Source: Ilumatobacteraceae bacterium (GTDB taxonomy: Bacteria; Actinomycetota; Acidimicrobiia; Acidimicrobiales; Ilumatobacteraceae). Taken from it: a stretch of DNA of 50,053 bases. The DNA lies in the NCBI GenBank assembly GCA_035633295.1, contig DASQFE010000603.1, positions 1 through 50,053 of the forward strand, given 5' to 3'. A model generated the notes under the pieces. That model worked only from the letters and a program-made list of their open reading frames with translations, had not been told where the DNA came from and searched no databases. The position numbers and the translations under genes were made by a program. Of this stretch, positions 1 to 50,053 are shown piece by piece; the stretch's first letter is position 1; the number at the start of each line of letters is the position of its first letter.

Positions 1-902
1 AACCATTCATCGACGACGTCGACGAGTCCGCTCCACGGTGCCTGGGGAACGATCGCGTCGAGCACGTCGTCGGTCATCAACGTGTTCAGCTGGTCCCATG
101 CACCGTCTCGGGTCATCCGCTGCAGGCGCTCACCCAGCGCCTCCCACCCGTGCAGCTCGAGCGAGCATCGATACGCAGGCGTGCTGTAGAGGAACGCCAG
201 TGTGGCCCGCAGGTGCTCACGGCTGGCAGCCACCTGCGTGGGCGTCCGCCCGGTGATGAACATGCTGCCTGTGATCAGCTTCGGGCGGGACCGACCGGCT
301 TGCGCCGCCGCCGAGTCGAGCCGGGGCAGGCAGAACTCGCGCAGGTAGCGCGGGCTCGAATTCGTCGGGTGGGTGACGAAGCCGTCGGCAAGGGATCCTC
401 CGAGTCGACAGATCCGGTCGTTGACACCCCCGAGCCAGATCGGCGGGGTCCCGAAGCCGTGATCGCCGGGGTTGAAGAACGGTTGCAGCCGGGTGAAGGA
501 GTACTGCTCGCCCACATAGTGCAGCGGGTCGCCGGTGGCGAAGGAGTGCCAGATCGCGCGCACCGACTCGACGTACTCGCGCATCCGACCCACCGGCTCG
601 GTCCAGGGCATCGAGTACCGGCCTTCGATGTTCTGGCGGATCTGCGAACCGAGACCGAGTTCGAACCGCCCCCCGCTGAGGGCCGCGAGGTCCCACGCCG
701 TGTAGGCGACCAGCATCGGGCTGCGGACGAACGCCAGGATCATGCTGCTGGTGACCCGCAGTGTGGTGGTGGCCGAGAGAGCAAGCAGCGACACCATCAG
801 ACCGTCGTGCACGGTCTCGGGAACGTGGAGCGTGTCGTAGCCGAGTTCCTCGACACGTTGCGCGTACGCGCCGACGGCGGCGAGCGGGATGCGGTCGCTC
901 AT
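1..902 (-). CDS. LLM-class (luciferase-like) F420-type oxidoreductase; 3' end of the gene runs off the left edge
   Basis: This frame is not in the supplied track because it has no stop inside the window. Own translation from ATG 902: MSDRIPLAAVGAYAQRVEELGYDTLHVPETVHDGLMV...SGGRFELGLGSQIRQNIEGRYSMPW...PIWLGGVN. This is a typical LLM TIM-barrel N-terminus with an ELGLG motif. GGAGG lies 11 nt upstream of the ATG. It replaces shadow ORFs 150..935(+) and 217..1068(-). Confidence 0.8.
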   Translation of the reverse strand, partial: MSDRIPLAAVGAYAQRVEELGYDTLHVPETVHDGLMVSLLALSATTTLRVTSSMILAFVRSPMLVAYTAWDLAALSGGRFELGLGSQIRQNIEGRYSMPWTEPVGRMREYVESVRAIWHSFATGDPLHYVGEQYSFTRLQPFFNPGDHGFGTPPIWLGGVNDRICRLGGSLADGFVTHPTNSSPRYLREFCLPRLDSAAAQAGRSRPKLITGSMFITGRTPTQVAASREHLRATLAFLYSTPAYRCSLELHGWEALGERLQRMTRDGAWDQLNTLMTDDVLDAIVPQAPWSGLVDVVDEW

Positions 903-937
903 CCCCGCTACGGCCTCCACTGGGGCCGATGCTAGCT

Positions 938-954
938 TCTGACGGTTCGTCAGA
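938..954. promoter_or_regulatory. operator palindrome site 1: TCTGACG-GTT-CGTCAGA (perfect)
   Basis: Divergent region between the LLM gene (start 902) and the SDR (start 971). Overlapping TANNNT boxes TAGCAT (minus strand, 929..934) and TAGCTT (plus strand, 933..938) abut it. Confidence 0.7.
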
Positions 955-970
955 AACCAAGGAGCGCTCG

Positions 971-1882
971 TTGGCCGGATTCCTCGAAGGCAAAATCATC
1001 GCGATCACCGGCGGCGGTCGCGGGATCGGCCGCTGCATTGCTCTCGACGCCGCACGCGACGGAGCCAAGGTGGTCGTTGCCGACTACGGCGTGGCGATGG
1101 ACGGCAGCGAGCCGTCGTCAGACGTTGCCGATGAGGTCGTCGCCGAGATCATCGCGGCCGGCGGCGAGGCGATCGCGGCCGCGTCGGATGTGGGCACCAT
1201 GTCGGGTGGCGAAGCGATCGTCGCTGCGGCGATGGACACCTGGGGCCGGCTCGACGGCGCGGTCTGCGTGGCCGGGATCCTGCGCGAGCGGATGCTGTTC
1301 AACATGAGCGAAGAGGAGTTCGACGACGTCGTTCGCGTGCACCTCAAGGGCACGTTCACGGTCTACCGGGCTGCAGCCGCGGTGATGCGCAAGCAGGAGG
1401 GTGGGGGGTCGCTCATCGGGTTCACGTCAGGCGTCTGGGCGCTCGGTTCGGTGGCACAGGCCAACTACGCGGCTGCCAAGGGCGGCATCGTCTCGCTCAC
1501 CTACTCCGCAGCCGTTGGGCTCGAGCGGTACGGAGTACGAGCCAACGTCATCGCTCCGGTGGCGCGAACGCGCATGAGCGCCAACGTGCCGATGACCCTC
1601 GCCGAGAACGGCGACCCCGAGGACGTCGCTCCGATGGCCGTGTACCTCTTGAGCGACCGATCCAGGCACATCACGGGCCAGGTCTATTCGGTGGTCGGCA
1701 ACAAGATCGCCGTGTGGAGCCAGCCGAAGGAAGTCCGTGCGATGTACAACGACGACCGTTGGACGCCCGAGCTGATCGACGAGCGGCTGATGGCCACGGT
1801 GAAGTACGAGCACCTGCCGTTTCTCGACATGGTGGCCGAGATGAAGCGCGCGGCCGACGCCAAGCAGATGCCCAACGCATGA
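971..1882 (+). CDS. SDR, MFE-2 / Hsd4A-type (3R)-hydroxyacyl-CoA dehydrogenase-like
   Basis: TTG start 971 lies 7 nt after AAGGAG. Motifs: ITGGGRGIG, VVVADYGV..DGS..SSDVADEVVAEIIAAGGEAIA, NYAAAKGG (YxxxK). Block-by-block resemblance to the N-terminal dehydrogenase of multifunctional enzyme type 2. The part of track ORF 761..1882 upstream of 971 is Arg-rich shadow sequence. Confidence 0.85.
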   Translation: MAGFLEGKIIAITGGGRGIGRCIALDAARDGAKVVVADYGVAMDGSEPSSDVADEVVAEIIAAGGEAIAAASDVGTMSGGEAIVAAAMDTWGRLDGAVCVAGILRERMLFNMSEEEFDDVVRVHLKGTFTVYRAAAAVMRKQEGGGSLIGFTSGVWALGSVAQANYAAAKGGIVSLTYSAAVGLERYGVRANVIAPVARTRMSANVPMTLAENGDPEDVAPMAVYLLSDRSRHITGQVYSVVGNKIAVWSQPKEVRAMYNDDRWTPELIDERLMATVKYEHLPFLDMVAEMKRAADAKQMPNA

Positions 1883-3042
1883 TCGGGCCCCTCGCCGGGC
1901 TGACGGACGAGCAGTTCCGAAGGGTCGCTCGCGAGTGGTTGGCGGATCATGTGGTCGGCGCATTCGCCGAATTCCGCGGGCGCGGTGGCCCTGGCGACGA
2001 GGACATCGGTTTCGAGACGCGTGTGCAGTGGGAACAGGTGCTCGGTGACGCCGGCTGGATCGGGCTGGGCTGGCCGCACGATCATGGCGGGCACGGCGCG
2101 ACGATCGAGCAACAGGTCATCTGGGCCGAGGAGTACACACGGTCCGAAGCGCCCGCACGCGTGAACCACATGGGCGAGAATCTGCTCGCGCCCACGCTCA
2201 TCGCATACGGCACTGCTGCCCAGCGCGAACGGTTCCTGCCCGCGATTCGCAACGGCACGGAACGCTGGTGTCAGGGCTACAGCGAGCCGAATGCCGGCAG
2301 CGACCTGGCCAACGTGCAGACCCGGGCCCGCCTCGTCGGCGACGAGTGGGTCATCGACGGCCAGAAGGTGTGGACATCGCTCGCCCACGTGAGCCACTGG
2401 TGCTTCGTACTGGCGCGCAGCGAGGTCGGCTCGCAGCGCCACGCCGGCCTCACGTTCCTGCTCGTTCCGATGGACCAGCCCGGCATCGAGACGCGGCCGA
2501 TCGTGCAGCTGACCGGCGGCGGCGAGTTCAACGAGACGTTCTTCACCGACGCCCGCACCGACCGCGACATGGTGGTGGGTGAACCCGGCGACGGATGGCG
2601 CGTGGCCATGGGGCTGCTGGGTTTCGAACGCGGCATCTCGACGCTCGCCCAGCAGATCGGGTTCGAGCGCGAACTGCGCCACGCGATCGAACTTGCCCGG
2701 GTGCACGGCCGCCTGAGCGATGGCGTGATACGGCAACGGCTGATGGCCGCGCACACCGGGCTGCAGCTCATGCGCTGGAACGCGGTGCGGTCGATGAGTT
2801 CAGGTGTGCCCGGTCCCGAAGCGAGCATCTCCAAGCTCTTTTGGAGTACATGGCACCGCGAGCTCGGCAACCTGACGATCGATCTCCTCGGCGCCGCCGG
2901 ACTGGTCGGCGACGCCCGACACGGCGAACTGACGCTCGAGCAGAAGCTGTTCCTGTTCACCCGTTCCGACACGATCTACGGCGGCTCCAACGAGATTCAA
3001 CGTAACGTGCTCGGCGAGCGTGTGCTCGGCCTGCCGCGCTGA
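1879..3042 (+). CDS. acyl-CoA dehydrogenase (homomeric type, catalytic Glu present)
   Basis: ATGA start/stop overlap with the upstream SDR. Motifs: GYSEPNAGSDLA, WVIDGQKVWTS, C-terminal IYGGSNEIQRNVLGE (catalytic Glu). Confidence 0.9.
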   Translation: MIGPLAGLTDEQFRRVAREWLADHVVGAFAEFRGRGGPGDEDIGFETRVQWEQVLGDAGWIGLGWPHDHGGHGATIEQQVIWAEEYTRSEAPARVNHMGENLLAPTLIAYGTAAQRERFLPAIRNGTERWCQGYSEPNAGSDLANVQTRARLVGDEWVIDGQKVWTSLAHVSHWCFVLARSEVGSQRHAGLTFLLVPMDQPGIETRPIVQLTGGGEFNETFFTDARTDRDMVVGEPGDGWRVAMGLLGFERGISTLAQQIGFERELRHAIELARVHGRLSDGVIRQRLMAAHTGLQLMRWNAVRSMSSGVPGPEASISKLFWSTWHRELGNLTIDLLGAAGLVGDARHGELTLEQKLFLFTRSDTIYGGSNEIQRNVLGERVLGLPR

Positions 3043-3069
3043 CCCGACTCCTGCTGACCCGACTCCTGC
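3040..3069 (+). repeat. perfect 15-bp x2 tandem duplication TGACCCGACTCCTGC that starts with the upstream stop codon
   Basis: Unit 1 is 3040..3054 (TGA = stop of the ACAD gene). Unit 2 is 3055..3069. Together they fill most of the 42-bp spacer before ATG 3085. Confidence 0.9.
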
Positions 3070-3084
3070 TTGCGAGGTAGCCCC

Positions 3085-3855
3085 ATGAACTCACCGTCAC
3101 CCACCCCGACCCCACCGGAGGGCCACGGCCTGCTCGCAGGAAAGGGTGTCCTCGTCACGGCTGCGGCCGGGAGCGGAATCGGCTCGGCGACTGCCCGGCG
3201 TTGCCTGGAGGAGGGCGCCCGCGTGGTGATCGCCGACAAGCACGAGCGTCGCCTCGCCGAAACCGCCGAGCAGCTCGGTGTGGAGGCGTTCACGTGCGAC
3301 GTCACCGACGAGGCCAGCGTGCAGGCGATGATCTCCGGCGCCGCGGACGCGCTCGGTGGTATCGACGTGGTCGTCAACAACGCCGGGCTGGGAGGAACGG
3401 CCGAGGTCCACGAGATGACCGACGAGCAGTGGTCCGTGGTGCTCGATGTCACGCTCACCGGTACGTTCCGAGTCACTCGGGCCGCCCTCAACCACATGTA
3501 CCCGCGGGCAGCCGGCGTGATCGTCAACAACGCCTCAGTGCTCGGATGGCGAGCGCAGGCGGGCCAGGCCCACTACGCCGCGGCCAAGGCCGGCGTGATG
3601 GCCCTCACACGTTGCTCCGCCATCGAGGCCGCACCACGCGGCGTGCGCATCAACGCCGTTGCCCCGAGTCTGGCAATGCACGCCAACCTGGCCAAGGTCA
3701 CCTCCGACGAGCTGCTCGCCGAGCTGACCAGAGGCGAGGCGTTCGGCCGCGCCGCCGAGCCCTGGGAGATCGCCAACGTGATCGTGTTCCTCGCTTCGGA
3801 CTACAGCTCGTACATGACCGGCGAATCGGTGAGCGTCAGCTCACAACATCCCTGA
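3085..3855 (+). CDS. SDR family oxidoreductase (FabG-like)
   Basis: ATG 3085 is preceded by GAGGT. Motifs: VTAAAGSGIGSATA, NNAG, YAAAKAG, C-terminal YMTGESVSVS. Confidence 0.88.
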   Translation: MNSPSPTPTPPEGHGLLAGKGVLVTAAAGSGIGSATARRCLEEGARVVIADKHERRLAETAEQLGVEAFTCDVTDEASVQAMISGAADALGGIDVVVNNAGLGGTAEVHEMTDEQWSVVLDVTLTGTFRVTRAALNHMYPRAAGVIVNNASVLGWRAQAGQAHYAAAKAGVMALTRCSAIEAAPRGVRINAVAPSLAMHANLAKVTSDELLAELTRGEAFGRAAEPWEIANVIVFLASDYSSYMTGESVSVSSQHP

Positions 3856-3869
3856 GCTCGCGGCTCAGG
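3851..3869. terminator. 7-bp stem/5-nt loop hairpin CCTGAGC-tcgcg-GCTCAGG embedding both convergent stop codons
   Basis: Stops are at 3853..3855 (plus strand) and 3865..3867 (minus strand), one in each arm. There is no U-tract. Confidence 0.3.
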
Positions 3870-5313
3870 TGTTCAGGCGATCTGCGCGTAGCTGGCTGCG
3901 GCGCACCTTGCCGGCGTCGTCTCGCAGTGGCTCGGTGACGAACTCGAACTCCCGCGGGATCTTGTAGCGAACGAGCCGGTCGGCGAGGTACGCGCGCAGC
4001 TCGTCCGCAGTCACCACGTTGTCGTCGGCGAGCTGCACGATCGCATGGACTCGGTTGCCGAGGTCCTCGTCGGGCAGGCCGATGACCGCACTCGAGCGGA
4101 CATGGGGGTACTCGTCGATGGCTGCCTCGATCTCGGCCGGGTAGATGTTGGCACCCCCGGAGAGGATCATGTCACCGAGCCGGTCGGTCAGGAACACGAA
4201 CCCCTCCTCATCGATCCAGCCCATGTCGCCGAGCGACTCCCAGCCGTCGTCGGTCACCTTCGCGTCGGCTCCGACGTAGCGGTACGTGACACGGCCGTCC
4301 GGGGCGCGCATGTAGATCTCTCCGACCTCGCCGGGCGGTGCGTCGTTGCCCTCGTCGTCGATCACCTTCATCTCGCCGTAGATCGGCTTGCCGACGGAGC
4401 CTCGGTGGGCCAGCCACTGGTCGCCGCGGATGACGGTGACTGCCTGGGCCTCGGTACCGGCGTAGAGCTCGAAGATCTTCTCGCCCCCGAGCCAGTCGAT
4501 CCACTCCTCCTTCAGCCACGGCGGGCACGGTGCCGCCATGTGCCAGACGACCTGAATGGAGGACATGTCGTAGCTGCGGTGATCGTCGACGCGGGTGATC
4601 CGCAGCATCATCGTCGGCACGAGCAGCATCCACGTCGGCCGATGCTGTTGGGCGGCCACGAGCGTCGCCTCGGCATCGAACCGGGCCATGGTGATGATGT
4701 GGTTGCCGTTGACGAGCGCCTTGCTGGAATAGCTGAACGGGGCGTTGTGGTACATCGGCCCGGGCACGAGCATCACGCCGTCGCAGACCATTCCCATGCC
4801 GGGGTCGGCGTCGGTGTCGATCACTCCAGGGTCGCCGGCCACGATCAGTTTCGGTCGCCCCGTGGAACCACCGGATGTCGGCGCCTTCCACGTGGGCGAG
4901 ATCGCGTCGGGCAGCGCGGAATCGTCGAGCGAGGCATCGGGCAGCCAGCCGACGGGAAGGCACACCCTGCCCGGGTGTTCGCCCGGCTCCGCTCCGAGGA
5001 CCACCGGGGAGTTCGCCAGCTCGACGATCCCGTCGCGTTCGAGATGCGGGAGTCGGGGAGACACCGGTTGCGGGACGGCACCGATCTTCCAGGCCGCCAA
5101 CGTGGCGGCGAAGAACTCCGACGAGTTCGGCAGCCCAATGGTGACGTAGTCGCCATGGGCGACCCCGAACCCGATGAACGCCCTGGCCATCCGATTGGCG
5201 AGGGACTCGAGTTCGCCACGCGTGATCGTGACGTCGGCAACGGTGACGGCGGGGCGGTCGGGATCACGGCGGGCGCACTCGGTGAACGCTCGTCCAAGGG
5301 GAATCGTCGGCAT
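3865..5313 (-). CDS. AMP-dependent acyl-CoA synthetase (FadD family; FadD3-like candidate by position next to the ipd block)
   Basis: Motifs: PTSGGSTGRPKLI (AMP-binding P-loop), GEIYMR, LGDMGWIDEEGFVFLTDRLGDMILSGGANIYPAEIE, C-terminal GKVRRS. Start is the internal ATG 5313 (MPTIPLGRAF...). The upstream part of track ORF 3865..5445 overlaps the next gene and is Arg-rich. Confidence 0.88.
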   Translation of the reverse strand: MPTIPLGRAFTECARRDPDRPAVTVADVTITRGELESLANRMARAFIGFGVAHGDYVTIGLPNSSEFFAATLAAWKIGAVPQPVSPRLPHLERDGIVELANSPVVLGAEPGEHPGRVCLPVGWLPDASLDDSALPDAISPTWKAPTSGGSTGRPKLIVAGDPGVIDTDADPGMGMVCDGVMLVPGPMYHNAPFSYSSKALVNGNHIITMARFDAEATLVAAQQHRPTWMLLVPTMMLRITRVDDHRSYDMSSIQVVWHMAAPCPPWLKEEWIDWLGGEKIFELYAGTEAQAVTVIRGDQWLAHRGSVGKPIYGEMKVIDDEGNDAPPGEVGEIYMRAPDGRVTYRYVGADAKVTDDGWESLGDMGWIDEEGFVFLTDRLGDMILSGGANIYPAEIEAAIDEYPHVRSSAVIGLPDEDLGNRVHAIVQLADDNVVTADELRAYLADRLVRYKIPREFEFVTEPLRDDAGKVRRSQLRADRLNT

Positions 5314-5327
5314 GTCGGCGATGGTAA

Positions 5328-6101
5328 CTACTCGTCGATGGCGTCGATGGCGTCGAGGAATGCGGGACGGTCCCCCCCGCCGTGCAGCACCAGGTTCGCG
5401 CCGGTCACGTACGCGGCCGCCGACGAGGCGAGGAACAGGCAACACTCGGCGATGTCGGTCGACGACGCCATGCGTCCGGCGGGGATGGTTCGTTCGATCC
5501 TCTCGATCGACGCATCATCGCCGTAGTGCAACCCCGCCTGCTCGGTGCGCACGAGCCCCGCGGTGATCGTGTTGACCCGCACCTTGGGTGCCCACTCATG
5601 GGCTGCGGTCATGGCGAAGCCGGCGAGACCGGCCTTGGCTGCGCCGTACGCGGCAACCGTCGGCGCCGGCCGCTGCGCGGCGATGCTGCCGATGTTCACG
5701 ATGACGCCGCCCTGCGCCTGACGCTGCATGTGGTGATTGGCCCGCTGACTCACGTACATCGGGGCCAGGAGATTCAACGCCACGATCCGCTCGCTGAACC
5801 GCGGCGGTGCGGTGGTGGTGTCGGCCGGTGGTGAACCGCCGGCGTTGTTGACGACCACGTCGAGGCGTCCGTACCGTCCGACGACGTCGTCGATCATCGC
5901 CCACGCCTGCTCACCATCGCGCAGATCGGCGGCGACGAAGCCCCACGACGGCGGCAGCGGCGACTCGCCGACCGAACGAGCACACACCACCACCTGGGCG
6001 CCCGCCTCGGCGAACCGCGACGCGAGACCGCGACCGATTCCCTTGGTCCCCCCGGTGACCAGCACCACCTGGCCGGTGAAGTCGAATGTCGCCGTCGCCA
6101 C
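5328..6101 (-). CDS. SDR family oxidoreductase
   Basis: GTG start 6101. Motifs: VTGGTKGIG, VVNNAGG, YGAAKAG, VTGANLVLHGG. First gene of a leftward unit. TACAGT lies 6 nt upstream of the start. Confidence 0.88.
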   Translation of the reverse strand: MATATFDFTGQVVLVTGGTKGIGRGLASRFAEAGAQVVVCARSVGESPLPPSWGFVAADLRDGEQAWAMIDDVVGRYGRLDVVVNNAGGSPPADTTTAPPRFSERIVALNLLAPMYVSQRANHHMQRQAQGGVIVNIGSIAAQRPAPTVAAYGAAKAGLAGFAMTAAHEWAPKVRVNTITAGLVRTEQAGLHYGDDASIERIERTIPAGRMASSTDIAECCLFLASSAAAYVTGANLVLHGGGDRPAFLDAIDAIDE

Positions 6102-6107
6102 GTCGGC

Positions 6108-6113
6108 ACTGTA
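6108..6113 (-). promoter_or_regulatory. -10 box TACAGT, 6 nt upstream of GTG 6101 (leaderless geometry)
   Basis: Read on the minus strand: TACAGT gccgac GTG. Confidence 0.45.
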
Positions 6114-6128
6114 GACGGCTCGACCGTT

Positions 6129-6145
6129 TCTGACGCGGTGTCAGA
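6129..6145. promoter_or_regulatory. operator palindrome site 2: TCTGACG-CGG-TGTCAGA (1 mismatch)
   Basis: Lies between the SDR start (6101, minus strand) and echA20 (6167, plus strand). Confidence 0.65.
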
Positions 6146-6152
6146 TTGGGGG

Positions 6153-6158
6153 TACCAT
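6153..6158 (+). promoter_or_regulatory. -10 box TACCAT, 8 nt upstream of GTG 6167
   Basis: TACCAT ccacgccc GTG. It lies downstream of the alternative TTG 6146 start, which argues for 6167. Confidence 0.4.
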
Positions 6159-6166
6159 CCACGCCC

Positions 6167-6958
6167 GTGGGGATCTCGACGAGCATCGACGAAACCGGCA
6201 TCGCCGAGGTGGTGATGGACTGCCCGCCGGTCAATGCACTCACGGTCGCCGAGTGGTTCGAAGTCGCCTCGCAGGTGACGGCCGCCGGCCACGACAGTGG
6301 CGTTCGTGTCGTCGTGCTGCGCGCCGAGGGCAAGGGCTACAACGCCGGCGTCGACATCAAGGAGATGCAGAACACGACCGGGTTCAGTGCACTCCTTGGC
6401 GCCAACAAGGGGTGCTACGCGGCCTTTGCCGCGGTGTACGACTGTGAGGTACCGGTGATCGCCGAAGTCCACGGCTTCTGCCTCGGCGGCGGCATCGGCC
6501 TGGCCGGCAATGCCGACATCATCGTCGCGAGCGACGACGCCTACTTCGGCCTGCCCGAGGTCGATCGCGGCGCGCTCGGCGCCGCCACCCACCTCTCCCG
6601 CCTGGTCCCGCAGCACAAGATGCGCGCCATGGTCTACACCTCGGCAACGGCAACTGCTGCCGAACTGCATCACTTCGGCAGCATCCACTCGGTCGTTGCA
6701 CGCAGCGAGCTTCGCGATGCATCGAGGGCGCTTGCGGCCCAGATCGCATCGAAGTCACCAACGGTCATCCGCGCCGCCAAGGAAAGCCTCAACGGCATCG
6801 ACCTGTGGGACGTGAAGAAGAGCTACCGCTTCGAGCAGGGGTTCACGTTCGAACTGAACCTCAGTGGAGTTGCCGACGAGCTGCGCGACGATTTCGCCGG
6901 CACCACCAAGTCCGACTTCGCCGGCACGACAACATCCGGATCCGAGCGGGCCACATGA
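6167..6958 (+). CDS. echA20: enoyl-CoA hydratase/crotonase, EchA20-like
   Basis: Crotonase motifs: GKGYNAGVDIKEM, HGFCLGGGIGLAGNADI, FGLPEVDRGALGA. It lies directly upstream of ipdA with an ATGA overlap. The start is ambiguous (TTG 6146 or GTG 6167). I chose GTG 6167 because TACCAT (6153..6158) sits 8 nt upstream of it. Confidence 0.8.
   Translation: MGISTSIDETGIAEVVMDCPPVNALTVAEWFEVASQVTAAGHDSGVRVVVLRAEGKGYNAGVDIKEMQNTTGFSALLGANKGCYAAFAAVYDCEVPVIAEVHGFCLGGGIGLAGNADIIVASDDAYFGLPEVDRGALGAATHLSRLVPQHKMRAMVYTSATATAAELHHFGSIHSVVARSELRDASRALAAQIASKSPTVIRAAKESLNGIDLWDVKKSYRFEQGFTFELNLSGVADELRDDFAGTTKSDFAGTTTSGSERAT
6890..6937 (+). repeat. in-frame 24-bp x2 tandem duplication at the C-terminus of EchA20 (DFAGTTKS / DFAGTTTS)
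   Basis: gatttcgccggcaccaccaagtcc followed by gacttcgccggcacgacaacatcc. Confidence 0.85.
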
Positions 6959-7827
6959 GCCGCGACAAGCGCATCACCCACGACGAGGCCATCGGCTTGC
7001 TCGAGAGCGGCATGACGATCGGCATCGGCGGATGGGGGAGCCGCCGCAAGCCGATGTCGCTCGTGCGAGCGCTGCTGCGAAGCGATCTGAGTGACCTCAC
7101 CATCGTCACCTACGGGGGACCCGACGTCGGGCTGCTCGCCGCTGCCGGCAAGATCGCAAAGCTGGTGTACGGGTTCGTGTCACTCGACTCGATCCCGCTC
7201 GAACCGCACTTCCGCGCCGCCCGCCAGCAGGGCACCATCGCCGAGTGCGTCGAGTACGACGAGGGCATGCTGCAGTGGGCGCTCTACGCCGGCTCGTTGC
7301 GGCTGCCGTTCCTGCCCACTCGCGCCGGCCTCGGCTCGGGTGTGGTCGACGTCAACCCGGCGCTTCGCACGGTGCGCTCGCCCTACGCCGACGGCGAGGA
7401 GCTCCTTGCCGTTCCGGCGATCCGTCTCGATGCGGCCTTCGTGCACCTGAACCGCTCCGATCACTCTGGCAACGCCCAGTTCCTCGGACCTGACCTGTAC
7501 TTCGACGACCTGTTCCTCAACGCGTGTGAGCCGGGCCGTCGCTTCGTTTCGTGCGAGCGCGTCATCACGACCGAGGAACTGCTCGACGAAGGAACCTTCC
7601 ACACGCTGCGGATCAACCGCTCGATGGTCGACGGCGTCATCGAGGCGCCATCGGGCGCCCACTTCACCAATTGTCAGCCCGACTACGAACGCGACGAGGC
7701 GTTCCAGAAGGAGTACGCCACGGCAGCCGGCGACCCCGAACGGTGGGCGGCATTCACCCAACGGTTCCTCAGCGGAACCGAGGCTGACTACCAAGCGGCC
7801 GTTGCCGACTGGAGGACGGCGCTGTGA
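6955..7827 (+). CDS. ipdA: CoA-transferase-fold subunit A of the COCHEA-CoA ring hydrolase (IpdA)
   Basis: Motifs: SGMTIGIGGWGSRRKPMSLVRALLRSDLSDLTIVTYGGPDVGLL, LPFLPTRAGLGS, IEAPSGAHFT, FLSGTEADYQAAV. Near-collinear with mycobacterial IpdA as I remember it. ATGA overlap with echA20. Confidence 0.9.
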   Translation: MSRDKRITHDEAIGLLESGMTIGIGGWGSRRKPMSLVRALLRSDLSDLTIVTYGGPDVGLLAAAGKIAKLVYGFVSLDSIPLEPHFRAARQQGTIAECVEYDEGMLQWALYAGSLRLPFLPTRAGLGSGVVDVNPALRTVRSPYADGEELLAVPAIRLDAAFVHLNRSDHSGNAQFLGPDLYFDDLFLNACEPGRRFVSCERVITTEELLDEGTFHTLRINRSMVDGVIEAPSGAHFTNCQPDYERDEAFQKEYATAAGDPERWAAFTQRFLSGTEADYQAAVADWRTAL

Positions 7828-8579
7828 ACGCCCGTCTCGCCGACATCGTCGTGCTCGCGGCGGCCGAGGCATTCCGCGGTGACGGTGAGATCTTCGCGTC
7901 GGGAATGGGCACGATCCCGATGCTCGGAGCGCGGCTCGCCCGCAGCACCTTCGAACCCGACCTCATGGTGAGCGATGGTGAGGCGTTCTTCGTCGGCAAC
8001 GACCTTCCGATCGGCGGCACCGACAAGCTGGTCGAGGGGTGGATCCCGTTCCGCACCGTGTTCGACACGCTGTGGGGTGGGCGTCGCCACGTGATGATGG
8101 GTGCGTCACAGATCGACGATCGCGGCAACACGAACATTGCCAACATCGGGCCGTGGTCGAAGCCGAAGGCCCAGCTCCTCGGCGTTCGTGGTGGGCCCGG
8201 CAACACGATCAACCACGCCACGAGTTTCTGGATACCCAAGCACACCCCGTCGGTGTTCACTGCTGCGGTCGACATGGTGAGCGGCATCGGCTACGACCGT
8301 GCCGAGGGACTGGGCCCGTGGGTGCAGGCCCACCACGACCTTCGACGCGTGGTCACGAACCTGGCGGTGCTCGACTTCGAGTGCGATGAGCGACGGATGC
8401 GCCTTCGCAGTACCCACCCCGGCATCTCCGTAGCCGACGTCGTTGCCGCAACCGGTTTCGAGCTGGTGATCCCCCCTGACGTGCCGACGAGCCATGCGCC
8501 GACCGACGTCGAGTTGGCCGTCATCGACCGCCTCGACCCGACGGGCATCCGCCTGCGCGAAGTGCCCGACCCCGAATGA
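7824..8579 (+). CDS. ipdB: CoA-transferase-fold subunit B (IpdB)
   Basis: GTGA overlap with ipdA. Motifs: AAAEAFRGDGEIFASGMGTIPMLGARLAR, MMGASQIDDRGNTNIANIG, GVRGGPGNT. Confidence 0.88.
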   Translation: MNARLADIVVLAAAEAFRGDGEIFASGMGTIPMLGARLARSTFEPDLMVSDGEAFFVGNDLPIGGTDKLVEGWIPFRTVFDTLWGGRRHVMMGASQIDDRGNTNIANIGPWSKPKAQLLGVRGGPGNTINHATSFWIPKHTPSVFTAAVDMVSGIGYDRAEGLGPWVQAHHDLRRVVTNLAVLDFECDERRMRLRSTHPGISVADVVAATGFELVIPPDVPTSHAPTDVELAVIDRLDPTGIRLREVPDPE

Positions 8580-9658
8580 CGACACGTACTGCAATGCACG
8601 CCAGCCTCCACACCGAGGTGTGTGATCTGTTCGGCATCGATGTGCCGATCGTCCAGACCGGGATGGGCTGGGTCGCAGGCGCCCGGTTGGTGTCGGCGAC
8701 CGCCAACGCCGGCGCACTCGGCATCTTGGCGAGCGCCACGATGGAGTTCGACGAGTTGCAGACTGCGGTCAGCGAGGTCCGCTCGCGCACCGACCGTCCG
8801 TTCGGCGTCAACATGCGCGCCGACGCGCACGACATCACCGATCGTGTCGCGTTGCTGATCGACCAGGGAGTCCGGGTCGCCTCGTTCGCCCAGGCCCCGA
8901 AGGAGGCACTCATCTCCCGGCTCCACGACGGAGGGGTCCTGGTGGTGCCCTCGATCGGGGCCAAGCGTCACGCCGAGAAGGTGCTGGAGTGGGGAGTCGA
9001 CGCAGTACTCGTACAGGGCGGCGAGGGCGGCGGCCACACCGGCTCCGTGCCGACCAGCATCCTGCTCCCGCAGGTGGTCGACGCAGTACAGGGCCGCGTC
9101 CCGGTGATCGCGGCCGGGGGGTTCTTCGATGGCCGAGGTCTGGTCGCGGCACTGGCCTACGGCGCCGGCGGCGTCGCCATGGGCACGAGGTTCCTGTTGA
9201 CGAGCGACTCGTCGGTCCCCCAGTCGGTGAAGGAGTACTACCTCGCCAAGGGCGTCGCCGACACCACCGTGACCAAACAGGTGGACGGTGTCGCCCACCG
9301 AGTGCTGAACACCGAGCTCGTGAACCAGCTCGAATCTGGTCGCGGGAAGTTGCTCACGCTGCCACGAGCACTGCTCAATGCTCATCGGTTCCGCCAGATG
9401 ACCGGGTTGACGCTGGGCCAGATGTTGCGCGAAGGGAACGCCATGCGTCAGGGCGGCGAGCTCACCTACACCCAGATGGTGATGGCGGCGAACACGCCGA
9501 TGTTGCTCAAGGCAGCGCTCGTCGACGGCAACACCGCAGCGGGTGTGATGGCGAGCGGGCAGGTGGTGGGCATCATCGACGACCTGCCGTCGTGCCAGGA
9601 ACTGATCGATCGCATCATCGACGAAGCAGAGGCGACCCTTGCGCGGTTGGGCGCATGA
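8576..9658 (+). CDS. ipdC: nitronate monooxygenase / 2-nitropropane dioxygenase-fold acyl-CoA reductase (IpdC)
   Basis: ATGA overlap with ipdB. Motifs: PIVQTGMGWVAGARLVSATANAGALGILA, VLVQGGEGGGHTG, PVIAAGGFFDGRGLVAALAYGAGGVAMGTRFL. Confidence 0.88.
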   Translation: MTTRTAMHASLHTEVCDLFGIDVPIVQTGMGWVAGARLVSATANAGALGILASATMEFDELQTAVSEVRSRTDRPFGVNMRADAHDITDRVALLIDQGVRVASFAQAPKEALISRLHDGGVLVVPSIGAKRHAEKVLEWGVDAVLVQGGEGGGHTGSVPTSILLPQVVDAVQGRVPVIAAGGFFDGRGLVAALAYGAGGVAMGTRFLLTSDSSVPQSVKEYYLAKGVADTTVTKQVDGVAHRVLNTELVNQLESGRGKLLTLPRALLNAHRFRQMTGLTLGQMLREGNAMRQGGELTYTQMVMAANTPMLLKAALVDGNTAAGVMASGQVVGIIDDLPSCQELIDRIIDEAEATLARLGA

Positions 9659-10101
9659 GCACTGCGGCCACCGTGCTGCACGGGCCCGACGAGTTGCGCG
9701 CCGCGTTGGGTCGGCATCTCGGCCACAGCGAGTGGCTCACCGTCGATCAGCACCGCATCGATCAGTTCACGGAGGCGACCGGCGCACCGGCTGCAGTGGC
9801 CGACGGCTACCTGACGCTGTCGTTGTCGAACTACTTCCTCCCCCAGATCGTTGAGGTCACCGGCTTCACGATGGGCGTCAACTACGGCGCCGAGATGGTG
9901 CGCTTCCTGCAGCCGGTCGAGGCCGGAGCCAGTCTCCGAGCGGGCGCCGAACTCATCGGCGTTGCCGATGTCGCCGGGGGCCTGCAGACCACGATGACGA
10001 TCACGATCGACATCGCAGGCGATGTCCCAGGCGATGTCCCAGGCGATGTCCCAGCGCAGTCCGCCTGCGTGATCGAATCCGTCTCGCGGTGGTTGTACTG
10101 A
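9655..10101 (+). CDS. MaoC-like hotdog-fold protein, apparently lacking the hydratase Asp/His motif
   Basis: ATGA overlap with ipdC. SEWLTVDQHRIDQFTEATGAPAAVADGYLTLSLS aligns to the MaoC signature, but GAPAAVA replaces GDxNPxH. Contains an in-frame GDVP x3 repeat. Confidence 0.75.
   Translation: MSTAATVLHGPDELRAALGRHLGHSEWLTVDQHRIDQFTEATGAPAAVADGYLTLSLSNYFLPQIVEVTGFTMGVNYGAEMVRFLQPVEAGASLRAGAELIGVADVAGGLQTTMTITIDIAGDVPGDVPGDVPAQSACVIESVSRWLY
10017..10052 (+). repeat. in-frame perfect 12-bp x3 tandem repeat ggcgatgtccca (GDVP x3) in the MaoC-like gene
   Basis: Three identical units at 10017, 10029 and 10041. Confidence 0.9.
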
Positions 10102-10895
10102 TGGGCGTGCTCGACCTGTTCCGCCTCGACGGCAAGGTCGCCCTGGTCAGCGGAGCCGGCCGGGGGATCGGTGCCGCCAGTGCCCTCGCGCTCGCCGAAG
10201 CCGGGGCAGACGTCGCGGTGCTCGCCCGAACCCTGCCCGAGATCGAAGCCGTTGCCGCGCAGGCCCGATCGTTCGGTGGACGAGCGGTCGCCATCGCGAC
10301 TGATGCCAACGACGCCGAACAGGTCGAGGCCGCCGTGGAGCAGGTCATCGCCGACCTCGGCCGGATCGACATCGTGGTCGCCGTCGTCGGCGGAGCGATG
10401 CCCAAACCGTTCATGGCCACCACGGATCACGACCTCCGCAACGCCTTTGATCACAACGTCCTGACCGGAATCCGGCTGGTGCGCGCAAGCGTTGCGCACC
10501 TGCTCGCCGTCGGTGGTGGCAGCGTGGTGATGGTCTCGAGCGCAATGGGCCACAACGTCGGCCGCGGCTACACGGCCTACGGCGCAAGCAAGGCGGCCCT
10601 CGACCACGCCGTGCGACTGATGGCTGCCGACCTCTGCCCCCGAATCCGGGTGAACGCCATTGCACCCGGGGCCATCCTCACCGAGGCACTTCAGGTGGTG
10701 GCCGACAACCCCGAGATCAGGTCCGCGATCGAGCGCGCTACTCCGCTACGACGCCTCGGCGAACCGATCGACGTCGCTGCCGGCGTGCTGTACCTCGCGA
10801 GCGCCGCATCAGGCTTCGTGACAGGCCAGATCCTCGCCGTCGACGGCGGGGTGCACACACCCAACTTCGAACTCCCGATCCCCGACCTGACCTGA
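10101..10895 (+). CDS. SDR family oxidoreductase
   Basis: TGATG junction with the MaoC gene. Motifs: VSGAGRGIG, YGASKAA, VTGQILAVDGG. Confidence 0.88.
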   Translation: MGVLDLFRLDGKVALVSGAGRGIGAASALALAEAGADVAVLARTLPEIEAVAAQARSFGGRAVAIATDANDAEQVEAAVEQVIADLGRIDIVVAVVGGAMPKPFMATTDHDLRNAFDHNVLTGIRLVRASVAHLLAVGGGSVVMVSSAMGHNVGRGYTAYGASKAALDHAVRLMAADLCPRIRVNAIAPGAILTEALQVVADNPEIRSAIERATPLRRLGEPIDVAAGVLYLASAASGFVTGQILAVDGGVHTPNFELPIPDLT

Positions 10896-10905
10896 CCTGA
10901 CCTGA
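10884..10905. repeat. (GACCT)4 pentanucleotide repeat at a convergent gene junction
   Basis: gacct x4 plus ga. It contains the SDR stop (10893..10895) and places TGA in all three plus-strand frames. Confidence 0.85.
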
Positions 10906-10911
10906 GCGGAC

Positions 10912-12105
10912 TCACCGGGTGAACGTGATCGGCAACTCCTGGATGCCACGCACGAACGAGGAGTGGCTGTAGGTCGGCACGAAGTCACCGTCGGCGAGGC
11001 GGATGTCATGGAGGCGGGTGAGGATCTCGCCGAAGATGACCCGCAACTCGAGGCGGGCCAGTTGCGCACCGAGACACAGGTGGGGGCCGAATCCGAACGA
11101 CACGTGCGGGTTCGGATTCCGGGTGACGTCGAACTCGAACGGGTTGGCGAACACGTCGTCGTCGCGGTTCGCGGACAGGTAAGACATCAAGACCTGGGAT
11201 CCCTGGGGGATCGTGACACCACGCACGTCGACATCCTGCGTGGTCACCCGGTTCATGTTGTTGATGGGGGTGACCCACCGGAGGCACTCCTCCACCACCG
11301 ACGGGGCCACCGAGCCGTCGTGCACCGAGGCGGTGGCGATCGACAGTTGTTCCGGATGGGTCAGGAGCGCGTGCACGCCGCCGGTGATCACGCTGCGGGT
11401 GGTCTCGTTGCCCCCGACGAGCAGCAGCAGCGAATTGCCCACGATGTGATCCTCGTCGAGCGACTCGTCCCCGATCGCTGAGTGCACGAGTGTGCTGACG
11501 AGGTCATCTCGCGGTGTCGCCCTCCGGTCGGCGATGACATCGGTGATGTAGGTGAAATAGGCGAACGCCGCTCCGACGACCTCGTCGGTGACGTACGAAG
11601 CATCGTCGGACCCCCCGATCATCTGATCGCTCCAGTGCTGCAGCCGCTCGTAGTCGTCGGGGGATGCTCCGAGCATCTCGCCGATCAGGGTCATCGGCAA
11701 TGGCTTGGCGAACGCCTCCACGATGTCGCACGATCCGGCCTCGATCACGTCGTCGACGAGCCGGCCGGCGACCTCGCGCACATGGCCTTCGTACAACTGC
11801 ATCTGGCGGTTGGTGAACCCCTGAGCGACGAGACGGCGTTGTGCTGCGTGCAGCGGGTCGTCGCAGTCGATCATCGACGGCTGCGGCGCAACGTTCGGAC
11901 GCGACCCTTCGGCGTTCGAAAAGAGCAGTGGCTGGCGTTCAGCGGTGCGGATGTCGTCGTGCCTCGTGAGCGTCCAGACCCCGGTCGGGTCGCAGTAGAC
12001 CGGCTGGTTGGCGCGAAGCCAACTGAAGAACGGGTGCGGGTCACCGGCGTAGAGGTCGCGTTCGAGAAGTCGCTGCGCGGTCGGCTCATGGGGTGCCGAC
12101 GTCAT
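10912..12105 (-). CDS. cyp142: cytochrome P450, CYP142-like (steroid C26-monooxygenase candidate)
   Basis: Heme loop FGFGPHLCLG, EECLRW (ExxR), I-helix LLLLVGGNETT. Blocks WLRANQPVY, ERQPLLFSNAEGSRPN, MIDCDDPLH and RNPNPHVSFGFG match my memory of M. tuberculosis CYP142. Length 397 aa. Confidence 0.85.
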   Translation of the reverse strand: MTSAPHEPTAQRLLERDLYAGDPHPFFSWLRANQPVYCDPTGVWTLTRHDDIRTAERQPLLFSNAEGSRPNVAPQPSMIDCDDPLHAAQRRLVAQGFTNRQMQLYEGHVREVAGRLVDDVIEAGSCDIVEAFAKPLPMTLIGEMLGASPDDYERLQHWSDQMIGGSDDASYVTDEVVGAAFAYFTYITDVIADRRATPRDDLVSTLVHSAIGDESLDEDHIVGNSLLLLVGGNETTRSVITGGVHALLTHPEQLSIATASVHDGSVAPSVVEECLRWVTPINNMNRVTTQDVDVRGVTIPQGSQVLMSYLSANRDDDVFANPFEFDVTRNPNPHVSFGFGPHLCLGAQLARLELRVIFGEILTRLHDIRLADGDFVPTYSHSSFVRGIQELPITFTR

Positions 12106-13346
12106 GCGATGACTCCTGCTTCGTGGAGGCGAGCGAGCTCGGCCGGAGAGATGCCGAGTTCGGCAGTGAGGACCTGGTCGGTGTGCTCACCCTGCCACGG
12201 CGGGCGCGTCGGCGCGGTCTCGGTCAAGCCGGAGAGCTTCACCGGGTTTCCGGGGGTGACCACCGGCTCGGCCACGCCATCGGTGCGGTCGATCTCGATG
12301 ATCATGTCGCGTGCTGCGAGGTGAGGGTCGGCAATCACCTGCGCCGCGTTGAACACGGGGCCGGCCGCGACGCCGGCGTTCGCCAATGCGTGGCAGGCCT
12401 CGACGCTCGTCTTGTCGGCCGCCCACGAGTCGACCCCGTCGCGCAGCACGCCGATGTGTTCGCGCCAACCGGCACGGGTTGCGAACCGCTCGTCGCCCAT
12501 CCAGGCGGCCTGGCCGACGAGCGAGGCAAGCCGCTCGAACTCGTGCTCGCGGCCAACTTGCACGATGAACCATCCATCGCTGGCACGAAACCCGTCCAGG
12601 ATCATCTTCAGGCCCTGGCCGGGCTCGGGGCGCTCCCCCATCGACCAGTAGTTCGTGACGACATCGGCGAACGCAACCATCGAGTCGAACATCGCGACGT
12701 CGACGTACTGACCGGCGCCGGTGTTGTCACGTTCGCGCAACGCAGCGAGCAGGCCGATCACGCCGAACAGTGACGTGCCGATGTCGCCGAGCGCCCCGAC
12801 CGGCGAGACCACCGGCGGCTCGTGCGGCGTTCGTTTCCACTCGTAGAGACCGCTCATCGCCTCGGCGACAGCGGCATACGCCGGCCACGATCCGTACGGC
12901 GACTCGGTGGTGTTGCCGAAGCCGGAGATCGACAGGTACACCACCGCCGGATGCACGGCGCGTACGTCGTGGTAACCCAGACCCATCTTGGTGAGCGCAC
13001 CACCCTTGAAGTTCTCGCACACCACGTCGAAACCGGGCGCGAGGCGCAACACGAGGTCGCGCCCTTCTGGCGATTTCAGGTCGATGCAAATGGAACGCTT
13101 GCCGAGGTTGTTACGTAGGAACGTGGCGCCGACCGAACGACCCGACGGATCGAGCATCGATGGTTGCGAGCCTCGACCGAGGTCACCGGTTCGGGGGTTC
13201 TCCACCTTCACCACGTCGGCGCCCAGCCGGGCGAGTAGCTGGGTGGCGAACGGCAGTGCCTGCATCTGTTCGAGCGCCAACACCCGCACGCCGGCGAGCG
13301 GGCCGACATGGGCCGTGTCGGCGTCGGCTCCCCCTCCTGCGCGCAT
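12102..13346 (-). CDS. CaiB/BaiF family (type III) CoA-transferase
   Basis: Motifs: LAGVRVLALEQMQALPFATQLLARLGADVVKVE, DVVCENFKGGALTKMGLGY. ATGA overlap with the P450 start. TACAGT lies 6 nt upstream of ATG 13346. Confidence 0.85.
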   Translation of the reverse strand: MRAGGGADADTAHVGPLAGVRVLALEQMQALPFATQLLARLGADVVKVENPRTGDLGRGSQPSMLDPSGRSVGATFLRNNLGKRSICIDLKSPEGRDLVLRLAPGFDVVCENFKGGALTKMGLGYHDVRAVHPAVVYLSISGFGNTTESPYGSWPAYAAVAEAMSGLYEWKRTPHEPPVVSPVGALGDIGTSLFGVIGLLAALRERDNTGAGQYVDVAMFDSMVAFADVVTNYWSMGERPEPGQGLKMILDGFRASDGWFIVQVGREHEFERLASLVGQAAWMGDERFATRAGWREHIGVLRDGVDSWAADKTSVEACHALANAGVAAGPVFNAAQVIADPHLAARDMIIEIDRTDGVAEPVVTPGNPVKLSGLTETAPTRPPWQGEHTDQVLTAELGISPAELARLHEAGVIA

Positions 13347-13352
13347 CGCCCG

Positions 13353-13358
13353 ACTGTA
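13353..13358 (-). promoter_or_regulatory. -10 box TACAGT, 6 nt upstream of ATG 13346
   Basis: Minus strand: GTCAGA TACAGT cgggcg ATG. The operator occupies exactly the 17-bp spacer position. Confidence 0.45.
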
Positions 13359-13375
13359 TCTGACGGCCCGTCAGA
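13359..13375. promoter_or_regulatory. operator palindrome site 3: TCTGACG-GCC-CGTCAGA (perfect)
   Basis: Directly abuts the TACAGT -10 box (13353..13358, minus strand) of the CaiB-cyp142 unit. Confidence 0.7.
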
Positions 13376-13423
13376 CGGCGAGAACGCCATACCCACCCTC
13401 CGTCCCCCTCACCCACCCGGCCC

Positions 13424-13491
13424 AAAAGTGCGGTTTGTGTTGCAGTTCGGTTGGCCCGTCCCAACCGAAGTGTCACGCAAACCGGTGTTTT
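13424..13491. terminator. bidirectional intrinsic-terminator-like element: AAAAGTG, a long imperfect hairpin, then GTGTTTT
   Basis: Outer stem CGGTTTG (13431..13437) pairs with CAAACCG (13478..13484). Inner perfect 9-bp stem TTCGGTTGG (13446..13454) pairs with CCAACCGAA (13461..13469) around loop cccgtc. An A-run lies 5' and a T-run 3'. It sits in a divergent intergenic region, which is unexpected. Confidence 0.35.
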
Positions 13492-13509
13492 CGGGCGGGG
13501 GGCGGTTCC

Positions 13510-13536
13510 TTGAAATCGACACCGCATGAGTAGCGT
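13510..13536 (+). promoter_or_regulatory. candidate promoter TTGAAA-15 nt-TAGCGT for the pseudo-HMGCS/thiolase unit
   Basis: -10 at 13531..13536, with ATG 13544 starting 7 nt downstream. The spacer is short (15 nt), hence moderate confidence. Confidence 0.4.
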
Positions 13537-13543
13537 TCGACAG

Positions 13544-14938
13544 ATGCGAGGCATCCTTGGTTGGGGCACGTACCTCCCACACCGCCGGCTCGACCGCATG
13601 GAGATCACCGGTTTCATCGGCCAGGGCGGCGGAACGGGCACCCGAACGGTCGCCGGCTTCGACGAAGACCCCACCACCATGGCGGTCGAGGCCGCCCGAC
13701 GGGTTCCACAGGTGTCTACGGCTGATCTCCTCATGTTCGGGACCTCGTTTCCCGCCTACGCCGACAAGACCAACTCCACCGTCGTCCATGGCGCCATCCG
13801 GCTGAGCGCCGACGTGCCGGCGATCGATCTCGGCCAGAGCACACGGTCGGCTGTCGGTGGGATCCTGTTGGCGGCCCGCAGCAGCGGCACCGTGCTGGTC
13901 GCCGCAGCGGACATCCGCAGTGGCTGGGCAGGCTCGGCCGAGGAGGCCGCAGGCGGTGACGCAGGAGCCGCTGTCCTGATCGGCGACGACACGACGCACA
14001 CACCCGTACTCGCCGAGTTCATCGGCACCTCGAGCGCGACGGAGGAGTTCGTCGACCGTTGGCGGGCACCCGGCGAGTCGCGCACGAAGGTATGGGACGA
14101 ACGGTTCGCCGAGCTCACGTACGGACGTCTCGGGCTCCAGGCCTGGGCGGCCGCGCTGGCCGCTGCCGGTATCACGGCCGCTGACGTCGCGGCCGTCGCC
14201 GTCGCTGCTCCGACCGCCCGCATCGGCTCGACGCTCGCCGGTCGGCTCGGCGCGGGCAGGGTGATCGACAACCGTGCCGCCACGATCGGTGTCTGCGGTG
14301 CCGCGCAACCCGCGCTTGCCCTCGCCGACCTCCTGGAGCAGGCTGAACCAGGCCAGGTGGTCGCCCTCGTCTCGCTCGCCGACGGCGCCGACGTCATGCT
14401 GCTGCGAACATCCGTGGCGATTGCGGAGCACCGCACCGGCCCGACCGTTGCCCACCAGGCAGCCGGCGGGGCACCTGTCACCTACGGGCGGTTCCTCGCC
14501 TGGCGCGGGGGCCTGACCGTCGAGCCGCCACGCCGCCCCGAGCCACCGCGCGTCTCCGCGACGGCTGCGGCTCGCTCCAACGATTGGAAGCTCGGCTTCG
14601 TGGCCGATCGCGACCGCACCACGGGACAGGTCCACATGCCACCGCAGCGGGTCTCGGCCGACGGCGAACGCACCGATGCAATGGACCCTGCGCCGATGGC
14701 CGACGCCGTTGGTGTCGTGGCCACGTTCACCGTCGATCACGTCGCCTACTCCCCCAGCCCGCCGATCGTGTTCGCCGTGGTCGACTTCGAGGGTGGCGGA
14801 CGGCTGCCGATCGAGCTGTGCGACTGCGATGCCGACGACGTGATGATCGGCCTGCGGGTCGAGCCGACATTCCGCCGTTTGTACGTGCAGGACGGCATCC
14901 CCAACTACTTCTGGAAAGCGAGGCCCGTGCGTGGCTAG
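13544..14938 (+). CDS. HMG-CoA-synthase-like (thiolase fold) domain fused to a C-terminal DUF35 OB-fold domain; catalytic Cys/His/Asn apparently replaced
   Basis: N-terminus ILGWGTYLPHRRL...GFDEDPTTMAVEAA is HMGCS-like. DLGQSTRSAVGG sits where EFACKAGT is expected. AAPTARIG sits where FHQPNGKF is expected. The C-terminus (GFVADRDRTTGQVHMPP...FAVVDFEGGGRLPIEL) is OB-fold/DUF35-like. ATG 13544 is preferred over ATG 13526 because TAGCGT lies 7 nt upstream. Confidence 0.75.
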   Translation: MRGILGWGTYLPHRRLDRMEITGFIGQGGGTGTRTVAGFDEDPTTMAVEAARRVPQVSTADLLMFGTSFPAYADKTNSTVVHGAIRLSADVPAIDLGQSTRSAVGGILLAARSSGTVLVAAADIRSGWAGSAEEAAGGDAGAAVLIGDDTTHTPVLAEFIGTSSATEEFVDRWRAPGESRTKVWDERFAELTYGRLGLQAWAAALAAAGITAADVAAVAVAAPTARIGSTLAGRLGAGRVIDNRAATIGVCGAAQPALALADLLEQAEPGQVVALVSLADGADVMLLRTSVAIAEHRTGPTVAHQAAGGAPVTYGRFLAWRGGLTVEPPRRPEPPRVSATAAARSNDWKLGFVADRDRTTGQVHMPPQRVSADGERTDAMDPAPMADAVGVVATFTVDHVAYSPSPPIVFAVVDFEGGGRLPIELCDCDADDVMIGLRVEPTFRRLYVQDGIPNYFWKARPVRG

Positions 14939-16133
14939 CCATGGCATCAAGGACCGTGTCGCCATCGTCGGGATGAGCTGCACGAACTTCGTCGAGCATT
15001 GGGACAAAGGCCTCGATGATCTCCTCATCGAGGCGTCGGACGACTGCTTCGCCTCCGCCGGGATCGCCAAGGACGATGTCGACGCGTACTGGCTCGGCAC
15101 CGCCCAGGGCGGTATGAGCGGCATCACCCTCGCCCGTCCCCTCCAGTTGACCGGCAAGCCGGTCACCCGGGTCGAGAACTACTGCGCGACCGGCAGCGAA
15201 GCGCTGCGCCAGGCGTGTTACGCAGTGGCCAGTGGCGCATACGACGTGGCGATGGCCGTGGGCGCCGAGAAGACGAAGGACTCCGGCTTCCAGGGCCTCA
15301 ACGCAGTGCCGCCGCCGAACGATGGCACCGGCCGAACACTCACCGCTGCGGCCATGTTCTCGATGGTCACGCCCGCGTACGCCAACCGGTACGGCGTCGA
15401 TGTCGACACCATGCGCGACGCGATGGCCCACATCGCCTCGAAGAACCACCACAACGGCGCGCTCAACCCACGCGCGCAGTTCCGCAGGGAGGTGGCGAAG
15501 GAGACCGTCCTCAAGTCGCCGCGGGTCGCCGGGGATCTCGGCGTGTTCGACTGCGCCGGTGTCGCCGACGGCGCCGCAGCCGCCATCGTGTGCCGCGCCG
15601 AGGATGCGGCTCGCTTCACCGATCAGCCCCTGTACGTGAAGGCGTTGTCGTTCGTCGCCGGCAACGGATCGGGGCTCGGTGACCCCGCCTACGACTACAC
15701 GACGTTTCCCGAGATCACCGCCTGCGCTCTCGATGCCTACGCGCAGGCCGGTGTCGCCGATCCGGCAACGGAGATCGCCATGGCCGAAGTCCACGACTGT
15801 TTCACGATCACCGAACTCGTCCTGATGGAGGACCTCGGGTTCTGCCCACGCGGCACGGCGTGGCGCGACGTTCTCGATGGCCGCTTCGACCTCGACGGCG
15901 CGTTGCCGGTCAACTCCGACGGTGGGTTGAAGTCGTTCGGTCATCCGGTCGGTGCGTCCGGCCTGCGGATGATGTTCGAGGCCTGGCTACAACTGCGCGG
16001 CGAGGCGCCGCCCGAGCGTCGGATCGCAGGCCTGAACGATCGGGAGCGGCCACTGGCCCTCACCCACAACCTCGGCGGCTATCCCGGCGAGATGGTCAGC
16101 TTCGTGTCGATCCTCGGATCGCGACCCGGCTGA
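14931..16133 (+). CDS. SCP-x-type thiolase (acetyl-CoA C-acyltransferase) with intact catalytic residues
   Basis: The GTG start overlaps the upstream gene by 8 nt. Motifs: VENYCATGSEA (nucleophile Cys), EVHDCFT, GHPVGASG. Confidence 0.88.
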   Translation: MASHGIKDRVAIVGMSCTNFVEHWDKGLDDLLIEASDDCFASAGIAKDDVDAYWLGTAQGGMSGITLARPLQLTGKPVTRVENYCATGSEALRQACYAVASGAYDVAMAVGAEKTKDSGFQGLNAVPPPNDGTGRTLTAAAMFSMVTPAYANRYGVDVDTMRDAMAHIASKNHHNGALNPRAQFRREVAKETVLKSPRVAGDLGVFDCAGVADGAAAAIVCRAEDAARFTDQPLYVKALSFVAGNGSGLGDPAYDYTTFPEITACALDAYAQAGVADPATEIAMAEVHDCFTITELVLMEDLGFCPRGTAWRDVLDGRFDLDGALPVNSDGGLKSFGHPVGASGLRMMFEAWLQLRGEAPPERRIAGLNDRERPLALTHNLGGYPGEMVSFVSILGSRPG

Positions 16134-16166
16134 ATTCTGCAAGCAGATTCTGACCGGGCGTTCGCC

Positions 16167-16195
16167 TTGACGTCCGGGTTCTAATGCGCTACATT
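16167..16195 (+). promoter_or_regulatory. sigma-70-type promoter TTGACG-17 nt-TACATT driving a leaderless LLM transcript
   Basis: -35 at 16167..16172 and -10 at 16190..16195. ATG 16202 begins 6 nt after the -10, so the predicted TSS is at or next to the A of the ATG. There is no operator copy here. Confidence 0.55.
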
Positions 16196-16201
16196 ATCTC
16201 G

Positions 16202-17410
16202 ATGGAGTTCGGCGTCTTCCTCAACGGCTACATCCCAGGCCCTGCGGCCCACGACACCCAGAGCGAGCACACCGCGCTGATGCGTGAGGCGAGCTACGCG
16301 GTCCATGCGGACAAGTTCAACTGGAAGTACGCCTGGTTCGGCGAACATCACGCCCTGACCGAGTACAGCCACATGTCAGCGCCCGAAGTGATGATGGGGT
16401 ACGTCGCGGCAAAGACCGAGCAGATCCACCTGTCGTCGGCCATTGTCAGCTTCCCGACCACCAAAGAGCACCCGGTGCGCATCGCGGAGCGGGCTGCGAT
16501 GCTCGACCACATCACCGAGGGCCGCTACGAGTTCGGTACCGGCCGCGGTGCGGGCAGCCACGAGGTCGCCACCTTCAACGGCCTCACCACCGATGCAACC
16601 AAGAGCATGTGGAACGAGGTCATCCACGAGATCCCCCGAATGTGGGAGCAGCGTGACTATTGCTTCCAGGGTGAGCACTTCAGCGTGCCGACGCCGCACA
16701 ACATCCTGCCCAAGCCGTGGGGCGTGGGGCATCCGGCGATGTGGGTCGCGTGCGGCAACCCCGAGACATTCACGAAGGCCGGCTCGATGGGTCTCGGTGC
16801 GATCGCCTTCAACTTCGAACCGATCTACAACCTGCAGGGTCGCATCGACGCCTACAAGGAAGCCATCCAGAACCCCACCGAGATCGTCGGCCAGTTCAAG
16901 AACGACAACATCATGATGACCAACGCCGTGATCTGTCTCGAAGACCGGGCACGGGCCCGTGAGATCGCCATGAGCCGAGGACGGGGTTACCTCTACTCGA
17001 TGGTCTGCATGTACCACGACACGATGCCCAAGAAGGCCGGTCACCCGGTCTGGCCCGAGTCCCCGTTTGCGATCCCCGACGAGGCGATGCTCGACACGTT
17101 GATCGAAGCCGGCTTCCTGCTCTGCGGCACCCCCGACGAAGTGGCCGAGCAGGTGGAGCGTTACTCCACGGTCGGCTGCGACCAGTTGGCGTTCGGGCTG
17201 CCGAACGAAGGCTTCGAGCACGAAGAGATCCTCGAGTGCATCGAGCTGTTCGGCAAGCACGTGATCCCCGAATTCGATCGCGAGCCCGAACACTCCACCA
17301 CGCGTTACCGTCGCGAGGCCCAGCGCTCATTCCCGGAGTTCGCATTTGCCGTGCCCGATGTGCACGTCGATGTGATCCCCGAGAGCGCGCTGCTTCCCCT
17401 TCCCGTCTGA
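16202..17410 (+). CDS. LLM-class flavin-dependent oxidoreductase (large, ~400 aa type)
   Basis: MEFGVFLNGYIPG... is the canonical LLM N-terminus. The protein also has GRYEFGTGRGAG. I chose the internal ATG 16202 of track ORF 16184..17410. A TTGACG-17-TACATT promoter ends 6 nt before it. Confidence 0.88.
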   Translation: MEFGVFLNGYIPGPAAHDTQSEHTALMREASYAVHADKFNWKYAWFGEHHALTEYSHMSAPEVMMGYVAAKTEQIHLSSAIVSFPTTKEHPVRIAERAAMLDHITEGRYEFGTGRGAGSHEVATFNGLTTDATKSMWNEVIHEIPRMWEQRDYCFQGEHFSVPTPHNILPKPWGVGHPAMWVACGNPETFTKAGSMGLGAIAFNFEPIYNLQGRIDAYKEAIQNPTEIVGQFKNDNIMMTNAVICLEDRARAREIAMSRGRGYLYSMVCMYHDTMPKKAGHPVWPESPFAIPDEAMLDTLIEAGFLLCGTPDEVAEQVERYSTVGCDQLAFGLPNEGFEHEEILECIELFGKHVIPEFDREPEHSTTRYRREAQRSFPEFAFAVPDVHVDVIPESALLPLPV

Positions 17411-17436
17411 AGCGTCCGTCTCGCTACGGTGGACGC

Positions 17437-17850
17437 ATGAGTCACGTGCGTGCAGACGACCGGCTGGCGATCGGCGAACTGATGGCTCGCTACGCCTGGG
17501 GCCTCGCCGACAGGGACTGGGAGGCGTGGCTGGCGTGCTTCAGCGCCCAGGCGCACGTCGACTACACAACCGCCGGCGGCATCGCCGGTACCCCCGCCGA
17601 GGCGGCCACCTGGTTGGAGGCAACGTTGGCGATGTTCGACGTGTCGATCAGCCAGGCGAGCAACATCGTCATCGACTTCACCGACGACGACACTGCGACG
17701 GTTCGTTCGATGTACAAGATGGCGATGCGGATCCCCGGCGACTCCCCCACCTACATGGAGGCGTGCGGCTACTACCGCGACACCGTCGTACGACTCGAGT
17801 CGCGATGGTTGCTCGCCGATCGGTTCGAGCACCTCCTCTACGTCCGCTGA
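17437..17850 (+). CDS. SnoaL-like / NTF2-fold protein
   Basis: DRLAIGELMARYAWGLADRDWEAWLACFS...VDYT is typical of SnoaL_4 family N-termini. GGTGGA lies upstream of the ATG. Confidence 0.75.
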   Translation: MSHVRADDRLAIGELMARYAWGLADRDWEAWLACFSAQAHVDYTTAGGIAGTPAEAATWLEATLAMFDVSISQASNIVIDFTDDDTATVRSMYKMAMRIPGDSPTYMEACGYYRDTVVRLESRWLLADRFEHLLYVR

Positions 17851-17857
17851 AGCACCC

Positions 17858-18949
17858 ATGCCGCTGCCATCGAAACGAGATCCCGAACAGTTGCGCATGT
17901 CGCTCGAGCGCTGGTTCACGACCACGCTCGGTCACCCGGCAACCGTGGGCGAGCTGTCGATCCCCGAGGGGACCGGCATGTCGAACGAGACGTTGCTGTT
18001 CGACCTCACCCACGACGGCCGAACCGAGCAGATGGTCGCTCGTGTCCGCCCGGACATGAACGACTGGCCGGTGTTCGAGGTGTACGACCTCGCAAAGCAG
18101 GCGGCAGCGATGCGCCTGGTCGGTGCGCACACGGACGTGCCGGTACCGCAGGTGCCGTGGGTCGAGCACGACGAACAACACCTCGGCGCGCCGTTCATCG
18201 TGATGCGCAGGGTGAACGGCCGCGCCCTGCCCGACATGCCGCCGTACGTGTTCGGTGGCAGCTTCCTCGACGAACTGAACCCCGACCAACTGCGCGAGCT
18301 GCAGCGCCGCGCCACCGAGGTCCTTGCGCAACTGCATGCACTCGACCTGTCGATGGTCGACGCGTCCGCTCTCGGGCCGGTCGGTGAATCGGGTGCCGAG
18401 TCGTTGAGCCGGCAGCTCGACGAACTGCAGGACTACTTCGTGTGGGCCCGCCAGAGTTGGACGTTCGGCGATCGACCGGTACCCCTGATCGATGCCGGCC
18501 TCGCATGGCTGCGCGACCACTTCCCAGCCGATCCCGGCCCGACCGTGCTCAACTGGGGCGACGCCCGCCCCGGCAACATCTTGTTCGACGGCGTCATCCC
18601 GGCAGCCGTACTCGACTGGGAGATGGTCAACCTCGGCCCCGCTGGTGTCGACGTGGGCTGGCTGATCTTCCTGCACGAGTTCTTCCAGAGCCTCAGCGTG
18701 GTGTTCGAGCTGAAGGGCTTCCCCGACTTCTGCCGGCCCGACGACGTCCATGCGGACTACGTGGCCGCCGGTGGACGACCGATCGACGATCTCGACTGGT
18801 ATGTCATCTATGCCGCCGTCCGGTTCGCCGTGATCTCGGTGCGTACCTCGTCACGCGAGGTGGCATACGGCAACCGCGACTCGCCTGACGACCCCGAAGA
18901 CCTCATCATGCATCGAGACCTCCTGGCCGCCAAGCTCGGGCTGCACTGA
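17858..18949 (+). CDS. phosphotransferase-family (APH/choline-kinase fold) protein
   Basis: Catalytic loop NWGDARPGNILF, metal-binding VLDWEM, N-terminal GMSNETLLF nucleotide-lobe motif. Confidence 0.82.
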   Translation: MPLPSKRDPEQLRMSLERWFTTTLGHPATVGELSIPEGTGMSNETLLFDLTHDGRTEQMVARVRPDMNDWPVFEVYDLAKQAAAMRLVGAHTDVPVPQVPWVEHDEQHLGAPFIVMRRVNGRALPDMPPYVFGGSFLDELNPDQLRELQRRATEVLAQLHALDLSMVDASALGPVGESGAESLSRQLDELQDYFVWARQSWTFGDRPVPLIDAGLAWLRDHFPADPGPTVLNWGDARPGNILFDGVIPAAVLDWEMVNLGPAGVDVGWLIFLHEFFQSLSVVFELKGFPDFCRPDDVHADYVAAGGRPIDDLDWYVIYAAVRFAVISVRTSSREVAYGNRDSPDDPEDLIMHRDLLAAKLGLH

Positions 18950-18964
18950 GTGCGAGTCACTCAG
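18946..18964. terminator. 7-bp stem/5-nt loop hairpin CTGAGTG-cgagt-CACTCAG embedding both convergent stop codons
   Basis: Stops are at 18947..18949 (plus strand) and 18961..18963 (minus strand). There is no U-tract. Confidence 0.3.
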
Positions 18965-19797
18965 CCGCTGACGTAGGCGGCGTAGGAGTCGAGCGTCCGC
19001 AGCGCTTGGTCGCGACCGACAGCAGGCATCCGGAGTACCACCTCGGTGCAGCCGAGGGACTCGTAGTACGCCAGCTTCTCCGTTGACGCCACGGCACCGA
19101 ACGGCATCACCTGTGGTTCGCCGTCGCGGCCCGCCTCCGCCCACGCCTCGCGTAGTGCCGCCAGCGCGTCGCGGATGCCGGCACCGCCGATCGGCATCCA
19201 TCCATCGGCCCACTCCGCAATGTGAGCGAAGAGCTTGGGCCCTGCGCCACCACCGATCAGTGTCGGGATCCGGGGCTGCTGGAGCGGCTTGGGCCAGCTG
19301 AACGTCGGCTCGAAGTTCACGTATCGTCCGGCGAACGACGCTTCGTCGTGCGACCACAGCTCCTGCATCGCCAGCACGTGTTCGCGGACCCGTTCCCGAC
19401 GCGTTGCGTATTCCACGCCGTGATCGTTCATCTCCTCCACGTTCCAGCCGAAGCCGACACCGAATCTGGCCCTGCCGCCGGAAACGACGTCGAGCGTCGC
19501 CCACGCCTTCGCGTAGTCGATCGGGTGGTGTTGCGCCACGAGCGCCACTCCCGAGCCGACGATCAACCGCTCGGTTGCGATGGCCGCCGCCGTGAGCGCC
19601 ACCACCGGGTCGAGGCAGCGCAGGTACTCCTCGGGGAGCGCAGCCTCCCCCGTCGGCGCGGGTGTGCGACGGCTGACGGGAATGTGGGTGTGCTCGGGGA
19701 ACCACAGCGAGGAGAACCCACGCGCTTCGGCTTGCCTGGCCAACTCCACCGGACCGATCGTGCGATCGGTGGGGAAGATGGTCAGTCCGATCTTCAC
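18961..19797 (-). CDS. LLM-class F420-dependent oxidoreductase
   Basis: MKIGLTIFPTDRTIGPVELARQAEARGFSSLWFPEHTHIP and GRARFGVGFGW. GTGA overlap with the upstream gene. Confidence 0.88.
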   Translation of the reverse strand: MKIGLTIFPTDRTIGPVELARQAEARGFSSLWFPEHTHIPVSRRTPAPTGEAALPEEYLRCLDPVVALTAAAIATERLIVGSGVALVAQHHPIDYAKAWATLDVVSGGRARFGVGFGWNVEEMNDHGVEYATRRERVREHVLAMQELWSHDEASFAGRYVNFEPTFSWPKPLQQPRIPTLIGGGAGPKLFAHIAEWADGWMPIGGAGIRDALAALREAWAEAGRDGEPQVMPFGAVASTEKLAYYESLGCTEVVLRMPAVGRDQALRTLDSYAAYVSG

Positions 19798-20774
19798 GGG
19801 TCAGCCTTCCGCAAGCCGGAGCGCATCGCGTCGGCCGCCAACAGATCAGGCCGCGACGCGGCGACGAGGCGGCGCATCCCGTCACGCCATCCGACCTGCG
19901 ACCGGAACCCGGTCTCGTGCAGCTTGGTGAGGTCGGGCACGATCGAGGCGATCGTCGCCGCTGTCGGCTCGAACAAGGGAGTGAACCCGGTCAGGCGGCC
20001 GAGTTCACCGCACCAGTCCTCCACCGAGACGATCTCGTCACCGCCCCAGTTCACGATCTCGGCCGGCGTCGACGCGAGCGACAGCAGGTACGGGATGCTC
20101 CGAGCGATGTCGTCGGCGTGGATCGGTGTGTAGTCGGTGGGTTGGTCGACGTGGACAGGCACCGCCATTGCGCGCTCCATCATCATCAGGTGGAACAGCA
20201 TCCAGCCGTATGTATCGCCGTAGGGGACGTTGAGCCGGGCGATCACCGTCGGCACACCGAGGCGGCGCGATGTGTGCCGCACCAGCACCTCGGCGGCGAT
20301 CTTGGAGATCGAGTACGTCGGCATACCGGGCATCGGCCGGTGGCTGTCGCCGAGGAGGTCGGTCTCCTTGCGCGGCGACCCGTGTACGGGCTCGTACACG
20401 GCGGTCGACGAACAGTGGAAGAACGCGGTCAACCCTGGGCTCGACGTGGCAACGGCCTCCATCAGATCGGCTGACCCCTCGGCATTGACGCGGAACGCCA
20501 CGTCGAAGTTGTCGGCCTTGGCAACCGCGAAGTGCAGCACGAGGTCGAGATCGGTCGGCAACCCTCCGAAATCGTTCGACGCGAGATCCATGACGACCGG
20601 TTCGACACCGGATGCCTCCACCTCGGCCCGCGCGTCGCCATCACGAAAGCGGGCCACGCCAAACACGGTATTGCCCTGCGCCGCGAGGCTCGCCGCAACC
20701 GGGCCGGCGACCCAGCCCGTGACGCCGGTGACCAGAATTCGCTTGCCGAGGATCGGCCCCACCGTGTCCGCCAT
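19794..20774 (-). CDS. NAD-dependent epimerase/dehydratase family (extended SDR)
   Basis: ILVTGVTGWVAG (GxxGxxG) and YSISK (YxxxK). The start is ambiguous: ATG 20774 or in-frame GTG 20801/20798. Confidence 0.8.
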   Translation of the reverse strand: MADTVGPILGKRILVTGVTGWVAGPVAASLAAQGNTVFGVARFRDGDARAEVEASGVEPVVMDLASNDFGGLPTDLDLVLHFAVAKADNFDVAFRVNAEGSADLMEAVATSSPGLTAFFHCSSTAVYEPVHGSPRKETDLLGDSHRPMPGMPTYSISKIAAEVLVRHTSRRLGVPTVIARLNVPYGDTYGWMLFHLMMMERAMAVPVHVDQPTDYTPIHADDIARSIPYLLSLASTPAEIVNWGGDEIVSVEDWCGELGRLTGFTPLFEPTAATIASIVPDLTKLHETGFRSQVGWRDGMRRLVAASRPDLLAADAMRSGLRKADP

Positions 20775-20775
20775 C

Positions 20776-20814
20776 AGCCCGTCACCACCACCTGTCACCA
20801 CTACCCGTCACCAC
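20776..20814 (-). repeat. 13-bp x3 tandem repeat (minus strand GTGGTGACGGGTA / GTGGTGACAGGTG / GTGGTGACGGGCT) spanning a stop codon and the spacer
   Basis: Plus-strand units: agcccgtcaccac, cacctgtcaccac, tacccgtcaccac. The first minus-strand unit contains the TGA stop at 20808..20810. Confidence 0.8.
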
Positions 20815-21596
20815 AAGTCGTCGGTGTAGTGGTCGGTGCCGAACACCGTCTGGATGAACGGTGCCGTCCACAGATGGGTGGCGACGCCGCCCGCGTTCAA
20901 CTCGGCGCCGAACTGCGCCCAACCGTCGGCCCAACCATCCTCGGGGTCGTGGTCGAGGAAGTGCAGCTGCACGAACCGGCGATCGGCGTTCGGGGTCCGG
21001 GGCACGTCGGCTGGGGCGTCGTCGAGCAACGGCAAAAGACGCGAGGCGCCGATCAGATCGGGGCCCCACGACGAAGCAAACGCACCATCCGCCCAACCCG
21101 TCGTCCACGCCTGCAGATCGTCGAACGTCGCCCCCTCGGCAAGTTCGCCCACATTCACCACCAGACCTGCGTAGCCCCGGTCGAGGGCCAGCTCGATCGA
21201 GGTGGTGTGCGCTCCCTTCTGCACCGACCACTCGTGGTTGTACAGCGCGGTGTGGATGTGATCACGCTCGGCGAACATCCGGCCCTGCTGATGGAGCCAG
21301 ACCACGTTGTCGACACTCCAGCGGTTCCAGGCGTCGTGGCGGCCCCGAAGCACCCAGTAGATGGCCAGAAACGAGCCGATCGACGGCTCAGGGGTCATCG
21401 GTGTGATCACCGGGTAGCGCAGGTTCTTGAGCCGGGCGGTGGCGACGAACCGGTCGCCGGCGAACGTGTCGGCGCCGACCATGCACCCCGAGTAGAAGTG
21501 GTCGTGTTCGTACCAGCGGTTGTACTCCACCTCGTGGCCGCGATGAGGCTCGACCATCGTGAACAGCAGGGTTCCCAGCTCGATCTTCGGGATCAT
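20808..21596 (-). CDS. conserved hypothetical protein (function unknown)
   Basis: 262-aa product starting MIPKIELGTLLFTMVEPHRGHEVEYNRWYEHDHFYSG. Balanced composition, unlike the antisense ORFs. TACCGT lies 7 nt upstream of ATG 21596 and an operator copy 20 nt upstream. Confidence 0.7.
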   Translation of the reverse strand: MIPKIELGTLLFTMVEPHRGHEVEYNRWYEHDHFYSGCMVGADTFAGDRFVATARLKNLRYPVITPMTPEPSIGSFLAIYWVLRGRHDAWNRWSVDNVVWLHQQGRMFAERDHIHTALYNHEWSVQKGAHTTSIELALDRGYAGLVVNVGELAEGATFDDLQAWTTGWADGAFASSWGPDLIGASRLLPLLDDAPADVPRTPNADRRFVQLHFLDHDPEDGWADGWAQFGAELNAGGVATHLWTAPFIQTVFGTDHYTDDLW

Positions 21597-21603
21597 CCGC
21601 TCG

Positions 21604-21609
21604 ACGGTA
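21604..21609 (-). promoter_or_regulatory. -10 box TACCGT, 7 nt upstream of ATG 21596
   Basis: Minus strand: TACCGT cgagcgg ATG. Confidence 0.45.
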
Positions 21610-21615
21610 GCCGAA

Positions 21616-21632
21616 TCTGACGACCCGTCAGA
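21616..21632. promoter_or_regulatory. operator palindrome site 4: TCTGACG-ACC-CGTCAGA (perfect)
   Basis: Lies 20 nt upstream of ATG 21596. It overlaps the stop codon (21628..21630) of the preceding gene, so it marks an internal promoter. Confidence 0.65.
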
Positions 21633-22452
21633 GAGTGGGGCGTTCGATGGGTGCACCCCAGAGCGGTTCCCCCGCCACTGCGATGAGGGCGTCGAGTGCA
21701 GCCGAATCGACGCCCAGCTCGAACACGGCGCCACGACCGCGAGCGACGCCGGCTGCCAGTCGTTCGAGTCGCTCCGTCGGCGTGATCGCCGGGCCATCCG
21801 CCGACCAGACCTCGACCACCGCTACGCCGGCGTCCACTCGCTCGGCGACGCCCGTCCAATTGGAACCGCCACTCACCACGTGCACCGTCACCGGTCGGGC
21901 GTCGATGCCCGGTCCGAACCGGACACTGCCCAGCTCCCGGGTCGGAAAGGTCCGACCGAGCCAGAATCCCGCCGCATCACGGGCCGCCTGCACGACCCCT
22001 CCGACCGGAAGCCACGCCGCCAGATCTGCCGCAGCCCGCGCCGGATTCATCGGCAAGGTGGCATCGGCGTACATCGGGCCGCACACGGCCGCCAGTGCGC
22101 CGTACAGCTCCGGCCGCGGCGTGGGCCCATCGTTGGGCTCGATCAGCGTGGGCAGATCGCCCGCTTCCACCTCGTGGCATCGCGCACCCACCGATCGGAG
22201 CCAGTCGCGGCCGATCTCGTGGTCGGGCACGCCCACCAACAGCACGTCGGCGTCACGCAGCCCAGCCAACTCGAGGTCACCGACCTGGAGCCCGATCGTG
22301 CCGAGGTGAGCCGGATCGTCCCAGGCGAACAACCCCTTCGCGGCGAACGTGTTGAGCATGCCGACCCGTCGCTGCACCGCCAGCCGCCGCAGCGACGCCG
22401 CTGTACCCATGTCGATCGCGGTGCCGCCGACCACGATCACCGGGTTGGTCAT
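21628..22452 (-). CDS. truncated ThDP-enzyme-like protein (acetolactate-synthase central domain plus degenerate PP domain; no Pyr domain)
   Basis: NPVIVVGGTAIDMGTAASLRRLAVQRRVGMLNTFAAKGLFAWDDPAHLGTIGLQ matches the TPP_enzyme_M pattern. VHVVSGGSNW sits where GDGSxxMN is expected. ATGA overlap with the EthD gene. Its stop lies inside operator site 4. Confidence 0.65.
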   Translation of the reverse strand: MTNPVIVVGGTAIDMGTAASLRRLAVQRRVGMLNTFAAKGLFAWDDPAHLGTIGLQVGDLELAGLRDADVLLVGVPDHEIGRDWLRSVGARCHEVEAGDLPTLIEPNDGPTPRPELYGALAAVCGPMYADATLPMNPARAAADLAAWLPVGGVVQAARDAAGFWLGRTFPTRELGSVRFGPGIDARPVTVHVVSGGSNWTGVAERVDAGVAVVEVWSADGPAITPTERLERLAAGVARGRGAVFELGVDSAALDALIAVAGEPLWGAPIERPTL

Positions 22453-22799
22453 GGGCGTTCGATGACGATCGTGGGCGCTTCGGTGAGCGTCCACTGCAGT
22501 GCGGCGGGATCGAGGAACAGAGCGATGTCGTCCAGCATCGCCGGGAAGTCGGGTTCAGTGGTGTGCTGCCAGAACGACTCCACCGATTCGAACTCCTGGA
22601 TGGTCACGCCATCCCACTCGGGTTCGCCTTGGCCACTGTCGACCGAGGGCCATGGCGTCGGGTGCTGCTCGTAGCGCAACACGTACCGTGCTGCCGAGCT
22701 GTTGGCGATGAGCGGGCCGTGCACCTCCAGCCAGTGGGCCAGGAACTCGTCGTGGGTGGTGCCGGGCTTACGCCTCAGCAAGGTGATCAGGCGGATCAT
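22449..22799 (-). CDS. EthD-domain protein
   Basis: MIRLITLLRRKPGTTHDEFLAHWLEVHGPL is a typical EthD N-terminus. 116 aa. GGAGG lies 8 nt upstream of the ATG. Confidence 0.8.
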   Translation of the reverse strand: MIRLITLLRRKPGTTHDEFLAHWLEVHGPLIANSSAARYVLRYEQHPTPWPSVDSGQGEPEWDGVTIQEFESVESFWQHTTEPDFPAMLDDIALFLDPAALQWTLTEAPTIVIERP

Positions 22800-22879
22800 G
22801 TTTGGCCTCCAGGTCGCATCGAGGTAGTTGGCATCGAGGTGGTTCGCGTCGAGGTGGGTCGCATCGAGATGGGTCTCAC
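22796..22879 (-). other. 27-codon relay ORF built from the 15-bp repeat, linked GTGA to the SDR stop and ATGA to the EthD start
   Basis: GTG 22879..22877 overlaps the SDR TGA (22878..22876). The frame reads VRPISMRPTSTRTTSMPTTSMRPGGQT. Its TGA (22798..22796) overlaps the EthD ATG (22799..22797). There are also internal ATGs, the first at 22864. Confidence 0.3.
22811..22875 (-). repeat. 15-bp tandem repeat, about 4.3 copies, filling the SDR-EthD intercistronic spacer
   Basis: Plus-strand units: gcatcgaggtagttg (22816), gcatcgaggtggttc (22831), gcgtcgaggtgggtc (22846), gcatcgagatgggtc (22861), plus a partial unit aggtc at 22811. Confidence 0.9.
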
Positions 22880-23646
22880 AGGCCGAGGAACGAACCACCG
22901 TCGCACACGATGGTCTGGCCGGTGACGAAGGAGGCGTCGTCGCCGGCGAGGAACAGGGCCACTGAACCGATGTCGTCGGTGATGTCGCCGACGCGCCCGA
23001 GCGGCGTGCGCTCCTCGATCGCTCGGCGTAGCGCCGGATTCTGCTCGAACGCCGACACGAGGGCGGGGCTGGCTGCCACCGGGGCGATGCAGTTGGCGGT
23101 GATGCCATGGTGGCCCCACTCGCGAGCGAGGCTCTTCACCATTGCACGCTGCGCCGCCTTGACCGGCGAGTACAGCGGGATGTTGGCGCTGCCCTCCATT
23201 GCCGAGGGGGAGGTCACCAGGATCAACCGTCCTTGCGATCCGGCTGCGGCCAGATGCGGGGAGGCGATCTGAGCGCAGTGGAACGATCCCCACACGGCCG
23301 TCTGCGACATCCTCTCCCAGTGCCGGTCGAGCTCGGCGTCTTCCAGCCGATGGCTCACCGCACCCGAGAACGCGTTGTGCACCATGATGTGCAGCGCGCC
23401 GAACCGCTCGACGGCCCCCCGCACACACGCGGCCACGCTGGCTCGATCGGTGACGTCGGTCTCGATACACACAGCCGATCCACCCGCCGAGACAATCGCC
23501 TGCGTCACCGGTTCGCCTGTCTCGGCCCGTCGGGCAGCAACGACCACATGGGCGCCCTCTGCGGCGAGCCGACGGGCGATCCCCTCCCCGACTCCCTGCC
23601 CCGCGCCGGTGACCACGGCCACGCGTCCGAGCAACCGGGCGGTCAC
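22876..23646 (-). CDS. SDR family oxidoreductase
   Basis: GTGA overlap with the upstream half-SDR. Motifs: VTGAGQGVG, YSPVKAA, VTGQTIVCDGG. Confidence 0.88.
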   Translation of the reverse strand: MTARLLGRVAVVTGAGQGVGEGIARRLAAEGAHVVVAARRAETGEPVTQAIVSAGGSAVCIETDVTDRASVAACVRGAVERFGALHIMVHNAFSGAVSHRLEDAELDRHWERMSQTAVWGSFHCAQIASPHLAAAGSQGRLILVTSPSAMEGSANIPLYSPVKAAQRAMVKSLAREWGHHGITANCIAPVAASPALVSAFEQNPALRRAIEERTPLGRVGDITDDIGSVALFLAGDDASFVTGQTIVCDGGSFLGL

Positions 23647-24128
23647 ATCCACACCCCGCCGTCGACGACGATGGTCTGCCCGGTCACATCGCCTGCCGCC
23701 TCGCTGCAGAGGAACTCGATGAGCGCCGTCGGATCGCGATCGGCCAACGCCGGCGGCGCCAACGATGTCGGACCCGCAATCGACGGATCGACATCGAAAT
23801 CCTCCGGTGCCACGGCCACCGCGTTGACCGTGACCCCATGTCGCCCCCACTGCCGCGCCGCCGACTTGACCAGCACGCGCACCGCCTCGGCCGGCGCGGC
23901 AAGGTGCACGTGACACGTCCCGCCCGACATCGCGATCGTGGGAACGATCACCACGATGCGTCGAGCACCGCCCCTGAACGCCGCTTGCAGCTCCGCGACC
24001 GTGTCACGCATCGGAGTCTCCCAGGCGTCATTCCACTGCTCGTCGGTGATGGTGTCGAACGGTCGGGCGATCGTGTCGAAGTTCGGGCGGATCACCACCG
24101 ACGTCGGTGGTGTGTCGGCTGGCCCCAT
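23643..24128 (-). CDS. N-terminally truncated, catalytically degenerate SDR-like protein (half-SDR, 161 aa)
   Basis: It aligns to an SDR from roughly strand beta-4 onward (TDEQWNDAWE..., VTVNAVAVAP, VTGQTIVVDGG). There is no GxxxGxG. AAPAEA replaces YxxxK. Only 56 bp remain before the divergent gene, so there is no room for a missing N-terminus. Confidence 0.7.
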   Translation of the reverse strand: MGPADTPPTSVVIRPNFDTIARPFDTITDEQWNDAWETPMRDTVAELQAAFRGGARRIVVIVPTIAMSGGTCHVHLAAPAEAVRVLVKSAARQWGRHGVTVNAVAVAPEDFDVDPSIAGPTSLAPPALADRDPTALIEFLCSEAAGDVTGQTIVVDGGVWM

Positions 24129-24135
24129 GAGTGCG

Positions 24136-24141
24136 ACGGTA
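24136..24141 (-). promoter_or_regulatory. -10 box TACCGT, 7 nt upstream of ATG 24128
   Basis: Minus strand: TACCGT cgcactc ATG. Confidence 0.45.
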
Positions 24142-24155
24142 CCTGTTGTCGAACG

Positions 24156-24172
24156 TCTGACGGTGTATCAGA
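24156..24172. promoter_or_regulatory. operator palindrome site 5: TCTGACG-GTG-TATCAGA (2 mismatches)
   Basis: Lies in the 56-bp divergent region between the half-SDR (24128) and the SDR (24185). It abuts TACCGT at 24173..24178. Confidence 0.6.
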
Positions 24173-24178
24173 TACCGT
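24173..24178 (+). promoter_or_regulatory. -10 box TACCGT, 6 nt upstream of GTG 24185
   Basis: ATCAGA TACCGT gcgtct GTG. It abuts operator site 5. Confidence 0.45.
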
Positions 24179-24184
24179 GCGTCT

Positions 24185-24943
24185 GTGGGGCTCGTCGAGG
24201 GAAAAGTGGTGTTGGTCACGGGTGCCGGCAGCGGGATCGGAGAAGCCACGGCGCGCCTGTTCGCGGCCGAGGGCGCCGCCGTCGCGGTGCTCGACCGTGA
24301 CGCAGACGCCGCTGAGCGGGTGGCGAACGAGATCATCGCCGCCGGCGGCACAGCCACGGCTCACGTCGTCGATGTCACCGCCGACGAGCAGGTCGCCCGA
24401 GCCGTCGCCGACATCGTCGCCGGCTACGGCCGGCTCGACATCGCCCACAACAACGCGGGGATGTCGGGCATGCCGACGTCGTTCACCGACCTCCGGCTCG
24501 ACAACTGGCAGCAGATGATCGCAACGAACCTCACCAGCGTCTTCCTCTGCATGCAGCACGAACTCCGCCAGATGGTCGTGCAGGGTGCCGGATCGATCAT
24601 CAACACCTCGTCCGGGGCCGGCGTCGTCGCTGCTCCCGGTCTGCCCCACTACACGGCGGCGAAGCATGGCGTGCTCGGCCTCACCAAGTGCGCCGCACAG
24701 GAGTACGCGGCCCGAGGGATCCGAGTGAACGCAGTGCTGCCCGGCACCACCAGAACGCCGATGATCGAGGGCTTCATCGGGGGCGACAGCAACATCGAGA
24801 AGATGGTCACGCGCGGCATCGGCCGCAAGACGATGGGCACCGCCGACGAGATCGCCGAGGCCGTGGTGTGGCTGGGCAGCGACCGCGCCAGCTTCGTCAA
24901 CGGCGAGTCGATGCTCGTCGACGGCGCAACGGTGTGCCGATGA
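24185..24943 (+). CDS. SDR family oxidoreductase
   Basis: GTG start. Motifs: VTGAGSGIG, HNNAG, YTAAKHG. TACCGT lies 6 nt upstream. Confidence 0.88.
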   Translation: MGLVEGKVVLVTGAGSGIGEATARLFAAEGAAVAVLDRDADAAERVANEIIAAGGTATAHVVDVTADEQVARAVADIVAGYGRLDIAHNNAGMSGMPTSFTDLRLDNWQQMIATNLTSVFLCMQHELRQMVVQGAGSIINTSSGAGVVAAPGLPHYTAAKHGVLGLTKCAAQEYAARGIRVNAVLPGTTRTPMIEGFIGGDSNIEKMVTRGIGRKTMGTADEIAEAVVWLGSDRASFVNGESMLVDGATVCR

Positions 24944-25653
24944 GCGAGCACTCAGCCGACATGAAATCTGCTGCCACCCGCGAGGCGTTCGAGATCTGCC
25001 TCGATCGAGGGGCTCGAGGCAGGGACTGGCCGGCATGGGCCGCCGTGTTCGCCGACGACGCCGTGTACACCGAGCACTGCCTCGGCCAGTTCGTCGGCCG
25101 CGACGCCATCGGGGCCTGGATCGTCGGCCAGATGGAGGCGGTGGCCTGCATGACCTTCTCGGTCGAGTGGATCATCGTCGAAGGCGACCGGCTGGCGTAC
25201 TGGATCTGGAACCACCTGCCCTCCCCGACCGGACACGACGACCACGAGTTCTGCTTCCCCAACCTGTCGATGATGACCTACGCGGGTAACCAACAGTGGT
25301 CGCTGCAGGAAGACTTCTACGACCCGGCGTGGACCTCGACGGTGATCGATTGGTTCAGGGCCGGCGGCACACCTGACATGGCGGCCGACCCGACATTGCT
25401 CCCGCTCACCCCATCGCACCCTGTCGCGCCTGTCGACGGAGCCGACCGATCGGTCGTCGCGGCGGCCCTGGCAGCGCTGGCACCTCCCGGCACCCGTTGG
25501 CGCCACGACGTGATCGACGGGCCGGTCGGCGTCGGTGTCTTCGACAGCCCCGAGCGTGCGTACGCGGTGCTCGTCCACGTCGATGCCGAGGGCACAACGG
25601 TGTTTTCGCAGTTGATCACGAACCCGACCGAGACAATCAACCCGTGCCGATGA
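24940..25653 (+). CDS. SnoaL-like/NTF2-fold protein with a C-terminal extension
   Basis: ATGA overlap with the upstream SDR. DWPAWAAVFADDAVYTEH...GRDAIGAWI is the SnoaL pattern. About 100 extra C-terminal residues have unknown fold. Confidence 0.7.
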   Translation: MSEHSADMKSAATREAFEICLDRGARGRDWPAWAAVFADDAVYTEHCLGQFVGRDAIGAWIVGQMEAVACMTFSVEWIIVEGDRLAYWIWNHLPSPTGHDDHEFCFPNLSMMTYAGNQQWSLQEDFYDPAWTSTVIDWFRAGGTPDMAADPTLLPLTPSHPVAPVDGADRSVVAAALAALAPPGTRWRHDVIDGPVGVGVFDSPERAYAVLVHVDAEGTTVFSQLITNPTETINPCR

Positions 25654-26363
25654 ACGACCGCATCTACCTCCACGAATTCATCGACATCATCGGCCAGGGT
25701 CGCGCCGCCTACAACCACCACATGACGGCCAACTACGGGCACCTGGCGCGCACCGAGCGACGGCTGTACTGCGTTGGCGTGTTCTCCACCGTGGGATCCA
25801 CCGAGCGTTGGCCCCAGAGCACCAACCTCTGGGAGTACCGCGATGGCTGGGACGGCGTTGCCAACCACCTCAGCTTCGAGTTCGGCAACGCCAAACATCA
25901 AGACGCCAATCTCATCACCTGGTGGGCAGAGGCAGCCGAGCTGCGCAGTGGTGGTCTCGACCGCCTGCTGATTCCCTCCCACTACACGCCGACGCTCGAC
26001 ACGCTGCTCGAGACCGAGGTTCGGGGTGAGTGCTACTACCACGAACTGATCAGCTGCGCGCCGGGACGAGCGCTCGACGTGCTCGACGCCATCGAGCAGC
26101 ACCGCCTCACGCTCGGCGAACGGTACCGATGGCGGCTCGTCGGGGCCTACCGCACGGCGCTGGTGAACGACTCCGAAGTGATCGTCATCTGGGCGGTGCC
26201 CACCTTTGCCGACTGGGCCCGATTCGAAGCTGCCGTTGTCGGTGGGACCGACAGTGAGATTGTCACCTGGAAGACCGCAATCGCCGACATGGTGATCGAC
26301 TGGCGCAACAAGCTCCTCGTGGCCAGCGATCTGTCACCGATCAAAACCGGCGTGGTGCTGTAG
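25650..26363 (+). CDS. hypothetical protein (possibly a NIPSNAP-like dimeric alpha-beta barrel duplication)
   Basis: ATGA overlap. Product MNDRIYLHEFIDIIGQGRAAYNHHM... has protein-like composition. The family assignment is only a guess. Confidence 0.6.
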   Translation: MNDRIYLHEFIDIIGQGRAAYNHHMTANYGHLARTERRLYCVGVFSTVGSTERWPQSTNLWEYRDGWDGVANHLSFEFGNAKHQDANLITWWAEAAELRSGGLDRLLIPSHYTPTLDTLLETEVRGECYYHELISCAPGRALDVLDAIEQHRLTLGERYRWRLVGAYRTALVNDSEVIVIWAVPTFADWARFEAAVVGGTDSEIVTWKTAIADMVIDWRNKLLVASDLSPIKTGVVL

Positions 26364-26365
26364 CG

Positions 26366-27481
26366 CTACGGCGCGACCGAGAAGAGGTCGGCGAACCCTG
26401 TTGGCTCGTGACGGCCGACGGTGCCGTGCTCGAAGATGCCGTAGCCGACCTGATCGCCGCACTGCGCCCGGGCGATGTGGTCGATCACCGAGAACGGGAT
26501 CCTGCCCACGACCGCTGGGTCGGTGAGGTCGTAGGTGAGACGCTCGCAGTACTCGCGCCCACGCCACTGGCCGTGCCCCCAGTCGGGGTCGCCGCCGTAG
26601 CCACAGCCCACATTGAGGGGCATCGAGCCGAGCAGTTCGATGTCGATCGTGATCGGTTGGCGAGACCGATCGAGCAGGTGGATCGTGGCGCTCTCCGGCA
26701 TCCGAGTGCCGGACCGGTAGCGAACATCGACCTGGGGCCAGCCGAGCTGCTCGACCGGCTTCGCGCTGGCGTGGGGCCAGAGTCGCACCGCGTCGTTCAA
26801 GGTGCGATACCCGCTCGGTTCCTCCTGCAGGATGACCAACGTCGAGAAGTCGTCGAAGCGCAGTGGGATCCAGAACCAGTGCAACTTCGGTTCGAGCTCG
26901 GCGGCCCAGCGGCCCGGAGGTTGCGATTCACCGACGGGTCGGATCCCCCACGAACGATCACGGGTGCCGGTGTAGTTCTCGTGATCGAGATCCCACTGCT
27001 GACCTGCGGCGCGAACCACGCCGGTCCAGCGGCCGATGCCGAGAAACCGGCTGGCATCGAGGATCGCCCTCGTGCCCTGGCGCATGATGTGGTGCGACTC
27101 GTCGTGTACCGGGACCGCAGCGGTCCACTCGATGTCACACGACACGTCATCAGGTCCGCCCTCGCACACGACTCGCACGCGATGCAGCGGTTCGATCACC
27201 TCGATCCGGATCGGGCCGACCTCCATCCGCATCCGGTCGTCGTCCATGGCGTCACCGGCGCGCACGACATGCTGCTCGGTCCCGACCCTGACGCAGCAGT
27301 ACGCGTCGCGGGTACCGAGGTTCGGATAGACCCCGAAGCCGGTGATCAGCTGCATGTCGGTGTGTCCGTGGGGAATCACGTGGAAGATGTTGCGGTCGTA
27401 GAAGTCCTTGTCGGTCGTGCCGACATAGGCCATCGACAGTGGCACCTGGTGGATCGGGAACTCGTCGAGTGGATGGGCCAT
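26366..27481 (-). CDS. conserved hypothetical protein (371 aa)
   Basis: MAHPLDEFPIHQVPLSMAYVGTTDKDFYDRNIFH... Balanced composition. Last gene of the 34560-to-26366 leftward operon. I recognise no catalytic motif. Confidence 0.7.
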   Translation of the reverse strand: MAHPLDEFPIHQVPLSMAYVGTTDKDFYDRNIFHVIPHGHTDMQLITGFGVYPNLGTRDAYCCVRVGTEQHVVRAGDAMDDDRMRMEVGPIRIEVIEPLHRVRVVCEGGPDDVSCDIEWTAAVPVHDESHHIMRQGTRAILDASRFLGIGRWTGVVRAAGQQWDLDHENYTGTRDRSWGIRPVGESQPPGRWAAELEPKLHWFWIPLRFDDFSTLVILQEEPSGYRTLNDAVRLWPHASAKPVEQLGWPQVDVRYRSGTRMPESATIHLLDRSRQPITIDIELLGSMPLNVGCGYGGDPDWGHGQWRGREYCERLTYDLTDPAVVGRIPFSVIDHIARAQCGDQVGYGIFEHGTVGRHEPTGFADLFSVAP

Positions 27482-27514
27482 GGGTGGTCTCGTTTCAGCT
27501 GGGTCGGTGGCGTC

Positions 27515-28597
27515 TCAGCGCCAGGAGTCGAGCACGTCGTCGAGGTGGTGCGCTCCGACGTGGCACGGCGGCGCCAGCGCGGTCTGAGATCGCGAGAAGC
27601 GGGGCGCCGGTGTTGCCTGCACCACGCCGTTGATCTCGGTGACGATGCCACGCGACGACGTGTGGTGGTGGGTGGCCACCTCGCCGGGCGCCAGCACCGG
27701 CGTGAAGCAGGCGTCACCCCCTTCCAGCAGCGCACACCACTCGTCGCGTGTCCTCGTGCGGAACCGGGCGGCCAACTCGAGCAGTCGTGCCGGCCACTCG
27801 GCTCGCTCCCACTGTGACGGCTCGACGAGGCCGACGCCGCGGTAGAGCGCGGCGTGGAACTGCGGTTCGATCGCTCCGACGGCGATCCACTGGGCATCGG
27901 CGGTCTCGTACACGTTGTAGAACGGTGCCGCTCCATCGAGGTGGTTCGTCCCACGCGCACCCCACGATCCCCTGGTGGCCGCCGCGAAGAACGGACCGAG
28001 GATCATCGCCGCGCCGTCCACCATCGCCGCGTCGATCACCTGGCCGCGTCCGGAACGCTCGCGCTCGAAGGCGGCACAGGCGATGCCGAACGCCAGCACG
28101 AGCCCGCCACCGGCGAAGTCACCGAGCAGGTTGATCGGGAACGTCGGCGGTTCCCCCTCGCGTCCGAGCATGTACAGCGCGCCCGAGAGCGCGATGTAGT
28201 TGATGTCGTGCCCGGCCGCCGTGGCGAGCGGTCCATCCTGGCCGAAGCCGGTCATACGCCCATAGATCAGCCGCTCGTTGCGGGCACACGCCGCCTCGGG
28301 GCCCACACCCAGACGTTCGCACACACCGGGCCGGAACGGGTCGATGAACACGTCGGCGCGATCGGTGAGCTCGAGCAGTTGCGCCGCGCCATCAGCCGAC
28401 TTGAGGTCGATCACCACGCTGCGCTTGCCGCGCATCATCGGGTTCGTCGCCGGCCTGTCGGTCGTCGCTGCCGCCGCCTCCGGGCGGTCCACGGCGACCA
28501 CATCACAGCCGAGGTCGGCCAGGATCATGGCGCCATACGGCCCCGGGCCCTGGCCGGCGAGCTCGACCACTCGGAGCCCGAGCAGCGGCCCGCTCAT
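27515..28597 (-). CDS. mcr: alpha-methylacyl-CoA racemase (CaiB/BaiF family III)
   Basis: MSGPLLGLRVVELAGQGPGPYGAMILADLGCDVV, GHDINYIALSGAL, INLLGDFAGGG, GAIEPQFHAAL, DACFTPVLAPGEV, PAPRFSR. Collinear with mycobacterial MCR as I recall it. Start is the internal ATG 28597. Confidence 0.88.
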   Translation of the reverse strand: MSGPLLGLRVVELAGQGPGPYGAMILADLGCDVVAVDRPEAAAATTDRPATNPMMRGKRSVVIDLKSADGAAQLLELTDRADVFIDPFRPGVCERLGVGPEAACARNERLIYGRMTGFGQDGPLATAAGHDINYIALSGALYMLGREGEPPTFPINLLGDFAGGGLVLAFGIACAAFERERSGRGQVIDAAMVDGAAMILGPFFAAATRGSWGARGTNHLDGAAPFYNVYETADAQWIAVGAIEPQFHAALYRGVGLVEPSQWERAEWPARLLELAARFRTRTRDEWCALLEGGDACFTPVLAPGEVATHHHTSSRGIVTEINGVVQATPAPRFSRSQTALAPPCHVGAHHLDDVLDSWR

Positions 28598-28626
28598 GTC
28601 GGCTGCCTCATGTGTCGCTGCCTCAT
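28594..28626 (-). other. 10-codon relay mini-ORF (MRQRHMRQPT) linked by ATGA overlaps to the FadD stop and the mcr start
   Basis: Its ATG (28626..28624) overlaps the FadD TGA (28625..28623). Its TGA (28596..28594) overlaps the mcr ATG (28597..28595). Whether it is translated is untested. Confidence 0.3.
28598..28626 (-). repeat. tandem duplication (15 + 14 nt) of an ATGAGGCAGC-containing junction between the FadD and mcr genes
   Basis: Minus strand: ATGAGGCAGCGACAC ATGAGGCAGCCGAC ATGAGC(mcr). Confidence 0.85.
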
Positions 28627-30191
28627 TGCTCGCTGTCGGTGGCGACGCGCTTGGCCCACCGGTAGTCGCTCTTGCCGGCGGGAGAACGAACCATGTGATC
28701 GACGAGCGTGAGATGACGGGGCACCTTGTACCCCGCCAGGTGCGCGCGGCAATGTGCCTGGATGCTCTCGAGCGTGACGTCGGCACCCGGCACCGGCTGC
28801 ACGACGGCGGCGACACTCTCGCCCCACCGATCGTCGGGCACCCCGACGACGACGACGTCCAGTACGCCAGGGTGGGCCTTCAGCGCGTTCTCGATCTCCT
28901 CGGGGAACACCTTCTCCCCGCCGGTGTTGATGCTCACCGAGCCACGGCCGAGCAAGGTCAGCGAACCATCCGCTTCGATCGTGGCGAAGTCACCGGGAAT
29001 CACGTACCTCACGCCGTCGGCCCCGGTGACGAACGTCGCCGCCGTTTTCACCGGGTCGTTCAGGTATCCGACCGGGATGTTGCCGCACCGCGCCAACCGG
29101 CCAACGACGCCCGAACCGGCGGCGATCGGCCGGAGATCGTCGTCGAGCACCACCGAGTTCTTCCCCATCGACACCGTGGGGCCGCCCTTCATCGCCGTGC
29201 CCCTCGACACGATCGTGATGCCGTTGGCGCCACCTTCACTGGAGCCGACCGCGTCGGTGATGACGAGGTCGGGGAAGTGATCGAGGAAGCGGTCCTTGCA
29301 GGTCTGGGAGAACAGCACCGCGCTGGAGCTGACGGCGAACAGCGATGACACATCGTTGTCCACCCCGGGTTCGTCGAGTGAGTCGAGGAGCGGTCGAGCC
29401 ATCGCATCGCCGGTGATCATCAGCAGGTTCACCTTCAGTTGCTCGACCACCTTCCACGTTTCGGCCGGTTCGAACCGGGCCCGCAGCACCGTGGTGTTGC
29501 CGATGAAACACTGGCCCATCAGACTCCACTGCGTGGCCCCGTGCATCAGCGGCGCGAGCGGCAGCGCGATGAGTTGGAAGCCCACCCGACCCTTCTCGAG
29601 GAAGTCCTGTGGCCGCTCGACCTTCTCGCCGCTGCGGATGTCGATGCCGCCTCCCAACGCCATCACCACGTCCTCGTGGCGCCAGACCACTCCCTTGGGC
29701 ATGCCGGTGGTTCCGCCGGTGAACAAGACGTAGAGGTCGTCTCCCGAACGCTCCGCGAAATCACGAGTCGGCGACTGGGCGCCGAGCGCCGCCTCGAAGT
29801 CCGGCCCGATCACGAGCATCGGCAGCTCGGGCGCCACCGATGTGACCCGATCGGCGAACTGCTGCTCGACGACGACGTACCGCAGTCCGGCGTCGGCGAA
29901 GAGGTAGGCGAGTTCGTCCTCCACGTAGCGGTAGTTGATGTTGATCCACACGGCGCGGAGCTTGAACACCGCCCACAGCGTCTCGACCCATTCCACACAG
30001 TTCAGGGCATAGATCCCGACGTGGTCGCCCGGGCCGATCCCCTGCGCTGCAAGGTGATGCGCGAGCTGATTCGCCCGCGCCTCCATCTCCGCGAACGTGC
30101 GCTGCTGATGATCATCGATCACGTGGATGCGATCGGGCCATTCGTCAGCGGCCTGTTCGAACAGGTCGGCCATGTTGAACGTCGTGGTCAT
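28623..30191 (-). CDS. FadD17/FadD19-type acyl-CoA (steroid-acid) ligase
   Basis: Motifs: LFTGGTTGMPKGVVWRHEDV, GDFATIEADGSLTLLGRGSVSINTGGEKVFPEEIE, SPAGKSDYRWAK. Paralog of the gene at 47743..49323. Confidence 0.88.
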   Translation of the reverse strand: MTTTFNMADLFEQAADEWPDRIHVIDDHQQRTFAEMEARANQLAHHLAAQGIGPGDHVGIYALNCVEWVETLWAVFKLRAVWININYRYVEDELAYLFADAGLRYVVVEQQFADRVTSVAPELPMLVIGPDFEAALGAQSPTRDFAERSGDDLYVLFTGGTTGMPKGVVWRHEDVVMALGGGIDIRSGEKVERPQDFLEKGRVGFQLIALPLAPLMHGATQWSLMGQCFIGNTTVLRARFEPAETWKVVEQLKVNLLMITGDAMARPLLDSLDEPGVDNDVSSLFAVSSSAVLFSQTCKDRFLDHFPDLVITDAVGSSEGGANGITIVSRGTAMKGGPTVSMGKNSVVLDDDLRPIAAGSGVVGRLARCGNIPVGYLNDPVKTAATFVTGADGVRYVIPGDFATIEADGSLTLLGRGSVSINTGGEKVFPEEIENALKAHPGVLDVVVVGVPDDRWGESVAAVVQPVPGADVTLESIQAHCRAHLAGYKVPRHLTLVDHMVRSPAGKSDYRWAKRVATDSEQ

Positions 30192-30202
30192 CGTGATCTT
30201 TC

Positions 30203-30263
30203 GGTGCAGGAGAACTCGGGTCAGGGAGAAGTCGGGTCAGGAGAAGTCGAGCAGTGAGAAGTC
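30203..30263 (-). repeat. about 4 copies of a 15/16-bp unit (minus strand GACTTCTCC-TGACCC) spanning the amidohydrolase C-terminus, its stop and the spacer
   Basis: Minus-strand units: gacttctcactgctc (30263..30249), gacttctcctgaccc (30248..30234), gacttctccctgaccc (30233..30218), gagttctcctgcacc (30217..30203). The core TGACCCGACTTCTCC matches the 3040 repeat at 13 of 15 positions. Confidence 0.85.
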
Positions 30264-31559
30264 GTTGCCGGTGAGCCAATGACGACCCACCGCCTTCACC
30301 GGCGCCCAACGAGCATCGAGACGCGCCCCGGTCGGATCGTCGTCGGTGATCTGACCGAAGTCCGACGGGGTCGGGCCGACCTTGGCGGCGTGCTGTTGGA
30401 GCGCAGCAACGTCGAATCCGAAGTTCTCGGCGGCCGCCAACCCGACCATCCGCCGCGTCTCGCCGATCGGGATGTCGTGGAAGGTCTTGCGCAGCCAGTC
30501 CCGCGTATTCGGCCACGTGCCCTCGGGATGCGGGAAGTCGTTGCCCCACATGATGTTGTCGACCCCGATCTCGTACCGCATGCCGAGTTCACGGCGCTTG
30601 GTGTTCGACGCGCCGATGAAACAGTTGCGGTCGATGTATTCCGAGGGCAGCATCGAGAGGCCGCCGAAGGCATCGGGGCCGAGCTTCTCGGTGCCCTTCT
30701 GGCCGAGGGCCAACCGGTCCCAGAACCACATCATCGACGGCAACCACCAGCACCCCGCCTCGGTCACACCGAAGCGCAGACCCGGGAAGCGCTCGAAGAC
30801 GCCGGACCACAGCAGGAACCACAGTGGACGCGCCGGCCACCACGTGACCTCGCTGACATAGATGCCGAGGTTGTCGCCGTAGTCCGCGCGTGGCGCAGGG
30901 CCCGAGTGCGTGACCACCGGCATCGACAGCTCCTGACACAACGCCCACACCGGGTCGTAGCAGCGATCGTGGTACGGGGTCTGATCGACCCACATCGCAG
31001 GGATCATCACCGCCCCGAGGCCGCTCTCCTTGGCCCGCCGGATCTCTGCGAGCACCTTGGTCATGTCGGCGGTGATCGGCACGAGCGCGACACCTCGGCG
31101 CCGCTCGGGGCTGTTGGAGCACAGCTCGGCGAGCCACCGGTTGTGAGCGATCGCACCGGCGAGGCCGAGGTCCGGGTTCATGTCGCCCGACATGCCGAGC
31201 CCGGCGCCGAACGGCACGCACGTGCGGCTCTCCACTGCATCGGCGTCGGGGAACACCACCTCGCCCGACACGCCGTCACCGTCGAGTTCCTGGTCGCGAC
31301 GGATGGCATCCCACCCGCCGCGCAACGCCTCCTCGTGCTCCTCGAACCAGCTCTTCGCGTAGGCCTCGTTGCGCACGCCGAGCTTGGTCATCGCTTCCAA
31401 GGCCACGTGCCGCTCGGCGAGGAACCCGTCGAACTCGTCGTGGTATCGGGCATCGAGATACTGGCGGTAGTCCGCAGTGGGCAGGCCGGCGTGGCTGTCG
31501 GAGGAGATGATGAGGTACGGGTCGTTGGTGTGTGCGGTGTCGTCCATGAGGTGGTCCAT
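30237..31559 (-). CDS. amidohydrolase_2 (ACMSD/LigW-like metal-dependent hydrolase/decarboxylase fold)
   Basis: LIISSDSHAG (N-terminal metal-binding HxH-type motif region) and MWGNDFPHPEG (C-terminal Asp/His motif). Paralog of 33322..34560. Confidence 0.82.
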   Translation of the reverse strand: MDHLMDDTAHTNDPYLIISSDSHAGLPTADYRQYLDARYHDEFDGFLAERHVALEAMTKLGVRNEAYAKSWFEEHEEALRGGWDAIRRDQELDGDGVSGEVVFPDADAVESRTCVPFGAGLGMSGDMNPDLGLAGAIAHNRWLAELCSNSPERRRGVALVPITADMTKVLAEIRRAKESGLGAVMIPAMWVDQTPYHDRCYDPVWALCQELSMPVVTHSGPAPRADYGDNLGIYVSEVTWWPARPLWFLLWSGVFERFPGLRFGVTEAGCWWLPSMMWFWDRLALGQKGTEKLGPDAFGGLSMLPSEYIDRNCFIGASNTKRRELGMRYEIGVDNIMWGNDFPHPEGTWPNTRDWLRKTFHDIPIGETRRMVGLAAAENFGFDVAALQQHAAKVGPTPSDFGQITDDDPTGARLDARWAPVKAVGRHWLTGNDFSLLDFS

Positions 31560-31574
31560 GAGGTGTCCTTGTCG

Positions 31575-32456
31575 TCAGCCGGGCACAGCCCGGAGGTAGG
31601 TCGGATTCGTCCGCGCCAGCATCGACGCGGCGCGGGCAGTGATCTGTTGGTCGGTGCGATCACTCGGTGCTTGTATCCAGAACTGGTTCGTCCGGACGGC
31701 CTCGATCACTCGATCAGCGACCTCCTCGACCGGGGTGTACGCGATCGGGATTCCGGCCGCCGTCATCTGCGCCTCGATCTGTTCGACCGTCGTGTACGGC
31801 GTGGCCCGGGGGCGTTGCTTGGCGAACTCCTCGGTGCGCGAGCGCCACGATTCGAACAACCCGGTGCGCAACATGTGCGGCCCGGGAAACAACACCGACG
31901 CACCGATCTTCGCGTCGACTTCCTGCAACTGGCCGTAGAGACACTCGGTGAGCGTGACCACCGCGGCCTTCGTCGCTGCGTACTGCGGGGTACTCGGCAG
32001 CGGTGAGACACCGCCGTTGCCCGACGATGTGTTGACCACGTGCCCATCGTCGCCCTGGGCCAACATGACCGGCACGAAGGCGTTGATGCCGTGCACGACA
32101 CCCATCAGGTTGACGCCGATCGCCCACTTCCAGTCATTGAGTTCGTGCTCCCACATCCGCCCCTCGGCGCCGGCGCCGATCCCGGCGTTGTTGCACACGA
32201 CGTGCACCCCGCCGAACAACTCGAGCGTGCGGTCACGCAGTGACTCGACGGAGGAGTAGCTCGTGACATCGGTGACCACGCCGCGTACGTCGAGGCCCTC
32301 GTCGCGCAGCTCGCGTTCGGTCTCGGCGAGCAGCTCGGCCTGCACATCGGCGAGCACGACGTGCATGCCGTCGGCCGCGAACCGCCGGCCCATGGCCCTG
32401 CCGAGCCCGCCGCCGCCGCCGGTGACGACCGCGACACGACCGTCGAGCTGCTCCAT
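31575..32456 (-). CDS. SDR family oxidoreductase
   Basis: TGATG junction with the upstream gene. Motifs: VTGGGGGLG, CNNAG, YAATKAA. Confidence 0.88.
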   Translation of the reverse strand: MEQLDGRVAVVTGGGGGLGRAMGRRFAADGMHVVLADVQAELLAETERELRDEGLDVRGVVTDVTSYSSVESLRDRTLELFGGVHVVCNNAGIGAGAEGRMWEHELNDWKWAIGVNLMGVVHGINAFVPVMLAQGDDGHVVNTSSGNGGVSPLPSTPQYAATKAAVVTLTECLYGQLQEVDAKIGASVLFPGPHMLRTGLFESWRSRTEEFAKQRPRATPYTTVEQIEAQMTAAGIPIAYTPVEEVADRVIEAVRTNQFWIQAPSDRTDQQITARAASMLARTNPTYLRAVPG

Positions 32457-33274
32457 CAGTCGCTCCCGAGCACCGACAGGTCGTCGTAGCGCTGATGAAC
32501 GAACGGTCGTACCCACTCGCCCGGCACCGTGGTGACGAGTTCACCGCGCTGCGAACTCGAGCGCTCGGCGAACTCGATGAAGCGCAGCGCACGAACGGGC
32601 AGATCGATGACCGGATCGAATCTCGATTCGCGCAGCGTGACGTCACCGTCGACAGTCCAGACCGCTCGGGTCTTTTCGTCACGATGACAGTGCACCAGCC
32701 ATGGATCGCTGTCGAATCCCGTGCCAGCGGGGTCGAGCATGAACTTGAAGTAGAAGTCGGTGCGGCGCCGGTCGGGGGTCACCGGCGCCTGTGCGGCAAT
32801 GGTGCCGTTGACCTCCACGAACGTGACACCCATACGCGTAAACGCCCCGCGAACCGCGTCACCGATGCCGTCACCGACCGCGGCACCGACCGCGGCACCG
32901 GAGCGCTCCAGCGTCACGTCGCCGAGCTTCTTGGGCTCACCGAACGTCTCTCGTCCGCCGACCACTGCCTGCTCGGTGGTCATCGGCATGACGAGCGGGT
33001 AGCCACCGACGAGGCCGTCGTGCACCGCTTCGACAGCGAACGTGCCGGCACCGAACGGTGGCCGTCCGTGGCCGATGTCGACCGAGGCGAACGTGACACG
33101 AACCAGTGGTTCGCTCGACGGCACGAGTGGTCGGGGCAGCACTGCGGCCACCGCCTCCGGGTCGGTCTCGTAGACCGCCGTGAGCGTGGTCGCCCAGGTG
33201 TCAACCGACGTCGCTTCGAGCTCGCGGTTGCGCAACTGCTCGGGTGTGCGCCCCCCGTATCTGATCCGTCCCAT
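32456..33274 (-). CDS. acetoacetate decarboxylase (ADC) family protein
   Basis: 272 aa. GRETFGEPKKLG (Lys-containing active-site region), beta-cone-like composition, FYFKFMLDP. ATG 33274 is preceded by GGGGGA. An alternative ATG lies at 33286. Confidence 0.75.
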   Translation of the reverse strand: MGRIRYGGRTPEQLRNRELEATSVDTWATTLTAVYETDPEAVAAVLPRPLVPSSEPLVRVTFASVDIGHGRPPFGAGTFAVEAVHDGLVGGYPLVMPMTTEQAVVGGRETFGEPKKLGDVTLERSGAAVGAAVGDGIGDAVRGAFTRMGVTFVEVNGTIAAQAPVTPDRRRTDFYFKFMLDPAGTGFDSDPWLVHCHRDEKTRAVWTVDGDVTLRESRFDPVIDLPVRALRFIEFAERSSSQRGELVTTVPGEWVRPFVHQRYDDLSVLGSD

Positions 33275-33321
33275 GTGATCCCCCATCTCTCGAGTGCCCG
33301 ACGGCACGTGACGTGTCGCCC

Positions 33322-34560
33322 TCAGGTCGTGGCGGCACCGAACCCGGCCAGGGCCGGACACTTCTCTGCGAACTTCGGCACGTCGCCCGCCAGGAGGGGG
33401 ACGTCGACGTCGCTCATCAACGGGCCGATGCGATCGGCGATCGGTCGCAGCGCGTCGAGGTCGAACCCGTACACCTTCGCGGCGTTGGCGCCGAGCAGGG
33501 CGGCGGCCTCGTCGTGCGGTACGCCGGCGAACGATGCCCGCAGCGCCTCGGGCGTGAACGGGAAGCTGGCCTCCTTGTGCGGATAGTCGCTGCCCCACAT
33601 GATGCGATCGATACCGACCACATGGCGCAGCGGCACTTCGGCGGGGCGGATGAAGCTGGCCCCGATATGGCACTGGCGGGCGAAGTACTCACTCGGCTGC
33701 AACGGCAGCTTGTCCATCACCGGCATTCCCCAGACGTGCTCCTGGGATCCGACCGCGGTGCGCATCCGCGTGAAGAAGTAGTCGAGCCGGCCGAGTTCCT
33801 CTGGCACCCATGCGGTGCCCTGTTCAGTGAACACCACGTGCAGGTCGGGGTGGCGTTGCATCGCCCCCGACACGATGAGGTGCGCCAACGTGCGATGCGA
33901 CCACCACGTCACTTCGAGCAGGAAGACCACCGGGTCCTCCACGGTGTCGCCCATCGGCGGGCTGGCGCTGCCACCGTGGTTGTTCAGTGGCATGCCGAGT
34001 TCGGCGCACACGGCGAACAGCGGGTCGTAGTAGTCGCCGTCGAACAGCGGGGGCAGGCCCGAACCCGGGGGGACGCCCGGCAGCAGCACGCCTCCGGTGA
34101 GCCCGCTGGAGTGCGCCGCGCGCACCTCGGCCACGGCCGCGTCGATGTCGTGGAGCATCACCTGGCAGATCCCGGCGCGACGACCCGGCACTGCCGCGCA
34201 GAAGTCGGCGAGCCAGCGGTTGTGGGCGCGCAGCCCGGCCCACCGGCGCTCGACGTCACCCGCCGTCAACGCCGGCGGCTGGAACGTGAGCGACGCCTTG
34301 GGGAAGAACGGCGGAATCGTGTTGGGAAAGATCACCTCGGCGACGATGCCGTCGTCGTCCATCTCGCGCAGACGCCGGTCGGAGTCCCAGTTGCGCGGGC
34401 CATCGGGACCGGTCAGATCCTCGTAGGGGTTCTCGTAGGTGGCGACCCAGTGATCGAACTCGTCGAGGTACCGCTGCTCGAGATAGGGGCGGTAGTCGGC
34501 GAGATCCGCTCCTGCATGGCAGTCGGCGGAGATCACGAGGTACCGATCGTGCTGATTCAT
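33322..34560 (-). CDS. amidohydrolase_2 family protein
   Basis: LVISADCHAG and MWGSDYPHKE. First gene of a 7-gene leftward operon. GGAGTG lies upstream of the ATG. Confidence 0.82.
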   Translation of the reverse strand: MNQHDRYLVISADCHAGADLADYRPYLEQRYLDEFDHWVATYENPYEDLTGPDGPRNWDSDRRLREMDDDGIVAEVIFPNTIPPFFPKASLTFQPPALTAGDVERRWAGLRAHNRWLADFCAAVPGRRAGICQVMLHDIDAAVAEVRAAHSSGLTGGVLLPGVPPGSGLPPLFDGDYYDPLFAVCAELGMPLNNHGGSASPPMGDTVEDPVVFLLEVTWWSHRTLAHLIVSGAMQRHPDLHVVFTEQGTAWVPEELGRLDYFFTRMRTAVGSQEHVWGMPVMDKLPLQPSEYFARQCHIGASFIRPAEVPLRHVVGIDRIMWGSDYPHKEASFPFTPEALRASFAGVPHDEAAALLGANAAKVYGFDLDALRPIADRIGPLMSDVDVPLLAGDVPKFAEKCPALAGFGAATT

Positions 34561-34610
34561 GACTTCACTCCGATGGCTGGGTAGTGTCGGCGCGTCGAAG
34601 GGAGCCGAAC

Positions 34611-35411
34611 ATGGCGGGCACCGAGCATCTGCTGGTGGAACAGAGCGGTCACACGCTGATCGTGACGATGAATCGCCCCGAGGCGAAGAACGCGCTGAGT
34701 TCGGCGATGCTCGCCGGCATGGCCGACGCCTGGGAGCGACTGAACACCGACGACGACCTGCGGTGCGCCGTGCTCACGGGCGCCGGCGGATCGTTCTGTA
34801 CGGGCATGGACCTGAAGGCCGCAGCGAGCGACGACGGCGCCCCCAATCCGTACGCCGAGCGGTGGGCCGCCGACCCCGACCTGCACTGGAAGGCCCTGTT
34901 GCGCCACTACCGCCTGCGCAAGCCGCTCATCGCCGCGGTCGAAGGCCACGCGGTCGCCGGGGGCACCGAGATCCTGCAGGCCACGCACATCCGCGTCGCC
35001 GGGCACGGCGCAACGTTCGGGGTCTTCGAGGCTCGTCGCGGGCTGTTTCCCGTTGGCGGGAGCACGGTGAGACTGCAGCGCCAGATCGGCTACACCGCCG
35101 CGATGGAGATGCTGCTCACGGCGCGTGGTTACACCGCAGCCGAAGCACTCGCCATCGGCTTGATCGGCCACGTCGTACCCGACGGGCAGGCGCTCAACAA
35201 GGCCCTCGAGTTGGCCGAGATGATCGGTGCCAACGGGCCGCTGGCCGTCGAGGCGATCCTGCAGTCGGTGCAGGAGACCGCATCGATGCCCGAGGCCGAG
35301 GCGCTGGCCAGAGAGTTCGAGATCGGCTGGCCGATCTTCGCCACCGAGGATGCCAAGGAAGGGCCGCGGGCGTTCGCCGACAAGCGCGCCCCGCAGTGGC
35401 AGCGTCGCTGA
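34611..35411 (+). CDS. enoyl-CoA hydratase/isomerase (crotonase)
   Basis: [57 protein letters not shown] 34611 is preceded by GGGAG. Confidence 0.88.
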
Positions 35412-35419
35412 CAGCGACG
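35403..35419. terminator. 6-bp stem hairpin CGTCGC-tgaca-GCGACG at a convergent junction
   Basis: The loop contains the crotonase stop (35409..35411). The Ltp stop follows at 35425..35427. Confidence 0.25.
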
Positions 35420-35424
35420 TCATC

Positions 35425-36594
35425 TCAGGGCTTGTCCTTGCCCACGAGCCACATCGCGAAGAACTGCGACCCGCCGCCGTAGGCGTGGCCGACCGCCTTG
35501 CGCACACTGTCGATCTGGTGTTCGCCGGCAAGCTCCATCACCTGCATGGCTGCTTCGCCGAAACGAAGCATGCCACTGGCACCGATCGGGTTCGACGACA
35601 GCACGCCGCCGGACGGGTTGACCGGCAACGATCCCCCCATCTCGGTGATGCCGTCTTCGACCCATCGCCACCCGTCGCCCTTCGGCGCAAAGCCGAGGTT
35701 CTCGAGCCACATCGGCTCGAACCACGAGAACGGGACGTACATCTCGACGACGTCGATCTCCTCGGCCGGATTGGTGATGCCGGCCTTTCGCCACAGGTCG
35801 GCGGCACACATCTCGCCGGCCACAGGGCTGACCTGTTCACGACCGGCGAACATCGTGGGCTCGCTGCGCATCGCGGTCGCATGAACCCATGCGGCCGGCC
35901 GGCCGGTCGCGGCAATGTGGGCGTCAGCGGTCTCTTCGTCGGCGAGCACGAGCGCGATGGCGCCATCCGACGATGGGCAGGTCTCCACGAAGCGGATCGG
36001 GTCCCACAACATCGGCGACTCCATGGCGCGCTCGAGCGTCAGGCCCTCCTCGTGGAGGTGCGCGTACGGGTTCTTCAGGGCATTTCCGCGATCCTTCACC
36101 GCAACCATCGCACCGATGTGGCCGGGAACGTCGTATCGCGAGATGTAGCTGCGCACGATCGGCGAGAAGTACCCGCCGGCGCCCGCATGCACGGGCATCC
36201 CGAACGGGATGGCAACCGAGAGGGCCCACATCGCGTTGCCGTCGCTCTGCTTCTCGAACCCGATCGTGAGCACCCGCCGGTGGATTCCTCCCATCACGTG
36301 CTGCGCGGCGACGATCGCTGTGGAGCCGCCGACCGAGCCGGCGGTGTGCACACGAAACACGGGCTTGCCGTGCGCCGCGAGCGCATCGGCGAGCCACAGC
36401 TCCGGCATGGCCACACCCTCGAGCATGTCCGGCGCCTTGCCGATGACGATCGCATCGATGTCGGCGAGGGTGACATCGGCTGACTCCAGCGCGCGGTCGA
36501 CCGCCTCACGGACGAGGCCCGCGATCGACACGTCGGCGCGGCACGCGGTGTGCTGGGTCTGGCCTACTCCGATGACCGCACAGCGCTGCGCCAT
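35425..36594 (-). CDS. Ltp-type thiolase-like protein lacking the nucleophilic Cys (putative retro-aldolase, Ltp2/3/4 family)
   Basis: Thiolase fold (AVIGVGQT, PVNPSGG, NPIGASG). RVHTAGSVGG replaces VENYCATG. EMYVPFS replaces EVHDCFT. SNPIGASG replaces GHPVGASG. Confidence 0.82.
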   Translation of the reverse strand: MAQRCAVIGVGQTQHTACRADVSIAGLVREAVDRALESADVTLADIDAIVIGKAPDMLEGVAMPELWLADALAAHGKPVFRVHTAGSVGGSTAIVAAQHVMGGIHRRVLTIGFEKQSDGNAMWALSVAIPFGMPVHAGAGGYFSPIVRSYISRYDVPGHIGAMVAVKDRGNALKNPYAHLHEEGLTLERAMESPMLWDPIRFVETCPSSDGAIALVLADEETADAHIAATGRPAAWVHATAMRSEPTMFAGREQVSPVAGEMCAADLWRKAGITNPAEEIDVVEMYVPFSWFEPMWLENLGFAPKGDGWRWVEDGITEMGGSLPVNPSGGVLSSNPIGASGMLRFGEAAMQVMELAGEHQIDSVRKAVGHAYGGGSQFFAMWLVGKDKP

Positions 36595-37652
36595 CACTCT
36601 CCCTCCAGAACGGCGACGAGGTTCTGTTGCAGGCATGGCCCGCTCGCGCTGTGGGCAACCGCCCGGTCGGCGCCGCCGGCCAACAGCCGGTCGGCGGCCT
36701 CGGCGAAGCGGATCAGGCCGGCTGCCATCTGCGGGTTGGCGCACAGCGCTCCGCCGCTCGGGTTGATCACCGTCTGCTCCGCATCGAGCCCCAACGCCGA
36801 GGTGAGCAAGATCTGCTGGTGCGAGTACGGCGCGTACACCTCGGCGACGTCGACGCGGTCGGCAGCGACGCCGGCGTGATGAGCCGCAAGAGCCGCCGAC
36901 GACGCCTCGGTCAGCGAGTGACTCCCGAGTCGCTGACTGTCGATGCGATGGTCGATGCCACGGATCCAGGCCGGACGATCGCAGAGCCGACGGGCGGCGT
37001 CAGCCGACGCGAGCACGATGGCGACGGCCCCGTCGACGGGGAGCCCGCAATCGTGGGCGCGCAGCGGGGCGGTGACATACGGTTGCGCAAGCAGTTCTGC
37101 CGCGGTCATCGCGGTGCCCCATCCGATGAGGGGATTGGCGATGCCATCGCTGATGCTGCGAGCCACGACTGCGGCCATCGATGCCTCCGTGACCACTCCG
37201 GCGTCGAGGCAGGCCCGCGCTTGCACCGCGGCGATGGCGGTCGCCCCGGGCCACAGCGGCGCCATCATGTACGGATCGAGCTGGAGCGTGAGGATGCGGT
37301 CGATCGGCCCGGCCGTGGTCTTGCCGTTGGCGAAGACCAGCGCTGTCTCGGATTCTCCAGTTTGGATCTTGACCCACGCCTCGTAGAGCGCGAGCGCGCC
37401 GTCGCCTTCGACGTGGCTCTCCACGATCGGCGGCCACGCCCCGATCGCGTCGACCGCCGACACGAAGCTGAACGGCTGGCCGCTCATGTAGTCGCAACTG
37501 CCATGGCACCAGAAGTCGATGTCCTGACGCCCGAGACCGGCACGCTCGAGCACCTCGACGATCGTTGGTGCGATGAGTTCGACCGAGGTCAGCTCGGTGC
37601 GCATCTCGAGAGGGCGCTGGGCGGTGGCCACGATCGCCACGTCGCGCGTCAT
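36594..37652 (-). CDS. second Cys-less thiolase-like protein (Ltp family partner)
   Basis: TGATG junction downstream and ATGA upstream. VESHVEGDG sits at the Cys position. EVYAPYS and INPSGGAL are present. Confidence 0.8.
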   Translation of the reverse strand: MTRDVAIVATAQRPLEMRTELTSVELIAPTIVEVLERAGLGRQDIDFWCHGSCDYMSGQPFSFVSAVDAIGAWPPIVESHVEGDGALALYEAWVKIQTGESETALVFANGKTTAGPIDRILTLQLDPYMMAPLWPGATAIAAVQARACLDAGVVTEASMAAVVARSISDGIANPLIGWGTAMTAAELLAQPYVTAPLRAHDCGLPVDGAVAIVLASADAARRLCDRPAWIRGIDHRIDSQRLGSHSLTEASSAALAAHHAGVAADRVDVAEVYAPYSHQQILLTSALGLDAEQTVINPSGGALCANPQMAAGLIRFAEAADRLLAGGADRAVAHSASGPCLQQNLVAVLEGE

Positions 37653-38137
37653 GACGTGGCTCGAATGGTGGTGACGTCGGCCTCGCCGGTCGGGCGGAAG
37701 TACTCGATGTTCTCGAGCGAGGGACCCCATTCGTCGCGGGGCTTCCAGACCGGCTCGACACGCATGCCCATCCGTACGTCGTCGGTCTCGCACTCCTGGA
37801 TGAGGTGTTGCATCGAGATGTCGGCACCGTCGAGCAGGATCTGCGCGGCAACGTAGGGAATCTTCACCTTCTGGCCGAGGAACGGGACGTTGACGACGCA
37901 GAACGTGGTGATCGTGCCCGCCGGCCCCACTTCGACCTCGTCGCCGAGCGGAGCAGCACAGCGCGGACACACGCCATTGCGGGGCGGGAAGTACACCTGC
38001 TGACACACCGTGCAGCGACGGCCGAGCAACCGACCGTTCATGAGGCTCTCGAGATGGCCAGAGGCCGCCGGTCCGGCTGACCACTCATACGCGACGGAGA
38101 TCGGCTGGAGCAGACGCAACACCTGCTCGTCGCTCAT
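37649..38137 (-). CDS. DUF35 OB-fold protein with rubredoxin-like zinc ribbon
   Basis: CTVCQQVYFPPRNGVCPRC (CxxC...CxxC) followed by the OB-fold region GTITTFCVVN. ATGA overlaps on both sides. Confidence 0.82.
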   Translation of the reverse strand: MSDEQVLRLLQPISVAYEWSAGPAASGHLESLMNGRLLGRRCTVCQQVYFPPRNGVCPRCAAPLGDEVEVGPAGTITTFCVVNVPFLGQKVKIPYVAAQILLDGADISMQHLIQECETDDVRMGMRVEPVWKPRDEWGPSLENIEYFRPTGEADVTTIRATS

Positions 38138-38637
38138 GCCACGACCGCTGCGTTGGCCTCGGAATCCGAACTGATCAGATCGAAGCAGGCGATGTCGGTG
38201 ATGCCGCCCTGCGGGTCGCCCGACCAGCGAACGGCGACTCGCGATCCGGTGGAGATCGAGTCGGCGCTGCACGCGTCGACGGCATGGAACATCTCGACGT
38301 CGGCGCCGTCGAGCCGTATCAGCGCCCACGCGAAGGGGTGGTCGAGCGGCTGATCGGCTTGTGGTTCGGCCTGCCACGCCCACGACGTGACGGTGCCGTG
38401 CTCGCCGACCGATACCCACTCGGTACAGGGTGCACCTGTGATCGGGTCGAACTCGGCAGGCGGCACATAGACCCGACCGTCGCTGCCTCGCGTGCCTTCG
38501 ATTCGACCGTCGCGCAGCGACGTGAAGAATCGCGCCAGTGTGGTCCCCACCGTTCTCGAATACGGGTAGGTCATCAGCAGAGGCGCCGTGAAACAACCGT
38601 CCTCGGTACGGAGGAACTCGAACGTCGCCCCAGACAT
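38134..38637 (-). CDS. DUF35-like OB-fold protein without zinc-ribbon cysteines
   Basis: SLRDGRIEGTRGSDGRVYVPPAEFDP...GTVTSWAW...ALIRLDGAD has DUF35 topology, but the CxxC pairs are absent. First gene of the operon, 30 nt from operator site 6. Confidence 0.72.
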   Translation of the reverse strand: MSGATFEFLRTEDGCFTAPLLMTYPYSRTVGTTLARFFTSLRDGRIEGTRGSDGRVYVPPAEFDPITGAPCTEWVSVGEHGTVTSWAWQAEPQADQPLDHPFAWALIRLDGADVEMFHAVDACSADSISTGSRVAVRWSGDPQGGITDIACFDLISSDSEANAAVVA

Positions 38638-38666
38638 GACTGCCGTTCTATCAGTCGTCGTCGGTT

Positions 38667-38683
38667 TCTGACGAGTCGTCAGA
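38667..38683. promoter_or_regulatory. operator palindrome site 6: TCTGACG-AGT-CGTCAGA (perfect)
   Basis: Lies between the DUF35/Ltp operon (start 38637, minus strand) and the ABC transporter operon (start 38751, plus strand). Confidence 0.7.
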
Positions 38684-38750
38684 TCCACCCTCGCGATTTC
38701 GCGACGGTGTGCTACGTTCACCGCAAGTTCTACTCCGGGGGGAAATTCAC

Positions 38751-40220
38751 ATGGCTCGAAGGTCTGTTCGCGTTGCTGCTGCGGTCACCTCGTTGATGCT
38801 CGTCGCCGGAGCCTGCGGGGGATCGCGCGACGAGACGACGACTCCCACTGCACCGGCTCCCACTGTGACCACGGAGACTTCGACCGACACCGGCGCTGCG
38901 ACCGACACGACTGACACGAGCACGGCGACCGACACGACCATGGTCTCGGATGTCGAAATGTTCGGTGATGCCCCGTGGCCCTGCGGCCCGGGCAGCGGCG
39001 ACAACACCGACGACGGCAGCACCGTCGGGGTCACGGCCGACTCGATCGACATCGCCACCGGCGACGACGCCGGCTATGCCGCCTCACCGGGCCTCAACCA
39101 CGAGATCACCGATGCGATGAATGCCATGGTGGCCAAGTGCAACGAGCTCGGAGGTATCAACGGCCGAACGATCAACCTCAACTACTACGACGCGAAGATC
39201 CTGGAGGTCAGCGCGGCGATTCAGAGCGCCTGCGATGACGAGAACTTCTTCCTCGTCGGCCAGGGTTGGGCGTTCGACCAGAACCAGGAGGAGATCAGGC
39301 TGGGTTGCGGCCTCCCAGCGGTGCCGGGGTACACGGTGAGCGCCGCATTCGCCCATGGCAAGGACGTGTTCCAAGGCGTCCCCAACCCGTCGGATGAAAC
39401 CACGAGCGGAGTCTTTGCCCAGATCGCCGAGCTCTTCCCCGAGGAATCCAAGCAGGTCGGCACATTGACGGGCGCCATCAGCTTCACCCAGGAGACCCGC
39501 GACAAAGTGGTTGCAACCGCTCCCGCGTTCGGCTGGGGGTTCGCCGAGACCACGCTCGAGAGCAACATCTCCGGTGAGCCGGACTGGACGCCGTTCGTCA
39601 AGCAACTCGAGGACGCCGGTGCCGAGATGGTGTCCTGGCAGGGAACCTGCCTGCCCAGCCTGCTGCTGTTCGCCCAGACCGCGAAGCTCAATGGTCTCGA
39701 TGTGCCGATCGTGGTCGATTCGAACCACTACACGGCCGAGTGTGCGGCGTCCAACACCGACGGTGCACTCGACAACCTGTACGTCCGCATGTCGTTCGTG
39801 CCCTTCGAAGATGCGAGCGCCAACCCGGCCACGCAGGACTACCTCGACCTGATCGCCGCCAACGGAGGCGACACGGCGATGCTCGGCGCGCAGAGCACGT
39901 CGTCGTTCCTGCTCTGGGCAACGGCGGCCGCGGCCTGTGGTGACCAGCTCACACGAGAGTGCGTCCTCACCAATCTCGCCGCCACCACGTCGTGGACCGG
40001 GCACGGGCTGCACGCCGAGTCGGACCCCGGAGGCAATCACCCGCCCAAGTGTTCGTCGATCATCCGTCTCGTCGGCACCGAGTTCGAACGGGTGGTGCCG
40101 ACCGAGGCCGCCGGTTTCGAATGCGACGACGCATGGATCAGCCCGATCTCAGGGACCGCCGCTCTCGAAGCCGCCAAGCTCGACGAGAACCGCATCTCGC
40201 AGCAGTTCGCCGCGGGATGA
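38751..40220 (+). CDS. ABC transporter substrate-binding lipoprotein, LivK/HAAT family
   Basis: Signal peptide plus lipobox LVAGAC, then a Thr/Asp-rich linker. GVTADSIDIATG....NELGGINGRTINLNYYD matches the Peripla_BP_6 pattern. ATG 38751 is preceded by GGGGGGAA. Confidence 0.82.
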   Translation: MARRSVRVAAAVTSLMLVAGACGGSRDETTTPTAPAPTVTTETSTDTGAATDTTDTSTATDTTMVSDVEMFGDAPWPCGPGSGDNTDDGSTVGVTADSIDIATGDDAGYAASPGLNHEITDAMNAMVAKCNELGGINGRTINLNYYDAKILEVSAAIQSACDDENFFLVGQGWAFDQNQEEIRLGCGLPAVPGYTVSAAFAHGKDVFQGVPNPSDETTSGVFAQIAELFPEESKQVGTLTGAISFTQETRDKVVATAPAFGWGFAETTLESNISGEPDWTPFVKQLEDAGAEMVSWQGTCLPSLLLFAQTAKLNGLDVPIVVDSNHYTAECAASNTDGALDNLYVRMSFVPFEDASANPATQDYLDLIAANGGDTAMLGAQSTSSFLLWATAAAACGDQLTRECVLTNLAATTSWTGHGLHAESDPGGNHPPKCSSIIRLVGTEFERVVPTEAAGFECDDAWISPISGTAALEAAKLDENRISQQFAAG

Positions 40221-40283
40221 TCGATCCCACCCACCGACGACCGACTCACTCGGTGATCCCCCGCTGACTCGACGGGAGTCTGG

Positions 40284-42560
40284 ATGCAGGACTTTCTCGC
40301 GTACACCGTTCTGGGCATCTGCCTCGGGTCGGTGTACGCCATCGCCGCCGCCGGCATCGTGGTCACCTACACCACGTCGGGGATGTTCAACTTCGCCCAT
40401 GGCGCCGTGGCGACCATGTGTGCGCTCGTCTACTGGCAGTTGAATCAGGCGTGGCACGTGCCCGGCCTCATCGCCGCCGTACTGACGGTCTGCTGCTTCG
40501 CTCCGGCGCTCGGAATCTTCCTGGAACTGGTGGTGATGCGCGGGCTGCGCGACACCAACGAGGTCACCAAGCTGGTCGTTCCCATCGCAGTACTCCTTGC
40601 GATCACGGGAACGGCCACGTGGATCTGGTTCCGTGACGGCGCCCGCGCGATCGTGCCCAAGAGGTTCTTCGGCGCGCAGAGCATCGACGTGCTCGGCCAG
40701 CCCGTCTACTACCACCAGGTCATCGGTGTCGTGCTCGCAGCGGCGATCGCCGTCGGGCTCTACCTCGTGATGTACCGGACGCGGCTCGGGGTCACCATGC
40801 GGGCGACGGTCGACGATCGACGCTTGCTCATGCTCAACGGGGGACGACCCGACCACGCCAGCATGGCCAGCTGGGGCATCGGCTGCGGGCTCGCCGGACT
40901 GGCCGGGGTGCTGCTCGCCTCCCAACAGGGCGCGCTGCAGGTCTTCGCGCTCACCCTGCTCGTCATCGACTCCTACGCCGCAGCGGTCGCCGGACGCCTG
41001 CGCAGCGTGCCCATCGCCTACGTCGGCGCGATGGTCCTCGGGCTCGCCCGGTCGTACTTCGACATGGTGTCCAACGCCGGCCAGAACTGGCCGGCGATCG
41101 CCAACATGCGCAACGCGATCCCGGCGATCCTGCTCTTCGCCGCGCTCTTGTTGCTGCCGCAGGGCCGATTGCGCGGCGCGGTCGTGACGCGCACCCGTGA
41201 ACGGTTCAACGTCCCGACGATGAAACAAGCCGTCGCATGGGGCGCGATCCTCATCGTGGGCGTGGCAATGCTGCAAGCCTTGATGAAGGGCGCGGCCGTC
41301 ATCAACCTCACCAACAGCATGGCCCTCTCGCTCATGGCATTGTCGTTGGTGCTCCTCACCGGGTACGCCGGCGAGATCAACCTTGCCGTGTATGCCTTCG
41401 CCGGAATTGCCCTGATCGCAGCATGGCAGTTCGACGTCGGCCCGGGCGGCCTCGCCACCCAGGAGTCGCTCTCGCTCGCCGCAATCGTGCTGGCGATGGT
41501 GATCTGTGCGTTCATCGGCGGGCTCATCGCCTTGCCTGCGCTGCGCCTGAGCGGCCTGTACCTGGGCTTGGCGACGTTCGCCTTCGGAGTCATCGTCTAC
41601 CAGTTGGTCATCCTCCAGCCGAGGCCGCTGCAGGGCTCGATCTTCGGTCAGCAGTTCACCGTCAACTTCTTCACCAACGGGTCGGTCACCGTTCCCCGCC
41701 CGCGCTGGTTCGGCGTCGACTTCCGCAACGAGCGCGCCTTCCTGATCCTGTTGACCGTGATGTTCGTCGTCATCGGCATCATGCTGATCCGACTCCGGCG
41801 GAGCGCGTACGGTCGGATGATCATCGCCATGAAGGACAGCCCGGCAGCGTGCGCCACCCTGGGGATGAACATCACGCGACTCAAGCTCGGCGTGTTCATG
41901 CTGTCGGCCGCGATCGCCGGTCTCGGCGGTCTGATGTGGGCGGCGCAGCAACGTACGGTCGCCAGCAACAACAACTTCGACGGGTTCGCCAGCCTGCTGC
42001 TGTTCATGATCGCGGTGGTGTGCGGAATCGGCTACGTCAGCGGGGCCCTCCTGGCCGGGGTCTTCCTCAGCGTCCTCAGCCTGGCGATCCCCAACGTGTT
42101 CGAGAAGCTGGGTTCCGACTACGAGTCGCTGCACTGGCTGTTCGTCACCGGCCTGGGCAACTTCGCCAAGTTCATCGGTGCTGCCTTGATCGGCATCCGG
42201 CTGGCCCGGAACCCGAGCGGTATCGCCCAGCAGGTGATGGATGGCTTCCGCCCGTTGAGGCGCGTTCCAGTGGGGACGGGCGTCTGGGTGGCGTCGATCA
42301 TGATGTGGTGGCTGCTGGCCTGGCGTGGCGTCATCGGCAACTGGACGTTCGCGCTCGGCGTCATCGCCTCGGCGTTCATCGTTCCACGACTCTTGATGGC
42401 GATGTACCCGCAGCGCTTCATCGATGAGGGCAACGACGGCCAGGAGGATCTCGACATGATCGGGCTGTCCAGGCCGTTCGTCACCTCAGATCGAGACCGG
42501 TTCGATCGTGAGCTCGCGATACCGGTTGCCAGGGGGGGTCGCTCCGATGTCACTGCTTGA
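40284..42560 (+). CDS. fused LivH-LivM type branched-chain/HAAT ABC permease (758 aa)
   Basis: N-terminal half: LGICLGSVYAIAAAGIVVTYTTSGMFNFAHGA (LivH). C-terminal half: LLTGYAGEINLAVYAFAGI...ALRLSGLYLGLATFAFG (LivM). Many hydrophobic spans. Confidence 0.85.
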   Translation: MQDFLAYTVLGICLGSVYAIAAAGIVVTYTTSGMFNFAHGAVATMCALVYWQLNQAWHVPGLIAAVLTVCCFAPALGIFLELVVMRGLRDTNEVTKLVVPIAVLLAITGTATWIWFRDGARAIVPKRFFGAQSIDVLGQPVYYHQVIGVVLAAAIAVGLYLVMYRTRLGVTMRATVDDRRLLMLNGGRPDHASMASWGIGCGLAGLAGVLLASQQGALQVFALTLLVIDSYAAAVAGRLRSVPIAYVGAMVLGLARSYFDMVSNAGQNWPAIANMRNAIPAILLFAALLLLPQGRLRGAVVTRTRERFNVPTMKQAVAWGAILIVGVAMLQALMKGAAVINLTNSMALSLMALSLVLLTGYAGEINLAVYAFAGIALIAAWQFDVGPGGLATQESLSLAAIVLAMVICAFIGGLIALPALRLSGLYLGLATFAFGVIVYQLVILQPRPLQGSIFGQQFTVNFFTNGSVTVPRPRWFGVDFRNERAFLILLTVMFVVIGIMLIRLRRSAYGRMIIAMKDSPAACATLGMNITRLKLGVFMLSAAIAGLGGLMWAAQQRTVASNNNFDGFASLLLFMIAVVCGIGYVSGALLAGVFLSVLSLAIPNVFEKLGSDYESLHWLFVTGLGNFAKFIGAALIGIRLARNPSGIAQQVMDGFRPLRRVPVGTGVWVASIMMWWLLAWRGVIGNWTFALGVIASAFIVPRLLMAMYPQRFIDEGNDGQEDLDMIGLSRPFVTSDRDRFDRELAIPVARGGRSDVTA

Positions 42561-43278
42561 GTGCCACGCGCTGAACATGAGTTTCGGTGGAGCAAGGGTG
42601 TTGATCGATGTCGACATCACCGCCGAAGCCGGGGCGATCACGGGCCTGATCGGACCGAACGGAGCCGGCAAGACCACGCTGTTCAACGTGATCACCGGGT
42701 TGCTCCACCCGACTTCGGGCACCGTGCTGCTCGATGGTCGCAACATCACCGGGCTGAAACCGTTCAAGCGGTCACGCCTCGGTGTCGCTCGCACGTTCCA
42801 GCGACTCGAGCTGTTCACGTCGCTGTCGGTGCGCGACAACATTCGGGTGGCCGGCGAGATCGGCGCGAAATGGCAGCGCAACTCCACCGATCTGACTGCT
42901 GAGACCGACCGGGTACTCGACCAGCTCGGCATCAGCGATCTCGCCGACCGCGACGTGACCGAGATCCCGACCGGCATGGCGCGACGGGTCGAGGTCGGCA
43001 GGGCGTTGATGACCCGACCGAAGATCCTGCTGCTCGATGAGCCCGCCTCGGGGCAGAACGAGGACGAGACCGACGAATTCGCCGAACTGCTGCTGGAGCT
43101 GTGCGCTGCCGGAACGTCGATCCTCCTCGTCGAACACGACGTGGCCCTCGTGATGAAGGTGTGCTCGTTCGTGCAGGTGCTCGACTTCGGAGTTGTCATC
43201 GCCACCGGCACGCCGGAGGAGATCCAGAGCAACAGCCTGGTCCTCGATGCCTACCTCGGGGCGGAACAGACACCGTGA
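42547..43278 (+). CDS. ABC transporter ATP-binding protein (LivG-like)
   Basis: Walker A GPNGAGKTT, Walker B LLLDEP, H-loop VEHD. The signature motif is degenerate (PTGMARRV). Overlaps the permease end by 14 nt. Confidence 0.85.
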   Translation: MSLLECHALNMSFGGARVLIDVDITAEAGAITGLIGPNGAGKTTLFNVITGLLHPTSGTVLLDGRNITGLKPFKRSRLGVARTFQRLELFTSLSVRDNIRVAGEIGAKWQRNSTDLTAETDRVLDQLGISDLADRDVTEIPTGMARRVEVGRALMTRPKILLLDEPASGQNEDETDEFAELLLELCAAGTSILLVEHDVALVMKVCSFVQVLDFGVVIATGTPEEIQSNSLVLDAYLGAEQTP

Positions 43279-43988
43279 CCGCGCCCAGCCTCGAGCTCAT
43301 CGACGTGACCGCTGGATACGGCCCGATCGTCGTGCTGCAGGGCGTGTCGCTCGAAGTGGGCCACGGGGAGATCCTTGCTCTGCTCGGACCCAACGGTGGC
43401 GGCAAGTCGACGACCCTGCAGGTGTGCAGTGGGTTGCTGCCGATCACTCATGGTCAGGTGCGACTCGCCGATCATTCGGTCACCGGAACGTCGCCACACG
43501 CCTTGGCCAGAGCAGGCGTGTGCGCCGTGCCGGAAGGGCGTGGCGTCTTCCCCAACCTCACGGTGCGCGAGAACCTGATGATGGCCACGCATACGGGCCT
43601 GCTGCTCGCCGACATCGAGGACGCGACGTATGTGCGTTTCCCTGTACTCGGCGAGTGCCGTTCTCAGCTTGCGGGAACCCTGTCGGGCGGCCAACAGCAG
43701 ATGTTGTCGATGTCGAGGGCGTTGGCCACCGATCCGGCCGTCCTGTTGCTCGACGAGTTGTCGATGGGCCTGGCGCCGATGATCGTTGCATCGCTGTACG
43801 AGATCGTTGCCGGGGTGGCCGCCGAAGGTGTCTCGGTGCTCGTGGTCGAACAGTTCGCCCGGTCAGTGCTCGGCATCGCCGACCGAGCTGCCATCATGCT
43901 CAACGGACAGATCGCTCGCTCAGGGCCCCCGGACGAGATCGCGGAAGAACTCTCAGCTGCCTACATGGGCAGAAAGGCGAAGGTATGA
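43275..43988 (+). CDS. ABC transporter ATP-binding protein (LivF-like)
   Basis: GTGA overlap. Motifs: GPNGGGKST, LSGGQQQML, LLLDEL, VEQ. Confidence 0.85.
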   Translation: MTAPSLELIDVTAGYGPIVVLQGVSLEVGHGEILALLGPNGGGKSTTLQVCSGLLPITHGQVRLADHSVTGTSPHALARAGVCAVPEGRGVFPNLTVRENLMMATHTGLLLADIEDATYVRFPVLGECRSQLAGTLSGGQQQMLSMSRALATDPAVLLLDELSMGLAPMIVASLYEIVAGVAAEGVSVLVVEQFARSVLGIADRAAIMLNGQIARSGPPDEIAEELSAAYMGRKAKV

Positions 43989-44356
43989 CCGACCCAGGTC
44001 GTAAGGAACAGTTTGCTGCCGACGTGGCTGCGATGCAGGTGAAGACGTCGGGCAAGGCGTCCGCCGAACGCGCGTCGAGCACCTTGGGCATCATCTTGAT
44101 GGTCGCATCACTGGTCATCGGCATCGGGTCGTACGTGACGGCCTCGAACGAGACCAACGTGCTCGACCAGAACGAACTCATCATCCTCGGGTTCGTGTGC
44201 GTCACCATGGCGATCATCGGCGCGGCGTTGTGGATCCGTGTGGCACTCGTACGTTTCTGGCGGTTCTGGTTGCTGCGCTCGCTCTACGAGGGCCAGGCTC
44301 ATCTCGACGAGGTGGTCAAGGCCATCCGCGACCGTGATGGCGCGCCGGGCCACTAG
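43985..44356 (+). CDS. small membrane protein (2 predicted TM helices), translationally coupled to the ABC genes
   Basis: ATGA overlap with the livF-like gene. Hydrophobic spans LGIILMVASLVIGIGSYV and LIILGFVCVTMAIIGAALWI. No recognisable family. Confidence 0.6.
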   Translation: MTDPGRKEQFAADVAAMQVKTSGKASAERASSTLGIILMVASLVIGIGSYVTASNETNVLDQNELIILGFVCVTMAIIGAALWIRVALVRFWRFWLLRSLYEGQAHLDEVVKAIRDRDGAPGH

Positions 44357-44394
44357 AACACCACCACCCCGAAGGGGTTCTGGGGCGGGCTGGG

Positions 44395-45423
44395 TCAGTC
44401 CAGTACCAGTTCGGCCATCGTCCGCAGGGTCTCGATCGAGCCCCCGACGAGCATCGTCGTGACACGGCTGTGCTTCCAGGCCTCGAGGTCGTCGCGAACC
44501 TTGGCCTTCGGGCCGACGAGGCAGATCTCATCGATCATTGCGTTCGGCACTGCGGCGATCGCCTCGTCCTGCTTGGCGTCGAGGAACAACGCCTGGATCC
44601 GGTCCACGGCGGCCTCGTGGCCCAGCCGGCGAAACACGTCGGCGTGGAAGTTCATCTCCTTGGCTCCCATTCCGCCGACATAGAGCGCAAGCGTCGGTCG
44701 CAGCCGGTCGTAGGCGCGCTCCAGGTCGTCGTCGATGGCAACGTTGACCGTGGGGAGGATCTCGAACGTGTCGGGCGTACGCCGAGCCGTCGGCCGGGCG
44801 AAGCCCTCGGCGAGTGACGGACCATAGAGCTCCTCGTGGCGCGGCGCGTAGAAGATGGGGAACCAGCCATCGGCGATCTCCGCGGCGAGCGCCACGTTGC
44901 GCGGCCCCTCTGCACCGAGGAAGATCGGCACGTCGACGCGCAGGGGGTGCGTCATGATGTTGAGCGCTTTGCCGAGGCCGAGGCCGTCGGTGGCGGGAAT
45001 CGGGTACTCGGGCCCGTCATTGGTCAATCGCTCCTCGCGGGCGAGAATCCGCCGCACGATGTCGACGTACTCGCGCGTACGCGCCAGCGGACGGGTGAAG
45101 CGCTGGCCGTACCAGCCCTCGACGACCTGCGGGCCGCTCACCCCGAGACCCAGACAGAATCGACCCCCCGACAGGTGGTCCATCGTCACCGCTGCCATGG
45201 CAGTTGCGGTCGGAGTCCGCGCCGACATCTGGATGAGGTTGGTGCCGAGCCTGATCGTGCTCGTCGACGCGCCCCACCAGGCGAGCGGGGAGATCGCATC
45301 GCTCCCCCACGACTCGGCCGTCCACGCCGAATCGAACCCGAGCCGTTCCACCTCCTGGAGAATCTGAGGAACACCGGGCGGCATCGAGCGGCCCCAATAT
45401 CCGATGTGCCAACCGAGCTTCAT
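44395..45423 (-). CDS. LLM-class F420-dependent oxidoreductase
   Basis: MKLGWHIGYWG...GFDSAWTAESWGSDA...GRFCLGLGVSGPQVVEGWYG. Operator site 7 lies 32 nt upstream. Confidence 0.88.
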   Translation of the reverse strand: MKLGWHIGYWGRSMPPGVPQILQEVERLGFDSAWTAESWGSDAISPLAWWGASTSTIRLGTNLIQMSARTPTATAMAAVTMDHLSGGRFCLGLGVSGPQVVEGWYGQRFTRPLARTREYVDIVRRILAREERLTNDGPEYPIPATDGLGLGKALNIMTHPLRVDVPIFLGAEGPRNVALAAEIADGWFPIFYAPRHEELYGPSLAEGFARPTARRTPDTFEILPTVNVAIDDDLERAYDRLRPTLALYVGGMGAKEMNFHADVFRRLGHEAAVDRIQALFLDAKQDEAIAAVPNAMIDEICLVGPKAKVRDDLEAWKHSRVTTMLVGGSIETLRTMAELVLD

Positions 45424-45454
45424 CAGATCACCTTAGGCTAGGTTGCTGCTGGTT

Positions 45455-45471
45455 TCTGACGGGGCGTCAGA
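45455..45471. promoter_or_regulatory. operator palindrome site 7: TCTGACG-GGG-CGTCAGA (perfect)
   Basis: Lies between the LLM gene (start 45423, minus strand) and the ACAD pair (start 45496, plus strand). Confidence 0.7.
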
Positions 45472-45495
45472 TCATGAACACATCTGGAGGGACGA

Positions 45496-46671
45496 ATGGA
45501 ACTGGCGTACACCGACGAGCAGTTGGCGACGCGGTCGACGCTTCGCGCCTACTACGACGACCTGCTCGACCCCGATACCGTGGCCGAACTGGCAGCGGGT
45601 CACGGTATCGGCCCATCGATGCGGCGGGTCTGGAAGCAGATGTGCGCCGACGGCTGGGCCGGAGTCGGCTGGCCGACCAGCTACGGCGGCCAGGGACGAT
45701 CGGCGATCGATCAGTTCATCTTCTTCGACGAGTCGATGCGCGCCGGCGCCCCGGTGCCGATGCTCACGATCAACTCCGTCGGCCCGACGGTCATGGCCTA
45801 CGGCACCGACGAGCAGAAGGAGTTCTTCCTTCCCAAGATCCTGGCCGGCGACATCCACTTCTGTATCGGCTACTCCGAGCCCGGCGCCGGCACCGACCTT
45901 GCGTCACTGCGAACGAGCGCAGTTCGTGACGGCGACGAGTACGTGATCAACGGCCAGAAGATGTGGACGTCGCTGTCGAGTGATGCCGACTACATGTGGC
46001 TCGCCGTGCGCACAGATCAGGAGGCGAAGAAGCACAAGGGAATCTCGATCCTTGCACTGCCCATGGACACCCCCGGTATCACGTTGCAGCCCCTGCGGTT
46101 GATGGGCGAACACGACATCAATGCCGTGTTCCTCGACGATGTGCGGGTGCCCGTCGCCAACTGCATCGGCGGCGAGAACCAAGGGTGGACCCTGATCACC
46201 AACCAACTGAACCATGAGCGGGTCACCCTGTGCTCGTCGGGCATCGTCGAGCGAGCGCTCGACGACATCCGGGCATGGGCGCAGCAGACGGAGTTGCCTG
46301 ATGGGCGCCGCGTCGTGGATCAGGAGTGGGTGCAGCTCAGCCTGGCCAGAGTTCACGCCAAGCTCGACGTGCTCCGATTGATGAACTGGCAGAGCGCGTG
46401 GGAGGCCACCAACGGTGTGCTCGACATCGGGCACTGCTCGGCCATCAAGGTCTTCGGCACCGAGTTCTACCTCGATTCGTTCCGGCTGCTGTTCGAGATC
46501 CTCGGCCCGCCCGGGTACCTCAAATCAGGTACCCCGGGAGCGGTGCTCCAGTCGCGTCTCGAGGCGTCGTACCGGGGCATGCTCATCCTCACCTTCGGCG
46601 GCGGCACCAACGAGATGCAGCGTGACCTGATCACGATGTTCAGCCTCGGATTCCCCCGGGCGGCACGCTGA
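45496..46671 (+). CDS. acyl-CoA dehydrogenase, alpha subunit of a ChsE-type alpha2beta2 pair (FadE26/28-like)
   Basis: GYSEPGAGTDLAS, YVINGQKMWTS, FGGGTNEMQRD (catalytic Glu). GGAGGG SD. Confidence 0.88.
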   Translation: MELAYTDEQLATRSTLRAYYDDLLDPDTVAELAAGHGIGPSMRRVWKQMCADGWAGVGWPTSYGGQGRSAIDQFIFFDESMRAGAPVPMLTINSVGPTVMAYGTDEQKEFFLPKILAGDIHFCIGYSEPGAGTDLASLRTSAVRDGDEYVINGQKMWTSLSSDADYMWLAVRTDQEAKKHKGISILALPMDTPGITLQPLRLMGEHDINAVFLDDVRVPVANCIGGENQGWTLITNQLNHERVTLCSSGIVERALDDIRAWAQQTELPDGRRVVDQEWVQLSLARVHAKLDVLRLMNWQSAWEATNGVLDIGHCSAIKVFGTEFYLDSFRLLFEILGPPGYLKSGTPGAVLQSRLEASYRGMLILTFGGGTNEMQRDLITMFSLGFPRAAR

Positions 46672-47738
46672 TGGACTTTGCCCTGTCCCCCGACCAGGCG
46701 GCCCTGCGCGACCTCACCCGCCAGATCGTCACCGATGCCTGCACGTCAGAGCACCTCACCGCAGTGTCGGCCACCGAGTCGGCGACCGACCTCGACCTGT
46801 GGCGCACGCTCGCCGATGCCGGCCTCGTCTCGATCCACCTGCCGGAGGCTGCCGGGGGCGGCGGTTACGGATGGCTCGAAGCCGCAATCGTGCTCAGCGA
46901 GATCGGCCGCATTGCCGCGCCGCTCCCCGCCCTCGCCGTCATGGCCATGGCGTCGCCGGCATTGGCCACGGTGCACCACGAACACCCCGAGCTGCTCGAT
47001 GGTGTCGCCACCGGCGAGCACGTGGTGACAGCGGCGATCCACGAACAGGTCGGCGATCCATGGAGCCCCACCACGTCGGTCGCCGCCGGTCGCCTCAGCG
47101 GCACGAAGGTGTGCGTGTCGCACGGGCTGCTGGCGACCCGTCTCGTCGTCACCGCGGCCGACGGCCTGTACTCGGTCGAGGCGGATGCGCCGGGGGTGAG
47201 CATCGTCCGTCAGGACACCACGTCGGGGGTACCCGATGCAATGGTGAGCTTCGACAGCGCGCCGGCGCTGCGGATCGGCGGCAACGACGCCAGTAAGGCC
47301 CTGCTCCAGCGAGCCCAGTCAGCCGCCTGCGTCATGACGGCGGCCTCGTGCGAGACCGTGCTTGCATTGACCGCTGAGTACACGCGGACGCGACACCAGT
47401 TCGATCGGGCCATCGCCAGCTTTCAGGCGGTGAGCCAGCGCGCCGGCGATGCCTACATCGACACCGAGGCCGTCAGGCTCACCGCCTGGCAGGCCGCTTG
47501 GCGGCTCGACCGGGGCATGCCGTGCGACGAGGAAATGCTGACGGCGAAATTCTGGGCTGCCGAAGGCGGCTGGCGCGTCATGCACACCGCCCATCATCTC
47601 CACGGCGGCGTGGGCGTGGATCGTGACTACCCACTGCACCGCCACTTCTTCAACCACAAGCAGTTGGAGTTGCAGCTCGGCTCGGCCAACCCGTCACTCC
47701 AGCGGCTCGGCCGGATCCTCGCGGACTCACCGGTCTGA
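46671..47738 (+). CDS. acyl-CoA dehydrogenase-fold beta subunit (FadE27/29-like, no catalytic Glu)
   Basis: TGATG junction. ACAD fold (RHQFDRAIASFQAV). The C-terminus is HGGVGVDRDYPLH rather than the xGGxxE motif. Confidence 0.82.
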   Translation: MDFALSPDQAALRDLTRQIVTDACTSEHLTAVSATESATDLDLWRTLADAGLVSIHLPEAAGGGGYGWLEAAIVLSEIGRIAAPLPALAVMAMASPALATVHHEHPELLDGVATGEHVVTAAIHEQVGDPWSPTTSVAAGRLSGTKVCVSHGLLATRLVVTAADGLYSVEADAPGVSIVRQDTTSGVPDAMVSFDSAPALRIGGNDASKALLQRAQSAACVMTAASCETVLALTAEYTRTRHQFDRAIASFQAVSQRAGDAYIDTEAVRLTAWQAAWRLDRGMPCDEEMLTAKFWAAEGGWRVMHTAHHLHGGVGVDRDYPLHRHFFNHKQLELQLGSANPSLQRLGRILADSPV

Positions 47739-47742
47739 CGGC

Positions 47743-49323
47743 TCAACCCTCGAGACCGAGGAGGCGCAGCGCCTCGGCGTTGGCCCACCGGTAGTCGGCC
47801 TTGCCGACCGCAGTCCGCACCACCTCCGGCACGAACTCGATCGCCTTGGGTGCCTTGAAGTCGGCAACGAGTGTGTGCGCGTGCGCGATCAGCTCGCCGA
47901 CCGTCGCATGCATGTCCGGGCGGAGCGACACCAGTGCTGTGACCTGTTGTCCCCACCGCTCGCTCGGGGTGCCGACCACGACTGCGTCGTACACCGCCGC
48001 GTGCTGCTTGAGCGCCGCTTCGACTTCCTCGGGGTGGATCTTCTCGCCGCCGCTGTTGATGCTGACCGAGCCCCGCCCGAGCATGGTGATGGACCCGTCG
48101 GACTCGATCACTGCGAAGTCACCCGGCACGACCCACCGCTTGCCGGCGAACACCGGAAACGTGGCCGCCGTCTTGTCCGGATCCTTGTAGTAGCCGAGTG
48201 GGATACGCCCACTGCGAGCCAGTTTTCCGGTCTGACCCGGTGCACACTGCTCACCGTCGTCGGTGAGGACGGTGGTGTCGGGGCCGACATCGAATCGTGG
48301 CGCGCTGTGACCGGCACCGTCGTCAGCGCGCGATCCGGCCGCACCGGTCTCCGACGCGCCGTAGCTGTCGAGAATGACCACGTTCGGCAACACCGCCTTC
48401 AGCTCGCGGCGCACACCCGCCGACAGCGGCGCCCCACCGTTGCCGATGCTGAACATGTTCGACAGGTCGTAGGTCGCGGTGCCGTCGGCGAGCGCAGCCG
48501 CCAGCGGACGGCCCATCGCGTCGCCGATCGTGCTCACCGAGTTCGCCCAACTGCGCTCGGCCAACCTCCAGATCGCATGCGGATCGAACCGGGGCCCGGT
48601 CGAGAGCACGAACACGCCACCCATCGTGAAGGCGTTGCCCATCACCCATTGGCTCCCACCGTGCATCATCGGGCCGAGCGCCATCAGCCGGATCTGTCCC
48701 GGGTTCGCCACGGCTTCCTCACCGAGTTGTTCCGGCCGCTCGATCGGGCGGCCTCCACGACCGGCGTTCATCGCCGCCAGCAGTACATCCTCATGACGCC
48801 ACATCACGCCCTTTGGCATCCCGGTCGTTCCGCCGGTGTAGATCAGGTAGAGATCGTCGGCCGAACGCTCGCGCCCGTCGCGCCCGGCCGAGGCTGCCGC
48901 CAACGCCGACTCATACGCATCGCCGATCACCAACGTGTGCCGCACCAGCGGGAGGGCGTCACGCACCGCATCGACGGCACCGGTGAACTCCTCACCGACG
49001 ATCACCGCGACGCAGTCGGCGTTGTCGTAGAGGTACCGCAGTTCGGCCTCGACGTAGCGGAAGTTGACGTTGATCGGTACTGCGCTGATCTTGCAGCAGG
49101 CGTAGAACGACTCGACCCACTCGGTGCAGTTCGCCGCGTGGATACCGACATGCTCGCCCGGGCGAACCCCGACGCCGGCCAGATGGTTGGCGAGTCGCGT
49201 CGCCCGCTCGTCGAGTTCCCCGTACGTCAACTCACGGTCATCGGTGATCACAGCCGGCCGGTCGGGGATCGCGTCGGCGATGATCTCGAAGACGTCGGCG
49301 AGCTGGAATTGACGACGTGTCAC
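47743..49323 (-). CDS. FadD17/FadD19-type acyl-CoA (steroid-acid) ligase, second paralog
   Basis: GTG start with GTGA overlap. Motifs: IYTGGTTGMPKGVMWRHEDV, GDFAVIESDGSITMLGRGSVSINSGGEKIHPEEVE, GKADYRWA. Confidence 0.88.
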   Translation of the reverse strand: MTRRQFQLADVFEIIADAIPDRPAVITDDRELTYGELDERATRLANHLAGVGVRPGEHVGIHAANCTEWVESFYACCKISAVPINVNFRYVEAELRYLYDNADCVAVIVGEEFTGAVDAVRDALPLVRHTLVIGDAYESALAAASAGRDGRERSADDLYLIYTGGTTGMPKGVMWRHEDVLLAAMNAGRGGRPIERPEQLGEEAVANPGQIRLMALGPMMHGGSQWVMGNAFTMGGVFVLSTGPRFDPHAIWRLAERSWANSVSTIGDAMGRPLAAALADGTATYDLSNMFSIGNGGAPLSAGVRRELKAVLPNVVILDSYGASETGAAGSRADDGAGHSAPRFDVGPDTTVLTDDGEQCAPGQTGKLARSGRIPLGYYKDPDKTAATFPVFAGKRWVVPGDFAVIESDGSITMLGRGSVSINSGGEKIHPEEVEAALKQHAAVYDAVVVGTPSERWGQQVTALVSLRPDMHATVGELIAHAHTLVADFKAPKAIEFVPEVVRTAVGKADYRWANAEALRLLGLEG

Positions 49324-50053
49324 GTAACGACCTCGGTCAGTAGCGGTGCCACGTCGGCACCGAACATCTGGAGTTGCTCACACAACTCGTCGCAACTGCG
49401 GGCCTTGAACCGCACTTGCAGTTGGTTCACGCCGTCGGCGGCGCCGGCGAGAACGCGCTCGGCGATGCTCGGCGGTGAGCCGCTCAACGTGGCCTCGCCG
49501 ACATCCCACGACGGCGAGCCGACGTACAGGAACGGAGTGATGTGGCCGATCGCCATCGGGTGCTCGGCGCGTCCCGCCGACCTCCGCTCCTCCTGCAACA
49601 TCGCCACCATGTTGGCATCCGAAGGTCCCTGCGGAAGCCATCCATCGGCCATGCGGGCTGCTCGCTTGATGGCTGCGGGCGATGATCCCGCAACCCAGAT
49701 CGGTGGCCGTGGCTGCTGCACCGGGCGGGGACGGGCGCCGAATCCGTCGACGAACTCGCTCGTCAGTGCCGCGTCCAGAACCGGAATGCCGGCGTCGACC
49801 ATGCTGCCCCGACGTGTGAAGTCGACGCCGAGGTGCTCGAACTCGGCCTGGACATGCCCGGCGCCGATGCCACAGATCATGCGGCCACCCGACAGATGGT
49901 CGACCGTGGCGAACTGCTTGGCGGCGATCAGTGGGTGACGGTACGGGAGCACGTAGACGTGGCTCAACAGCATCACCCGTGTGGTGAGCGCAGCCAGCCA
50001 ACTCAGCGTGGCGATGGGGTCGACCCAGTGAGTGCCCATCGAATCCGCCGCTG
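49320..50053 (-). CDS. LLM-class F420-type oxidoreductase; N-terminus lies beyond the right edge
   Basis: DHLSGGRMICGIGAGH and PIWVAGSSPAAIKRAARMADGWLP. The frame stays open to the window end. The canonical ~40-aa LLM N-terminus is missing, so Met 50039 is not the true start. Confidence 0.8.
   Translation of the reverse strand, partial: AADSMGTHWVDPIATLSWLAALTTRVMLLSHVYVLPYRHPLIAAKQFATVDHLSGGRMICGIGAGHVQAEFEHLGVDFTRRGSMVDAGIPVLDAALTSEFVDGFGARPRPVQQPRPPIWVAGSSPAAIKRAARMADGWLPQGPSDANMVAMLQEERRSAGRAEHPMAIGHITPFLYVGSPSWDVGEATLSGSPPSIAERVLAGAADGVNQLQVRFKARSCDELCEQLQMFGADVAPLLTEVVT

Follow-up and report, generated by a model that had tools for sequence, protein, structure and literature searches.

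A 17-bp palindrome, TCTGACG-N3-CGTCAGA, occurs seven times in a 50,053-nt stretch of DNA from an Ilumatobacteraceae bacterium (GCA_035633295.1, DASQFE010000603.1:1-50053; this whole stretch is called the window below). Judging from sequence comparison, the palindrome quite probably serves as operator for a homodimeric TetR-family repressor (about 210–230 aa, with a TetR_C_38 domain), whose gene lies outside the window. Five copies of the palindrome are perfect, one has a single mismatch and one has two. Using 100 dinucleotide-preserving shuffles, we found that 0.42 ± 0.62 palindromes with up to two mismatches are expected, and none of the shuffles reached the observed seven. A scan of the window at three mismatches revealed no palindrome beyond these seven. 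The initial annotation had listed the same sites, and all its coordinates, sequences and mismatch counts were confirmed. The half-site centres are 10 bp apart, which fits a TetR operator of about 15–19 bp with half-sites roughly one helical turn from each other.

The gene map of the window, built from codon usage, contains 51 genes and leaves about 2% of the sequence intergenic. It turned out that all seven palindromes fall into this small fraction. The window has seven divergent intergenic regions, of which six hold one site each; none of the four convergent gaps holds any. The remaining site, at 21616, sits between tandem genes, so the map agrees with the earlier description of six divergent promoters and one internal promoter. 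It had also been stated that no site lies inside a gene. All the sites are indeed in promoter regions, but the site at 21616 overlaps the stop codon, and only the stop codon, of an upstream TPP-enzyme fragment. Likewise, closeness to start codons holds at every site, but the distance given previously (13–36 nt) was measured as 12–31 nt on at least one side of each site, the only longer distance being the 150 nt from site 13359 to the rightward DUF35 gene. In total, the sites cover 13 of the approximately 15 transcription units in the window.

Operator 1 (938..954, TCTGACGGTTCGTCAGA, perfect) separates a leftward (minus-strand) LLM gene of the Bac_luciferase family (3..920, start GTG 920), cut by the window edge, from a rightward (plus-strand) SDR-ACAD-SDR operon (971..3855, start TTG 971); units are described here by the gene map and Pfam. 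It is 3 nt upstream of the predicted leftward -10 element (TAGCAT) and directly past the rightward one (TAGCTT). At the orthologous locus L096, where the flanking orthologues show 79–89% identity, the site is identical, spacer included. Operator 2 (6129..6145, TCTGACGCGGTGTCAGA, one mismatch) lies between a leftward unit of an SDR and an acyl-CoA synthetase (FadD, AMP-binding; 3865..6101) and a rightward operon encoding ECH, CoA-transferase subunits A and B, an NMO-type reductase, MaoC and SDR (6146..10895, likely start GTG 6167). The latter unit resembles EchA20-IpdABC. In L116, a perfect site is found at the orthologous position, flanked by ECH and SDR, and the gene set of operator 2 is shared by Yinghuangia (L138), where the SDR is followed by a TetR_C_38 gene. 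Operator 3 (13359..13375, TCTGACGGCCCGTCAGA, perfect) is located between a leftward unit of a family III CoA-transferase (CoA_transf_3) and a cytochrome P450 (10912..13346) and a rightward operon of a DUF35-type fusion protein, a thiolase-like protein, LLM, SnoaL_4 and APH (13526..18949). It adjoins the predicted leftward -10 element (TACAGT), and a further 6 nt separate this element from the ATG; the counterpart of operator 3 in L088 is perfect and in the orthologous position.

Operator 4 (21616..21632, TCTGACGACCCGTCAGA, perfect) marks the internal promoter, upstream of a leftward operon for a 262-aa protein of unknown family, an NAD-dependent epimerase-like protein and LLM (18961..21596). 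Streptomyces homologues of the 262-aa protein (35–36% identity) also have an upstream site (L002, L004, L064, L095, L102). Operator 5 (24156..24172, TCTGACGGTGTATCAGA, two mismatches) is placed between two back-to-back, leaderless-looking promoters. They serve a leftward unit of a truncated SDR, SDR, EthD and the TPP-enzyme fragment (21628..24128), which may be partly decayed, and a rightward operon of SDR, SnoaL_2 and an unknown protein (24185..26363), whose predicted -10 element (TACCGT) begins immediately past the site, with 6 nt between this element and the GTG. Operator 6 (38667..38683, TCTGACGAGTCGTCAGA, perfect) lies between a leftward operon of two DUF35 (ChsH2-OB) and two thiolase-like proteins (35425..38637) and a rightward branched-chain-type ABC importer operon (38751..44356; Peripla_BP_6 binding protein, fused permease, two ATPases and a small unknown protein), with the likely start ATG 38751 preceded by a Shine-Dalgarno sequence. 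In L055 and L081, genes homologous to the binding-protein gene likewise have a perfect upstream site. Operator 7 (45455..45471, TCTGACGGGGCGTCAGA, perfect) separates a leftward LLM gene (44395..45423) from two adjacent rightward acyl-CoA dehydrogenase genes (45496..47738) and has the predicted rightward -10 element (TAGGTT) 10 nt upstream of it. The gene families named for the window in the initial annotation are right at the Pfam level, and the names cyp142, echA20, ipdABC and ChsE should be read as analogies only.

The -10 elements and starts, as read from the sequence, suggest a mode of action. The leftward genes look leaderless (TAnnnT, 6–8 nt, then ATG or GTG), and the operator is 0–19 nt upstream of their predicted -10, over the spacer and the -35 region. 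For several rightward genes, the operator overlaps or directly trails the predicted -10 and the transcription start. Because the operator covers the leftward -35 and spacer as well as the rightward -10 and start, a bound dimer would block RNA polymerase both ways, and therefore one site could repress two divergent units. One operator would act in this way in each of the six back-to-back promoter regions, and one more at the internal promoter. We infer that the TetR protein binds the site and represses transcription rather than activating it.

A scan of GTDB species genomes gave at least 120 matches to the motif. Among the matches listed, 98 of 120 are in Actinomycetota, 45 are in Streptomyces and 32 in Acidimicrobiia. 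About 88 of the 98 listed Actinomycetota matches (approximately 90%) are intergenic, and the genes behind them belong to the Pfam families of the window: LLM, SDR, ACAD, DUF35/thiolase-like, FadD, CoA-transferase, ECH and Amidohydro_2. In Streptomyces, the sites precede LLM/SDR/amidohydrolase clusters. For five of the seven window sites, orthologous or homologous genes elsewhere have a site at the matching position. These sequence comparisons show conservation of the regulon throughout the phylum Actinomycetota. A matrix of the 159 non-redundant sites proved symmetric, with a near-invariant core that is partly due to site selection. The flanks are conserved only as W at positions 0 and 18, and a 19-bp form, wTCTGACG-N3-CGTCAGAw, describes the operator better.

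Since the palindrome is a short, perfect, GC-rich inverted repeat near start codons, it could also form a hairpin in 5' leaders (7-bp stem, 3-nt loop) that acts in the RNA, being bound by a protein or affecting stability or translation, or it could be a REP-like dispersed hairpin repeat. We consider this very improbable. Imperfect sites contain 61 non-compensatory pair changes and only 2 compensatory ones, and flanks and loops are unconserved, so the palindrome appears to be a protein site and not an RNA stem. In the leaderless-looking leftward genes, the site is upstream of the predicted -10 and therefore would not be transcribed. The copies are at 5' promoter regions, with none between convergent genes, and their positions are kept at orthologous promoters in genomes with 55–89% protein identity.

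No regulator gene was found in the window, as the initial annotation had said: a Pfam search of all 51 genes gave no DNA-binding domain, screening all six frames with HTH consensus sequences gave none, and tblastn with the candidate TetR family gave nothing (best E 0.25). The regulator gene was also not located in the indexed fragments of the source genome. In related genomes, the situation is different. In three loci found by the motif (L017, L020, L042), a TetR_N + TetR_C_38 gene lies inside a unit headed by the palindrome. Six lineages were fetched via the protein only, and in their loci the TetR gene belongs to a transcription unit that has a palindrome with at most one mismatch at its head: perfect sites at 6186 in L129 (followed by FadD, SDR and TetR), 7373 in L131, 5823 in L133, 6816 in L135 and 7441 in L137, and a one-mismatch site at 9072 in L138. 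Estimated from base composition, chance alone would put roughly 5e-5 perfect sites in a 20-kb locus. With L140, ten loci have the operator in the promoter of the TetR gene's own unit, a sign of autoregulation that the initial annotation had proposed to look for and that is borne out in related genomes at the level of the transcription unit. In the candidate, of 208–229 aa (Pfam TetR_N + TetR_C_38), the N-terminal arm (DGRVxGxR) and the recognition helix (SPATFYQYF) are both invariant, and these DNA-binding residues are kept across subfamilies only 35% identical overall. Its AlphaFold model (pLDDT 91.8, nine helices) has the TetR-repressor fold, and Foldseek matches it to TetR-family repressors with probability 1.0. 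No published study, solved structure or curated family was found for the candidate protein or the motif. Comparison across genomes makes the likely regulator a widespread, unstudied member of the TetR family whose gene is outside the window. The initial annotation had proposed a dimeric repressor and left its identity open; the palindrome does behave as the operator of a dimeric repressor, and the regulator is now narrowed to one family, TetR_C_38.

It is possible, but unlikely, that another global regulator binds the palindrome. The TetR_C_38 gene would then be just one of its targets and might code for a local sub-regulator that uses a similar box. In most lineages, the TetR gene closes a site-headed operon and has no operator of its own, so it could belong to the regulon and not encode the binder. 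Most sites have no adjacent regulator gene. Only 5 TetR genes are present among the approximately 95 motif-selected loci, and proximity of a TetR gene means little because such genes are so common in Actinomycetota. SARP/AfsR-type proteins recur near parts of the regulon in Streptomyces, and double-TetR proteins of Mce3R architecture are encoded near motif sites in L069 and L117. On the other hand, SARPs are known to bind direct repeats, and the HTH of the double-TetR proteins differs from that of the candidate. The recognition helix is invariant while the remaining protein diverges. The TetR gene itself also has related elements: in L135 a one-mismatch site precedes the TetR start by 51 nt, and in three genera (Streptomyces, Actinomadura and Yinghuangia) the start codon of the TetR gene is embedded in a half-conserved site, TAA[G/A]CTGACGG[C/T]ATG. 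In Streptomyces, this element has four mismatches, its left half being perfect and its right half degenerate, which counts against the TetR_C_38 reading. In the proteobacterium Sphingomonas, ACTGAC-GATGT-GTCAGT, with a CTGAC-N5-GTCAG core, is the sole perfect palindrome (arms of 6–8 nt, spacer up to 7 nt) in the homologue's own divergent promoter.

The window had been read as a steroid/lipid regulon with mycobacterial gene names, and the mycobacterial and steroid framing did not hold. Acidimicrobiia MAGs contain the nearest relatives of the genes in the window, whose source is probably an Acidimicrobiia bacterium and not a mycobacterium. No Pfam domain of the core steroid ring-degradation genes (KshA Rieske oxygenase, KstD, HsaABCD) is present in the 51 genes, so the label "steroid" is unsupported, and in Streptomyces the regulon heads the LLM/SDR/amidohydrolase clusters. 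The probable role of the regulon is the breakdown of alicyclic or branched carboxylic acids via CoA esters, using LLM, SDR and P450 oxidoreductases. The inducer that relieves repression would probably be an intermediate of the pathway, with an acyl-CoA thioester as the likeliest candidate. This ligand is suggested by two observations: the TetR gene is co-transcribed with an acyl-CoA synthetase gene in many lineages, and the nearest solved structures, acyl-CoA-binding FadR proteins and EthR, are structural neighbours at 14–20% identity.

The KstR box is TnnAACnnGTTnnA and the KstR2 box is AnCAAGnnCTTGnT. Neither consensus has a match in the window, in agreement with the earlier remark that the motif differs from both. 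KstR and KstR2 of Mycobacterium and Rhodococcus control cholesterol/HIP catabolism, and their ligands are CoA thioesters. They share with the system described here a TetR repressor, an autoregulated regulator, short palindromes in many divergent promoters and a CoA-dependent cluster with EchA20/IpdAB/IpdC-like, ACAD, FadD and thiolase-like families. The operator sequence and the C-terminal domain (TetR_C_38) are different, the regulon here is dominated by LLM and SDR without core steroid-ring genes, and its distribution is Acidimicrobiia, Streptomyces and beyond. The EchA20/IpdAB/IpdC-like, ChsH/Ltp2-like, ACAD-pair and LLM/SDR genes of the window look like members of the regulons of KstR, KstR2 and Mce3R, known actinobacterial steroid/lipid repressors, and could suggest a variant operator of one of these, yet this is extremely improbable. 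The candidate scores 23 bits against the NCBIfam KstR equivalog cut-off of 280. Mce3R of M. tuberculosis is also a TetR-type repressor of LLM, SDR, ACAD and ECH genes, but it is an asymmetric double-TetR protein with a non-palindromic operator (PMC11667970), in contrast to the symmetric palindrome here.

The operator of Ms6564, a TetR-family "master regulator" of Mycobacterium smegmatis, is a ACGAGACG-N3-CGTCTCGT palindrome (PMC3273814). It has the same 3-nt spacer and inner core, GACG-N3-CGTC, and many dispersed targets have been reported for it. However, its outer half-site bases are CGA instead of TCT, its reported regulon consists of DNA repair and diverse genes, and Ms6564 is absent from the PDB matches of the candidate by sequence or structure. 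The closest solved folds are the TetR-type FadR proteins of Bacillus and Thermus, acyl-CoA-responsive repressors of fatty-acid degradation (5gpa, 3whc with stearoyl-CoA and 3anp with lauroyl-CoA). They match the candidate with TM-scores of 0.57–0.65 at only 14–20% identity, and the candidate scores 20 bits against the cut-off of 200 for the curated FadR family. Like KstR, KstR2 or FadR, the system appears to be a TetR repressor with a CoA-pathway regulon.

Pattern matching with up to two mismatches found the palindrome TCTGACG-N3-CGTCAGA seven times in the window, at 938, 6129, 13359, 21616, 24156, 38667 and 45455, and five of these copies are perfect. In dinucleotide-preserving shuffles of the window the mean number of matches was 0.42, and none of the 100 shuffles got to seven. 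Thus, all seven palindromes reported in the initial annotation were found at their positions. Raising the limit to three mismatches gave no extra site in the window. The window has a G+C content of 67%, and according to a codon-usage gene caller its 51 genes are tightly packed, only about 2% of the bases being intergenic. Of the seven divergent intergenic regions, six hold one site each. The site at 21616 falls between tandem genes, where its only overlap is with the stop codon of the TPP-enzyme fragment encoded upstream. This agrees with the earlier description of six sites in divergent promoter regions and one internal site. The sole divergent intergenic region without a site (34561–34583, 23 nt) parts a seven-gene operon (Amidohydro_2, ADC, SDR, Amidohydro_2, FadD, CoA_transf_3 and unknown) from an ECH gene. 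Since the flanking genes belong to families that bear sites elsewhere, they may be under different control in the window. A lone half-site TCTGAC was also observed at 16149–16165 (TCTGACCGGGCGTTCGC, 4 mismatches), in the 50-nt gap before the gene of a 408-aa LLM (luciferase-like) oxidoreductase. An orthologue of this enzyme (67% identical) in L021, one of the compared loci of other genomes, has a perfect site upstream. The half-site may be a decayed internal operator.

A TAnnnT-type hexamer near the start codon without a Shine-Dalgarno sequence is the usual appearance of leaderless actinobacterial genes. We examined the promoter stretches 902–945, 6101–6128, 13346–13358, 21596–21615, 24128–24155, 24173–24187, 38637–38666 and 45423–45454, where the −10 and leaderless assignments were read off the sequence and are not mapped transcription starts. 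All seven leftward genes lack a Shine-Dalgarno sequence and have a TAnnnT-like hexamer 6–8 nt before the ATG or GTG, one hexamer being imperfect (TAGAAC). The operator lies 0–19 nt upstream of this hexamer, over the spacer and the −35 region. The rightward genes with GTG at 6167 and 24185 have the same leaderless layout. For the rightward genes with TTG at 971 and ATG at 45496, a Shine-Dalgarno sequence is present, and the operator either overlaps the −10 or comes directly after it. Most units of the regulon look leaderless. Because of the position of the operator relative to both −10 hexamers, a protein bound to it would block RNA polymerase in both directions.

Thirteen transcription units of the window begin at a site. 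According to Pfam, they encode five LLM oxidoreductases, many SDRs, three acyl-CoA dehydrogenases (two adjacent), acyl-CoA synthetase and a branched-chain-type ABC importer. One unit carries a family III CoA-transferase with a P450, one operon encodes ECH, a two-subunit CoA-transferase, an NMO-type reductase, MaoC and SDR, and two operons are DUF35/thiolase-like. Pfam revealed no Rieske oxygenase, KstD or Hsa-type gene among the 51 window genes, and therefore the label "steroid" rests only on likeness to side-chain and HIP-type modules. Two genes in the operon headed by the site at 24156 appear truncated. One (21628–22452) encodes the central domain of a TPP enzyme with the flanking domains missing, and the other (23643–24128) an SDR that matches profile positions 86–235 only (Pfam). 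This operon may be in decay. The site at 24156 is the most degenerate of the seven (2 mismatches). Pfam also showed two BPD_transp_2 stretches in a 758-aa permease (40284–42560), which we read as a LivH-LivM-type fusion, and a ChsH2-type OB domain at the C-terminus only of a 470-aa fusion protein (13526–14938).

A motif scan in which each GTDB species was represented by one genome gave at least 120 matches. Actinomycetota account for 98 of the 120 matches listed. Going by record titles, 45 of the matches listed are from Streptomyces, 32 from labelled Acidimicrobiia lineages and 13 from unclassified actinobacterial MAGs, and the single ones include Actinomadura, Nocardioides and Mycobacterium. 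About 88 of the 98 actinomycetotal matches listed are intergenic according to a crude gene caller. The genes that flank the matches listed fall into families already seen in the window, namely LLM (18 loci), SDR (27), ACAD (13), DUF35/thiolase-like (14), AMP-binding (8), CoA_transf_3 (9), ECH (7), and also Amidohydro_2 and Amidohydro_3. Conservation of the motif at orthologous promoters, which the initial annotation had proposed to check, was found in related genomes. In L096 a site identical to that of the window, including the spacer, lies between orthologues of window genes 1–3 (79–89% identity). Sites at counterpart positions are also present between the ECH and SDR orthologues in L116 and between the CoA-transferase and DUF35 orthologues in L088. 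In Streptomyces, a site lies upstream of homologues of the 262-aa protein encoded downstream of the site at 21616, and in Acidimicrobiia, upstream of homologues of the binding protein. A conserved cluster was observed in Streptomyces (L008, L012, L023, L029, L044, L047, L072, L107 and others), consisting of LLM, SDR, two operators 45–70 bp apart, a 374-aa LLM, Amidohydro_3, an aldehyde dehydrogenase and an amino-acid permease. Between the 374-aa LLM and the 408-aa LLM of the window, identity is 46%.

A palindrome of this kind could be an RNA stem, a REP-like element or a protein-binding site. We built a site matrix from 159 non-redundant actinobacterial sites. In these, flank conservation is limited to A/T at the positions adjoining the 17-mer (A 59%, T 25%, in DNA of about 70% G+C), and the spacer is nearly unconstrained. 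In the imperfect copies, 61 changes break complementarity and 2 preserve it. Together with the unconserved flanks and spacer, this fits half-site recognition by a dimeric protein, and not an RNA stem or a REP-like element. Thus, the sequences predict that the palindrome is a dimeric-protein site.

Which protein could bind it? Pfam detected no DNA-binding domain in the 51 window gene products, and a six-frame screen of the window with HTH consensus sequences gave no HTH, in line with the earlier claim that the regulator gene is not in the window. The 262-aa protein was dropped as a hidden regulator, as it has no Pfam match and by sequence resembles an EthD/dimeric alpha-beta-barrel enzyme. Three known regulators are excluded by their published operators. 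The operator of BkaR is GTTA-N-T-N4-A-N-TAAC, that of Mce3R is non-palindromic (PMC11667970), and that of Ms6564, ACGAGACG-N3-CGTCTCGT (PMC3273814), has in common with the window site only the inner GACG-N3-CGTC. Pfam on 128 singleton neighbours and an HTH-consensus screen gave no recurrent regulator family beside the sites. An iterative HTH search across all loci revealed five TetR-bearing ORFs. Two of them (L069, 1617–2852, minus strand; L117, about 300–1300, minus strand) contain two TetR_N domains in one chain, which is the Mce3R-like architecture, and adjoin a Peripla_BP_6 gene that bears a perfect site. These double-TetR proteins have a different HTH from the other three ORFs and were down-weighted. 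The other three, in L042 (Actinomadura), L017 and L020, are orthologues with Pfam TetR_C_38 (PF19352) and an identical recognition helix; no homologue of them is encoded in the window. Streptomyces SARP/AfsR-type neighbours were considered as the binder and also down-weighted. These regulators (Trans_reg_C + BTAD + NB-ARC + TPR; 970–1119 aa for those of known full length) adjoin the conserved LLM/SDR/amidohydrolase cluster (L015, L016, L023, L072, L075, L080; L123–L128, 1–609). In most of these loci the gene is divergent from an Amidohydro_2 gene, with a site between them; it lies 9–10 kb from the TetR_C_38 gene. It may provide a second layer of control.

The TetR_C_38 gene closes an operon with a perfect site at its head in L017 and L020. 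In L042 its ATG is inside ACTGACGGTATGCCAGA, and the start of the next gene is inside the near-identical ACTGACGGTATGTCAGA. To avoid circularity, we fetched further loci through the TetR_C_38 protein alone. A perfect site heads the genes FadD, SDR and TetR in L129 (Acidimicrobiales; site at 6186), L131 (7373) and L137 (7441), and FadD, FadD, SDR and TetR in L133/L134 (5823). In L135/L136 a perfect site at 6816 heads ACAD, ACAD and SDR, and a second site, with one mismatch, follows 51 nt ahead of the TetR start. In L138 (Yinghuangia) a 1-mismatch site lies between an ECH–CoA-transferase A/B–NMO operon and SDR–TetR, a gene set that is the same as that at window site 6129. The number of perfect sites expected by chance, estimated from base composition, is about 5e-5 per 20-kb locus. 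Thus, a TetR-type gene with the palindrome in its own unit, which the initial annotation had suggested looking for, exists in related genomes (L017, L020, L129, L131, L133, L135, L137 and L138). The Streptomyces TetR_C_38 gene is placed among canonical sites, and its start codon lies within TAAGCTGACGGCATGACAGG, with a perfect left and a degenerate right half; Actinomadura and Yinghuangia share this layout. In these three genera the gene has the same leaderless layout as in the window. A homologue on a Sphingomonas paeninsulae plasmid (36% identical) is divergent from a CoA-transferase–FadD–ECH–SDR–ECH operon. The sole perfect inverted repeat of this intergenic region (arms of 6–8 nt, spacers of up to 7 nt), ACTGAC-GATGT-GTCAGT, keeps the same core, CTGAC-N5-GTCAG. 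In Actinomadura, the stop codon of the TetR gene is followed by a long perfect palindrome GCGCTTGTATCTGATGcccCATCAGATACAAGCGC (L042, 5065–5110) with the operator-like centre TCTGATG-N3-CATCAGA, which may be either a variant site or a hairpin resembling a terminator. A Streptomyces plasmid paralogue on NZ_CP107773 has an unrelated gene context.

The half-site symmetry, the promoter placement and the TetR_C_38 genes in site-headed units elsewhere support the original proposal that the palindrome is the operator of an absent dimeric repressor. Judging by sequence, the candidates for this repressor can be narrowed down to one particular TetR subfamily, which is apparently uncharacterised and whose regulon is conserved throughout the phylum. 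The candidate family has 5086 homologues at E ≤ 1e-10, and neither the arm DGRVxGxR nor the helix SPATFYQYF varies over 34 homologues falling to 35% overall identity. The AlphaFold model (pLDDT 91.8) shows a TetR-family repressor of nine helices with an N-terminal arm. The nearest solved structures are FadR of Bacillus and Thermus, and EthR (14–20% identity). A PDB sequence search gave no match beyond the HTH, and no NCBIfam equivalog came near its cut-off. The regulator is often co-transcribed with an acyl-CoA synthetase. This co-transcription and the structural neighbours favour an acyl-CoA thioester, which we infer to be the most likely inducer. An incomplete literature search for the motif (several notations) or PF19352/TetR_C_38 gave no relevant paper, and a prior description is possible; the half-site is absent from Balhana 2015 and Ahn 2012.

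The candidate system is mechanistically conventional, though useful and testable. Acidimicrobiia and Streptomyces have large, little-understood sets of LLM, SDR, ACAD and CoA-transferase paralogues, and a shared operator with a candidate repressor marks which of these genes act together in any genome. It also offers a genetic handle: the loss of a single small gene in a Streptomyces amenable to genetics should turn on the whole set, and the ligand releasing the repressor should indicate the pathway substrate. If true, this would be the first function for the Pfam domain family TetR_C_38. The analysis also corrects an annotation bias whereby such clusters are called "steroid" by analogy with Mycobacterium. 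It is possible, but in our opinion rather unlikely, that the DNA-reading head, invariant from Acidimicrobiia to Streptomyces (the operator core being recognisable in Sphingomonas), belongs to a genome-wide master switch of LLM/SDR/ACAD/CoA-transferase/DUF35-thiolase paralogues for recalcitrant alicyclic or branched organic acids. Since identity in the ligand-binding domain has dropped to 35%, one shared network of operators would then be re-tuned to different inducers from lineage to lineage.

The best matches to the window proteins come from Acidimicrobiia or unclassified actinobacterial MAGs, so that the window probably originates from a member of the Acidimicrobiia. In contrast to the KstR and KstR2 systems, the KstR and KstR2 boxes are absent from the window and the core steroid genes are missing. 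Thus, the mycobacterial and steroid framing of the initial annotation was not upheld. The family scores of the candidate regulator for KstR, KstR2 and FadR are far under the cut-offs, which together with the absent boxes and genes indicates that it is not a member of these families. At the same time, it resembles KstR, KstR2 and TetR-type FadR as a putative autoregulated TetR repressor whose palindromic operators occupy many promoters of CoA-dependent catabolic genes. FadR of Bacillus and Thermus, which shares the nearest fold with the candidate regulator, binds acyl-CoA.

Follow-up and report, generated by a model that had tools for sequence, protein, structure and literature searches.

Two overlapping genes of an Ilumatobacteraceae bacterium, here termed genes A and B, probably encode a bacterial two-protein thiolase system of the ACAT/HMGS-DUF35 type, in which gene A supplies a pseudoenzyme partner and which is likely degradative. 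They lie in a stretch of 50,053 nucleotides (contig DASQFE010000603.1), called the window throughout, and their features are listed in Table 1. The domain architecture, residue losses, conservation pattern, gene linkage and operator copies reported below were observed directly. This architecture was published together with its biochemistry in January 2026 (Liao et al., Nat Commun 2026, PMC12960953), and since it has thus been assayed in Pseudomonas, the window pair is an ordinary further member. What we add is the scope of the fused family (its size, spread and selection) and its genomic context.

Table 1. Coordinates of genes A and B and of associated features in the window.
Feature	Position	Strand	Remarks
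Family-III CoA-transferase gene, divergently transcribed	12102..13346	-	Recurrent partner of the gene A/B pair
Perfect 17-bp palindrome TCTGACGGCCCGTCAGA, candidate operator	13359..13375	.	In the divergent intergenic region
Long imperfect inverted repeat, 42-nt arms, 6-nt spacer	13413..13502	.	Between operator and start codon
Gene A, HMGS-like pseudoenzyme (predicted) fused to DUF35	13544..14938	+	464 aa plus stop
HMGS-like thiolase-fold domain of gene A	13544-14473	+	~aa 1-310
Ser68 codon, at the HMGS catalytic Glu position (E82)	13745..13747	+	phmmer alignment
Thr100 codon, at the HMGS nucleophile Cys position (C114)	13841..13843	+	phmmer alignment
Ala221 codon, at the HMGS catalytic His position (H238)	14204..14206	+	phmmer alignment
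Val250 codon, at the HMGS Asn position (N270)	14291..14293	+	phmmer alignment
Conserved Pro/Arg-rich linker of gene A	14474-14593	+	aa 311-350
DUF35 region of gene A, zinc-ribbon remnant, then OB-fold	14594-14935	+	aa 351-464
Gene B, SCP2-type thiolase, 400 aa	14931..16133	+	GTG start; 8-nt overlap with gene A
Gene B Cys85	15183-15185	+	
Gene B His288-Asp-Cys290-Phe	15792-15803	+	
Luciferase-like monooxygenase (LLM) gene, directly downstream of gene B	16184..17410	+	

The product of gene A has 464 residues rather than the 465 given in a preliminary description of this DNA, and its N-terminus matches the family start consensus MRGI.... The archaeal-type HMG-CoA synthase model PRK04262 (NCBIfam) covers residues 2-323 with 105 bits, a score far under its cut-off of 244 bits, and sequence matches were obtained to the archaeal HMGCS chain (6ESQ_I, E 5e-15) and to the archaeal DUF35 chain (E 2.4e-8). 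The Pfam model OB_ChsH2_C (PF01796) was placed on residues 389-444. An AlphaFold2 model of gene A (pLDDT 88.5, pTM 0.90) had archaeal HMGCS (6ET9/6ESQ) as its top structural match, with a TM score of 0.86 over the target and an rmsd of 2.5 Å, followed by PhlA and MucA. Pfam, NCBIfam, phmmer and AlphaFold2 agree that an HMGS-like fold and a DUF35 OB-fold share one polypeptide; NCBIfam, phmmer and the structural match thus bear out the HMGCS-like N-domain, and PF01796 the fused C-terminal DUF35/OB-fold, both of which had been proposed before.

The catalytic positions of gene A were assigned by phmmer alignment to 6ESQ_I, and the numbering agrees with the published tetrad E82/C114/H238/N270. The replacements of Cys by Thr, His by Ala and Asn by Val that had been noted earlier were all recovered in this alignment, with high posterior probabilities at the Glu, Cys and His positions and a moderate one at Asn, and no Cys/His/Asn triad stands at the catalytic positions. 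A fourth loss, that of the catalytic Glu to Ser68, had been overlooked. The Glu position is A, V, S or T in 196 close homologues and T, A or S in 100 diverse fused ones. A survey of how often the fusion and the loss of Cys coincide had been proposed, and the Cys position is never Cys in either set. Neither Glu, Cys nor His is kept in any of the 100 diverse members, nor in any of the 196 close homologues; the equivalent of N270 remains in 109 of the latter. These alignments support the prediction that the HMGS-like domain of gene A is catalytically dead, with the whole E-C-H-N tetrad gone.

Outside the tetrad positions, the alignments indicate that gene A is under strong purifying selection, unlike a gene in decay. 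Within the close clade, 98 positions are conserved at 97% or more and the linker is conserved as well, and among proteins of 31-57% identity about 43 positions are conserved at 85% or more. The conserved positions include an EFxxRWRxPG loop, although its pLDDT is low. Arg101, directly after the former Cys position, is conserved family-wide, and Ser102 is invariant in the close clade only. Given the family-wide Arg101 and the Asn kept in over half of the close homologues, the former HMGS pocket may still bind a ligand or carry out an altered chemistry. A neofunctionalised domain, in which Arg101/Ser102, Asp95, Glu134/Asp139 or Arg174 could catalyze or gate another step such as hydration, decarboxylation, or acyl-acceptor binding or presentation, would fit this strong conservation, both beside the former nucleophile and in a loop that is homologous to the DFWR region of HMGS, and the retained Asn, as well as the interfacial chamber that is kept in the PhlACB and MucABC structures. 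We nevertheless regard it as unlikely, since the free variation at the Glu, Cys and His positions is not what a re-tuned active site would show, and since, to our knowledge, there is no thiolase-superfamily chemistry without the Cys. In the characterised relatives, moreover, the catalytic pocket lies in the thiolase subunit (PMC12960953).

Gene B encodes an SCP2-type thiolase whose catalytic motifs are intact. The GTG at 14931 is the sole in-frame start that retains the conserved N-terminal VAIVG block, and a GAGG lies about 8 nt upstream of it. The ORF coordinates agree with the 8-nt overlap between the two genes reported earlier, and this overlap, together with the GAGG, suggests that genes A and B are translationally coupled. 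Gene B scored 583.7 bits against PRK06157 (NCBIfam; cut-off 403 bits), a thiolase family named 'acetyl-CoA acetyltransferase', and matched the archaeal thiolase chain, which is of the same HDxF type, with an E value of 4e-53. Recognisable homology to gene B extends to BbsB and Ltp2, of which we take Ltp2 to be an aldolase without the thiolase Cys. In addition to the residues given in Table 1, gene B carries Gly-His338-Pro. The motifs NYCATG, HDCF and GHP had been described as intact; they are present in gene B and do not vary among the 77 sequences aligned, that of the window and 76 orthologues. A thiolase gene lies directly downstream of the fusion gene in 77 of 80 genomes.

The fused proteins form 471 clusters at 50% identity (E<=1e-30) in several phyla. 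A large multi-phylum family under purifying selection, with a near-constant linkage to a thiolase, argues for a working module rather than a relic. By published description, the nearest characterised counterpart is the P. fluorescens pair PfACAT/HMGS-DUF35, in which an HMGS-like domain is likewise fused to DUF35, the E-C-H-N tetrad is lost, and the partner thiolase is intact, with Cys, HDxF and GHx, as in genes A and B (PMC12960953). This pair thiolyses acetoacetyl-CoA in vitro and forms neither acetoacetyl-CoA nor HMG-CoA, its activity is abolished by H294Y in HDxF, and acetoacetyl-CoA was the only substrate tried with this sole assayed relative (PMC12960953). Like the window pair it is without PKS or NRPS neighbours; it comes from a different phylum. 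It also differs from the window pair in that the latter is part of a catabolic regulon that includes homologues of steroid-pathway genes, and in that the window clade is without all four zinc-ribbon Cys. In gene A these are replaced by D357, T360, S371 and G374, and the DUF35 zinc ribbon is kept in none of the 196 Acidimicrobiia-clade members versus 82 of 100 elsewhere, so that the DUF35 part of this clade differs from its counterparts in the characterised complexes.

The homology of the components to the archaeal thiolase/HMGCS/DUF35 complex, as first proposed, was upheld by both sequence and structure matches, and for each of the three window modules this complex gave the best match in sequence and fold. 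However, the archaeal complex has an active HMGCS (E82/C114/H238/N270) through which acetoacetyl-CoA is channelled to the mevalonate pathway, whereas the gene A synthase is predicted to be dead; the archaeal DUF35 is a free-standing protein that binds zinc and has a Cys4 ribbon, whereas that of the window is fused and apparently zinc-free; and the context of the window pair is catabolic. A tetrad-less, non-catalytic HMGS-like partner combined with a thiolase-fold subunit and DUF35, as in the window, also occurs in PhlACB of Pseudomonas protegens (5M3K, 5MG5, related 9SKH/9SKM) and in MucABC of Streptococcus macacae (9VBO, 9VBT), where MucB shows no activity unless its HMGS-like and DUF35 partners are present. 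Unlike the window pair, these two systems consist of three separate proteins encoded in secondary-metabolite clusters, and their thiolase subunit is without the HDxF His and performs Friedel-Crafts acylation. The BbsAB benzoylsuccinyl-CoA thiolase (7PXP) and the Ltp2-ChsH2(DUF35) steroid aldolase (6OK1) are SCP2-type enzymes that need a DUF35 partner and act on bulky CoA esters; unlike the window pair they contain no HMGS-like domain, and ChsH2, unlike gene A, carries its DUF35 in fusion with a MaoC hydratase.

The region upstream of gene A differs from the preliminary description, which had assigned the unit its own promoter and no operator palindrome. It contains both a perfect palindrome and a long inverted repeat (Table 1), and a consensus promoter/terminator scan gave nothing upstream of gene A. 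The sole match of that scan, which overlaps the beginning of the LLM gene further downstream, probably has no meaning. The palindrome, with the consensus TCTGACG-N3-CGTCAGA, is present in five perfect copies in the window versus none expected, and lies upstream of the orthologous gene in 14 of 80 loci; a search with a 4-nt spacer gave no matches, the actual spacer being 3 nt. This operator presumably differs from the KstR and KstR2 motifs. A TetR-like regulator gene was not identified among the window ORFs scanned. In an exact-core search the core of the long hairpin was found in the window and in a single other locus, L001; the inverted repeat is a lineage-specific insertion, and an Rfam scan of 13000-16500 assigned no RNA family to it.

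The genes around the pair point to catabolism. The family-III CoA-transferase gene is adjoining and divergent in 26 of 73 loci; as an alpha-methylacyl-CoA racemase its product was rejected, at ~89 bits to MCR versus 203-168 bits to true CoA-transferases. The LLM gene is conserved in the closest relatives only and is possibly in the same operon as genes A and B. The window also encodes IpdA and IpdB homologues (337 and 243 bits, respectively, against 6CO6), a CYP142-like P450 (318 bits to CYP142) and an Ltp3/Ltp4-like cluster, along with acyl-CoA dehydrogenases, hydratases, CoA ligases and CoA transferases. Homologues of the IpdAB ring-C hydrolase and of the C26-monooxygenase P450 are thus present, as in actinobacterial steroid catabolic clusters (KstR/KstR2-type regulons), and, judged by gene content, the pair sits inside a steroid-degradation gene island. 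More distant fused members have amidohydrolase, Mo-hydroxylase, PhyH and LLM genes as neighbours, and since neighbourhoods differ in this way among clades, the steroid link may be specific to the local lineage. The earlier proposal of a steroid or branched acyl-CoA substrate therefore stands in part: the CYP142-like, IpdA/IpdB and Ltp3/Ltp4-like neighbours favour it in the window lineage, but the other contexts of distant members and the cleavage of plain acetoacetyl-CoA by the assayed relative do not.

From these observations we infer complex formation, reaction direction and substrate as follows. Gene B would be the only catalytic subunit, with Cys85 as its nucleophile alongside the His288-Asp-Cys290-Phe and Gly-His338 motifs. 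Gene A would be a pseudoenzyme that combines an archaeal HMG-CoA-synthase fold and a DUF35 clamp in one chain, without the tetrad. We propose that assembly with the thiolase is the reason for its retention, by analogy with the archaeal thiolase/HMGCS/DUF35, PhlACB and MucABC systems; it most probably forms the other wall of a common CoA/substrate chamber and holds the oligomer together. The scaffold role suggested for gene A in the preliminary description is also how the literature reads the P. fluorescens pair, PhlACB and MucABC, as scaffold or accessory. Its context suggests that the pair is most likely degradative, cleaving a 3-oxoacyl-CoA with CoA, and that it is co-regulated with the surrounding beta-oxidation-type and steroid-catabolism genes through the common palindromic operator. 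The leading substrate candidate in the window lineage would be a sterol side-chain or ring-C/D-derived 3-oxoacyl-CoA.

Thiolases are reversible, and the pair could instead be biosynthetic like the archaeal thiolase half, condensing acyl-CoAs so that, for example, acetoacetyl-CoA or a branched 3-oxoacyl-CoA becomes available for making lipids or storage polymers. This would suit the biosynthetic archaeal homologue and the NCBIfam name of the thiolase family. We consider it improbable, however, since channelling loses its rationale when no active HMGS draws the unfavourable condensation forward, the neighbours are catabolic (acyl-CoA dehydrogenases, hydratases, CoA ligases/transferases and the ring-cleaving IpdAB), and acetyl-CoA was not converted to acetoacetyl-CoA by the P. 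fluorescens complex (PMC12960953). A CoA-dependent Friedel-Crafts C-acyltransferase of the PhlACB/MucABC type, acting on a small-molecule acceptor, is very improbable: the closest relatives of gene A with solved structures do include PhlA and MucA, which likewise have no tetrad (PMC12960953), but the thiolase subunit of those systems has lost the HDxF His (PMC12960953) while HDCF is invariant in gene B, their DUF35 is a separate protein, and partner genes of the PKS, NRPS or type III PKS kind are absent from the window ORFs scanned. In the view of Liao et al., the P. fluorescens complex is an evolutionary intermediate that no pathway has so far recruited, and its assembly may be a vestige (PMC12960953), yet a gene A that is a decaying relic ('evolutionary vestige') without current role, tied to the thiolase by history only, is hardly credible for a full-length gene with its near-invariant positions maintained across a class-level clade, with a family of this size and phyletic spread, with so constant a thiolase linkage, and with neither frequent frameshifts nor dN/dS near 1 seen across the family.

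The two-protein thiolase reading has consequences for annotation. Many database entries label the fused proteins 'hydroxymethylglutaryl-CoA synthase', which is functionally wrong, and such labels could yield false mevalonate-pathway calls in metabolic reconstructions of MAGs. The apparently zinc-free DUF35 variant suggests that the metal site of the ribbon is dispensable once the domain is tethered. Furthermore, the steroid-catabolism neighbours and the common operator provide a concrete, testable lead to the physiological substrate. It is possible, though less likely than not, that the apparently zinc-free pair of the Acidimicrobiia is a dedicated steroid/isoprenoid thiolase, a functional FadA5/FadA6 stand-in whose pseudoenzyme shapes the chamber for a bulky 3-oxoacyl-CoA, belonging to an undescribed TCTGACG-N3-CGTCAGA regulon, and not an 'unrecruited evolutionary intermediate'. 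If true, this would provide a physiological role for the fused family as a whole, widespread as it is.

Gene A encodes an HMG-CoA synthase (HMGS)-like domain fused to DUF35, and is followed by an overlapping gene for an SCP2-type thiolase, gene B. The only above-threshold Pfam match in gene A is the DUF35 OB-fold (PF01796, residues 389-444), with a sub-threshold match to FabH-C; in NCBIfam, residues 2-323 align to the archaeal HMG-CoA synthase model PRK04262 at 105 bits (cut-off, 244 bits). The best sequence matches among solved structures all belong to one family of complexes: the HMGCS and DUF35 chains of the Methanothermococcus thiolase/HMGCS/DUF35 complex (6ESQ; E = 5e-15 and 2.4e-8, respectively), PhlA of the phloroglucinol acyltransferase, and the HMGS-like chain MucA of the MucABC acyltransferase (9VBO). 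An AlphaFold2 model built with 72 homologues was confident (pLDDT 88.5, pTM 0.90), and Foldseek with this model placed 6ET9_I at the top (TM-score 0.86 on the target, rmsd 2.5 Å), followed by PhlA and then MucA. The phmmer alignment to archaeal HMGCS, whose numbering is that of the published tetrad, confirmed the Cys, His and Asn substitutions named in the preliminary description and revealed that the general-base Glu is replaced as well, as the fourth lost residue. The DUF35 zinc ribbon is also lost, RCKTCG being replaced by RDRTTG and VCPDCRR by VSADGER.

Residues at the HMGS catalytic tetrad positions in gene A (phmmer alignment) and in two samples of its relatives
Archaeal HMGCS	Gene A	196 close homologues	100 diverse fused representatives
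Glu82	Ser68	A/V/S/T	T/A/S
Cys114	Thr100	V/T/A/P	mostly Leu
His238	Ala221	A/T/S/V	A/S/Y/T
Asn270	Val250	Asn in 109	Asn in 28

A word-indexed search yielded more than 4,300 relatives of gene A, the best 120 of which are all full-length (61-96% identity). Among representatives clustered at 50% identity, an exhaustive search detected 2,567 related clusters at E ≤ 1e-3, of which 471 pass E ≤ 1e-30. Full-length fusions make up most of the top 150 representatives, with identity down to 31%, and named members occur in Bacillota (Aeribacillus, Falsibacillus), Desulfobacteraceae and Acidimicrobiia. Neither surveyed set contains a sequence that retains Glu, Cys or His in the corresponding tetrad position, and thus fusion and tetrad loss go together throughout the sample. 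The drift at the former catalytic positions looks like relaxed constraint. Conservation is high elsewhere: 98 other positions reach at least 97% in the close clade, and about 43 reach at least 85% across the diverse set. Arg101, immediately after the lost Cys position, is among the residues conserved in the family, and Ser102 is invariant in the close clade only. The EFxxRWRxPG loop (residues 168-177), where AlphaFold confidence is low, is conserved, as is a Pro/Arg-rich linker (residues 328-344) within the close clade; high conservation combined with low predicted order would be expected where a segment folds onto a partner protein. The four zinc-ribbon cysteines are present in 82 of the diverse representatives versus none of the close homologues; zinc-ribbon loss is a trait of the Acidimicrobiia clade to which gene A belongs.

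The partner thiolase is intact, as had been proposed. Gene B scores 583.7 bits on the NCBIfam model PRK06157 (cut-off, 403 bits), among solved structures it is closest to the thiolase chain of 6ESQ (E = 4e-53), and its catalytic motifs (Cys85, His288-Asp-Cys290-Phe and Gly-His338-Pro) show no variation across the 77 sequences aligned, which comprise the window and 76 orthologues. A thiolase lies directly downstream of the fusion in 77 of the 80 genome loci encoding a relative, and at least two of the three exceptional loci end too near the gene for a thiolase to show. Throughout, the thiolase is more conserved than the fusion (65-97% versus 50-96% identity). Among the 73 loci with sufficient upstream sequence, 26 have a divergent family-III CoA-transferase gene next to the fusion; within 8 kb, such a gene is found in 46 of 80. 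The start of gene A was assigned to 13544 rather than to the upstream ATG at 13526, because the family consensus begins MRGI. The GTG of gene B is the sole in-frame start retaining the conserved VAIVG N-terminus and is preceded by GAGG about 8 nt upstream; given the 8-nt overlap of the two genes, their translational coupling is therefore plausible.

Features of the window (G+C content 67%)
Feature	Position	Strand	Details
Palindrome upstream of gene A, perfect	13359-13375		17 bp, TCTGACG-N3-CGTCAGA
Further perfect copies	938-954, 21616-21632, 38667-38683, 45455-45471		
Near copies	6129-6145, 24156-24172		1-2 mismatches
Enoyl-CoA hydratase	6146-6958	+	
IpdA homologue	6805-7827	+	337 bits to 6CO6 (steroid ring-C hydrolase)
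IpdB homologue	7824-8579	+	243 bits to 6CO6
NMO/FabK-family reductase	8576-9658	+	
CYP142-type P450	10912-12105	-	318 bits to steroid C26-monooxygenases
Inverted repeat	13413-13502		42-nt arms
Gene A	13544-14938	+	464 aa
Gene B	14931-16133	+	400 aa, GTG start
SDR-like ORFs	22876-24128	-	two, overlapping in different frames
Second DUF35 and two SCP2-thiolase-like genes	35425-38721	-	PRK08313, 651 bits; PRK07937, 463 bits
Liv-type ABC importer	38709-43278	+	

The proposal of a steroid substrate finds support in the neighbourhood of the pair. The P450 gene, two genes upstream of gene A, is also similar to a reconstructed CYP125 ancestor, and the hydratase-IpdA-IpdB-reductase run has the echA20-ipdA-ipdB-ipdC order of the mycobacterial KstR2 regulon. 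The second DUF35 cluster resembles Rv3521-ltp4-ltp3; it encodes a thiolase-domain protein (PRK08313) and a 'lipid-transfer protein' (PRK07937). Its DUF35 part consists of one or two ORFs, of which one has an intact zf-ChsH2 ribbon; the ORFs overlap in two frames and may represent two genes or a frameshift. Paired acyl-CoA dehydrogenases (ACADs), several CoA ligases, SDRs, LLM oxidoreductases and an ABC importer are encoded elsewhere in the window. This neighbourhood is common to the closest relatives only, the nearest public one being L001, a locus from an Acidimicrobiia-type actinobacterial MAG (96% protein identity). In more distant members, from sponge-associated and marine Acidimicrobiia (loci L027, L029 and L066), the pair is flanked by genes for Amidohydro_2, a molybdenum hydroxylase large subunit, a PhyH dioxygenase, LLMs and another family-III CoA-transferase, which is a different catabolic context, so the fused family is not steroid-specific overall.

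Contrary to the preliminary description, which reported no operator palindrome, a perfect palindrome lies between the divergent CoA-transferase gene and gene A. The window holds five perfect copies, versus none in shuffled sequence. Nearly all copies lie clearly outside genes, most of them between divergent ones, and they precede LLM/SDR-ACAD, SDR/hydratase-IpdAB, CoA-transferase/gene A, ABC importer and LLM/ACAD-pair genes. In 14 of 80 loci the palindrome also precedes the orthologous gene, typically some 46 nt from the start codon. It is likely the operator of an undescribed catabolic regulon; no regulator gene was identified among the window ORFs scanned. The importer immediately behind one copy, made up of a binding protein (Peripla_BP_6), a fused permease of 758 aa and a LivG-like ATPase, may take up the substrate of the regulon. 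Adjoining a near copy, one SDR-like ORF (346 aa) has a full SDR domain and the other (161 aa) matches the SDR profile over its C-terminal two-thirds only; this may reflect truncation or a frameshift of an SDR. The inverted repeat between the operator and gene A is found only in the window and L001 (about 7860-7950). The L001 version is nearly perfect, with both arms differing from those of the window; in other relatives a short spacer takes its place. The RNA fold of the window repeat has an energy of -63.5 kcal/mol (z = -3.95), with no Rfam match; the repeat may represent a small palindromic insertion or, alternatively, a structured 5' UTR. A separate promoter for the unit, also proposed earlier, received no support from a consensus scan for sigma-70-like promoters upstream of gene A, though such a scan says little for an actinobacterium.

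These results confirm the pairing of a dead HMGS-like/DUF35 fusion with an intact thiolase, and the initial interpretation was largely right, but the architecture had already been published. In a survey of 1,030 bacterial loci that combine HMGS-like, thiolase and DUF35 genes, Liao et al. (Nat Commun 2026, PMC12960953) found 1,001 without secondary-metabolism neighbours. They characterized one locus, from P. fluorescens, with a fused HMGS-DUF35 that lacks the E-C-H-N tetrad and an ACAT that keeps Cys, HDxF and GHx. That complex formed neither HMG-CoA nor acetoacetyl-CoA from acetyl-CoA; it cleaved acetoacetyl-CoA, an activity lost in the HDxF His mutant. In the same study, MucB activity required the HMGS-like and DUF35 partners, and the interfacial CoA chamber was kept in PhlACB and MucABC, which have tetrad-less HMGS-like subunits. 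Membership of the archaeal mevalonate complex was rejected, since the gene A synthase is dead and its DUF35 fused and zinc-free; a PhlACB-type acylase was rejected on the intact HDCF of gene B. The window pair agrees with the P. fluorescens ACAT/HMGS-DUF35 kind in every defining feature at the sequence level, and is therefore filed as a member of it. The analysis itself establishes the architecture, the residue losses, the pattern of selection, the linkage and the operator copies. In the model that we infer for the A/B complex, its reaction direction and its substrate, the thiolase would carry out the chemistry, in the thiolytic direction and within a catabolic regulon, and the pseudoenzyme-DUF35 fusion would serve as its obligate structural partner, completing both the CoA/substrate chamber and the oligomer.

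What is worth keeping from this analysis is how broad the fused family is and that it is under purifying selection, together with the zinc-free clade and the steroid-island context with its shared operator. So too is the widespread misannotation of the fused proteins: many tetrad-less homologues (P0021, P0049, P0087, P0228, P0283 and others) are named 'hydroxymethylglutaryl-CoA synthase' in JGI/NCBI records, a name that is functionally misleading for pathway reconstruction because Glu, Cys and His are lost.
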